The position numbers and the translations under genes were made by a program. A model generated the notes under the pieces. The model was not told the origin of the DNA. It made no database searches and saw only the letters and a list, made by a program, of their open reading frames with translations. This document shows, one piece after another, positions 1-64,000 of a DNA stretch of 64,000 nucleotides. The first letter of the stretch is position 1, and every line of letters begins with the position of its first letter. Location: contig NW_026928590.1 in the NCBI RefSeq assembly GCF_032062105.1, forward strand, positions 186,001 to 250,000. The letters are read 5' to 3'. The stretch comes from Saccostrea cucullata (lineage: Eukaryota).

Positions 1-753
1 CCTCGAAGCTATAACTGTCTTGGAAAAACTATTGTATATAAAGACAAAATATTATCAACTTTCGTAAAATTTGACATTTTCTGCTTTCATGTTGGCATGC
101 TTTTTACATTTCCGAAATAGTGAGTAACAACCATAAATTGACTGGATGCTAAAAATGGACTTCCAATAAAGTAACCAATCAGAATTGTTAACTTATTTGT
201 ACATTATAATTTTTGTTCACTCGCATTGACGATCGGCGGGAAATTTGAAAATGAATCAATAAAGGGGATTTTTACTTTTATTTGAGCTTTGTTAAAACTG
301 CATTCGTCACTTCCGTAAAATTTTATTCATTGGACATCATCTTCCATTTCACCCATGTTTTCAATATGTGAATTAATGTTAAAAACATATTTTTTTAACA
401 AGGCATTGTTTTACATAGGTACGTGAAGGTATAGGAAACATACATTTTGATCACATGAACAGTGTATTTCATGAACAAATCACATGCATACATTTCGCGA
501 AACAAATTAACATCATACGGAAATCACATGAATAAAAAAAATGTTTAACGGGTGTGCATGTAATATAATTATGTTAGTCAACACGTATGTTAAAATGTAT
601 GAGTCACGCATGACATTAATTCATCTGTGTTAAAACGTATCTTTAACATACATGGTAATTAAATTATGTTTAATGTACTTGTGCATACGCTTGACGTATG
701 TGACACGTAAGTGGCACATTTTGCTGTGTACATGCTGTTCATTTTAACAACAG

Positions 754-1095
754 AATCGAAGATTTCAACAAGATCAACAAAAACTATGACTTTGGCATCA
801 ACTACGACTCCATTATCAAATATATTAACGACACTGGATTTATTTACTCATAAAACCAAACCTGGAATTAAAACAACAATTCCAAAAAGAATTTCAACAA
901 AATCACCAATATCAACAACAGTTACAGGAAAAACAAAAATGTCAACAAAATTTCCGAATTTGATAGCCAGTCAACAAACAACATCAAAAGAGATTATGAG
1001 TGAAGTTTTGAATTCTGCTAAAGCAACATTGCCACAACTGCCTTCAACAGAGATTTCTAGATCCTCAAAAAAGACACGTGTTGTTATAACTACTG
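754..1095 (+). CDS. Thr/Ser-rich mucin-like stalk exon of type-I membrane protein (receptor copy 1; 5' exons lie upstream of the window)
   Basis: CAG acceptor at 751-753, GTAAGT donor at 1096; 342 nt, phase 1-1; reads ESKISTRSTKTMTLAST...RVVITT; homologous to exons at 56913-57291, ~45190-46463 and 61149-61472. Confidence 0.7.
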
Positions 1096-1259
1096 GTAAG
1101 TATAAAACAGACATGACACAAAATTAATTTTAAAAAAGTAATGTTACAATCCTAAATTAATTTGATTAAATGCTATAAATACATGAAGGATTTTTAAAAC
1201 TGTATGAGTTATTTACAAACAAGTTAAAGAAAGAAGAAAATCAGAAGTGTCGTTTTAAG

Positions 1260-1555
1260 TCATCATTTTGTAAGTTCTAAAATGGATACAATGACCATAT
1301 CAGCAAATACAATCTATCATGAAATCAAATGCCGACTGATGTTTTTCAAACTCATTGTTAAGCCACTGAATTTTCGACGGATCCCCTTTATTTCCCGATC
1401 ATGACAAGGGGCACACGTCTGGTTTGAACGTTCGACAGAGTATTCTCACATACCATGGTACCTGATCCCACATCTGAACCCAAGTTTTAGAGCTCTGCTC
1501 CATACGTTGTATTGTTTAATGAGCTTAGGGGTTGAGTACTGTTCGTTATCTCCAT
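1260..1555 (+). mobile_element. Penelope-like retroelement 3' fragment (degenerate)
   Basis: Similar to the RT C-terminus and tail at 13690-14465 and 44440-44690 (aagttcta...aaatacaatct...cctgatccca). Confidence 0.5.
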
Positions 1556-1775
1556 ATATTTCATGTACAGTATATCTTAATTTATGATGAAATTCCGTAA
1601 ACTGTTATGATATAGAGGTAAAGAATAAAATGCACATTAATATTTATGGTACAATTTTGAATTCTTTATTTACAAAATTAAGTGAGATTCTAACATCTTT
1701 TTAAAAAGATAAAGAGTTTTAAATTTATTAATAAGCATATGTTTGATAAAATAACAGATTTTTTTTATATTTACA

Positions 1776-2924
1776 GTGGCTGCAACGTTATTGTTGACAA
1801 ACCAATCGTGTAGAATCGTTTGTGTAACGTGCGAGATCGTGCGTGTGTCAGATTCAATCGTTTGCGTTTTTAATCGTGCGAGATCGTGCCTTTAGAATCG
1901 TGTAAATTTCGTTTTGTAAGTTTTTATCGGAATGTTATTTGTAAAATAAGCATTTCTCTTGTTTTTTTGTTAATTTATTGATTTAAATCCAAATAAAATG
2001 AATGAAGCGCAATTTACATAATAGAATGCAGAACGAACTAATGCATTATCGCCCGTAAACAAGCAATATAGTAAGTCGTACAAAATATTAAGTTCTCGTC
2101 AAAATGTGATAAACCGTACTTACATCTTTAACGCTTTTTTAAAATCTGAATTTCATTAATATTTACTGCTAATGGTAGTCAAGATAATTTTGAAATCAAT
2201 GCATTGATAATAAATAATATTTTTTACAAATAAATAAACATTTCTCAATGCTTTCATAAATATTTAGACGACATGATTTTTGGAGTTTTTTATTATCTGT
2301 GTTTATCTCTTGAGCTTATTTTTAATTAATCAATTTTAAATTTCTGCAAATAAAAAAAGATAAATAATTGGCATGTTCAATTTTAGAGATTCACGGACAG
2401 TGTATCAATGAATACATACGGATATAATTTGTAATTTAAGTCATTCCATGTTGCCATTTTTTTTTTCAATCGTATCCCCCTTTCTGCATATCATGAAATC
2501 CAATTCAATCAAATTATTATTCGACCCACAAACATGTACATCTAATCTGTCAGAAGAAAAAACCCCGTTTTCTTAGGTCGGAGAATTACCTTAGAAGTAA
2601 TTATTTATAATCTTAAATATTAAGTCTTACATGTATTTAAGCTACATGCAGAAATATCAATTTCCGTTTTTTTTCAAAGTCTATGAAATAATATTGATTT
2701 GATTATCGTATTTCGTTTTGAAAATACCGATTCCTAAATATTTTGAACTATTTCGAGTGAAGAATCGTGCTTTTGACTTAGCAATCGTGTAAGATTGTGT
2801 AACGTGTAGAATTGTGTGCGTGAAAGATCGTTCGTGTAACAGGTTTAATCGTGCGTTAATCGTGCGGAATCGTTCGTGTAACGTGATCGTTCGTGTAAGT
2901 TGTCAACAATAACGTTGCAGCCAC
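1776..2924. mobile_element. MITE / non-autonomous DNA transposon with 25-bp perfect TIRs and subterminal ATCGTG repeats
   Basis: GTGGCTGCAACGTTATTGTTGACAA at 1776-1800 and its exact reverse complement at 2900-2924; ATCGTG/ATCGTT clusters near both ends. Confidence 0.8.
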
Positions 2925-4322
2925 ACCTATTTATGCATTACATGTATGGCATCTTTAGATAAGACATTCATTGTCTTTTTTCAAACAAAGATATAAAAAT
3001 GCTTATATTTTTTTATAATTAGAATTCAGATAAGATAAAAGGCAAAATTACTACTATTTATAAATGTAAAAATTGACGACGTGAAACATAAAAAGAACAA
3101 TAATCATTCTCAAAAGTCCATTTAAAGAATACAATTCAGGAACGCGATCTCCACAAAAATCAGATAATGAAGAGTGAAAGATTAAGCTCACAGATCAAAT
3201 AAATCTTGAAAAATCGAACATACAGACCGTTGGAAACACTAGGGGTGGAATCTGGTGTCAAGGAGGAGTCCTGTATTACTTAAAAACGTATAACTGCACA
3301 ATTCCCTTACTTTATTTTTCGTTAGACTTGATCTAGTTGTTCACAAATAGGATCAATTTGTGTTGACCAATTTACAGTTAATTGATATCTTTTATTGTCA
3401 TGAGTTTACAAGTTTTGAAGACCTGAGTTATAATAATATCATTTTATAATTTTATACGATGATGACAAAAACATGCATAGCCCAAAAATATTTTAAAATA
3501 AAAGCTGATTCAAAATCTGCAATATGTAATCCATCTGAGATAACGGTGAGATTATAAATTTGTAAAATTCTCATTGACCACGACAAATATCGGTGTCTGG
3601 AAAATAAAACGTGACGAAAAGTCTTGTAAAATATCGCGGTTGTATTGTTTAATTTATTTTTTTCATTTAAAAATCAAAAAATATTTTCAATTAAGGTATG
3701 AGTGTGTTTTTGAGTTTATTGATAAAGATGCCGATAAGAAAAGGATAGGATAAACAATAGAAATGGAAACCTTAACAATAAATCTTTGGAATAACCGGGT
3801 ACTAGATTGGACAATTTTTTGGTAACTGATTACTAAAAAAATCGCCCGATCTGGCAACAGTTATAAAAACCATCTTAAAACGGGATTGTTGAAAGCCATT
3901 TAGCTTCAATAACTTGTCAGTAGTCTCTCTTGGTTTGCAAATTGATTATCATTAACGTTAATTATATTCAGCAACAAATCTCTTCACAAAAAAGAGGTGT
4001 CAGATGCTGTAGTGTCTTTTATCAAGAGTTCAATAGGATATGTAGAATCGACATATATAAATCTAAAATGAAGAGTCGACATGTGTAAATCTAAATGTTA
4101 CGTTATGAGTCAAATGATTTGACACCGAGTTCTGAGTTCCTCGAAGCAATGATTTCCTCAGACTTCAAGTAAAATAAGTGGATAAGCGTCTATACTTAAC
4201 CTTTGATTTAACTTTATGGAACCACGTCCTTTATTCTAAGCAGGATTTTTGAAAAGTTAATATTATTTATGTACTCAGTATTACACAAGAGTGTTCAATA
4301 CTTCTCTTGGCTTTGCTTTCAG

Positions 4323-4430
4323 ACCTACAACGTACGATAAATTCAGAAATACCGAACTCGTCAAACACAACGCTGAATGCTGTAACGTCAACAGAAACAA
4401 GCACCTCGTTTGTTCTCAGTCAAGAAATTG
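4323..4430 (+). CDS. Membrane-proximal stalk exon of receptor copy 1
   Basis: tttcag acceptor, GT donor at 4431; 108 nt, phase 1-1; (D)LQRTINSEIPNSSNTTLNAVTSTETSTSFVLSQEI; clear paralogue at 58798-58902. Confidence 0.7.
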
Positions 4431-4736
4431 GTTTGAAAGCTAAAATTCTAAACTATGAACTGTGTTATTAGAAAGATAAGAAAAATCTTACCTTAACACC
4501 TTTTCTGCTGCTTTTTGTTTCATTCATAAAGATACAGTCTGTGCATTCTATGTTAATTACTTTTATAAAAGGATTTTCAATAATATAAAAAAAAACAGAA
4601 ATGAAAAGACCTATCATTTCTATGTTATTAGAAACCTTTTCAAATTATTCAAATACATTAGTTTGATTACAATTGCTGTAATATGACATAATAAATCTAT
4701 GTAAGAAGCGTTATATTTCGTCTATTGTTTATACAG

Positions 4737-4821
4737 TGATTCTGATGGCGGGAATTGGAGTAGTAGAAGTGACGATAATAATTGTTGGTATCCTGGCAGT
4801 CAAGAGATGTAGAAAGCAAAG
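4737..4821 (+). CDS. Transmembrane exon of receptor copy 1
   Basis: atacag acceptor, GTAAGA donor; VILMAGIGVVEVTIIIVGILAV followed by basic stop-transfer KRCRKQR; phase 1 to 2, matching both neighbours. Confidence 0.75.
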
Positions 4822-4963
4822 GTAAGAGGGAACATTCAATCATATTTTTTTCATATAATTAAAAGCGTTGTTGTCAATGTGAGAATAAATGAAAAATATT
4901 GAGTTAATTGATAAAACTGAAAAATGTGTCTATCCGTACTAGGAGTTCTGTTATGTTCTATAG

Positions 4964-5279
4964 AAACAACACGACAAGACACGGTAAAGAAAATGACGGT
5001 CGACCTGTCTCCAGAAAGACAGTCTGTAGTATTGATAACGTATATGCCACGATTCCAGAGGAGGAATTCGATGAGAATCCATATAAAGATCTCTCTGAAG
5101 GGGTGTATGATACCACCTCGAAAAGGCGTTCTCATGTTAATGGTAGCTGGAACGAATATTCCAGAGGAAGTTTTTATTCTCGTTTGTTTCGAAGTTCAAA
5201 AATTATCGAAAGAAGGTCAGTAGAGGAAATGCATCCAATGTTTTCAACATTCCGAGACACGAAAAAGGAAACAAAGTAA
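4964..5279 (+). CDS. Cytoplasmic-tail terminal exon of receptor copy 1, with multiple Tyr motifs
   Basis: ctatag acceptor, phase 2 restores ORF 4908..5279; contains YATI, YKDL, YDTT, YSRG, YSRL; ends in TAA. Confidence 0.72.
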
Positions 5280-8200
5280 TTAGTTTCATCTTGGACAACT
5301 GTTAGGGTGAACAAAGTAAAAATTAAGAGGCTAAAAAAAAACAAGACTTTAAAATTACTATCATAAATTTGTACATGCATTTCTTAAAAATAAGGTAGGG
5401 TTTCAGGAAATATAGTGCCCTGGTTTTCTTATCAAATCTATGGATGTGATGTAAGAAATTAAAACTTCGACTTTTTGAACTGTTGAAATTCCATGCAGAA
5501 GGAATATACATATCGTATTTCTCAGATGACCTACTAAGTACTTATAGTGACGTCTTGAACGTGTGCATTTTCCCATATTCTTTAAAACCTTTTCAGAGGT
5601 CACCATTTTAGTGCATTCTCGTTTAAATAATATGGAGAACATGCATCACCAAAAACATTTTGAGATGTGTGATTTTCAAAAGATTATACACTGTATATCA
5701 TACAAAATGTCGTGAGAAAGAACTTTAGGCAATTGCACTTTATAAAAGGAAATAAAACACAGAAATGAGTCATTTAAATATTTTTTGTTAAATAATTTTT
5801 TAATACATGTATGTACAAAATAAATAACGTTATATTTGCAACATTTTTTTCATAATTTATCACATATACATACTCAACTCAAATTCAAGACACATATTAT
5901 TCAAATTCTCTTTTTTAAAAATACATTTATTTCCAATAACATACAACGAATTTTGAGGCAAAACTTCCTCAGAAGCCGTCGGTTAATACCTCACCTAGGG
6001 TACCAGGAGCTCCCTGGATCGGTATATTTTTCAATATTCAAAAGTTTACAATAGAGAAAAACTAATATTTCATTTTCACAAAAAGACATGATTATTTCAG
6101 TGAAAAAGATTACATATTAAATAGATATATAGATGAAATATCAATTTAATTACAACGTAAATAGAAAAATAAAGATTATAATTCGTCTGCTAACTTTTTA
6201 AAAAGATAGCAGTTAGATTTAACACTTTTTGCACTCTTTGCTATTACATAATATTGATACAAAGACGATTTCAAAAAAATTAACATTGCATTTGCATTTA
6301 CTATTTCGTTTTGCAACCTACATTTCATTTTATATTTATATATTTTGTATTCAAATTCTTTTAATTTTTTTTATTTTTTAATACAAAAATTGATTAAAAA
6401 CCTTTTTGATGATATGATTTTTAAAGCAAAGTAGTTTTCAAGGAATCGATTTTAAATGGAAACTGTGTGCAGTATACCATTTTAATTGTTACATGTATTT
6501 TTTAAATCTTTGTTAACCAGAATCACTCGCCGACGAATCAATGGCAGATCTCTATAGTTTGTACAGTTAATAAGTGAAATATATTTGAAATATAAATGAA
6601 CGTGTGATTATCATATCTGAATATAGATTTGGTTCTTTTAACCTTGTATTTAATCCTTGTACAGGTAAGTCACTACGTACATATGCTGAATCATGCATAT
6701 TTTAATGTACATTTATAATAATTTATTGTCAGGCTTATTGCTAGACTATGCTATCATTTAGAACGGTGTTTTGAAGCGAGGAAATATCTCAAGATAATGG
6801 GAACATTTATTCATATAATATTTGCATATATAAATGTATATTATTTGTGTACATTGTCATACTAAAGTAAATCATAACCAATAGATAGTTTATAACTTTT
6901 TGCAGTCAAGCAAGTATTACAAAATTTCCAAATGTTTCAATATTTTATCCATATGTTAAACTAATATGTATTTCATTTATTGTTTGTCATTATGTAGAAG
7001 GAAGAATTAAAAAAAATAGTTCAACATGCTCGAATTTCATAGAAATTGAAAATACTGATAAAAATTCTCATTTCACAAAATACTCTAAATTTAAACGTGT
7101 ATAAACAATATAATTTCTTCTAGGTTCCTCATTATAATGAATCATATTATATAGGGAAATATCCTATCCAAAATATATTATCAGGAAACATGAATATATG
7201 TTATATATCGAGGATCCCAAAAACAATGCATTTTTTCTGAAACATATTGAGATAAAGAACAGTATTCAAGATCAAATGTCCATAAAACAATAAAAAAATA
7301 GGAGCAAAACAAACGAAATATCAGAGGTTGGATAAGGTGCTATGGAGGAATGAGCATCCTCTGTTGACTAGTCACATCCATCGTGTGCTCCTTTATAAAT
7401 TATAATTAATAATATAATAAAAGGTAAAGGATTTATAAATGGAATCCAATGTGTGCATCTAATTGACTCAGAGAAATCTGTCACTTTTTCTGAATAAAAA
7501 ATGTTTAGAGTTTGCTTAAGTTCTTCATGCCCTTAAAACCTGTTTGTTGATTGAAACGAAACAATATTTAAGGGGGGGGGGCGAATGTGGTTTTCATTGC
7601 GCAGTATTTTGCGCATCATAATAAAATGAATCGTATTTACAGCTCTAAAGCGATTTTTTTAGCTAAATTAATAAATATAAACAAAATTAAGAAATTATAC
7701 AGACTTAAAATGTAAGTACAGTTTTATATAACTGATGTTTAACCATTTTTGCAATTGATTTGTGTCTTTTTGACATGATGAACTGAAGGGGTAATAAAAT
7801 GTTATTAAAGCAAAAGTAATTAACATACGCTCTTGAAATTTATATACCTCATCAAATATTATAGCTTGAACAAAAATTCTATTGTAGTATTGTATAATTT
7901 GCTTTTCCTATATAATTTAGTAAATGTACCTCTATTTTGAGACGGTCCCTCAAAGTACCTGGACGGTAGATTTTAATCCCCCAACCTTGGCATGTGTACT
8001 GACAATATATAAGTTAGATACAGTATAAAAATGAAGAGATTACATAATAAAACTCCAGTCGACCATCTTCAATTCTGTTTCATATTCTATGATTTATTCA
8101 GAATATACTGAAAATGTAATTGTTGCAGGTTTGTCATATTAAATGTGAACAGGTGAACCTTTGGTAGATTTTTACTATCTAAGTTCCAATTTTGTTTTCT

Positions 8201-8544
8201 TTTTGTTTTTCATTTTTATATTTATAAATTCCATTCTATCAAAAATCACCAACCGGATTTTTTTAAACCGTATGATAGCAAAATTCAGCCTGATGTGTGA
8301 CCGTATTTTCTTTTATGAATAGTGATGAAGAGTAGGCGGGTTCTACTATATGTATATACATGTCCGAGGAATCTTCCTTATATGGCTATTGTTATTATGC
8401 CGTCATAGTCGCTTACTGAGAACAAATTTTCGATCCGATGAATGAATCAAAAAACATACTAGTATACTACATTGTAGATGTTTATGTTATCACAGACAGG
8501 TGGTTCAGGTCAATAAAGAAATTACCCATAACATATCATACAAC

Positions 8545-8991
8545 TATGGACTTCAGTGTCGGTCGATATGTGGTTATAATGACTCATGGCAATTGATATT
8601 GAACGAAGACACAGAAAGTGATAGCGACCGAGCCTGCGAGGTCGCTATCATTTTCTGTGTCTGAGGTCGATATCAATTGCCATTGGTCCTTATAATCACA
8701 TATTGACTGTTCACTGAAGTCCATAATAGTTATATTATATAATCACTCAAAGTGAATGCATTGACACAGATCTAACTAAACAGACTTGGCTGTCATTACG
8801 TCACAATGGTTTAAACACGTTTCTAAATATTATGCCTTCACGTTCTACGTAACTTAATGCAACCGCGAACGCTGTGTCGTGCGATATGATTTTCCGCCGA
8901 CGCGCTTTCGCGTCGATATCACAAAAGGAGGAAAATTACGTGACGTCCTTTTAGCCAATGAAAACTACGAAAATAATCTTCTTATATAATA
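8545..8991. mobile_element. Non-autonomous element with a long palindrome (possibly Crypton-like)
   Basis: Imperfect ~180-bp hairpin at 8545-8725 (tatggacttcagtg...gatagcgacc / ggtcgctatc...cactgaagtccata); TTATATAAT repeated at ~8735 and ~8982; family assignment is inference. Confidence 0.5.
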
Positions 8992-9215
8992 CAAGATATT
9001 TCTTTTTATTACATTTCTAACTTTAAACAGCCTTTTTATGCATGACAATTGCCATGGAACCTCAAAGTCTATCGTTTTTGATCAAGCAATGCACATGAAA
9101 TTTGTATTTACTAAAATTGGGGAGAACATGTAGTCATTTACATTAATGAATGGGGTGGGGCCAAATGAAAATCCAATGTGAATCGGATGTAATCATGGTA
9201 CCTCATGGTACCTTT

Positions 9216-9255
<40 letters not shown>

Positions 9256-9585
9256 TGAAATAGTATTCGATTAAGGTACATATATCAGTGATAAGTTGGA
9301 TGCAAAAGTGAGAGAAAAAATTTGTTATTTAATTTTTTGTCAATATAAACGGCACGGTATTTTTCTTCATCCTTATTATACGTATTAGGAAAAAATTGCA
9401 TTTATTTGAAAACCCACCAAAACACAAGTCGTGTAAATTGAGAGGAAAGTTCAGTTAAAAAACACCTGTTAAATTATAGCACATGTATAGAACATTTCAA
9501 TAACAAGGAAATTAACACATTTACGTGTTAGTGTAGTATCTGCTTACTTTATATGCTAGGAAGTAAATACCATGGTATTATAATA

Positions 9586-10426
9586 TACTGACACGCAAAA
9601 GAAACGCAACACCCTACTTTAGGAAGAAATAATTATGTGAGGTGAAGAATTTTGTATCTTAAAATTATGAATATCTTCAATTAGGTAAACATCGCTAATT
9701 TAACGGTTGAAGATTTCCATACCAAAACCGGAAGTCAAGTTTAAGTCTGCTTAACAGAAAACAAAAATTGCGTCTTTAACAAAACATTTGGCAATATTAT
9801 GGTGTTTTAAGGGTATTTTACTGTCCATCATAAGTAATGCAGCAATATTTCAAAAAATAAACTATCCTTTCGTTTCCCGTAACGATGCTAAGGCTACTTG
9901 AAAATAGCTTATGTACGCATTTCAATTGCTCTAGCTGGAAAATTTTAATGTAAAGGTGATGGAGAGTTGCTGAAGTGAAATTTCACTACATTACGCCTAA
10001 ACAAAGTCTTACGTATCATATGCATTCAAGACATTCTTTGTACCGGAAGTCCAAGGATGGCTACACTGCTCTAAGTTAGAGAAAATTCGACCTAATCTTC
10101 TAAAAAAACGGGCATTTAAAAATGCCAAAGAATAATTCTTTCGCTCAGATTTCGATATAAATGAACCTATTTTATCGTAGAAATTCAGCTGCAATTGTTT
10201 TTTAGGGCAGTCTTGCAAGTTTTACTTGAATGGCTGGGAGGGGGGTGTTTAAACAGTCATATTTTACTTAGTAAAGTAAAGTGATAAACATTTAACATTT
10301 TTATCAAATCTCTGATGTTCTGAAAAATGAGTTTAGACTTACTTTATTCGCTTTTGAAAATCATAAGATAAAAATATTAAAACATTTGTAGATTACTGAT
10401 TGTTGCGTTTCTTTTGCGTGTCAGTA
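9586..10426. mobile_element. Tc1/mariner-type MITE, copy 1
   Basis: 25-bp TIR TACTGACACGCAAAAGAAACGCAAC at both ends, flanked by TA; homologous over its length to 48209-49036. Confidence 0.85.
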
Positions 10427-10602
10427 TATAAATGTCCCAAGGATAAGTACATGACCAAGTGCAAATGTCAAATTCGTAGAAAAAAATCTTTGGCTTCATT
10501 TGAATTCTGTAACTGTTATTAAAACATCACTTCATTTAGAATCATAAATGAAGAAGTTGTTATAAAAATAAAATCTCAAATGAAAAAGTAAAACAAAATG
10601 CA

Positions 10603-12612
10603 ACTAGTTCTAATGTAACGGGGACCGTTACAGATGTTCCCCAAACGCTCCCCATGTCCCTTTTTGTGCAAATTTCCTTTAAAACTTTTTTTCAAAATGC
10701 TTAGTATCGCAGGATTTCATAAAAGAATTTTAAAAGTTACAATGATATCACTTTTTTGTCATTAAACGCATTGTTCGCAAACGCACGTGCATGCACATGC
10801 AAGGTGATCATGACATGTTGTCTAAACCATTAACATATCTTTATATTCCAGAAATCAATAAAAAGTCATAAAAATATATATTTTACCGTTTTTTAAACAT
10901 GTTGTTCATTTTACGCATTGCGTGTGCGCATGTGCATGCAAGCTCATCCTTACATTCAATTTTGATAGCAATATCATGTAGGAATCCATAATACCAATGC
11001 ATATTCTAAACTTTATCCTGTTTTGTTAAGAAACAAGAAAGATATAGGCATGTAAAGTTTCAGCCAATCAGATTGCAGCACACATGGATTTATGTGCTTT
11101 CATGATAATTCTTATATATCATGCGGTAGATCTTCATAATATGTGACAAAGTTCAAAATTTCGAAGGATTATGACGTAAAACAAGAAAGATATTGAGACT
11201 TTAGTTTCAGCCAATCAGAGCAAAGCGCACGTGCATGCGCGTAAGATCTTGCAATTTTTACAATGTCATCTTGTCCATACTACTACTATATTCATGCATG
11301 TGAGTTTCAAAAAATTCCATCAAGAAATAGAAAAGTTACGGCTTCATCCATTATCTTGGTAATTTCACATGTTGCACGTGCGCGCTCTTGCCAGCACATG
11401 CGCATATACGTGCTTTCATGAAAATTATTATATATCATACTGTAGATCTTCATATTGTGTGACTAAGTTCAAAATTTCAAAGGATTATGACGAAAAACAA
11501 GAAAGATATTGAGACTTTAGTTTCAGCCAATCAGAGCGAAGTGCACGTGCATGCGCGTGAGATCTTGCTATTTTGACCATGTTAACACGTCTATACTACT
11601 AATATATACTTATATTATGAGTATCAAAGCATATTATCAAAAAATAGAAAAGTTACGGCTGTATCTATTTTTTTGGTCATTTCACGCGTTGCACGTGCGC
11701 GCTCTTGCAAGCACGTGCGCGCAAAATGACTTTCGTTCCGCAAATCTACATAACATGCCTACTGACCCTAAAAAGGTTTCACCGAAGTCGGACGTGTAGT
11801 TTACAAGATCATTCGCGGAAAAGATTTTCCCAGGAAGAAGAAAAATAATAATAACTAGAGCAAAGCTCGTTGCAAAGCAACGAGTAGGTCTTCCGTCCTG
11901 TTCGACCGGAAGTAGCTTTTATTTTTAACAAAAATGAGAAATAACGCCAAAAAATGGGTTGAATCATCTAAAACTATGTTAATTAATGCAAAAATAAGCC
12001 ATTTTTTACTACTTCCGGTTTGACCGGAAGTGACGACGACGGACGGAAAATTAATTTTTATGCTCCCAGAGACATATGTTACCCAAAAACTTCCCAAGCT
12101 CGGCAAAAATACGCGTTTTCCGACCACTTCCGGTTTTGCCGGAAGTGACGACGCTGGACGTATTTTGAAGACGCCAAAAGATTAAGCTTAACATTTTGGA
12201 CAACTTTGCTTCTTTGATGTATTACAAATTCTCGATACGTTTTGAGATATAAAGAAAAAACTTTCGGCCCCTCTAGGCCCTTAATTTTAGGGGCCAGCCC
12301 TTTTTACAAGATATCATTTGAAAGATCTTGGAATTCTACACTTCTTTTGTTCTATATGTTTTAACAAAATATTTCCAGGTAAAAAGCTATCGTAGAAAAG
12401 ATGTTAAAAATTTTGAAATTCGCGATAGGTCTATTTTCGGGCCATAGCGAGCGTCGGCGCTTCGTACTTCCGGTAGTTGTGATATACAAAAGGCACTTCT
12501 CCAAAGTTTGCTCTAGCATCCCTCAAAAATTCACACTTCTATCTTCAATGGTTTTTGAGAACATTGCCGGACAAAGTGACCCTCTAAAATGACAAAATCG
12601 CAGAAATCTCAG

Positions 12613-12643
<31 letters not shown>

Positions 12644-12874
12644 TATATATCTAGATTTTTTGATGTTCTATCATTCCTGAAAGTTTCATGAAAATCGATC
12701 AAGGCGTTTTCGAGAACTCGCGTGCACAAAATATGTAAGAAAAAAAATAATAAAAACTGTGGAAAAGAAACCTAAGAATAACAGAAAGGTCTTCCGCTGA
12801 AGACGGAAGACCTTAATAAGAAGAAGAAACAGAGTAAAAACAATATGTTCCCCAACTTCGTTTGGGGAACATAA
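10603..12874 (-). mobile_element. Helentron-type non-autonomous element (HINE/DINE-like), outer element
   Basis: Minus-strand 5' subTIR+IR ATGTTCCCCAAACG-AAG-TTGGGGAACAT then a microsatellite; 3' subTIR, hairpin TGTAACGG-TCC-CCGTTACA and CTAG end; internal ~315-bp tandem duplication (~11150/~11465). Confidence 0.75.
11854..12815 (-). mobile_element. Helentron-type non-autonomous element nested in the outer element's microsatellite
   Basis: 5' AAGGTCTTCCGTC...GCGGAAGACC; 3' ACGGAAGACC + CTCGTTGC-TTT-GCAACGAG hairpin + CTAG; highly similar reverse complement of 26870-27840. Confidence 0.85.
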
Positions 12875-13689
12875 TAAACATTAGAATAGCTACTGAAATT
12901 GTACGGTCCTGTCTTCAAGCTTGTGTTTATATGTTTGTTTATATGTATATAATCATTCTGGTTGTAATATAAATTTAAAGTAGATAGAAAAACAAAATTA
13001 CATTGTATGTGTTGCCTATATTACAATGACTAAGGTCAAAAACGTATAAATCAGCTTGACATCAAGTTTGAAATAAGATTTATAAATATGCATTTATAAA
13101 GGCAAAAAATTGTCTTATTTTTTTTTACACTCATAGATGAAAAGTAGATTATAAGGTATGAATTTGATAGGTCAACGAGTGATATTGGAAAAAACTGGCA
13201 TAACCTGTTTTGGGACAGTTTACGTTTTAATTAGATTGATAAATAGTGTTGTTTTGTTTAAAAAAAATAATTTTTTAACTCAGTTTTTATCGACAGTTTC
13301 AGTTCGATGTTATTAAAGTTTTCATTAACAATATGACTCTAAAAGTTCGTTAGATTAGCTACTAGTTTCAATAATATATCATATGTTTTGCAATTGAAGA
13401 AGACAATTTCTCATATTTCTATCAAATAGAAATCAAATATTGTAATACAATACCATTCTTACTTTCAAATTTTGATAATTAATTTTGCATCGACTAGTCA
13501 TAATCAAAGAGAGGGTAAATTTCGTAAAATGTTAACAAGCTCTTAAGATTTCATTTCATGCCTAAAAAACTGGGGCAAAAATATGCTGTAATAAGACGCA
13601 CAACACAAGTTAAAGGAATTACTTGAAACATTATTGATACATGTTGAAAAATAAAAAGAACTGCTTAAAAAAAGTTTCTTTGCATAATT

Positions 13690-14465
13690 TTATGTATAAG
13701 AAGAAAAAAACGCTTACTGTGGTCATCAACTCGACAATTAAATTTATCAACGACGTATCATCAATTAACACTTAATAACCTACATTCTCAGGTCGGTTAA
13801 GTATATTTCAATGAGCTTTATATAAAAGATGCCACACAATCTGGCACAACTGTTTCATAATTGGATAATTCATTAGAGTAACACTACAACAAAGCTTTAT
13901 ATGATAAACGTTATGAATTCAACATTTCAGTTGTCAACTTCACGAAGCAACATACCCCTATAACCTATGTACGAGGTTCAGACCTCAGGGTTGATCAGAT
14001 ACCTAAGTGCATAATTTACTTACATACAATTTTTTCACTAAGCAACCCATCGACAAAGAAGTTGAAACAGGTGTATCAAAAATCTCGTTGAAAGTCATCA
14101 ATTTGCAAGTTCTATGGTCGATACATTTACTTTGACAGCAAATACAATCTATCTTCCAGACAAAAGTTGAACGATTTCTTTATCCAGTCAAGCTAGTGAC
14201 AAACAGCTTGAGAAAATAATGGTATCAACAGCATTGTTTGACATAATTCTTTCAAAATTTTAAGGTCGATACCTTCTCAGCAAATACAGACTGCACTGCA
14301 TCTTTAAGTGAAATGCTGATTGACATTTGTCGTACAAATCTAGGCTATAATTTTGGCCCATAATTGTCTACAGATTTTTTTCATTTTCCAAATCATAACA
14401 AAAGCACACGGTGGGTAAGAACGGTCGGCAGGGGATGCTCACTCCTTTTTGGCACCTGATCCCAT
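13690..14465 (+). mobile_element. Penelope-like retroelement RT C-terminal remnant plus tail
   Basis: Degenerate translations resemble PLE RT (DDVSSIN, LYDKRYEFN, RLKSS..KFYGRY); tail ggggatgctcactcc...ggcacctgatccca recurs many times in the window. Confidence 0.6.
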
Positions 14466-16239
14466 ATTCGTAAACATAATTCAATGTAATAATCTTAAAA
14501 TCTGCTATCCATTTTTGTGTGTAATTACATTCTGCGTTGACCTCGACGCAAAATGTTGTTACCCTAAATGCAATAATCCCGAATTGTTACATTATTACAT
14601 TTTGCGTTGTAATATGCTTTACTAGTCCACTCAATCTAGCTCAAAAACACCCAAACCTCAATCAAATTGCAACGGAAATAATTCCAGTGGAATTTTGTTA
14701 TTTATAATGTGCCTTTTGATATATCAAAACTCTAATAAAATATATTTCTCCAAACATCATTTTTTTTCAATTATCAAAAAACCCAATATTTGTTCAAAAA
14801 TGCCAATAAATCTCCTTTTGAATAATCATTCAATTTATGCATAAAAATACGGTAGTTTTGCCAGGTATATGGACTTGAATTTTTTTTACAGTCATGCAGG
14901 AATGCGTCTGCAAACTGAAACCGGTGATTATATCATTAGTTGCTATGGATTCCTGTTCCCATGGCACAGAAATAACAGAAAAAATAAAACTATTCCAATT
15001 CCTTAGTACAGCTTTGTGCAGGGATAAAAATATGTAGCTATATACACTGTAGTAAGAATGAATTATTAGTCTATTAATGAGGACTGAAGATAATTTTAAT
15101 ATGATAGGTGATAATGTAAGCACAGACATCGAAGGGTTTTTTTTCAGTGGGAGGGGGTTCAAATCTCACAGTTGTTAAGTCTCATAATTTTTTGACAAGC
15201 AAAAATAAATAAACAAACAAGTAATGATAAAAAGTAAATAAGAAGAATAAAATTATTATAGGGGATATGGATATACGGTATACCGGTATATCTTGCAATT
15301 TTTATTGTGATACGGAGACCTTAATACCAGTATTCAGGACATATCATAAAGTCCAGAAATTATTCATTAATATCTTATTTATTCAACCTTTCAAATAAGA
15401 ATTAAAGAAAGTCTAAGAAAGTTTTAAAAGGTGAAAAGAACGGAACCTTACCATCCCAACATGATAAATTTTATGAAGTTAAAAATTTCAAAAAAGTTAA
15501 ATTTGGTTTTTCTAGCATATTTTGAAGAAAAATAATGTCATCATAAATAATTGTAAAAATTGCTTGTAAAAATATCATGACATTATCGTGATATTTTGGG
15601 AAAAAATCGTGATATATCGTGATACGGAAATTTGGCGATAATCATCCCCATATAAAATTACTTCAAAATTCAAAACCTCTTTCAGGGAATGGGGTGGTCT
15701 TTTTTATAAGGTACATGTATATGACTTCTTGACATTTTAATGAAGGACATTACATACCTTATAACCTTATAACTCTAAAAATCTCAGAGGGAGCAGGCTC
15801 ATGCAGCCCCTCCCCGACAAATCTACCTTTATATCAAGGCATATATATGCATGGGAAATGCATTTGAAATATGTTATATCTATATTTAAGTAAAACCTGA
15901 ACAGAGTCTCATAAAAGTCAGACCCCCCTCCCCCTTTGCTTTTATTTGAAACGTTAAAGATTTAAAAGAAAAAAAATCATAAAATCCACTAAAGATGCCT
16001 TGAAATCCCTAAAAATGCATTAATTATTATCTTGAAACTGGAACTGGTTCCTCTCCTAAATGTTAATCTCAAAAGTACTCAATATAGCATTCGAATTGCT
16101 TCTCGCTGTATTCAATATAATGTCCATTGCTAGTTTTAATATTATTTCGGATTTATTTTGTAATTTTGTGTGTGGTGGGAATATCAAATTTTTAATTAAG
16201 CTATTGGCACTTTGAAGTAAACGTTCCAGAACTTCCGGA

Positions 16240-16550
16240 TGAGAGCGTTTCATGATACATGTAAGCGTTGGCATGATAAAGAACCCTGCCTGCTCAATGG
16301 CCCTAAGCGCCGAGTAAAAGTCTAAAAAAAAAAAAAAAGCCCTTTGGTATATGGTGAAATTTTTATTTGAGTAAGCAGGGCGTAAACCATCATTCAATCA
16401 ACCGATCTGGGTCCTTTGGATGAGACCTATAAACCGAGGTCCGAGTAAGGGACAAAATTTGCAGCTCTCCACCTGCAAGTGCATGGTGGCGTCTCCACAA
16501 TAGTGAAAAATTCTCATGACAAGAGAGATGTTAAACAAAAATCAAACAAA
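16240..16550 (+). mobile_element. SINE-like repeat fragments
   Basis: ggcatgataaagaaccctgcctgctcaatggccctaagcgccgag and gatgagacctataaaccgaggtcc shared with 16720-16830 and 47650-47840; CAAT/CAAA tails. Confidence 0.55.
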
Positions 16551-18269
16551 CTAGCGCTATTTATCTATGGCATAGAGTCTTTCTTATGACAATGAAAATT
16601 TTCTATGCAGTTTTAAATGATAAATTTTACTTATTGTGAAAGGAAAACAGTATTTTTAATAAGGTTTCCTATATATGCATGTGTATTTTGGATAATTTTT
16701 ATTTAAGTAAAAGGTTCTCGAGTGGGGCGTCAAACAACATAAAATCAACCAATCTGGGCCCTTTAGATGAGACCTACAAACCGAGATCCCACGAAAAAGA
16801 TCCCTCACAGCTATAATTTGGAAAAGTCGAAAATATTGTGTAATTTTTAAAAAGCTGAAATGCACCAATCTATTAGATAATAGGATTTATTTTTTAAAAA
16901 TTTATGAAAATCTTACAATGTGGCCTATTTCAAAGACTTCCCATATAGTTAAATCCCATGTGTGAACCTACTTGGCTCCAGGGTTATGTTAAGAACTAAC
17001 CAGAAGCCAAATGTGAATCAAAGTGATTCATAATGTTTAAGAAATATGTTTACAAATTACATGTGCAATAAAATAAGTGTACATAATGAGCACCATTACA
17101 ATACTGAATACACACACACATGTCAAGAATATGGCCATTTTTTTTAAAATAATGCTTATTCTATGTAAATAAACAATTTAAAAAATAAATAATGCTTCTC
17201 CAGACTCAGGGTAAAATTATTTGGAAAATCCTTTTTCCAGAAAATTTTAACATATTTGTTGACGAGAAAAGAGGGATATAAAGAAAAAAAAATTAAAACA
17301 TGTCCTGGAATGATAAAGAAAAGTTTTGAGTCAGTCGGTCGGTCGGGAGAGGGCAACCAATTATTCTTTAAGATGTTCTAAATAAATCTAAATTACATGT
17401 ATTTTTAGTCGCAAAGTAGATCACACTAATAAAATCAACATTCTAAAGAAGAAAAAAATCTTTAAAAAACAAAGTCAAACAACAAAAATTAAATTTTTAG
17501 CTTATAAAATATTTATATAAGTTGCAATAAAACCACTAACATCTCTCCATAGATTATTTTCCATCTAGTAAAGGAGAAGTTAACATTACACTTAGAGATA
17601 TATAAAATTCTCAAATCTTATAACCTCAGTATTAAGAAAAAATTTAAACCCTGGAAAGTATACAAAATGAGTTATTCATTTGATTATGCTTGTTTAAAAT
17701 GCAAAGAGGTTTGTTTACTGTGTAAAATTGTCTCCCTTGCTGCATATGGTGGCACATTTCTGCAATACATATTTTTTCAAACTAGTAAATATTTATTTCT
17801 AAAAAAGATACTTACGCCTTATATTTTTCTAGAGTTTTTATATGTTAATTAGAATACAATTTACCAATTATAATTTAAGAAAAACATTCTGTTGCAATTT
17901 GTTGAAGGTTTATGATAGTTTGACTGGACTATTAGCCAAAATGTTTTGAGACCAAAGGGTCACAATGCTCAAAAAAAATTTTTATCAGCACTTTTTACCC
18001 ATTGAAACATTGATCACAAATTGTGGTCCCACTCGATCATAAAAAGTCGTGACTTGAATAAAGATGAATCTTCACTCCACCCAAAGATCCTTATAGTAGA
18101 ATATGATCATTAATCATGACTTTGATGCTCCTGAGGAAACATAAAAGACTTTTCTGATCCATTAAAATTGTATGTACTGATTGCCATTGTGTTTCCACCA
18201 AACCAGATGACATCATTACCTGTGGATGTTTCCAAAAGATGTATGACTACTCAAGCTCAATTTAATTAA

Positions 18270-19113
18270 AACAAGAGGCCCACGGGCCTTATAGGTCACC
18301 TGAGCATCATGCAACAACATTCAAATGATTGAATTTGTTTCATGTTTTAAGCTAGATGCTAAGGCATTCACAATTTTGGAAGAGGCACTCTTGCTATTCA
18401 TAACTATGTACTTAGTTAGTTTATTTAAAACCTAGGAGCAGAGAAGAAGATTTTCAAAGATTTAATGCATTTTCACTATATAATCAATAGAGCCCCGCCC
18501 TAACACCAGAACCCCTGACCCTGGGGCCATAAAATTCACAATTTTGGTAGAGGCACTCTTGCTCATCATAACTATGTACTTAGTTAGTTTATTTAAAACC
18601 TAGGAGCAGAGAAGAAGATTTTCAAAGATTTAATGCATATTCACTATATAATCAATAGAGCCCCGCCCTAACACCAGAACCCCTGACCCTGGGGCCATGA
18701 GTTTCACAATTTTGGTAGAGGCACTCTTGTTCATCATAACTATTTACTTAGTTAGTTTATTTAAAACCTAGGAGCAGAGAAGAAGATTTTCAAAGATTTA
18801 ATACATTTTTACTATATAAACAATAGAGCCCTGCCCTAACACCAGAACCCCTGACCCTGGGGCCATGAGTTTCACAATTTTGGTAGAGGCACTTTTGCTC
18901 ATCATAATTATTTACTGAATTAGTGTATTTAATACCTAGGAGCAGAGAAGAAGATTTTCAAAGATTTAATGCATTTTTATTATATAATCAATATAGAGCC
19001 CCGCCCTAACACCAGAACCCCTGACCCTGGGGCCATAAAATTCACAATTTATGAAGAGACACTCTTGCTCATCATAACTATGTGCTTAATTAGTTTATTT
19101 AATACTCAGGAAC

Positions 19114-19146
<33 letters not shown>

Positions 19147-19732
19147 GCACTATATAATCAATAGAGCCCCACCCTAACACCAGAACCCCTGACCCTGGGG
19201 CCATAAAATTCACAAATTTGGTAGAGCCACTCTTGCTCATCATAACTATGAACTTAATTTGTTTATTTAATACCCAGGAGCAGAGAAGAAGATTTTTAAA
19301 GACTTACTGCATTTTCACATATAATCAATAGAGCCCCGCCCTAACACCAGAACCCCTGACCCTGGGGCTATGAATTTCACAATTTTGGTAGAGGACTCAA
19401 TGCTGATTACAATCATACCAACAGTTTGACTGCTTGATGTCCGGGAGTAAAGAAGAAGATTTTTAAAGATTGCACTATTTTTAGTGGTTTTTGCCCCACC
19501 CCCCAGGCCCCAGGGGGGCGGGGACCATGAAATTCACAATTTTTGTTCCCCTTCACCCATAGATGCTATATGCCAAATTTGGTTGAAATTGGTTCAGTGG
19601 TTTCAGAGAAGAAGCTGAAAATGTTTAAATGTTAACGCACGACGCACGACGCACAACGCACGACGGACGACGGACGACGACGGACAAAAACGGATAGCAA
19701 TAGGTCACCTGAGTTTACTCAGGTGACCTAAT
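18270..19732 (-). mobile_element. Helentron-type non-autonomous element carrying a 168-bp satellite array
   Basis: TAGGTCACCTGAG subTIR at both ends with IR at 19701-19730; GACG/GACGCAC microsatellite at ~19636-19686; AGGCCC-AC-GGGCCT terminal hairpin. Confidence 0.85.
18371..19545. repeat. Tandem satellite, ~7 copies of a 168-bp monomer (resembles the oyster ~166-170-bp satellite family)
   Basis: caattttgg anchor at 18371, 18539, 18707, 18875 and onward, period 168. Confidence 0.9.
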
Positions 19733-20816
19733 AAGGCTTTAGATCCGCTCACATACTTGCTTTACTTATATCTAACAGCATCCCATAGAGGGTCACGTCA
19801 GAAATCAAATTCGTAACAGCTCTAGACTTATACGCTTATGTTGCTAGATGTTACATGTAGTGTAGCGAGTAAGCAAACAGATATAACATCTAATTTGAAT
19901 AAGATTGACTCAGGCTTTGCTGTTTTTCAAGAAGAATGGTTTTCTATGTAATCCTATTTAAAACTAAGTTCCCCCATCCTGGCATTACTCTACCAACAAG
20001 GGTCATGGCTTGACAAAAATCTTAATCTACACTATGTCAGGAGGCTTTCACATAAGTTTCATCTTGAGAGGAAGTTTTTAAATTGACCCTATCAACTTTT
20101 TTTTCATCATTATCTCTTAATGGAAGAGGACGTGGCCCTTCGTTTGAATGAATTTAAACCCCCCTTTACCAAAGGATACACTAGTTGCAACTGGACCATA
20201 GGAAGATGAAATTTAAAGAATTTTATAAAAAGAACAACAAAGACAACGACGAACAACAGACAATTTTTTTCAGAAAAATCACATGAGCCTCTGGCTCGGG
20301 TGAGCTAAAACTCAAATATCATGAATGTAATCAATTTACCAATTTTCCATTTGCTCTTGCAGTTTTAAAGTTATTTTTATGTTATAAAATATATTTCTTA
20401 AAAGTACATAATAGAGCTAATACTTTTCTAATGCTTTAAAATTATAAAATGTGATGCTAAATTCTCATAACGTTTTACATTTCAGCATTTTGAAAAGCAG
20501 GGTATTTAAATCTCCGTCTAGACAAGGAAGTTTAAACATCCGACAGGTAAATAACACAGGTATGTCGCGTGATCAGACAACAGAAATAAACATAGGTGTC
20601 CACCATTACTGAACTGTCAGGTAAAAAATTACTGAAACATTAATTAGTCTGAAATCATTTAAGTTTAGTAGGTTTTCACCATGGAGAACAAAATTCATGA
20701 ATTTCCTAAGTCCATCTTAGATGCAAGATGGATGTCTTCATTTAACTTTTGTAAATATTCCTACTAAGAATGTAAAGTTTTTACTTTCAGATTGATAGAT
20801 ACCTTTAAAATTAATC

Positions 20817-22478
20817 ATGGACCCCCGTACCAGTGCCCAGGACGTGATGCGATGTGACCTCTGTGAAATTGCTGTGGTACAGATGCATTGTGATACGTGT
20901 CATGTCAAACTATGTACATTTTGTGTAGGAAAACATATGATATCTGATGAATCCAAGGATCACATAGTCGTCAAATTTCAGTCCAGGAAATCTACTCCCC
21001 TCTACGCTGGATGTACATTTCATAGCAAGGAACAATGTGAAATGTACTGTAATCAATGCGATATTCCAGTCTGCAATACCTGCATAGCATCTGATCAACA
21101 TCTTGGTCATAAGTTTTTCAAAATTGTACATATTTTAAAATAGAAAGAAAATTATGCAAGGTTTAACTGAATTAAATGAAACAATTTATCCAACCTACCA
21201 GGACATTGCCTCTGATGTACAAAACAAAATACGTCAGTAAAAAAAGGAGTATGGAGGTCTCTCATCGGCCATAACAAAACATCGAGAGAAATTGACAAAA
21301 TTGTCAAGAAACTAAAAACTGAAGTTGATGAGATGAAGACCACACAGTTACAAACTCTACAGAAACATCTGGATGAAATAAACAAGACAATGTCTGGCAT
21401 CAAGGATGAAATCAATGCAGGAAACAAAGCTACTGAAAGTGATAACTTATCAAATATTTTTAGCATAAATTCTAAAGTAGATTTATACAGAAGTCTTCCA
21501 CACAAAATTATGCCATTTTTACCCAAATTCAAGCCGGGAAAAAACCAAGGAGAAAAACTCAGTAAAGTATTTGGAAGTTTATCGTCAGGTTCTCTTACTT
21601 CAGACAAACATGGCTACGGCATGAAGACAACAAAGAAATCACCAGAAGCTGGATCCTCTCCTCCAGTCAAAGAGCTGCTTGATGAAACAGAAATTGCCGC
21701 CACCATAGACACTGGGTATGGAGTACTTTACAGTGTGGCCTGTCTGAGTGATGAAAAAATCTGGACAAGTGGCTATGATAAAACCATGAACCTCTTCAGC
21801 ATCAATCAGGGATCAGTACTAAAGTCAATCAGAACTAAGTCAGGGAGATGGCCATATGACATAGCAGTGACAAAAAGTGGTAATCTACTATATACTGATT
21901 ACAATGATAGAACTGTGAACATTGTGAAGAATGAGAAGATAGAGGAGGTGATCAGAATACAGAACTGGAGACCTTGGGGTCTCTGTAGTACCTCCTCTGA
22001 TGACCTCCTGGTTATTATATACAGTGATGATAACAAACAGTCAAAAGTTGTCCATTACTCAGGCTCCACAGAGAAAAAAATCATTCAGTTTGATGACATA
22101 GGCAATTTTTCTAGTCCTTATTACAGATACATAACTGAGAACAGGAACCTGGATATCTGTGTGTCTGACAGTAGAGCTAAAGCAGTAGTAGTGGTCAATC
22201 AGGCCGGGAAACTGAGATTCAGGTACACTGGACATAGTCCTGCTCCAAAGAACAAACCATTCAGTCAACGAGGAATTTCCACAGACAGTCATAGTCACAT
22301 CCTTTCAGCTGATGAATACAATGACTGTGTCCACATCATAGACCAAGTTGGACAGTTCCTCCATTACATAGTCTGTGGACTGAGTGATCCCTGGGGACTT
22401 TGTACAGATACAAATGACAATCTGTTTGATGCTCAGTATGGAAACAGACAGATGAAAAAATTGAAATATCTGCAATAA
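20817..22478 (+). pseudogene. RING-less TRIM-like gene (two B-boxes, coiled coil, NHL beta-propeller), disrupted
   Basis: B-box1 CDLC...CDTC...C..C...H, B-box2 C..H...C..YC..CD...C..C...H..H; NHL repeats (PYDIAVT, PWGLC, ITENRNLDICVSD, RGISTD); TAG at 21141, TAA at 21238 and two frameshifts in the coiled coil; AATAAA overlaps the stop. Confidence 0.85.
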
Positions 22479-22769
22479 ATAGATCAATGTGTTTTAGGCT
22501 CTATATAAATAATAGAGATACCCTTTCTTACTGATATACCAGTATGCTGCACAATGCACAAAAGAGAATCGTATATTTTTTCATCAATCTTATAAATTTT
22601 AATCATGTATATCTTAAGGGAATTGTAAACCGTATTTGTAGAAGTAAAAATGCTGCATGCAAAAATTGTTTTGATTAATTATTAGAATTTTTAAAAAATA
22701 TTATTACACTGTATTATTAAAATGAGTACTGTACACAGGTATATTTTCAATACAGTCTATCAAAATGTA

Positions 22770-23221
22770 CTGTAAATTATAAACTCGGTAAAGCGTTAGC
22801 AAAACACCTGCTGGGCCTTAATGATCCCTGAGTCGGTGAGTTTTGTAAGGATTTCTAATAGTATGTGAGGCAAATTTTTATTTCCATTATCGATGAAATT
22901 TTATAGACTGTTGCACTTGGTCAGCTTAGAAATTCACACAAACCGTCATGTAGTAACATTTTTTGTTTCAACCTGTTGAATGGATAAATATGTAATACAA
23001 TAAATAGCAGTTCTTTAATCTCGGACAGTTTGTTGATAATAATGCAATTCTCATTATTATTTAACAGTCATGTTTTTAAGTAAATAACTCACACATTGAC
23101 GGGCTAAATCATGACATTGTTTCGCCAACCTGGAGTCCGTGCATTTCAAACAGGATATCACTATATGAATAATAAAGTAAAAAAAACAACACAGACAGAA
23201 TGTACAATTCCGAAACATACA
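22770..23221 (-). repeat. Probable 3' LTR of the BEL/Pao remnant
   Basis: Minus strand GGGAG followed by TGT just after the integrase C-terminus; distal boundary is a guess. Confidence 0.35.
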
Positions 23222-24430
23222 CTCCCAACACCATTTGTCTGGAGATATCAAAAAGTTCACATTAATTTTACATTTACACCTGTTATTTAACTGGAAGAAT
23301 CAAAACAAATCGTCTAACCGATCTGCAAAGCTCAGTATCTGGACAACTGCAATAATTAGGATCTTGGTTCAGATTTTTGTATTTAAGTTTCACATTCCAA
23401 ACTTTTCCATCACTTCCTGGGTTTGATTCCGAAATTTGTGCCAGTTTCCATTGACCATGCACATTATATGAATCTAGAACAAATACAATGTCACCATTTT
23501 GAATGTTTCTCCTTTCATAAAGCCACTTCTGTCTTATGATAACGGTATGCCAGAAATCTCGTGTCCATCTTTTCCAAAATGTATCCACCACACGCTGAAC
23601 AAATTTCCATCTTATTCTGGGGACCCTGCAATCATCCCAGTCTCCTACAGGGACTCTGGTGCTTGCCTTACTTAACAATATATCGTTAGGACAAAGATAT
23701 GTATCTTCAATATGGTCGCAATTCTTAGTACCAATGGGATGTTCATTAAAAACTAAAAGTAAAAATATTTACAACTTTTTGCAATTCTTTCCCGACAGCA
23801 ATTAGTTAAGGACCTGCATCGGAAATCAATTTTCTGGGATATCCCCTTGGATATCCCCTGATGGAAACAAAACGTTGCAGTACCATAAGGAAACTGATCA
23901 TATCAATTCATTCTGCTACATCAATATATAGTGCTCTTGAAACTAAGCAATTAAACAAGACACCATAACTTTTCCCATGGGTCCTCTTCTTAATTGCGTC
24001 CTTGATTACGAGAGGTCCAAACAAATCAACAGCACACATATAGAAGGGAGGGATCAGTTTAAGTCTTGTCTCTGGCACTGGACCCATCTGACTTTGCATT
24101 ATTTGAATTTTCTTCTACATATTACACACCTTTGATATTTGGGAACGGATAATTGCGGAATCAGGAAATTGAATTACTCTCTGAAATGTAAAAGTCATAC
24201 TTTCCACAATTGTTTCTCTTGTTCTAGCTGACATCACAGCACAGCACCGCAAAGGTCAAGCCTTGAAATGGAAAGTTGCTCCATTGGCGCAATCCAATTT
24301 TTTGCAAAAATTAATCTGACTTCATAAGTGTCTCAAGCAGTCTCCAATCTTACGTACACACACGCTCCAAAAGCAAGATTGCTGCCATCAGAAAAAAAAC
24401 CACCAAGACTGGATTTCCAAAGACAGTAGG
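23222..24430 (-). mobile_element. BEL/Pao LTR retrotransposon pol remnant (RNase H, integrase, C-terminal DUF5641-like region)
   Basis: FSDGSNLAFGACVYVR...AKNWIAP...SRLDLCGAV; AVDLFGPL...KSYGVLFNCLVSRALYIDV; VDTFWKRW...KW....NIQNGDIV...WKLAQI...PGSDGKV...RSVRR; many deletions. Confidence 0.85.
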
Positions 24431-25219
24431 TAGGCTCGGATTTGCGTACCTAATTTTACCAACACTCGTAGCGAACACCTCTGCCACCTAACGTTATAAT
24501 GCCGCAATGAATTCGGACAACTTGTATTCGTCTTCCTTGAATATGCTTCATTGTTTGCGTAATTAAGTTTCCAACGGAAGACCTTATTGTTTTCGTTCTG
24601 TTTCTTTTTCCCTCTTCTTCTTATTATTATTAAGGTCTTCCGTCTCCAACGGAAGACCTTATTGTTTTCGTTCGGTTTCTTTTTCCCTATTATTATTATT
24701 AGGGTCTTCCGTCTCCAGCGGAAGACCCTTCTATTATTCTATTGTTTCTTTTTCACTTTTATTATTATTTTTTTCTTTACACATTTTTGTGCAGACGATT
24801 TCTCAGAGATGCTTGAGTCGATTGACTTGAAATTTTCAGGAATGATGTATCATGAACTAAACCTTATTCATATTTTTTATTTTTCTAAAAAATCACTTCC
24901 GGTTGGAAGTTATCGCCCTTTAATCGAATTTTAGTGACCATTTTGTCCGGACAAAAACTCAAAAACGAAAAAAAGCTAGAATGCTGTCATTTTCAGGACT
25001 AAGAGACAACATATTGTAGTTTTGCACCTATACTTTCAAATTTTCCAGAAGTGCTTAGTATGGAAGCTCGGTAGGGGTCGAAATCTAGGACACGAAACAT
25101 GACTGATTTTTTGAGACATTTTGTATTATATCTTTTAAAGTATAATTATTTGGTTAAAACAATTATTTGGTTAAAACGTACTGAACAAAATTTGTGCAGA
25201 ATGACAAGATCTTTAATAT

Positions 25220-26195
25220 GACATCAAGAAAAAAGTGCTGACTCATCACATTAGGGGCCAAGAGGGGCCAAAAGTCTTTTTTCGATAACTCTTAAACAAT
25301 CAATATTTTGTTAAACATTACAGAAGCAAAAATGTTAATCTCAACAATTTACAACTACATATTATAAATTTAATATCGTATGTTACATAATTAGGGGCCA
25401 CAAGGGGCAAGAATGCTAAATCTTTGACGCTTTATATCTCAAAAGTGGGAAATATTTTGATAAGTGATATTGAACAAAATATGTTCAAAATCATGTTTCA
25501 AAAAATATGCAACCTTTAATTTATCGCTATACGTCCCCTTTAAGGAGTTAAAGGGTTGGCCCCTAATTATTTCTTTTGCAAATAACTCGAAAACGAAAAA
25601 GAATATTTGAATAATAGTTGAATGAAAAGTGTTCAAAATACTGAGAGCTTTAAGATGAGATCAAGAAAAAGGGGCTGGGCACTCAAATTAAGGGCCGAGA
25701 GGGGCCAAAACTCTTTAATTAATAACTCTTTGGCAGTCAATATTTTATTATACATTACTGAAGCAAAAATGTTTATCTCAACAATCTAAAACTGTATATT
25801 ATGTTTTGAATGTCGTATGGTGTATAATAAGGGGCCATAAGGGGCCAAAATGCTAAATCTGTGATGCTCTATATCTCAAAAGTGGGAAATAGTTTGATAA
25901 GTAATATTGAATAAAAGATGTTCAAAATAATGTTCTGAACAATATGCAACCTTTCATTTTTCAAGGTTGAAGGTTTGGCCCCTAAATATTTCTTTTTCAA
26001 ATAACTCGAAATCGGAAGATAATCTCTGAATAGTTGTTGATCAAAAAGTGTTCAAAAACATGAGATCATTAAGATAAAATCCAGAAAAAGGGGCTGGGTA
26101 CTCAAATTAGGGGCCGAGAGGGGCCAGAAGTCTTTAATCGATAACTCTTTATCAGTAAATATTTTGTTATACAATACTGAAGCAAAAATGTTTGA
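25220..26195. repeat. Degenerate ~430-bp tandem repeat inside a Helentron-type element
   Basis: caagaaaaa...ttaggggcc...gaggggcca motif recurring at ~25225, ~25660 and ~26080. Confidence 0.7.
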
Positions 26196-28352
26196 TGGAA
26201 TTCTAAAATATTCTTTTCGTTTTTGATGGAATTGTTAGTTATGTTAAGTAATATTAGTGTGTTATATGAAATGTTTTGTTTAGTATTTGAAGTGCCGTAA
26301 AATGTCTCCTTAATATGTATATATATGAAAATGGGACTTAAGTGTGTGTTGAGATGTGCCGTGAAAGTGGTATGAGAAGTGTTGTATAGAGGTTATATAT
26401 ATGTTGGAAAAAGTGCCGCGTAGTAATACACTGTTCTTATTGGTCAGTTGTTGTCATGGTAATGATGACGTCACTTCTGGTGCGGGAGAATTTGAATCTA
26501 GTAAATGTGATATATTCGGTGTCTGTGTTTAGTGTGTTGTAGATTGATTGTTTGTATGTTTGAGTTGAATTTGTTGGTATTGATTGTTATATGATTTTAG
26601 AAAGTGTTTTGCTGTTTCAGAAATGTCGTGAGAGCTTTTAGATGATATGAAGAAAAAAGGGCTGATCCCTAATATAAGGGTGCATGAGGGGCCAAAAGTC
26701 GAATTTTTAAGTCTTCATGTTCAATGTCTGTTTACAGATTATGGAGGCAAAATCGTTCTTCTTCACAATGTTTATCATTATTTTAGAATGAAATTCTCAA
26801 TCAAAATCTTATCTTATCAAGAATCGGACGGAAGACCCACTCGTTGCTCGCAACGAGATCGTATCTAGTTAAGGTCTTCCGTCTTCAGCGGAAGACCTTA
26901 TTGTTTTTCTTAGGTTTCTTTTCCACTATTTTTATTATTATTGTTTTTTTTTCTTACCGATTTTGTACGCGCGATTTCTCGAGAACAGCTCGATCGATTT
27001 TCATGAAACTTTCAGGTCTGATAAAACATCAAAAAATCTAGATATATATTTTTTTTATATTGATGACGTCACTTCCGGTTCGGAGTTTTCTGCGATTTAG
27101 TGATTTTTAGAGGGTCAATTTGTCCGGCAGTTTTCTCAAAAAGTACTTAACACAGAAACTTGAAATTTTCAGTGATGCTAGAGCAACTTTTGGAGAAGTG
27201 CACTAAGTATATCACAACTACCGGAAGTACGAAGCGCCGACGTTCGCTATGGTCCGAAAATTGTCCTATCAAGAATTTCAAAATTTTAAGCACCTTTTCA
27301 ACGATAACTTTTTACCTAGAAATATTTTGTTAAGGCATGTAGAACAAAAAAGGTGTAGAATTTCAAGATCTTTCAAATGAGATCTCGAAAAAAGGGCTGG
27401 CCCCTTAAATCAGGGGCCTGGAAGGGCCGAAAGTTTTTCCTTTATATCTCAAAAAGTATTGCGAATTTGTGATACGTCAAAGAAGCAAAGTTGTTCAAAA
27501 TGTCAAGCTTAATCTATTGAAGTCGTCAAAATACGTCCGGCGTCGTCACTTCCGGTCAAACCGGAAGTAGTCGGAAAACGAGTATTTTTCCCGTTTTTGA
27601 CAAGTTTTTCGGTAACATATGTCTCTGGGAGCATTAAATTTAATTTTCCGTCCGTCGTCGTCACTTCCGGTCAAACCGGAAGTAACAGAAAATGGCTTAT
27701 TTTTGCAATAATTAACATGGATTTAGAGGAATCAAACCATTTTTGGACGTTATTTCTCATTTTTGTTAAAAATAAAAGCCACTTCCGGTCAAACATGACG
27801 GAAGACCTACTCGTTGCTTTGCAACGAGCTTTGCTCTAGTTTTTATTATTATTCTTACCGATTTTGTGCACGCGAGTTCTCGGAAACGGCTCAATGGATT
27901 TTTACGAAACTTTCAGATCTAGTAGATATTGATCTGAACCTTATTGGAAACTTTTTATACTGAGATCGTCACTTCCGGTCGTGAGATATGGACGTTTTTC
28001 CGATTTTCAGAGGGTCTCCTTGTCCTGGTAACTCCTCCTAAATGACTTGAGATATTGAGTTGAGATTTTCAGTGTAGATAGAGGATGAATTGTATAAGTG
28101 CCATTTTGAGACTATATCTATCCAGTGCAAAAGGCACTAAAGCTCACCTGGGTTTAAAAAATGGCTAAAAATATCTCACACAATTTGACACATTTTGTTT
28201 CATATCTTCATACATGTTCAAAATTTGATATATTATATTGAAGAGAAAATGTGCAAAATCACAAGACCTTTACTTTAAACATATTTTATTGAATATAATT
28301 CAATCAGGATTGGGCAACAGGCAATGCCTATATAAGCCCTCTCCTTTCTTTT

Positions 28353-30380
28353 GATATCAAGAAAATGGGACTGACCCCTCGAATTAGGGGCTCAGAGGGG
28401 CCAAAACCCTTTTATCTATAACTCTCTAATGATCAATATTTTGTTATACATTACTGAAGCAAAAGTATTTATATTAACAATTTGCAACAATAAATGATAC
28501 AATTTTGATCATGTGTTACGTAATTAGGGGTCACAAGGGGCCAGAATGTCAAATCTTTGACGCTTTATATTTCAAAAAGGGGGAACATTTTGATAAGCAA
28601 TATTGAACAAAAGATGGTCAGAATAATGTTCTAAACAATATGCATACTTTGAATTTTTGCTAAACGGCCCCATTAAGGACAAGTAGTAGTGGCCCCTAAA
28701 TATTTCCATTTAGCATATCTCCACAAAGAAAAGAAATCTCTGAATAAGTGTTGAACAAAACATCTTTAAAATCACAAGACCTTTCATTTGATATCAAGAA
28801 AATCGGGCTGGCCCCTTAAATTAAGGGCTCAGAGGGGCCAAGAGTCTTTTATCTATAACTCTCTAATGATCAATATTTTGTTATACATTACTAAAGCAAA
28901 AGTACTAATCTTAACGATTTGCAACAATATATGATACAATTTTGATCATATGTTACGTAATTAGGGGTCACAAGGGACCATAATGTCAAATCTTTGACGC
29001 TTTATATTTCAAAAAGGGGGAACATTTTGATAAGCAATATTGAACAAAAGATGGTCAGAATAATGTTCTAAACAATATGCATACTTTGAATTTTTGCAAA
29101 ACGGCCCATTAAGGACTAGTGGTAGTGGCCCCTAAATATTTCCATTTAGCATATCTGAACAACCAAAAGAAATCTCTGAATAAGTGTTGAACAAAAAATC
29201 TTTAAAATCACAAGACCTTTCATTTGATATCAAGAAAATTGGGCTGGCCCCTTAAATTAAGGGCTCAGAGGGGCCAAGAGTCTTTTATCTATAACTCTCT
29301 AATGATCAATATTTTGTTATACATTACTGAAGCAAGAGTATTAATCTTAACGATTTGCAACAATATATGATACAATTTTGATCATATGTTACGTAATTAG
29401 GGGTCACAAGGGACCAGAATGTCAAATCTTTGACGCTTTATATCTCGAAAAGGAGGAATATTTTGATAAGCAATATTGAACAAAAGATGGTCAGAATAAT
29501 GTTCTAAACAATATGCATACTTTGAATTTTTGCAAAACGGCCCCATTTAGGACTTGTGGGAGTGGCCCCTAAATATTTCCATTTAGCATATCTGAACAAC
29601 CAAAAGAAATCTCTGAATAAGTGCTGAACAAAAAATCTTCAAAATCACAAGACCTTTCATTTGATATCAAGAAAATGGGGCTGACCCCTCAAATTAAGGG
29701 CTCAGAGGGGCCAAAAGTCTTTTATCTTTAACTCTCTAATGATCAATAATTTGTTATACATTACTGAAGCAAAAGTATTTATCTTAACAATTTGCAACAA
29801 CATATGATAAAATTTTGATCATATGCTACGTAATTAGGGGTCCTAAGGGGCCAGAATATAAAATCTTTGACGCTTTATATCTCGAAAAGGGGGAATATTT
29901 TGATAAGCAATATTGAACAAAAGATGGTTAGAATAATGTTCTAAACAATATGCATACTTTGAGTTTTTGCTAAACGGCCCCATTAAGGACTAGAAGTAGT
30001 GGCCCCTAAATATTTCCATTTAGCATATCTCCACAACGAAAAGAAATCTCTGAATAACTGTTGAACAAAAAATCTTCAAAATCACAAGACCTTTCATTTA
30101 ATATTAAGAAAATAGGGCTGACCCCTTAAATTAAGGGCTCAGAAGGGGCCAAGAGTCTTTTATCTATAACTCTCTAATGATCAATATTTTGTTATATATT
30201 ACTGAAGCAAAAGTATTTATCTTAACGATTTGCAACAATATACGATACAATTTTTATATCGTGTTACGTAATAAGTGGTTACAAGGAGCCAAAAATATAT
30301 ATTTTTTCTGCTTTACGTCTCGAAAAGAGGGAGTATTTTTATAAGCCATATTGAACAAAAGATGTTCAGAATATCGTGAT
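28353..30380. repeat. Tandem array of ~4.6 copies of a ~437-bp monomer inside a Helentron-type element
   Basis: gatatcaagaaaat..ggctg.cccct anchor at ~28353, 28790, 29227, 29664, 30100. Confidence 0.9.
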
Positions 30381-30480
30381 AAAAAACAGAAACTTTAAAA
30401 TTAATGAAGGAAAACTTATTGTCATTCCCTTTAAACGAATATCTCAGGCAAAATCACATCTCATCTTATCGAAAAATTCA

Positions 30481-30513
<33 letters not shown>

Positions 30514-30701
30514 TCATCTAGTTGAATTAACGTTCGTTATAGAGATAATCATTTAAGAAAGTAGAATAAATTTACAGGAATAAATCAACATAGAAGTAAG
30601 AGCAAAATGAAGAAGGATAAAAGTCAAAATGAAATGTAATAAAGACGAATATGAAAACAATAAAGTGAATAACTGCAGGATACATAGACTTTTGGCGGTA
30701 A

Positions 30702-33083
30702 TTCCCCTTCCATAACTCTAGACTATGTTACGAGCATTTCATCGCTCTGTCTGGTCCGACGAAGGACAATCCATTACCATCTATTTTTCATCACAAATCA
30801 AGACTACAAACGTATGTATTTTTTTTTATTTATCAGAATTGGGTAAATAAAATCATGGACGTTCATACCAGTTTAAAGTAAAGGTGTAACGATTCGATTA
30901 AAGCATGAAAAGCAGCGTACCATGATGTATGGTGATTCAATGTGGTTGTATCATGATACGTATTGTGATATTAATGTTATGTTCCCTGTGGTATTAAGTA
31001 TAAACTGAATTTCTATGTTTGTAATCATCAGATTATTATGTGAAGGGTAGGAATTGTAGATTTTTTTCATAAACTTGATAAAGTTTACAGTACAAATTTA
31101 TGTAACATTGAATTGAATAAGCTCTGAAAACATGTACAGTAGATAAACATCAGAAGTAAATAAAGATTATCAGTTTTATCAGGTTAAAGTAAAAGAACTT
31201 CATAAATTGCCCTTGTGTTATTTATCGTGATACACAGGTGTACAATTTTGTACATATACAATGATATGGTGCAATATTTTGTGTATCACCACAAACTGGT
31301 ATATAAAAGTCGACTTTCACATTTACCAAAGTTATTCCCATTTGCCGGGTCAATCCGGGGTCAACCGGCGTAAGACGCTGTTTTCCCTCTATAACCTTAC
31401 CAACTTTATGGGTCAGTATCCTAAAAATAAAATCTATATGAATATTCTCATTTAGTTTTTCATGTTGCGTCATACAATGGCTATACATGACTGTACAGAT
31501 CGAAATTGTCATATAACGTTTGAATTTTAAACATATTAACAGGTAACTTGCAAAGGACAAAGAGGAAAAATGAGCGTTACGCCGACAACGGGGGATAAGT
31601 CTTAGGAATGTGAAATTCATCTATTATATTGTTACACATAGTATATACATATTTCCTTGAGGCTGAGAAAAAATCATTATAACTAGTAATCTATTGAATG
31701 ATGTACACCATATTGGAGTTTTATGAAGAGACTTACTTTTACAATTGACGACTGACTTTTACAATTTTAACATAGACAAAATGTAAAAGTCAGCTGTCAA
31801 ATGTAGAAGTAAGTCTCTTCATAAAACTCCATTTATATGGATACTTATACTACACATAAGGCCTTTATTTTAAGTTTGACAAAACAACGGAGGTTTTAAA
31901 AGAAATAAATGACAATCAACAAGAAAATACAGTGAGATCAGATTCAGAGAATTCAGAGTCCGATTCTGTTGAAATCCCTAGTTTTACTGTTGACGCTAAC
32001 AAATCTGTGTTGGACACATCCGTATTAATGCACGATTACTGTGGATTGATAGAACATCAACCTTCTCTCATCATTGAACTGGTGTTCAACAGAAAGATAA
32101 TTTTGTATTCAGACAATTCGAAAGTTACCTTGACTCATATGGGAGTAATACGATCTCTTAAAAAAAATTATGTGACAAAAGTATTAAGTACAACGTTACC
32201 GTTTTTAACAGTTGAAGACTTGAAACAAGATATTTCATTTCATACTGATTTGCCAAACAAAGAGGCTTTGTATTTATTATTCCAACATTTGTAAGTCTAT
32301 CATAAATGAAAAGTTCCTGATACTGGAGGAAGACCCCCAAAAAATGAGAGATATTGGTGAGTTTTTAATGATTTTAATGCGTTTAAGGTTCAGACTCTTA
32401 ATTCAAGATTTGGCTAAAAGATTTAATATATCTGTGTCAACCTGCAGTAAAATTTTTAATGATTGGTTAGATTTGATGTATGAACATCTAGACTTTTTAT
32501 TTGCTTGGCCAACACGGAATATTATCAAAGAAGACATGCCTGACAGTTTTAAACGAAGGAACCCAAATTGTCGTGTTATTATTGACTGCACCGAGATCTA
32601 CACAGAAACACCTCAGTCACTCTCCAACAAAGGAAGAATGTATTCAGACTACAAGTCACACATGACATGGAAAGTGCTCATTGGAATTAGCCCTAGTGGA
32701 GTAATTACACATGTCTCCGATTTATGGACTGGAAGTACATCTGACAATCAAATCACACAGTTGTCAACATTAATTGAAAATGTGAATCTGGGGATGCAAT
32801 ATTGGGTGACAAAGGGTTTTTCATTGCTGACCTATGCACTCCAAATGGAATTGATCTCATTATCCCCCTTTAAAAGAAACATGATAGGCTAACTCAATCT
32901 GAAGTGGAAAAAACCAGAAGAATAGCAAATTTAAGAATACATATGGAAAGAGCAATGGAGCGAATAAAAAACTTCAAAATTATTCAAGGTGTAGTTCCAA
33001 TATCACTTCATGACAAAGTGTCCAAAATAGTGTTTGTTGTGTGTGCTCTCTGTAATCTCATGCCCCCACTTATTCAGTCATAG
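30702..33083 (+). pseudogene. ISL2EU-like transposase (THAP remnant, HTH, DDE), frameshifted
   Basis: THAP C-half NSRLCYEHF..GPTKDNPLPSIF (30711-30811, GTATGT donor); FLMILMRLR...DLAKRFNISVST; RVIIDCTEI; YSDYKSHMTWKVLIGISPSG; GDKGF and RIHMERAMERIKNF in shifted frames; TAG at 33081-33083. Confidence 0.85.
31714..31831. repeat. 118-bp fold-back palindrome (mini-MITE) in the transposase intron
   Basis: tggagttttatgaagagacttac ... gtaagtctcttcataaaactcca, with inner ctgacttttaca/tgtaaaagtcag. Confidence 0.8.
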
Positions 33084-33722
33084 TATAATTTACAATGTAA
33101 ATCATATAAAAAATGTATCTTTAATAATAAGCATCAAGTACTTCATTGTGCAACATACTGCATATGTAGAGGAAAACTTGTTATTAAGTAGTTATACCAT
33201 TTAATAAAGAGCAAAAAACTACGTACGTCTTTACATTTAATATTTATACTCAGTATGTCGATCATGAGCAAGTAAGAAATCAAGTGTTCCAAAGGTCATA
33301 GCAATGATGAGCCAGAATGACTTCATTCATTTGCACTGCCATTACTTACGTCAGTAAATCTTTTGAAATTCTACATTTAAAAGATTCAGAAATCTCTCAT
33401 TTCATGTTGTCTGTTATTAAAGTTACTGTGTGAATCAAGTTTTTAAATGAATCATGTCCTTGTATCTGACTATCATTGCAATGATCTTTGGTCTTGTGTA
33501 AAATTTATTACTAGATTATGAGGTATTGTATGTACCTACATTTAGAAAAATAAGATATAGTACTCCGTTATAAATTTATTGATCAGATACAAAATATGTT
33601 GAATATGATACAAGAGGACATGTACACATATTCTAAATGCACAGTTATGTCATACCTGATTAGAGAGCTTTAATTACATATGTCAGTACTCAGTAAAATT
33701 TTAATGTAAGACCCTTTTTTAA

Positions 33723-35828
33723 TTATGTCTGAAAAAGCTTGGGTAACACCGCAGAACAATAAAAAGAATTCAGTTTTGGAAGCATTTCATTTTCCCAAAG
33801 TTCCTCATCATATAATTTTTTTTTCAAATTCGAGACCTTTATTTGTCCATATAATAAGTGACACCAGTTTCTTTGACTGATGGTCATTGAACCTGATAAA
33901 AATATGCATGATTTCTCTTCAACTGTAAAAATTTCCATTTTCATCTAAGATACAAAAAATATTGTCATTTAAAGCCGCTTCTTTGGGATGCACATCTTTA
34001 AAGCTTTATTAACCTCAATAACACCATGGTCAGGCTTGCAGTGAGGACAGTACACTAGTTTATCGGGACTGTCACCTAAATGAGGTAGCGATTCCTTGAC
34101 AACTAGTCCAGTCTCCTGGAATGTAAGTGGTGGATGTATCTCCCTCACCTTGAGCAGGTAGCAGTCAATAGCAACTTTTTCATGCTCTCTCCCCCATACA
34201 ATTGCTTTGTTTGAAAAAGATGGACAGTATCCAAGAATATACTTAAGTAAATTGTCAGGTAAAGTCTCTGGTTTTCTCCGTGCAATTTTACCATAGTCTG
34301 AGGCAGTTATTCTCCCATGCCTGGCTTCTCTCCACGTTGGGTTTATGTGTTGACCTATCGTCATTTTATTGATAATTTCACACTCTTCTGCTGAAACCTG
34401 AAGCGAACCAAAATATTGCACAAATTGTTGTTTACATTCATCAGAAAAAAGATCAACATTGTCAAGGTAAGAGAAGGTTTTATGGTGAAGTTCAGGTATT
34501 GATTCTGCAGCGGGGGGAGGGGGGTAATGTTTCAATACCTGTAGTTGAAAAGTTTTTTAGCCAACCTGCCATTGGATTTATTTTTGTCAGATTTTCTTTA
34601 AAAACTTGAACAGATGGTAAGGTTAGGTCTGGATTTTTCTCACTTACACTATATGAACATGATTTGTTTTCCCCGTCGTCTTTGTTTTGCTGAAATCATT
34701 GTCCTGCGCTTTTTTTTTTTTTGAAAGATTTCTGCTACGTGGTTTGATCCACTCGCATGCTTTTGAAGTCGGGGCAATTTTACCAGTGTGTTTTTTTTAC
34801 TGTTATGTCAACAATCCCATACAATAATGCTGCTACGCATAGTTGCAAGCACCCCCTTTTCTAGAAGTGAAAAAGAAAGTATTAGTCTTTTTTTTATATA
34901 ATTATAATCATTAAAACAACTAAGTGCTAGTACAGGTAGGATGTTGAATTTTATAACTGATGCAAAATGAGAGGAAAAAGACACCTGGGTACTGATTCTT
35001 TTTCTCAAACAGTTCTCATTTAATGTACGAAAACTTTTTATGCACATGTAGGCCTACCTGTTATGAACACATTTTTACCTGCATGTCAAGCATACTTAAA
35101 TATTGTGCATTAGGAAATGTTACAAAGAGGCTGAAAGAGCAGTTTCAAAAAATCACAGGTCTAGTTTTGGTTTTTCAGTAAATCACCGGACCAAAAAAGA
35201 CCCTAAGTAGCTCTAGCTTATTACATTTGTAATTTTCATGATTATATTATATAACTTACTTACCCAGAAACACAGTTACATTCTGCTGTGTGGACTCTAC
35301 CAGTGACTTTAGACAAGCACACCCAAGTCCTGTACGCAGGTTTTTTACTTTTGTCTTTAGTTGGAATTGACGGTAAGCAGTCACATTTTATATTACAATG
35401 TGAAGAGTCTTTTGTAACTAGATTAATTTCAATGTTCTGTACATGACCTTGATTATAAAATATTTTGGCTTTAAGTTGTCGCCTTGCTGATTGTTGGTGT
35501 AAATCAAACTTAAGGTACGTTTACTTAATACCAAGTAATTGTAAATTTCGTTTTCCGTAACGTCTGGGAAATACTCGCAGTTCGACACCCAGCCTTCTGT
35601 TATCTTTGACGTTAGTGGTATTCTTTCCCTAAGCAGTGTGATTATTTTATCCTGTACATGTAGATTTCCCGAATCGACGTCCTTATCAGGTCCACATCTA
35701 ATCCTAAGTCATTTGCACCTTTAGCGCAATGAATAAGTTCAGGTTTGTTTCCAAAAGTTGGTTTTACACATTGTAAGAAAGTCAAATACTAGTAGTTGTT
35801 TCTTTGTCATTTTATCAAAAGCCTCCAT
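33723..35828 (-). pseudogene. SWIM + YqaJ/lambda-exonuclease-like gene of the ISL2EU element, disrupted
   Basis: TIGQ..NPTWREARHGRITAS.YG, AIVWGREHE..A, GLVV....PHLGDSPD, VIEV; upstream WVCLSKVTGRVHTAECNCVSG with a GT donor, and PTSKACEWIKPR; frameshifts and deletions. Confidence 0.8.
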
Positions 35829-38167
35829 TTTTAAACGATTTTGCAACGTCCTTGGCGCATGACGCTACAGCCTAAATCAGCAACTTTTACCTACCGGAAG
35901 TTAAAAAAACCACAAGACTAGAGAGTGCCTATGGGAAGGTAAGTAGGTTATCGAAAGAGGCTATATCTGATCTACCATCTTTCTCCGTAAATGGAAATTA
36001 ACCGCATTAAATTGTACATCTTGGAATGAATCATCCAGTTTAGTTTCAGCAATAACTAGCATGTCAACAATGTTTTGATCGAGTAGACCTTTGATTGAAC
36101 CGAATTTATAACGTAGGCTATTGATGATTTATTTGGATGTGTTTTCCTTACTTGAAACAGTTCTTCGAAAATGTCAACAGACTGTTGAAAAGCTTTGTCT
36201 CCTCTCCGAAGATGGTATGTCAAATTCATTACTTTTTCTCACCTTTCAACACCATTTCAGAGTACCGATGTATATAAAGACGCAAAATGGTTTTTTGGCA
36301 AAAATAGTCTGCAGATAACCATTGACAAGGTGAGGTTGTGAGCTCAATTCCTATGAAAAAAAAGTTTGGAAATTCATCACGTTTTATATTGAAGGTAATG
36401 TCTGTTTGATAGGTTTTGGATGAAAACAAATTGTATCTTTAGAAGATTTATATACAATGTAAAGTTCTGGGCGAAAGGACTCTTGATAGATAGCAGATTT
36501 TTGTAAAATATTAAAATTATTCAAGATCTCATTGGTGTACGGGAATACCTAATTTAAGACTTACAGGTAATTGAAGACCTAGAGAAGACCTACGGAAGAC
36601 CTGCAAAAATGTAGGATATTATCAGCAAAACTGATGCGATATTCTGATTTAGCAAGTCCTAAATATATAAAATACCTAAACAAGTTTTATAAAATGAAGT
36701 TTTAAAGTTCATTTTTCAAGCTCGGTAAGAGGAACTATTTCTTTTCTCAGACAGCAAGAACGATAACTCGCGTAAATAACAAATCAGCTGTTCACTAAAA
36801 CATATCAGATAATAAACCAAAATGAAATAATATTTAATGAAGGAAAAAATCATTGGAGATAATTTATATAAATACATCAAAGATGAAAAAATAAAAGGAA
36901 ATATTTTATCAGATATAATTCCATTTTGTTAAAAAAAAATAATTATTTTACATTAAAATTTTTAACTTGACAAAGCAGAGACGCATACACTGTACATAAT
37001 TTATATAACCATCATATGATCAAATAAAAAAATATTATACGTACATATACATGTATATACGTTATATTCAGTATGTTATGGTTGATATGTGTTTGAAATA
37101 GTTAGGTGTAAAATTTATTTCAGGTTTGAACTGCTGATCATCAATAAAAATTCATTGACAGAGATAGAATCGTTTGCGTTCTTCGTATTAATGATACCTG
37201 GAAATGTTATTCATAATACCTGGTAAAGTTTATAGGATTTGCATTTATTTAGTGGCTGAAAATTTTTTAATTGCAGTTAAAGAATATGAAGTAATTTATC
37301 AAAAACAAGGGGGGAAAAACAGAGATACAGTCACTTTCAAAATCCGTTTTATTTTTCCAAGTAAAAGCAAAATGATTTTTATTAAAAATATGCATGTGTT
37401 TTATTATTTTAAGGTCTCATTATATTCATCTTTCACTAATTCATTTTTCACATAACATGTATTAAATTCTAAGAAGAATTTTTAAGTGCAAAACGGGAAT
37501 TTGACCAAGTGAGATAATTACTTAATTGCTATAGTCTGTCTCTACCATACTCAGTAAGTAGGTGAAAGGTGAACTTATAGTGAAAAAATAAGAGAATAAA
37601 TACAAAGTTATTTACAATTTACTAACATTGAAAGACACAAAATTATAATAATTACAATTTTACCAGCTTGGATCAGCAGCAACCTTGGATCGTAACTTTG
37701 AACTTATAATTATCTGATGATCTTAACATCTTCTTGGCTTTTGTGAAGTGTTTCCATTTAAAAACAGAAGAATGAACTGATTATTTTCCTTGTTTCACAG
37801 TTTTAAAAAACATGTCTTCGTCTTTACTGGTATAAAATGGAAATGGTGCACCAAAATAGTATTTTTTTTCACAACGCCTACCTCTATCAATCTGTGCGAA
37901 AGTAAATCAATAGTTCCATTTTACTGACACGCATTATGGTATTTAAGTTCTATAATTACATATCATGGCTTTTTGTGATGTGTGGTACATTAACATGAAA
38001 TATATAAATAAGGCCTCTATGTACTTTGTGGACGCAAAGAAGGTAAAATCTTATACATTATATGAAAACTGCTTCAATAATATTCTATACTTATTCCATG
38101 ATATATATAAAATGTATCTTATAATATTTTTTTCAGCAAATTAGAATATACAATAAAAATCCTTTAA

Positions 38168-41100
38168 ATGGATCTTCTGATTCCCTTACTTATTTTGCTG
38201 ATGGGGAATGTGTATGGATTTTACCCACATCATTCAGTGAAAGGTAACTTTAATTCATTTTTGTCAGATCGAAAATTATATTAATATGTTTTATGTTTAC
38301 TAAAGAATATGGAAATAAAGGACAAACAAGGTCAAAAGCATAGACCAAAACATTTACAAAATTTTGAATGTAAACGAGATTGAAGTTATTTCATAGAATT
38401 TTCATCAAACCCCAATAATAATGATAGAAATAAAAAATAATAATAAATAAATAGAATTAAAAAATATATATTTTTTAATTTCAATGTTAAAAAAGATACC
38501 CACTTGAAGGATCTTAATCTAAATGTTTTCCATTTCCAGACCAAATATCTAATTACTTGAAATCTGCTCCATGGGATCACGTAAAATCATTCGCCAAGAT
38601 TAAAACACCGATATCAATGGATATAACATCCAATTATAAACTTCCTGCAGGAACAATTTTGAGTGGAATAAATGTAGGTATGTTGACAATCGCATATTCA
38701 GGTTCAAACCTCAGTGTCATTTCGATCTATGGGTTTTTCCAGTATTCTTCACATTGATAAAATTCTATACTTTAAGAACTTTTAAAGGTATGTATTGTAT
38801 GAACTTCACGATAGCATTATAAATAAATGTTTTGTTATAGTAATTTGTCATTGTATTGAAAAATTCAATGTTGTTTTTATATTTTTGATATATTCAATTA
38901 CAGCATACTATCTATTCATGATATATTTCTAGTGTCAGGAATTCTTTACACAATTGCTTTGGAAAATATACTTCAATTCATAATTAACAGATCTCACATA
39001 TGTGTTGAATATCAATATGTACTTGCTTTTCTCATAGAGAAGTAACAATTTAACAAAAGCTTTCAAAATAGTTAGATAAGGATTCCGATGACACCTCAAA
39101 TGCACTTGTTACAAATTGTTTAGCATAGAGTAGCTTTATCAAATTGGTTGAGGGATAAGAAAAAACAATTAAGATTTGCAATTTCTCCGAAAGACATCGC
39201 CGCAGTCAGCCCACAGATATTGAATGTAAGATATAGAGATAATGAACAGTATTCAATCTCGAAGTCCATAAAACAATACAAAATAGGAGCAGAGCAAACA
39301 CGGACCTCCGAAACATCAGAGGTAGGATCAGGTGCCATGGAGGAGTGAGCATCCCCTGCCGACCGGTCACACCCGCCGTGTGCTCAATGTCGTGATCGTG
39401 AAATTACGGAAAAAATCCGTCGTCAATTCAGTGTATAAATAATGAACTAACAATTAGTATGAAAAACGTCAGTCAGCATTTGACTCAATGAATGAAATAT
39501 GCCAGGGGTCAAATGGCAACGTCTTGTCACAGGACCCCTGGCTTGCGATGATGGGCAAACGATAATGGCTTAACTTCTTGGTCACTGCGTACATGCGGGT
39601 CAATACATAATGATAATGTTGACCGTACGTGCGTGTAATATTTTTTATTCGAATATTCATTTAAAATATAAATATAAGTATTCACTTACTAGTGACATGG
39701 TAGAAAATGCACTGGGAAATAAAACCGGTTGGTACAAGATCAGATTTACTAAGAAGCCCTTTGATTTGATCACGTGACCAACCAAGTTCGTTTCCCTGAA
39801 ATCTTTTTCACTACCAGTTATGTTATTTATTTCTTAAATTTTATATTTGAAAATTGAAATTTCAAGGTACTTTTTCAACGAAAATAATGAAAATCGATTA
39901 CAAATTACTGAATAATGTTTGATTACAAATAATTCCAATTACTTTTAAAAATGTAAATAATTACACTGAATTACATTAACTTTTTACAAGTACCTCATTC
40001 CTGGCCCAAAAACCATAAACTGAGAACACACTTAAGTCAAAATTAAAAATCAATATAACTTTTGAAATAATTTCGATAATTAAGAAAAATTCAACATATA
40101 TTAAAATTGAAGTATTTTGCTCAGTTGCAAACTTTTCTAATGGAAGATATTAAAAATTGAAATTTGACTTAATAAGTCTATTCTCAGTTCATGGTTTCGG
40201 GGCCTCAGGTTCGATGGGATAAAAAACCAAGTCCTATTCTATCTATAGTTCAATTATAGGTTTTGAGTATTTATCATTTTTCCGTTTTTATTCTAAAGTC
40301 AAATATGTTTAAAATTCTGTTATTTAATGGTTTCAGTGACCGGGAAAAACTGTGCTGATATTTTGGGCAGGAAACCGTCTACCAAAAGAAAGGACGGAAT
40401 ATATACCGTTTATCCTGACAACAAAAATCCAGTCCGGGTTTACTGTGACATGACCACCGATGGAGGGGGCTGGACGGTAATGATACTTAGTCACTTGTAA
40501 CTTTACTCACTAGTACATTTCAACAGAGATAAATGCCTGCCAAAATGAAGATGGTTTTAAAATAAAAAAATTTTAAAGTCAGATTTCATTGGAGAAAAGG
40601 AAATAATGGAAATGTCGTACATCAGGTGTCATAAGTTTCCTGTTTAATTTAGTCAATAAAATAGCCATACAAGTTTAAGTCAATTCGGTACAAGAAAGAG
40701 TCATACATACAAGTAGTAAGAAATACTGACGTTCGTTTTGAAGAACTAGCTTTTTTTCTCTTGAAAATAAAGAAACTTAACATCAAATTTCAAGTTAAGA
40801 TATTATCAGAATTGTTCAATGACTTTTTTGAAAACTCATTTATCATTATCTGACGAACTGAGAAGAAAACATGGAAGAAGACAAGGGTGAACTATTTTCC
40901 TTTTTTTCAAAATAGAAAAGGTTATGAAAGCTTTTCTGAGATATCGATTAATGTATTAAAAAGAAATAAGATTTACAAAACATGACAAAGAGTTGATTTA
41001 AACATTCGGAATAATCAAAAAATTCTTTTATTGAATGACAGGTTATTCAAAATAGATATGATGGTTCAACCAATTTTTATCGCAATTGGAATGAATACAA

Positions 41101-42151
41101 GAAAGATTTTGGTAACCTTTTAAAGGAATTATGGCTTGGTAAGTGAAATTGTCCTTCGAATTAAAAAAATAAAAATGAAAGCATTTTCAATCAAATTTAA
41201 ACTGATACTTGTGTATTTAGATAGATTTTTTATGTACAGGGAACGACAATATTCATGCTCTTACTAAAAATGGTGACCAAGAGCTCCGAATAGAAATGTC
41301 AAAATTTTCAGGATCAAAGGTTTTCGCAAAGTACTCCCAATTTTCTATTGGTGATGAATCAAAAAAGTACAAACTGTCGATCAGTGGATACAGTGGGAAC
41401 GCTGGTAATTACAATTCATATTAATATAATTATTAGGCAAAATGTTTTATTACAATCCAAGAAAGTAATAGGTCCTGCAACTTTTGAAATAAAAAAAATA
41501 ATTATAACAAAACAAAACAAAAAAAAATTGATAAAATTGTACTGAATTCCCCCCCCCCCCCCCTTTCAAATGTACTTCAATTAATAAACACAAAAATCAA
41601 TCTAATCAAAAACTGACTTAAGAATACGTTAAGATAAGTTATATTGATAAAAAACATATCTAGAGTTTTCCATGGTCTGCTCAATTTTACATTTGGTGTT
41701 TAAAGTATTTTGTTTTAAAATAATTAATATACTTACTAATATCTGTCTAGTAGGAAAGGTTTTGTCAAGAACGAAACATTTCCAAAATAGCCAATATATA
41801 GTTCTTTTAAATTTATAACCTTATATTACTCGAAGTTGTGCAGTCTACATAGAATATTAAAGTTTTAAAATTATTAACATTTTTATTAATTTACAAGGTG
41901 ATTACATAATTGCTAAACACAACTTGAATGGAATGGGTTTCACAACCAAGGACAAGGATAACGACAATAATGGTAGTTACAATTGTGCAAAGAAATACAA
42001 GCATGGTGCTTGGTGGTACAACACTTGTGCTTACTCTGACCTAAATGGACAATACACACACAAACAAATAAGCTCCAAGTACCATTTACATTGGGGAACG
42101 TCACGAGAAAACATGAAAACATCCAGGATGATGATAAGAACAAAATCCTGA
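38168..42151 (+). CDS. Secreted fibrinogen-related domain (FReD; ficolin/tachylectin-5-like) protein, 6 exons: 38168-38243, 38540-38677, 40337-40476, 41042-41138, 41240-41404, 41898-42151 (870 nt, 289 aa)
   Basis: All GT-AG junctions phase-compatible; signal peptide MDLLIPLLILLMGNVYG; FReD motifs NCADI, [61 protein letters not shown], NCA...GAWWYNTCAYSDLNG, MMIR. Confidence 0.92.
39230..39490 (-). mobile_element. Penelope-like tail fragment in FReD intron 2
   Basis: gaggtaggatcaggtgccatggaggagtgagcatcccctgccgaccggtcacacccgccgtg, shared with 42340-42660 and 42740-42930. Confidence 0.6.
40003..40204. mobile_element. ~200-bp fold-back MITE in FReD intron 2
   Basis: ggcccaaaaaccataaactgagaa...ttaagtcaaa / tttgacttaa...ttctcagttcatggtttcggggcc. 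Confidence 0.65.
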
Positions 42152-42154
42152 ATT

Positions 42155-42160
42155 AATAAA
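42155..42160 (+). terminator. Candidate polyadenylation signal of the FReD gene
   Basis: AATAAA 4 nt after the TGA. Confidence 0.5.
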
Positions 42161-42339
42161 ACCAGTGATGCCACAGAATACTTTCTTAAGTTTTCTTTTC
42201 ATCTTCAAATCATTTTCTTTATTTAATTCTCTACTCCAACTTTGGGAATGAACTATTCCTGCACCACTTAAGAAGAAAAAACTGAATAAACGTCAACCCC
42301 ATTAATATGAAATAAAAGGAGATTCAAGCTAAAAATTCA

Positions 42340-43420
42340 ATTAAACAATGCAAATCAGAAGCAGAGCACACCTCTTAAACATCCAGAGGCGCAATCAGGT
42401 GCAATGGTGCAGTGAGCATCCTCTGCAGACCGGTCACACCCGTCATGCGAACCTTGTCATTATCGGGAAAGAAAAGGGAATTCGAAAAAAATTCAGTGTG
42501 AAAATACTGAGGAATAGTCTTACAAGTAATCTGAAAAATGTCAATCAGTATTTGACTTAGTGATGGATTGTATTTGTCGACAAGGTCATATAGACTAAAG
42601 ATCTCACATATTGATGACAGAGGCCGCTGATATTCTGAACACCGTGTCCAGATGATAATGATAAATTGCTGCATAAGTTTGAATAGTAAAAGTCGTTACG
42701 TCTATCATAAAGATTGCTTGTTTGATTACTACTAACGTCAGTCTATAAAAAAAATACAAAATAAGCGCAGAGCAAACACAGACCTTCAAAACATCAGAGG
42801 TGGGATCAAATGTCATGGAGGAGTGAGCATCCCCTGCTGTCCGGTCACACCCACCATGTGATCCTTGTTATGAACGGGAATTAACGGGAAAATTAATAGT
42901 CAATTCAGTGCATAAATAATAGACTAACGATTCATGTATCAGAATCTGTGCTATTTTGTAACCCATCCAGATATATCTTATCGACATCAGAATGGAAATA
43001 ACTAATGATATTTGGCAATAAGTTGTCGATATATCTAAATGTCGAATTGAAGACCTTAACAAGTGTTTTCTTCTTTTCAAATGAATACAGAAATGGCCTA
43101 GGTCTGCTAATAATGGGGTGTAATTGTTTCCAGTGGGATTGGTGGAAGATTTGGTCTTCTAATCCTGCTCTTCCAATACTGAATTTTACAATTGACCAGT
43201 GGCAAGATAAATTATGCAAAGGTAGAAAGATTTTATTTTTGTTTTCGCTTAAATCAGCATACTTGTACTAGAAGCATTGATGTAAAAAGCATCTTCATTA
43301 CATTTATATCTTCCGCTTAAAAGCAGGGGGAGTTGCCATCCGCCGTTATACTTAAGGACTTCGATATCATACCAGCAACACTTCCAGAATAAAATTTAAA
43401 GATACTCTCACGAAATCTGT
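42340..43420 (-). mobile_element. Tandem Penelope-like fragments including an RT motif
   Basis: ORF 42932..43219 has FLYSFE...LVKVFNSTFRYIDNLL (YxDD-like); two tail copies at ~42345 and ~42750. Confidence 0.65.
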
Positions 43421-43723
43421 ATTCTTACAAGCATAAACATTATTGATTTCTGTTAATAACAAATAAACACTTTTGATACATGGTTTTCATAAAGTCTCCT
43501 TATACCAAGTACGTTAATCAAACTAAAAAAAGCTTATATAAAAAAATGTCAATGAGATCATACCTAGAAAGATATAAGGTTACTCATAGGCTATAACTAT
43601 TTTGAAATCTATAAAACGCTGAATAAATGTATCCCTGAGTTCCAAGTATAAAAAGCGACTCAATATGAACACTTAGTTATCAATATGGATTTTTAATGAA
43701 CAAAATATTGAGAACATCGCCAA

Positions 43724-43876
43724 NNNNNNNNNNNNNNNNNNNNNNNNNNNNNNNNNNNNNNNNNNNNNNNNNNNNNNNNNNNNNNNNNNNNNNNNNNNNN
43801 NNNNNNNNNNNNNNNNNNNNNNNNNNNNNNNNNNNNNNNNNNNNNNNNNNNNNNNNNNNNNNNNNNNNNNNNNNNN
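43724..43876. other. Assembly gap (153 N)
   Basis: Run of N. Confidence 1.
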
Positions 43877-45189
43877 TTAAAAAAAACAATTATAAATAAA
43901 TCAATTTCTATATTTTACTACAAAATAACTTTTCATTAACAAGCTAGCAAAATATCGATATGCTCTTTAATATCTCAATCTATCTGTTAAACAAATATTT
44001 TTCAATATATCTTTTGTTTGTATGCTTTGCGAGATAATTAGCTTTTTTCAAGGTACTAAAATCATCAATTTGGAAAAAAAATTGAAAAGGGTCACAAAAA
44101 TTCACTTATTTCAGAAAGTTCAATGTTCTTATCAATGTTTTTTTTAAATCCTTCATTATGAATAATCATATCACCTAGAAGATATACAAGGAAAACCTGT
44201 CTCAGAAGTATTGCATGCCAGGAAGATCAATGAAAGTGGGAAACATGGGATAATTTGCATATCGGTTTTAATTATTTATACTAACTAGACACTGATTCCT
44301 TATCATTTCATTTCAATGTGAAATAAAATTGTAGATTTAGATTTTAAAAATGTAGACTATTATGGGGCGCCGTTTTGGAATTTACTGCCAAAAAGTGATA
44401 TCATCTATTGAATTTGTGATATCAACTAATTTCTGTGTATTCATAAGTTCTATGGTCGTTACAATGACATTTTCAGAACATACAATTTATCATTAAGTCA
44501 AATGCCGAGTGACGTTTTTTTAATACTATTTGTAAGCTCATTATTTACAGATTGAATTGACGACGGATTGACAAGGAGCAAGCAGCGGGTGTGACCAGTC
44601 GGCATGGGATGTTCACTTACTCCTCCATGGCCTATTTTTTTTATTGTTTTATGGACTTCTGACCTTGAATGCTGATCATCATCTCCATATGTTTCATTTA
44701 GATCCTTTGGATGCCCTGTGTCATGCAGATTCCCTCATATTTTTTTTTCATTAAACCGTTTTTATACTGAAATTAAAATAAGCACTCTTCAGTATGTTTT
44801 CTAATATGATTTACATAATTTATGCATGAAAGGATTACTTTGATAGTTTATATCATTTTCCTATTCATCTTCATATCTTTCTTTTTTATGGTGAGATAAA
44901 AGAAATATTTATCTTTCTACTTATGTTATCAAATTTTCTTCATATCATAATTAGACATGATATCTGTTTTTGAAAAAAGAAAGCAAAGCATCTTACTACA
45001 AACTATTTCCATTTGAATCTAATATGAAAATCAATGTATAATTAAATGCTAAACTTTGTAGTAGAGGAATGTATCACCTCAAACTTTATACAAGCCAGTT
45101 TTTCTTTTGCATTTGTCTCTCTAAGACATATATGCAAATTTTCATTATTTTATGTATCCATTGTTTTTATAATTATCTATATATAACAG

Positions 45190-46463
45190 AAAGAATTTTA
45201 AATATATATTCAAATAAAGTATCGAAGATTTCAACAACAAAAAAGAAAACAAGTATGAAAACTTGAACAACAATACATTACCACAGACATCAACATAACG
45301 CGAAATGTAATAACAACACAAAGTGTAATAATTATTTCACTTTGCGTTGTACTCAACGCAGAATGTAATAACGCAAATTGTAACACTCTTTAGGAATATT
45401 ACATTTTGCGTTCTTACATTTTGCGCCGATACCAATGCAATATGTAATAACAAAAAATATAATAAAACGATTTTTACCTTTTGCGATGTTACATTTTGTG
45501 TCAATAATAAGCAAAAGAACAAACTCAAAATTTAATTTAATTTTTTGTCAGCCATGTTAAGTATAATTTTCAAATGAGTAATTGGCGAAAAAAAAAACTG
45601 GAAAAAAAATAGAACAAAAGGAAAAAAAAAATTAACATTTGTGAAATCTTAAAAAAAGATCAGATTTTTACTTCTTTTTTATTTCATTACCTACATGCAT
45701 TTAAAATCAGGTTAAATTCAAATCTATTGTTTTCAAATAAGACACCTGCATATGGGGGTTGTTGGGGGGGAGCAAAATTTTGTTGTTTAGTGTGCTTTTG
45801 CTTTTTGATAGACAAATGCAATGAATCTAAAAAAACTATAAAAAAAAGAAATATAATTTGTACTGGCATATGTAAATGTATAGCGGGGAGGGGGTTATTG
45901 ACAATTGGGATTCTATACTCTTTAAAAATCTCCCACTCTCTCTATCACCAAAAATAAAATGCTTGTCCATACATGTAGTAATACAATGATCAACATACGA
46001 AATAAACATGCATCCGACCCCATTCCTGCCCCTCCTCGCCTAACGATTTGCAAAAATCTTTTTATTACATTATGCATTATTACTTTTCGCGTCAAGATCA
46101 ATACAAAATACAATAATCTCAGTTTATTACATTTTGCTTTGTCATTACATTGACGTTGTAACATGCGAAAAAAGTGACAAAGAAAGCTACACAAAATCAC
46201 TTCTTCAGAAAACGGAACATAGAGTTTAAACAAATTGAGGAAATCTTTCAAGAAAAGCGTCTTAAATAATAGAATTTACAAGAAGAACATATCAACAAAT
46301 GTCCCGAATTTGACAGCTACTCAACCAATAGCTTCAAAAGAGTTTTTGAATAATATTTTTGAGCTTTACACTATTAACGTTGTACAGTTCATGATGACTG
46401 CAATCAACAGCAGCGATAGACAGCACCTCAGAAACAGCACCTGTTATTACGTATAAACTACAG
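45190..46463 (+). pseudogene. Orphan mucin-stalk pseudo-exon of the receptor family, split by a MITE
   Basis: tcgaagatttcaaca start and aactacag|GTAAG end match the other stalk exons; stops and frameshifts. Confidence 0.6.
45293..46163. mobile_element. MITE with AATGTAATAA-type terminal and subterminal repeats
   Basis: aacgcgaaatgtaataac ... cattacattgacgttgtaa; related fragment at ~14490-14615. Confidence 0.55.
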
Positions 46464-46466
46464 GTA

Positions 46467-46502
<36 letters not shown>

Positions 46503-47357
46503 CGCTGACTCCTAGACACCTACTCCCTCTGAAATTTCTGAGAATTATGCCCTCTTTACAGATTTGTATTGTTTTAGTTACCTATAACTTTATCATATAG
46601 AGTTGAGAATAAATTAAGTAATGTTTTCAACAGTGTTCAAGTTTTGTATGTATAATTGGTATGTAAATCACAAAGACTTGTTACGTAGACATGTTTCGTG
46701 AAGAATTGAAAAGCCTACAAAAGTTACTAAAACTGTAAATACATAAATTACTGTAAAAAATAGAAAAAGTAAAAGTTTTCACACAATTGAGTAGCTTAAA
46801 TATATTTACTAACAGAGAAAGCAAAGTGAGAAACCGTCATACCTCATATTTCAAAATTTACACTTAATAGAACACTTAAGTAAAGATAGTTCACTCCATT
46901 TATTTTTACATTGCACTTTAATTTAAGCAGATCAAATATCAAGGAAGTATATCAATTGGTTTACTTTCCTCCCTTCATTGTTTTTTACTTTTATTCCCAT
47001 GCCTTGGTTTAAAAGGAAAAGGTACAAGAAACGTAGGAATAAATTAGAAAAATCATGCTTATTTATACTTTATGTATGGAACATTTAAAGAATAAGGAAA
47101 TTAATACAATCACGTGTTTAGTATACATCTCTTGTTGTGTTTTTTTTTAATATTGAGCAGAAGAAACCGTTTTGCGTGCAGATGTACTACAAACATATGT
47201 CTATTTACAGCAAACTTCTTGATTTGATAGTTTTAAGGGTAGAAGAAAAAAAATCATTTCTTGATAACACAGAGTAAAATTGACCGTAAATGCTTTCTGT
47301 TAGTCTTTATTGTATCTTTGTTTCTTGACCTTCTTATAAAATTGAAAAAACAACGTC

Positions 47358-47531
47358 CTGTAAAAGGTAACGATAACGATCAGTGACATATTCACACATA
47401 TTTATATTGTTGATTGATTTGCTGAGATTGATCACTGATCGTTATCGTTACCTTTTACAGTACACCTGATTATACCTCTAGAGTTTCCAAAAATCAATGA
47501 TTTTTGGAAACTCTAGAGGTATAATCAGGTG
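47358..47531. repeat. Two adjacent perfect inverted repeats (29-bp arms; 34-bp arms with a 1-nt loop)
   Basis: 47358-47386 / 47432-47460 and 47463-47496 / 47498-47531 are exact reverse complements. Confidence 0.95.
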
Positions 47532-47649
47532 CACGGGAAGAGTAAATATCTTTTGTCGTGAACAATATGTCTTGATAACGTAGATGAAACATTCCGGTGT
47601 CAAATGATTGAAACGTCCCCTGGTGAATCTTTTTCTACTATAAAATGCT

Positions 47650-47841
47650 TTAACTAAATGAGACCGTATAGACTGAGGTCCCGTGTCGCAGTATGTGCTG
47701 GCACGAAAAAGATCCCAGTCTGCTCAATGGACCTAAGTGCCGCGTATAGGACGAAACAGTTCTCCATCACCAAGAGGTGGCATCCCCATATGAGTGAAAC
47801 ATTCTCAAGAGGGACGCTTTAACAATATACAATCAATCAAT
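47650..47841 (+). mobile_element. SINE-like element 3' part with (CAAT)n tail
   Basis: Homologous to 16240-16550; ends caatatacaatcaatcaat. Confidence 0.6.
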
Positions 47842-48208
47842 ACTGTCAACTAAATGTATACTAGCCCATTCACATGGGAAACACTATCAACGCTCTTTAC
47901 CTCAGAAATGAAAATCAGTGTGACCTTTGATATAATGCCTGTACCTTCAACAAATCACATTATTCGTTTCCCCATTTAAGAATATAAATAGATTCTGAAC
48001 ATACATGTGACTATATTTGTTGCTTGTACATGTACATTGTAACGAGGCTAGATTTTTATATATAATTTAGAATCCTATCAGAAGAAAACATGTTTACTGT
48101 CAAGTTATTTTGTGTGTCAGTAGTTGCTACATATTGTTTCAGTAAGTATTAAAAGACTTTTGTATCTTTCTTGCGATTTTTCAAATTTCTTTTTTGTATA
48201 TGTAAATA

Positions 48209-49036
48209 TACTGACACGCAAAAGAAACGCAACGCCCTACTTTGGGGTGAAATAATTATGTAAAGTAAAAAATTTTAAATCTTAAAATTATGGATATCTT
48301 CAAATTGTTAAATAATGGTAATTTAACGGTTGAACGATTTTCATACCTTAACCAGAAGTCAAGTATGATTCTGCTCAACAGAAATCAAAAATTGCATGTT
48401 TAACAAAACATTTGGCAAGATTATATAGTTTTAAGGGTTTGTGCTGTTCATCTTAAGTAATGCAGCAATATTTTAAATAATAAAATCTCCTTTCGTTTCT
48501 CGTAACGATGTTAAGGCTTCTTGAAAATAGCTTAAGTGCACATTTCCATTGCTCAAGCTGGAAAATCTCAAAGTAAAAGTGATGGAGAGTTGATGATGGA
48601 AAAATACACTACATTACGCCTCAATGGGGTCTTACTTATTATATTCATAAATGATAGCCCTTGGACCGGAAGTCCAAGGGTTATTACAATGCGCTAAGTT
48701 AGAGAAAATTCGACCTAATCATCTGAAAAACAGACAATTAAAAAATGGAAAATAATAATTCCTTCGCTCAGATCTCGATATTGATAAACCAATTGTATCG
48801 TAGAAATTAAGCTGCTTATGTTGTGTAGGACAGTCTTGCACGTTGTAATTGAATGGCTGGGAGGGGGGTGTTTTAAAAGTCATATGTTACTTAGTAAAGT
48901 AAACATTTAACATTTTTATAAAATCTCTGATGTTCTCAAAAGTGTAGCCTTACTGTATTCTTTTTTTAAAAAAACACTAGAAAAAGAATCAAACATTTAT
49001 AGATTACCACTTGTTGCGTTTCTTTTGCGTGTCAAC
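48209..49036. mobile_element. Tc1/mariner-type MITE, copy 2
   Basis: Same TIR as 9586-10426; right tip mutated (gtcaacata). Confidence 0.85.
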
Positions 49037-49204
49037 ATATTTGAATGAGGTAAAGAACAGTTTGCATTTTCAATGCAAAAAAATTATTACACTTACGAGG
49101 GCTGTCCGGTGAAATCGAGGACCGGTTGCCAAAAGTAAAAATAATCACCACTGCATAGAAATATTTTCACACCTCTTTAGTACATTTTTTCATCAATATA
49201 CATG

Positions 49205-49826
49205 TGTAACGTGCAACGCGGCCGAGCTTGGTTGTTTGGTGATATGTCTTGTATCACCGAGGCGTTACACTCTGGTTCGTTAACCTGTTAACTCAGGTTT
49301 TTGTTGACCAAATAAAATTACAATCAAATATATACAAATACAATACAAATATAAACGGTTTCCTCTTGATTGGACAACCACTAACTGTGGTCAACGGGTG
49401 TCTCCCGTAAGTAGATTTCTTCGGTCCTGCCACTTCTCCCTGTACTGACTCCTGGCACTTCCCCCACTTCTCACTGTGGTATGCCACCTCTCTCAATCTA
49501 TACTACCAAGTGACTGCCTTATTCAGGTCTTACGCTTTTGGGTAGTCTACAACACTTAGATGTCTATCCCCCGCAACTGTCTGCCTTATTCAGGTCTTAT
49601 GACCGTGTGTAAGAGGAGAAACAAGCTAAGGTTTCACAACTCCGTCACCAGAGAGGTCTCAAAGGTCCTGCAATACAATCAGTATTATTCCAATGCAGTC
49701 TCCGTATAGTAGCAGATTCATACTACTTGTATGATTGTAAAATTAATATTTTTTAGTGTTTAAGAATTAAGTGGAAACGTAGGTCTAACGTTTATACGAA
49801 AATAAACCTCACCCATTTCCGTTTCA
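49205..49826 (-). repeat. 3' LTR
   Basis: Direct repeat of 54868-55489; preceded on the minus strand by PPT GAGGGGAGGGTAG (49827-49839). Confidence 0.97.
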
Positions 49827-49928
49827 CTACCCTCCCCTCAAGATTATATGCGTCCCGCATATGATTAAGTATTTACAATATTTACATCTATATACAATTC
49901 TCTGATATGCCTGACAACTTGTGACTCT

Positions 49929-51128
49929 CTAATACAAGACGTAGTCTTCCATCCACTGTGGTTTTCTCCTACGTCTAACAGGGATGTCGTCTGCATCAGA
50001 ATGGTTACTTAACTCATGCTCTTCCTCTACTTCTTCACCCAGAGGTTCAGGCTCGTCCTCTGGTGCCGTCCTCTCATCATCAGGCGTTTCACCTTGCAAC
50101 GTTTGAGGGTACCTTCGACGCATTCTGTCAACATGTATGACTTGTGGTTTTCCACTACGTCCACAGTCAACTTTGTAGGTAAGATCTGTCATCTTTGATA
50201 GCACCTTGTAAGGACCACGCCAGTAACTGGTAAACTTTGGCGAGCGACCTGCCTTCCTAATTGGAAAGAACACGTAGACTTGGCAACCTGGCTCAAATTT
50301 CTGCCATGACAATTTTTGGTCGTGGTACTTCTTTTGTCTAACCATGGCTGTTTTTATGTTCTCTCTGACATGTTTGTGTGCACTCTCCAATGTTTCTTTT
50401 AATTCCCAGGCCCACTTGTCTTTGGGAATTTGCTGCACTGATCTGGGCATCTCAAACATGATGTCAAGCGGTGTTGACACTTCTCTTCCCAGCATCAGGT
50501 AATTTGGAGTATAGCCAGTTGTCTCGTGAACGGAAGCCCTGTAAGCCATCATTACAAATGGTAGGTGTTTATCCCAATCTGAATGATGGTCATTCACGTA
50601 AGCGCTTAACATTGTCACTAGCGTCTTGTTAAAACGCTCTACCATTCCATCACTTTGTGGATGATAGGGGCTGGTCCGTGTTTTCTTGATTTGGAGAACC
50701 TGGCACATCTCCTCAAAAAGCGCACTCTCATACTGTCGACCTTGGTCAGAGTGAATTACTGATGGTACACCGAACCGGGCAATCACTTCTTCAACAATAA
50801 GTTTTGCCACTGTCTTGGCTTCCATGTTCGGCATTGGGAAAGACTCGGTCCATTTCGTGAAATAGTCCGATACCACCAATATATATTTATTGCCATCCTC
50901 TGTCATTGGTAGTTCTCCCAAGATGTCCGTGGCAATCCTGTCCATGGGTAAACCACTCTCGACCAATTCCATGGGTGCTCTTCTCTTCATTTGAGGGCCC
51001 TTCCTTTTACAACATTTCTCACAACCAGCTATGTACATTCTGGTGTCTGCTTGCAAACCAGGCCAATAGAACTTTTGCCTTATTCGAGCTAGTGTCTTGC
51101 TCACACCAAGATGTGCAGCTGTCCTCAC
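49929..51128 (-). CDS. pol: Gypsy integrase (distal part of disrupted pol)
   Basis: AHLG...CEKC zinc finger, TDILG, SDQG, MVERFN, GPY motif. Confidence 0.93.
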   Translation of the reverse strand: MRTAAHLGVSKTLARIRQKFYWPGLQADTRMYIAGCEKCCKRKGPQMKRRAPMELVESGLPMDRIATDILGELPMTEDGNKYILVVSDYFTKWTESFPMPNMEAKTVAKLIVEEVIARFGVPSVIHSDQGRQYESALFEEMCQVLQIKKTRTSPYHPQSDGMVERFNKTLVTMLSAYVNDHHSDWDKHLPFVMMAYRASVHETTGYTPNYLMLGREVSTPLDIMFEMPRSVQQIPKDKWAWELKETLESAHKHVRENIKTAMVRQKKYHDQKLSWQKFEPGCQVYVFFPIRKAGRSPKFTSYWRGPYKVLSKMTDLTYKVDCGRSGKPQVIHVDRMRRRYPQTLQGETPDDERTAPEDEPEPLGEEVEEEHELSNHSDADDIPVRRRRKPQWMEDYVLY

Positions 51129-51402
51129 ATCCTGACAGTACTCGTATATAGTACGTCGTTAGCTACTTGTTACAATAGCCTGCAAGCGTATGGCCTTTCC
51201 ATCTTCCTCTTTAAATCTTATAAACAGAATGTCATTTTCAATACAAAGATTGTTCCATTATGACCATAAAGATTGTAACACATAACCTTGGCCTCTGACC
51301 ACACTGTACTCAGGTCTTGTCTTTTCTATGACCCAAAGTTTGACAAGAGAGATGTCTTTGTCTTTGTCTTGCATGTCTTTTATAGGCAGCAATGGATCGC
51401 CA

Positions 51403-54400
51403 TCAATCGTCATTTGATTCACTGGCTTGGGATATAGCTCTCACTTCTTCCGGCTTGTTACATTGCAATCCTTTCTCCCAGTTTGGATCGAAACCACACT
51501 GGCGACATGGCACACGGCTCAATGCATCTGCATTGCTGTGTTGTGTACCTGGTCGGTGTTGTATCTCGAAATTGTATGTACTGAGGATTTCCAACCAACG
51601 TGCCAACTGTCCTTCTGGATTCTTAAATTTGAAAAGCCACCTTAAGGAGCTATGGTCTGTGCGGACTATGAACTTTTTACCATAGAGGTAATGCCTAAAG
51701 TGTTTGACAAAGTGGACCACCGCGAGCAATTCCTTTCGTGTAACGCAGTATCTGCGCTCACACTTTGTCAAAGTCCGACTTGCATAAGCAACAACCCTCT
51801 CTTGACCATCAATCTTTTGAGATAAGACTGCCCCTATAGACACATTACTGGCATCAGTGTCTAAAATGAAGGGATGAGAGAAATCTGGATGCCTTAAGAT
51901 CGGAGTATTGGTCAGCTTATGTCTAAGAGTGTCAAATGCCTCTTGGCATTCTTTAGACCAAACAAAGGCACGACCTTTCTCTGTCAGCGTGTGTAGGCAT
52001 TTTGCAATCCTTGAGAAATCTTTGATGAATCTCCTATAATAGCTGCATAGCCCCAGGAATGAGCGTACCTCAGTGGCATTAGTAGGTACTGGCCATTGTT
52101 TTACTGCAGCTGTTTTGTCTGGGTCAGTCGCTACACCTTCCTCTGACACAACATGTCCCAGGTAAGTCACCTTCTTGGCAAACAAGCAGCATTTCTTGGC
52201 TTTGAGTTTAAGTCCTGCATTTTGCAGTCTGTCAAAAACTCTTCTAAGGTTTGCCAACATTTCCTCAAAGGTTTTGCCTGTCACTATCACGTCGTCCAGG
52301 TAAACAAGACAGATATCCCAGTGAAGGCCGACCAAAACACTTTCCATTAGGCGCTCAAAAGTTGCAGGAGCACAACATAAGCCGAATGGCATGACCTTAA
52401 ACTTGAAAAGTCCACGACGTGTGGCAAAGGCTGTCTTTTGTTTGTCGTCTGACTCCAACTCTACCTGCCAATATCCTGAGCAGAGATCTAGAGTAGAGAA
52501 CCACGAGCTTCCACTCAACTGATCCAGTGACTCGTCTATTCTGGGAAGGGGGTATGCGTCCTTGATTGTACAGCTATTTAACTTGCGGTAATCAATGCAA
52601 AAGCGGAATGTACCGTCCTTCTTTTTGGCTAATACAATAGGCGCTGACCACGGGCTGTTGGATGGCTCGATCACACCTCGTTCCAGCATATCATTCAGCT
52701 GTTTGTCAACCTCCTCTGTAAGATGAGCGGGTACTCTCCTTGGTGGTATTTTGATAGGATGGTTGTCCCCAGTATCAATTCTGTGTTTGACAATACCTGT
52801 GCGCCCAAAATCTTTATCAGATTTTGCAAAAAGATTGGTATATTCATACAAAAATTTGTTAGCTTCCCTTTTCTGTTTCCGTGTCAAGTGGTTCGAAGTT
52901 TTCTTCAGCATGTCAACCAAATCAGGTCTTAACTTCTTAGGTTTGCTTGACGTATTCTTTTCTTGTGACTCCGCCACTCTGACTTCACTGAGTTGTCCAA
53001 TGACCGTACCCGGGTAAATGACTTTGGATTCCTCGCCAACATTGAGCAAACGGACTGGTACCGTCGCTTGTGGTAAGACCAATGTTCTGGCTGTGATGTA
53101 GCCTTCTCTTGGCATGTCAGACACAAATGGTTCTACCAAACATGTATTCCTTAGAACATGTTTGCAGTCCTTCAAGACTTGTCCCTGCGTGATGATCTCA
53201 CTTCTAGGAGGAATGCTGACTATCTTTGTTGCGGTTATTCTGTTGCAGCCTATGTAACCCTCAACAAACATTGGTATTATCTTATCTCTTATGTGAAGCA
53301 CCTTTTGACTCATGTCCACCGTGCATGCATTAGACAGCAGAAAATCAAGCCCCAGTATTCCATCTGCCTGGATCTCCGCAATGACAGTAGTCGTATGCGT
53401 TACCATACCCTCAATATTAAGTGTTAAGTCCGCCTTACCCTTGACAGACAGCTCACTTCCATTGGCTGCTAAGATACTCTGGTTAACCTTCTGCAGCTTT
53501 GGCCTTATGTTCTCTGCAATTTTCTCGTACATTGCTGAGGACAACAATGTCAGTGTTGCCCCTGTGTCAACCAGGAATTTAGCTTGGGCACCTTGCACAG
53601 AGATATCTATGTACATGCCTGCTTCATCCAGGGAAGATCCAACACCAATTGATCCACTAGGACAGGCTGACGTCTGTTTACTTCGTACTGGCCTGCCTAA
53701 TCCCTTTTTGTCTTTGGAATCCTTGTGTTCACTTTCACAAGGTCGTTTCTTTAGCTTTGGGCAGTTGCGCTTTATGTGGCCTTCCTTGTTACATTCATAA
53801 CAACGCAATGGTTTGCCTCTTGCTTGTTTGTCATTAGCTCTATTGACTGACCGTTTCAGCTTTAGTTTGTGAATCTCGTTGGTTAAGGTACTCATGTTAG
53901 CCTCCATGGACTTCATCCATGTTTCAAGACTGGTCTGGCTAACCTCTGAAGATGAGTGTTCTGCTGTCGATACTCGTAAATGGCCTTTTCCTTCAAGGTT
54001 TCTGCTCTCTGCACGATTATAAGTCTCGAGTTCGACGGCTAGCCGGATGGCTTCATTCAGGTTATGAGGACGAGATTGTTTGATGCGGATCCTCATTTCT
54101 GAATCTACCAAGGCATCTATGAACGCATCTTTGGCCAGAGTTTCTCGTACATCACCAGGTGCTGATGCGTAGGCCAAATTGGTTAGTCGTCTAATGGCCT
54201 GACCTAACTCTGGTATGGACTCAGATGCTCTTTGTCTTCGCTCTTTTAGCTGAACACGATACAGATCTGTTTGGTTAGGAGGGGAGAACCTCTCCTCAAG
54301 GGATCTGACCAGTGTATTATAGTGCTGACCAGTATCGCTTGGCAAGTCACCTAACACTGACTGTGCTTGGCCACGCAGTGATACAGCTAGGTAAAGACCC

Positions 54401-54843
54401 TTCTTATCCTCTGTCCAGCCGTTAACAACAGCACAAGCCTCAAAATGTGACTTGTAGTCAAGCCAGGAACTGGTTCCGTCATACGTGGCTGACTTGATTA
54501 TATGGCCTGTCTTGGCATTGTCCGTCCCTATTGCCTGTCTCCGTGGTTTTGGCGTGTCAAACAGATGGCCCGTCACAATGTCGTCAACCCCAGCATGTGG
54601 TGTAAAGCTTGGTTTGCCTTCGTCTGGAAATCTAACTTTAGGCCGTGCGCCGTACTCGTCAAATGACACATCTCCTGACATATCGGCCGGTTGATAATCA
54701 GTACTGCGTGTCGCATATCCAGACTCTTGGCTTGCCGCATTTGTCTGACCATCGTTGCTGGTTGGCGTTCTCATCCTTTCTAAGAGCCTCTCCATCCGCT
54801 CGATAGTTTCTGACACTTTCTTATGTGAATCCATGGTCAACAA
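51403..54843 (-). CDS. pol: Gypsy gag-pol polyprotein (gag, CCHC knuckle, protease, RT, RNase H), truncated by a frameshift
   Basis: CYECNKEGHIKRNC; LVDTGA; LDLCSGYWQV, MPFGL, YLDD; DTDAS...ELLA...TDH. Confidence 0.95.
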   Translation of the reverse strand: MLTMDSHKKVSETIERMERLLERMRTPTSNDGQTNAASQESGYATRSTDYQPADMSGDVSFDEYGARPKVRFPDEGKPSFTPHAGVDDIVTGHLFDTPKPRRQAIGTDNAKTGHIIKSATYDGTSSWLDYKSHFEACAVVNGWTEDKKGLYLAVSLRGQAQSVLGDLPSDTGQHYNTLVRSLEERFSPPNQTDLYRVQLKERRQRASESIPELGQAIRRLTNLAYASAPGDVRETLAKDAFIDALVDSEMRIRIKQSRPHNLNEAIRLAVELETYNRAESRNLEGKGHLRVSTAEHSSSEVSQTSLETWMKSMEANMSTLTNEIHKLKLKRSVNRANDKQARGKPLRCYECNKEGHIKRNCPKLKKRPCESEHKDSKDKKGLGRPVRSKQTSACPSGSIGVGSSLDEAGMYIDISVQGAQAKFLVDTGATLTLLSSAMYEKIAENIRPKLQKVNQSILAANGSELSVKGKADLTLNIEGMVTHTTTVIAEIQADGILGLDFLLSNACTVDMSQKVLHIRDKIIPMFVEGYIGCNRITATKIVSIPPRSEIITQGQVLKDCKHVLRNTCLVEPFVSDMPREGYITARTLVLPQATVPVRLLNVGEESKVIYPGTVIGQLSEVRVAESQEKNTSSKPKKLRPDLVDMLKKTSNHLTRKQKREANKFLYEYTNLFAKSDKDFGRTGIVKHRIDTGDNHPIKIPPRRVPAHLTEEVDKQLNDMLERGVIEPSNSPWSAPIVLAKKKDGTFRFCIDYRKLNSCTIKDAYPLPRIDESLDQLSGSSWFSTLDLCSGYWQVELESDDKQKTAFATRRGLFKFKVMPFGLCCAPATFERLMESVLVGLHWDICLVYLDDVIVTGKTFEEMLANLRRVFDRLQNAGLKLKAKKCCLFAKKVTYLGHVVSEEGVATDPDKTAAVKQWPVPTNATEVRSFLGLCSYYRRFIKDFSRIAKCLHTLTEKGRAFVWSKECQEAFDTLRHKLTNTPILRHPDFSHPFILDTDASNVSIGAVLSQKIDGQERVVAYASRTLTKCERRYCVTRKELLAVVHFVKHFRHYLYGKKFIVRTDHSSLRWLFKFKNPEGQLARWLEILSTYNFEIQHRPGTQHSNADALSRVPCRQCGFDPNWEKGLQCNKPEEVRAISQASESNDD

Positions 54844-54862
54844 AATCCCACCGCTGCCACCA
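54844..54862 (-). promoter_or_regulatory. Primer-binding site complementary to the tRNA-Leu 3' end
   Basis: Minus strand TGGTGGCAGCGGTGGGATT, 5 nt from the 5' LTR; plus strand reads AATCCCACCGCTGCCACCA. Confidence 0.85.
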
Positions 54863-54867
54863 AATCA

Positions 54868-55489
54868 TGTAACGTGCAACGTGGCCGAGCTTGGTTGTTT
54901 GGTGATATGTCTTGTATCACCGAGGCGTTACACTCTGGTTCGTTAACCTGTTAACTCAGGTTTTTGTTGACCAAATAAAATTACAATCAAATATATACAA
55001 ATACAATACAAATATAAACGGTTTCCTCTTGATTGGACAACCACTAACTGTGGTCAACGGGTGTCTCCCGTAAGTAGATTTCTTCGGTCCTGCCACTTCT
55101 CCCTGTACTGACTCCTGGCACTTCCCCCACTTCTCACTGTGGTATGCCACCTCTCTCAATCTATACTACCAAGTGACTGCCTTATTCAGGTCTTACGCTT
55201 TTGGGTAGTCTACAACACTTAGATGTCTATCCCCCGCAACTGTCTGCCTTATTCAGGTCTTATGACCGTGTGTAAGAGGAGAAACAAGCTAAGGTTTCAC
55301 AACTCCGTCACCCGAGAGGTCTCAAAGGTCCTGCAATACAATCAGTATTATTCCAATGCAGTCTCCGTATAGTAGCAGATTCATACTACTTGTATGATTG
55401 TAAAATTAATATTTTTTAGTGTTTAAGAATTAAGTGGAAACGTAGGTCTAACGTTTATACGAAACTAAACCTCACCCATTTCCGTTTCA
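54868..55489 (-). repeat. 5' LTR
   Basis: Direct repeat of 49205-49826; 3 substitutions seen by eye. Confidence 0.97.
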
Positions 55490-58400
55490 CATGTATATAG
55501 AAAATTTCAATTAGATATATGTTCAAAATTTTAAATTTTATGTTATGTGTGATATCGCTTGAAGACTCAGTACATATTTGAGTTTGAGTTAAAAACGCTT
55601 TATCCACGATTTTAGCGGCCAATCTTCGTATACTCGGTTCAACAAAATATTAATGTTCAAATCTTAACTAAATATTGGAATTATAGACTGAAGAATAAAA
55701 AATATATAACTTTGTATAAAAAGTGGTATTTTCTTCGTAAACATTAATTTATACTTTGATCAATATATTTTATAGATACTTCTTTCGGAGTTCGCACTAT
55801 ATCAAAGAAAGTAAATCTGCCTTTATCTGAGGAGATTACTATTACCTCACCAGGATATCCACGGAATAACTACGAAAGCAACACAACTTATACATGGATA
55901 GTGACAGCACCTGACGTAACAGAGGAGATAAATATCAGGATAGTATTGAATGTTCACCAAACTGCAGGATATGCATGTTATGACTACTTGAAGGTTTTTA
56001 CAATCAATAATATATGTTAGGTCTAAATTATAACCTTTAAAATGAAAATCAATCCGACATACTAAGTAATTATACCAGACAGGGTTTTTCTATTGGTTTA
56101 TGTTGGTTCTTTCATAATAAAAATACCTTAGTATTTTTTTCTAGAGAAAATATATGTATAAAGTATTTATCTTGCAATGTCTCATATTGAAGCGATAAAA
56201 ATAATATAAATTAATATCTCTTAAGCAAAAAAAATGTAAATTGTGTCCCTGTTGTAATGTAAAGTTGAAAAACGCTTTTTACTAGATAGAGGAAATCACA
56301 AACAATAACTTCATGCTCTTTAAACAATGTGGGAGACGAACAACAAATAGAATAGCAAGAGGAAACAAACTAATGATCATTCTCTGTACTCGAATTTCGA
56401 CATATTTACGGGTAAAGGTTTTCGGCTACGTCTTAAAGGTAAGTATCTTAATCATTCTTGTCAATTTCTCTGTATTTAATAAGCTTTTCTCCTATCTGAT
56501 ATTTTAATGAAAATACTTGGAAAATCATTTTTAGGCACCAAAATAACATAACCTAAATGTTATAATGCACGCACATTCTACAGATAATCTCATGTCAAGA
56601 ATAAATGAAACATTTGAACCAATTGTTTTCTATTTAAATATGATTTGAAAACATACTTACTAGTTGTATGTCATTTATTTTTTGTATATGTGTTACATGA
56701 TATCTCCAGTCTTTTGGCCCCCTATCTGTAGATTTGTGTGAAAAATATATTCTAATATGTATCATTATTCATAATTATAATTTTCATTTGTTAAGCGGTC
56801 TCTGATTTGTAATTTTTTGTCAGTGATAAGAAATTAAGAAATTTAACTACATAGTTCCCTTTAGCGTTATTTTTCTTTTCAAGTTTTGTTCATATTCTTT
56901 ATTTAATAGCAGTCTCGAAGATTTCAAAAAGACCGACAACTTTAGCAACAACATTACGATTGTCAAAGATAATAACGACAGCTGCAGTGATAAAAACGTC
57001 ATGGACAACATCAACTAAAACATTATTTCCTCAAAACTCCAAAACCTGGAAAAAAACAATTCCAAAAAGAAAATTCAACAAAATCCCCTTCAACAAAAGA
57101 AATTACAACAAGAAAACAAACAAAACCAACTTTTGCAGAATCGACAGCTGCTCAACTAACAACATTAACAGAGATTACGACTGAAGTTTTGAGTTCTTCA
57201 CTAGTAATATGGGACAGTTCAATGCTACCACTGTCTTCTACAATAGAGAATGTAGGAACCTCAAAAACGACAATTGATGATATAACTACAGGTAAGAAAG
57301 AGACGAAGAGGACATCAGTATAATAATATTAACAACTAATTTTACAATCCTAATCTGATCAGATTAATAAAATACATACTAGGGCTCCTTTAAATTAATG
57401 CTTGTTTTCTGACTTAAAAAAATTGCATCGGAGCTACAGGTAAGTGGGTTTCTTTTCCTAAAAACATACATACCAAAGAAATGAGATATTTTTGGTGCAA
57501 TTTTTTTTTAATAAAGCGACATTCGAAGAGGGCTGTAATTAAAATGATAAAAGGGTTTTAAATTTATCGATTTTGCTTAATTTCATTAAATTAACTTAAA
57601 TACATGTATGGTTATAGTATGGTATGTTTTGATAAGACATAATAAACAATGGTTTTTTTTCTTTGTCTTCCCAAGAACAAAATTATGAATTGCTTATCTT
57701 TAAAATCATCATAAAAGATCAAATTAAAAAAAAATTAATCTAAAAATGTGAAATCAAATTAATTGCAGATTGTGTAACGTCACTCTCGAGAAGTTTTCAC
57801 GCATACCGTTTAAGGGCCCCTAAAACATTAGATAAAGAAGTATGAAAGATGAATTTCATAAATCCGGTACACAAAACACAAATCGTGAGAATTTGCAAAA
57901 TCACGGACCGTTGAAAAAATCAGAGATGGGATCAGGTGCTTTGGAGGAGTATTAAGCATCGCCTGTTAACCAGTTATTAACCATTTAACCAGTTAATTTA
58001 AATCGTCCTTACAGTGCGTTGCCCAATCAAGGAATGCCGCAAACGATTCGGACCCCTGAAAAATCCCCGGGGAATCAAATATTCAAAGACCAATTAAAAG
58101 CGCGCATTCCGAGGTATGCAGAATGATGCAGAGTAAACTGCAGATAAAATTTACTCGCACTGAGTCATGTTTCATTTCCGATAATAGATTACGCGTAAAC
58201 TCTAGATGCTTGGGTTGAATAACAATATGACAAATACAAAATAAAATACTTATATCTAAACTTGTTGTCCTAAACTATTTCATTTTCCCATAAAATTAAT
58301 TATTAGACAAAATATGACTTAAGGATAGGCTGTATTCAAAAACAGGGTCGTAAAATCTTCCTTAGAATTTAAGAGAAGCTGAGTTTAAGGTATTACACAA

Positions 58401-61148
58401 TATATAGATAATTTTTCTTCAAATTCTTTCATATTTTGTTATAAGATACTTCTCTACTTATGCCTCTTCATAATATGAAAAAAAATATAACCGCGCGTTT
58501 TTGCCCCAAAATTTAAATTGATGAAGAAAAAAATTGGATAAGCGTATATTTAACATTTTAATTTTATTGAACCCATGGCAAACGAGAATAAACTTTCCGA
58601 AAATCTTTAGAGCTATATATTGAGAAGACATTTTAGGTTTTACTTAATGCATGTACTACTTTATTTTAGGAAATTGTATAATTGAAAAACTCGATTTTAT
58701 TTTTGGATAAGCAAAGCACTCGATATTTCTTTCATAGAGGGGAGTTTTCAAACATTTTATTTACAAAGGCGATAAACATTTTTGACTTGGCTTACAGACT
58801 CGCAACATATGATAGATTACGAAATAACAAATTCATCAAACATAACACTGAATGCCGTAACATCAACAGAAACCACAACATTTATTTTCAAACTAGAAAT
58901 GGGTTTGAAAATGAAAATCCTTTACTATTTTTCTATGTTTCAGAATAAATAAAATGCATATATATACCTTTTTTTTCTTTGTGTTCTTTATACTTGCATA
59001 TATCTTAATTTGCTGATATTACTCATCAATTGAAAAAAATAATAATACCGATTCTGATAAAAAAGAAAAATTGCATTCTTCATCGTTGGTGTTTACAATT
59101 GTTTTAAATTGTTAAAATAAAGCTATGTAAGAATTGTTATAATACCCGCTCTTAGTCCAAGTCGGATATAAAGCCGTTACCCTTGTCCGTCTGATGGTCT
59201 ATCTGTCGCACTTTCTTCTTCATCTAACTATTCGAATATTTTAAACAGAATTCAATTAATCTAATAAATTATGATAAATGGTTTCCTGTAGATGTGCGAT
59301 AATGTTTTGATTTCATTTTCACCCTATGGGGTAATGGATCTGAACAATTACTTGCATACTTGTAATGAAGAAAAATCTTTCGTCCCCGGCACTGAGGTAT
59401 GCTTGTTTTACTATATTTTCCCTGATTACAAAACTTTGACCACCTTGTGTGGCCCCAACCTACCCCGAAATGTCATGCTTTGGACAAAGTTGAATCTACA
59501 CAAAGTAAAGAAGTATCAGATTATTTCAAAATTTTCTGTTGTATCAAGTTAAATTTGTGCTTTGCAAAAATAAGACATTGCAACTATGTATGTTTTAAAT
59601 GTGCTTAATGAGAACTGTTTCAATGAAATATAGGCTACAAATGAATGAATTCGTTAGATTTGATGGTCAACTTTGATTACACTTGTACACTTGGCAGAAA
59701 TTGTCGAACTGCTGCAATGCTGTCATAATTTTTACGTGTTTAAAGACAGGAAGTGGTTTAACAGTTCTTGGGTCAATGTTATAGTTAAATCTGAGGATTG
59801 ATGCTGGACTGCTGTAGGTAGTTGTATGGCATATGAAAAGACTTGTCTGAATCTGTGCCACTGAAGACGAGTAAGAGAAGCAGCTATAAAATTATTCCCT
59901 CTTCTAATATGCCGACCTTTAAATTGAATGCATGAGGACCTTCAAGACCAAAACCCTTAACAGATACATAGCTCTGTGTGATTTCGATATTTTAATGTTT
60001 AAAATGGTGACAAAGGTACTATTGTTAGAATGTAAAATATTTCGCTTTCTCTCAACTCATCTCCCAAAATACTATGCAGACAAGGTAATTGCTTGAGTAC
60101 CGATTACAAAAACGTAATGCCTTTAAATATTTTAGTCCCTCGCCATGATTTTGGCCATGTCAAAAAAGCCAAATGAGTTTCACAAATACCCCGACACCCT
60201 ATTTCATATGAACCAACGCTATGTGTATGCAACTCTAGTTAAAACTAGCTGGTCTAGTATACTTTCTTATATAATGTAATATAATTCCTATATAACGACT
60301 GAAAGTTTCTAGTAACATTTACTAATCTGTTAGTTTTCTGGTAGTAAAGTAACAGTCACTGTGACTGTATTAATAAAACCTAAAAATACCAATTTATTGT
60401 AGGACTTGTCTGGTGGAATTAGTGGACTACATGATCAAATTGAATCTTGTTTTATTTATGGTTTATAAATGGACTCAAACTTTACGAATGAGCATGTCTC
60501 ACAGTTAATCCGAATGGCATACACTTGTCAATATGAATATTTTTGTTAATTTTGTACCCCTTCAACTTAAAATCAGAGGTGTAGGCTGGTAGCTATAGGA
60601 TAGCATTTTTAATGTCTAAAAGAACAATGAAAGTTCCTAAGCCTAACCGTTCCAACATACTCAAAGTTTCAGCAAATAATTTGTATTTAACTAAATAATA
60701 GTGGGGATCAATGAAGTCATTCACTCTATCACCAAACAGGTCGACAAATGCTTAATAAAACGAAAAGAACCATCTTTTGTTAAGTTCCAAACCTATATCG
60801 GGGTACAGTCTAAAGTTGAAAATGGAAAACAGAAAAATAAACCAACAACCCGGCTTAAATTTATTTCTTAGTTGCTAACGGTATGGCTTCTATAGTAAAT
60901 AAATTCTTAGACTTAAAATTTTACAGTTGTATGGCTGTCTAGAACCTTAGTAATATATTAAAATCAAAGTGAAACCCTTGCGATAATCATGCGCATTTAC
61001 TGTGTCTGGAAAATTAGTTCAAAATTCTGATAAAACTTAAGTCGTGATGGGACTGTATGCAATAGTACAACAAAGGTACGAAAACATTGAAATAAACCAA
61101 ATATGTTTGGTTTATATTTTGGAAGTTGTTGTCGATGTAAAATATAAG

Positions 61149-61472
61149 AATCGACAAAGAAACTGGAGGAAAGTCTGAAAGCAATACATAACCAAGAAAC
61201 CATTCTTTCCAAAACAAAAGCTCGAGTAAAAACGAGTTCGAGTAAAGTAAAAAAAAAAATAACAAAAACATCTTTAACACTAGAATTTACAACAATAAAA
61301 AAATATATCAACCAATGTTAGTTATACAGCTTCTCAATCAACAGCATCAAAAGAAATTTGAATGAAATTTTGAATTCTGCATGAACAACTTTGTACAGTT
61401 GACCGAAATTAATACTCTCAACAGCAACGATAGACAAAACATCAGAAACGGCACCTGTTACAATAACTACAG
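61149..61472 (+). pseudogene. Orphan mucin-stalk pseudo-exon of the receptor family
   Basis: gaaattttgaattctgc and gcacctgttacaataactacag|GTAAG match the other stalk exons; stops and frameshifts. Confidence 0.6.
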
Positions 61473-62694
61473 GTAAGAAAGAAAGAGAGCGAGCATAAGT
61501 AAAACAAACTAATTGCACAATCTTAATTGATCAAATCCTTAGATAATATATACGATATATTCCTAAACAACATGTTCCCTTCCATACATTTCAACAATAC
61601 ATGTACCATAGTGTTCACAACAGGTGTGTACGGTCAACAGAGGGTGCTTACTCGTAGACGCCGGGTACCACCTTCGAAATTTCTAGGATTTCGTGTTTAT
61701 GTCCTTAAAAAGTTCACAAATATGTTTGTGATTTATACTGCAAATTTTTTTGATAAAGTTCCATCGTATAAGTACCTTAGTTAACTCAACTTCGACGTAT
61801 TTGAATAGATATCAGACAATGCAGGCTATAATTTTATTGCAGATTATGAAAAATTAATTCTAATTAAGTTGAGGCATATGGGTGTAAAGATAATTTGGAC
61901 AAAATATTTTTTGGATGTATAAATCAAGTACATATACAGTTGTATATGAACTCCTTATTTTCATAGATTTCAGAGCAATTTCAAAATGATCTTAATTCAT
62001 AAGTGTAAAAGGAGAAGATGACAACATTGATCAGTCTAATAAATCAAGTAAAAATTCGAATCATAAATAGGACAAAAACAGAGAACCCTGAAAACATCAG
62101 AGATTGTTCCAGCTTTGTTTTTGGAAATGTTACCCAAAATAAACATCCATCCCTGATACAGATTGTTACGACAAAAATTGTTTCATGGCAAAAAAAACCT
62201 ATACATATATTTTGCAATTTGCAGCACATTTATATAACTCAACTCTATTTTCGTTGCATTTTTTCCTTGTAAACAATGATATACATGCTAAATCATGTAC
62301 AGTGATAAACATTTTTGTATATGAAATTTTGTTAAGAATAAGCATAGGTTATTTTCTAAGAGGAAATGCTTAAGCTTGAAAATGTTTCAAAATATTGAAG
62401 TCGCTCACCTGGTGCAGTGGTGAAAGCATTTGCAATAGAGTCAGGAAGTATGGTTAAAATCCCGCAGCAGACCAGTCCTTCTGATAATATCATAAAAAAA
62501 ATGATATTCCGGATCACAGAAGTAGCAGACACACAAGATTCCTCGCTTTTCAATGATATACCGGGTACCGATTAAAGGTGTAAAATATGAACCCTTTAAC
62601 CGGCAAATAATGACGTGTAACAAAACATTTTGAAAATTTACGCATTTTCATTTTTTTTTTTTTTTTTTTTTTGTTAAATTTGGGAACACATTAA

Positions 62695-62864
62695 GGACCC
62701 TCTCTACACAAGTGCAACAATTTTTTAAGGACATTGAGAAAAAAATTATTGTATAAAGGAGTTAATATTGAGTTTTTTTTTTAATTTTCACAGTGTGGTG
62801 CGTTGGTGCTGCTGAAAAATACCTTAGAATCAGAACTCTTTAGTGTGCAGTGTAGAGAGGGTTC
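62695..62864. mobile_element. Kolobok-type MITE with TTAA target duplication
   Basis: TTAA|GGACCCTCTCTACAC ... GTGTAGAGAGGGTTC|TTAA. Confidence 0.75.
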
Positions 62865-62985
62865 TTAAAACACTTTGAAAAAAAACATTTCTTTTATATT
62901 TCTTTTATATAAATATCGACGATAAAAACGCACTTTGAAAAAAATATTAGTATGGCTGAGTCCTTTTTTTTTTGCAAATTTTAGG

Positions 62986-63738
62986 CACAGGTACTTGTGG
63001 ACAGGACCCCCCCCCCCCCCCGATATTAAACCCCAGGGCTTATTGGACATTTTTTTCAAAAATTATATTTAATACACTTATTCATCATGTGTACAATATG
63101 AAAAAATCGTCAAAACCCCAAAACAATCGCTCCACAAAAAATACCCCACTATACATTATAAGGGAGAAAGGTGTGCCACTCGCTTTGAAATTTCCCTAAG
63201 TAAAAGCAACGGAAGTGCATAGAGAATGTATGATAAAACCCAGAAGATTATTACGTCAGTCCAAAACTCTCTCGGACGTTATCCTAATAAGTAAAACATT
63301 CTCTATGCACTTCCGTTGCGATTACCTACGGAAATTTCAACGTTCTGACTGGAAAGCTGTCTAAGGAGATAATCAGATACTGTGGGATTCTTACGAGATG
63401 CAGAGTTAATCCGATAGCATGCACTAAGACAGAAATATATGTAAAGACGATGTGAATCGACATTTTAGGTTGAAATAAAATAAATACATGTTTTTAAACC
63501 CAGAAAGACCAGTGGGGGTACAACGTAAACAAACCGGAGTGGCATACCTTTCTCCCTTATAATGTATATTGGGGTTTTTTTGTGGAGCGATTGTTTTGGG
63601 GTTTTGACGCTTTTTTCATATTGTACACATAATGAATAAGTATAATAAATATAATTTTTGACAAAATATGTCCAATACGCCCCCCCCCCCGGTTGAATAT
63701 CGGGGAGGGGGGGGTGTTCCTGTCCACAAGTACCTGTG
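62986..63738. mobile_element. Non-autonomous DNA transposon with ~195-bp TIRs and 8-bp TSD (P- or hAT-like)
   Basis: CACAGGTACTTGTGGACAGGA... and its reverse complement; ATTTTAGG at 62978-62985 and 63739-63746; internal hairpin at 63185-63340. Confidence 0.85.
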
Positions 63739-64000
63739 ATTTTAGGTATATATCTAAATATGATAAATTAACCTGGTTAATGAGGTCACTTCATGATCCG
63801 ATATAGAGGTTTTAAATATTTTAGGTTCTCTTAAATTCTATTAAAATTTTTGCAGCCCGCGGGGGACCGTGCTGCTCTAGACATATAAGTTTAAGTGATG
63901 GTGTATGGGAATTGAGGTGGGAGAAGTTATTCAGAATTAAAAGTTAATTTAATGGACCTTTGAGCTTCAAAAATGTTCGTTTTCTCCATATATAATCATT

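Follow-up and report, generated by a model that had tools for sequence, protein, structure and literature searches.

Intact and broken members of an apparently undescribed tandem oyster gene family encoding CUB-headed proteins with Ser/Thr-rich stalks

What kind of protein, and what kind of locus, is represented by the CUB, mucin-like stalk, transmembrane (TM), and tyrosine-tail exons scattered over a 64,000-nucleotide stretch of the Saccostrea cucullata genome? This whole stretch, here called the window, is G000:C10727:186001-250000 in an assembly of 1.17 Gb and 23,869 contigs. An initial annotation, made from the letters alone, proposed a tandem receptor family whose architecture could be reconstructed only by combining two copies. 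Our analysis suggests that the window holds two members of a tandem oyster family, apparently undescribed, that evolves by birth and death, and that intact members are type I membrane proteins likely serving as signaling receptors, possibly in immunity, a reading to which we assign a probability of about 0.6.

Copy 1 is an intact gene. Spliced from the genome, it has seven exons encoding 423 amino acids with no internal stop, and its six introns are all GT-AG. The signal-peptide exon and two CUB exons (G000:C10727:179522-179573, 179865-180082, and 181520-181670) lie 4 to 6.5 kb upstream of the window, within G000:C10727:179522-181670, so that no second copy is needed to complete the protein; the gene had appeared partial because the window edge cut it, and the proposed composite of copies 1 and 2 mixes two different subtypes. 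Inside the window and on the forward strand follow stalk exon A (754-1095; 342 nt, phase 1-1, rich in Thr, Ser, and Lys), stalk exon B (4323-4430; 108 nt, phase 1-1), the equivalent of which is joined to the TM exon in paralogue contigs, the TM exon (4737-4821; phase 1-2, hydropathy peak 2.64), and the cytoplasmic tail exon, which runs to the stop codon (4964-5279). The stalk is basic, with 38% Ser plus Thr over 150 amino acids, and the single hydrophobic helix, also present as a helix in a paralogue model, has a mid-membrane Glu (codon 4766-4768) and basic stop-transfer residues after it. The tail carries, in order, D-x-x-YATI-x9-YKDL (D-x-x-YxxI-x9-YxxL, at 5034-5093), YDTT, which is the third conserved tyrosine motif, and SFYSRL (SxYxxL, at 5169-5186). 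The signal peptide of copy 1 is the least hydrophobic of 17. Its third intron contains a broken extra stalk-A exon (G000:C10727:183165-183310) with a good acceptor and repeat DNA after it, which could disturb splicing.

Copy 2, also on the forward strand, is a broken member of a subtype that lacks a membrane anchor. It comprises a signal-peptide exon (48090-48141; 52 nt, phase 1), CUB exon a (55776-55993; 218 nt, phase 1-0, open, its half-domain matching Pfam CUB at an E value of 0.012), a frameshifted CUB exon b (56286-56438; 153 nt versus 151 in its twin), a frameshifted stalk exon A (56913-57291; 379 nt, not divisible by 3), and a stalk exon B of the TM-less type (58798-58902). Reading on from that exon meets a stop after 15 codons, and copy 2 has neither a TM nor a tail exon before the next gene begins. 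An intact twin at C10727:134.5-138.9 kb is 96% identical over 5.7 kb. Compared with this twin, copy 2 is longer by 2 nt in CUB exon b and, in stalk exon A, by 1 nt and by 3 nt; as the sequence stands, it stops at codon 152. Both the frameshifts and the absence of a TM/tail exon had escaped the initial annotation. An assembly error behind the two frameshifts, one of which sits in an A run, would be an unlikely explanation (~1% for two errors in 0.9 kb), because about 111 of 150 TRIM-like matches, counted by hand, keep open frames of at least 500 codons.

The four stalk exons that had been paired between the copies are real, with AG/GT ends and a phase 1 start, and the pairs are homologous: 4323-4430 and 58798-58902 agree at 80 of 105 aligned positions (score, 128; maximum of 200 shuffles, 47), and 754-1095 and 56913-57291 agree at 243 of 338 bases (score, 310; shuffle maximum, 140). 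The TM, tail, signal-peptide, and CUB exons are likewise present, as are two stalk remnants. One of these decayed stalk-A exons (45220-46463, forward strand) is split by ~0.9 kb of other DNA and has stops in all frames, with its donor site kept; the other (61100-61472, forward strand, start approximate) is of the kind that trails most TM-less members. Two elements occupy intron 1 of copy 2. A Ty3/Gypsy-type LTR retrotransposon (49205-55489, reverse strand) is bounded by a CATG target duplication; its LTRs show 3 differences in 623 bases, the element being young, its pol frame is interrupted between RNase H and integrase, and the twin gene is without it. The second, an unstranded, noncoding element of about 840 bp with terminal inverted repeats of ~29 bp (48205-49040), is 82% identical to a further copy at 9582-10429.

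The architecture proposed for the family, namely, a signal peptide, one CUB domain, a Ser/Thr-rich stalk, a TM helix, and a tyrosine tail, emerges both from spliced copy 1 and from the model of P0001, the product of a gene on contig C8743. Exon 1 plus five codons of exon 2 encode the signal peptide, which terminates in [C/S]-x-G at residue 22 in all 11 intact genes that have the exon, in keeping with the -3/-1 rule for signal peptides. The head has a CUB fold by profile and by model. P0001 scores 25 bits against Pfam CUB (PF00431; cut-off, 21.4), with the half-domains in the window falling below the cut-off on their own, and its AlphaFold2 model has a confident beta sandwich at residues 24 to 143, a disordered stalk (pLDDT of <50 at 156 to 349), a helix at 351 to 389, and a disordered tail. 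A fold search with this model returned the CUB domains of neuropilin-2, TSG-6, PCPE-1, and C1r as best matches. CUB domains have two disulfides, C1-C2 and C3-C4, a pattern from which the family departs: the first Cys is at position -3 of the signal peptide and Tyr replaces C2 in 13 of 13 domains, C3 and C4 being kept in all 13, so that one disulfide is retained. The calcium-binding signature, given as Tyr-Glu-Asp-Asp in the accessible part of PMC10850435, is likewise incomplete when its columns are placed by sequence alignment; Tyr and the first Asp occur in 13 of 13 domains, and Glu (otherwise His) and the second Asp (otherwise Asn) occur in 1 of 13 each. The Ser/Thr content and low pLDDT of the stalk are those of a transmembrane mucin stalk, and we infer that it is O-glycosylated.

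Transcript contigs agree with most of this exon structure. Contigs from three runs (X1, X2, and X3; two studies), presumed to be RNA and aligned at 80% likeness, skip the intron between the CUB exons (X1 and X3), the stalk A-stalk B intron (X1), and both introns that flank the TM exon, stalk B-TM and TM-tail (X2 and X3). Paralogue contigs thereby join 4 of the 6 predicted junctions; the joints listed did not include signal-CUB or CUB-stalk. No contig was assignable to copy 1 itself, the bridging letters being of the paralogue type. Full-length family proteins are encoded on single Logan contigs of 1.4 to 2.1 kb. Among the contigs matching the intact twin of copy 2, none extends past the stalk-B exon, and no TM-less transcript end was seen. 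In the accessible parts of the respective papers, we found no link between the family and the 220-amino-acid “cubilin” hemocyte marker G14441 (PMC12064177) or the “cubilin” transcripts of PMC4133350 and PMC13070813.

The inference of a tandem family with fast turnover holds, and the family, of oyster origin, is larger than the initial annotation saw. Of 25 matches in a CUB-exon search of the genome, 21 belong to the subfamily and 4 are distant; the 21 are distributed over C10727 (9 exons, one of them 6 kb upstream of the window start), C8743 (7), C22314 (3), C7153 (1), and C10995 (1); C8743 and C22314, which carry blocks of 80 to 92% identity, may be second haplotypes or further loci. On an exon-type map of ~620 kb from nine contigs, 9 of the 21 CUB loci have TM and tail exons, 9 do not, and 3 are cut by contig ends or by the limits of the fetched sequence. 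The membrane forms fall into class I (the copy 1 type) and class II, whose tail lacks SxYxxL. The stalk-B end of TM-less genes is distinct, and a decayed stalk-A exon trails most of them; three of the nine are visibly broken, and five keep open CUB exons with a dN/dS of 0.48. The gene order class II, TM-less, class I is repeated on C10727, C8743, and C22314, and blocks of 80 to 96% identity show duplication of multigene units. Along the CUB exons the nearest neighbor switches, even across subtypes, a pattern consistent with segment exchange. Many broken or orphan copies sit amid transposons.

Relatives were found in Saccostrea, Ostrea, Crassostrea, and Magallana (named members in S. cucullata, S. 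echinata, Ostrea edulis, Crassostrea virginica, C. angulata, and Magallana gigas), and a database search found no named tail homologues outside oysters among the best 7,996 candidates scored. Members are entered as uncharacterized, mucin-2-like, mucin-22-like, cubilin-like, MASP1-like, or GPIb-alpha-like, automatic names that derive from one domain only. Most members are absent or fragmentary in public annotation, where the copy 1 tail recovers two full proteins and the CUB region recovers three; three entries are TM-plus-tail fragments of the array. A literature search found no description of the family and no match to six locus identifiers; such a description could still exist in subscription journals or in supplements outside the texts covered. 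A second, more distant array (C4369, C5308, C19330, C10468, C16018, and others; 95 matches) contains CUB-stalk-TM relatives whose CUB domain carries an additional Cys-Cys pair. P0003, P0004 (Ostrea edulis), and P0009 have two CUB domains and models without a TM helix and are possible secreted forms.

Every genuine TM exon in the genome (16 of 16) has a central Glu; a seventeenth, degenerate row matched the text test spuriously and was dropped. Among 149 proteins searched, 45 matched the TM-plus-tail profile, and removing 11 fragments without a TM segment left 34, isoforms and alleles included; 31 of these have the Glu, and 31 keep Y-x7-YD. In the accessible text of two papers, ITAMs are defined with a spacer of 6 to 12 (PMC6994640) and ITAM-type motifs with one of 6 to 9 (PMC9546547). 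Copy 1 and 13 of the 16 tail exons in the genome fit this loose form ([D/E]xxYxx[L/I]x6-12Yxx[L/I], or a spacer of 6 to 9), as do only 0.05 to 0.12% of 20,000 tail shuffles; copy 1, with a spacer of 9, falls outside the strict range of 6 to 8. Outside Saccostrea the spacing changes: the distance between the first and second Tyr is 9 in Saccostrea, 13 to 14 in closer homologues, including Ostrea, and 16 to 18 in the sister subfamily, an overall range of 9 to 18 in which the 6-to-9 rule fits 3 of 34 homologues. An ITIM-like [ILVS]xYxx[ILV] is present in 9 of 16 tails and missing in 7, and 12% of shuffles match it too. Across the homologues, three tyrosine motifs are conserved rather than ITAM geometry, which makes independent SH2 docking sites the safer reading.

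Selection separates the two ends of the protein. In pairwise comparisons of six class I genes, dN/dS was 0.21 (0.13 to 0.33) for TM plus tail and 0.12 for the tyrosine core, versus 0.46 (0.34 to 0.61) for 13 intact CUBs, and amino acid identity in the same six genes was 87% for TM plus tail versus 67% for the CUB. The tail is under purifying selection. Site models, run with our own implementation on a fixed tree and a small sample (IQ-TREE supplied trees only), detected no positive selection in the 13 intact CUB domains (M1a/M2a, P = 0.82; M7/M8, P = 0.13) and no class above 1, with ~45% of CUB sites near neutral. These results show working genes with relaxed heads and count against an arms-race reading.

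Taken as a receptor, an intact member would very probably act through SH2 docking; immunity as its setting is tentative, at a little under even odds. The stalk would be O-glycosylated and hold the CUB head clear of the glycocalyx, ligand binding would cluster chains, probably aided by the buried Glu, and a Src-type kinase would phosphorylate the three conserved tyrosines, which would then dock SH2 proteins such as a Syk-like kinase, an SHP-type phosphatase, or an adaptor. Unequal crossing-over of the multigene unit together with CUB segment exchange would drive turnover of the array, leaving TM-less, orphan, and pseudogene copies behind. The family is a defined, testable candidate for oyster phosphotyrosine signaling with a non-Ig head, and its conserved membrane Glu, tyrosine triad, and three-subtype layout merit follow-up.

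Vertebrates have several single-pass proteins with extracellular CUB domains and one TM helix (neuropilin, CDCP1, DCBLD1/2, NETO, and Kremen), of which CDCP1 and DCBLD carry tails with phosphotyrosine docking sites; neuropilin, Neto2, and Kremen came up in the searches. These proteins contain more than one CUB or additional domains, their genes exist in few copies, and their similarity to the oyster family does not go beyond the CUB domain, with identity of no more than 28%, a likeness that need not imply orthology. The foremost alternative to an immune receptor is modeled on such proteins: like CDCP1 or DCBLD, the family could serve nonimmune adhesion or matrix sensing in epithelia (mantle, gill, or larva), its expansion reflecting a repeat-rich recombining region and not pathogens. 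The lack of positive selection, the near-neutral CUB sites, the drifting ITAM spacing, and the broken and orphan copies among transposons all fit this alternative, and the family would be of modest interest if it turned out to be an adhesion protein that had expanded neutrally. Against it stand the intact fibrinogen-domain gene within the duplicated unit and the mosaic CUB segments and conserved tails under variable heads, which recall Hydractinia Alr as described in the accessible part of PMC9546547; on balance, we regard it as unlikely, though the most serious competitor. According to the same part of that paper, Alr also forms clusters of single-pass receptor genes and pseudogenes, with Yxx[I/L]x6-9Yxx[L/I] and [ILVS]xYxx[IVL] motifs in the tails; unlike the oyster proteins, Alr has Ig and Fn3 heads and tails that diverge more than the heads, and the oyster family has no link to allorecognition. 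Within oysters, CgIgR of Crassostrea gigas is also a single-pass receptor, and the copy 1 tail fits its ITAM definition; as far as the accessible text of PMC6994640 shows, this ITAM receptor was tested for Syk binding and binds Syk, a precedent that favors the signaling reading. CgIgR differs in having five Ig domains, and in the present family the motif spacing varies across oysters.

The membrane Glu is a direct handle on chain assembly. Acidic TM residues mark vertebrate ITAM modules in the accessible portion of PMC13107469, and the oyster helix shares with the CD3, CD79, and DAP12 chains treated there an acidic residue combined with a tyrosine-motif tail. It differs from them in lacking the DxxxT companion motif (the sequence is Glu-Val-Thr, with Thr at +2 and Ile or Val at +4) and in having a long mucin stalk and its own ligand-type head, with no homology. 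A complex prediction with two copies of the TM segment scored 0.03, and a protein atlas search with TM plus tail gave only matches below 0.9, which are leads only. One could envisage an oyster-specific paired-receptor complex built from a repeated set of three CUB-headed proteins: one activating chain, one secreted decoy, and one chain with both activating and inhibitory motifs. Its membrane forms would assemble via the conserved intramembrane Glu, so that oysters would have arrived independently at the combination of acidic TM residue and ITAM seen in CD3, CD79, and DAP12; we consider this improbable. The corresponding assignment of roles, with class II (ITAM-like only) and class I (ITAM-like plus ITIM-like) as paired receptors, TM-less genes as secreted decoys, and CD3-like assembly through the Glu, is likewise improbable: it would account for the order recurring on three contigs, the invariant Glu, and the open CUB exons of five TM-less genes, but block duplication alone gives the same order, a basic-TM partner would be needed, DxxxT is absent, and the TM-less genes include broken copies and yielded no transcript end of their own.

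Every ectodomain exon ends in phase 1, most TM-less genes retain the stalk-B donor, and the donor context is the same in all subtypes. In class I, every TM exon is preceded by an ectodomain of its own. Behind eight TM-less genes there is no shared alternative TM exon (four scattered hydrophobic candidates, none common), and the ~860-bp conserved block found there has indels and no common frame. That TM-less ectodomain cassettes are spliced to a shared downstream TM and tail, as in clustered protocadherins, which would make the two-copy composite a real transcript type, is highly implausible despite the exon phases, the kept donors, and a RefSeq model joining a TM exon and a tail 100 kb apart, given the separate ectodomains of class I, the frameshifts of copy 2, the uniform donor context, and the lack of any TM-less stalk-to-TM joint among the contigs. 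The RefSeq model in question, P0140, joins orphan class II exons (TM and tail) that lie, with no CUB gene attached, at 61.7 kb and 161.2 kb of G000:C10727.

From the neighbors of the two copies, the initial annotation had suggested a possible immune cluster, a claim that is unproven. The fibrinogen-related domain is intact (217 amino acids in four exons, 40337-42151, forward strand), and its gene lies inside the duplicated unit, with a paralogue at ~108 to 115 kb of G000:C10727. Adjacency to the TRIM71-like gene (B-box, coiled coil, and beta-propeller; 20814-22478, forward strand) says little because a first look gave 2,513 candidate sites of this family in the genome and the local gene is frameshifted, near 21143-21216. 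Pieces of a Harbinger-like transposon occupy 31860-35708, with DDE_Tnp_4 and HTH_Tnp_4 on the forward strand and a YqaJ-like open reading frame on the reverse strand, and a DUF5641 open reading frame at 23283-23768 (reverse strand) is presumably a retrotransposon integrase-tail remnant. Tandem satellites with periods of 168 bp and 437 bp lie at 18366-19471 and 28343-30386.
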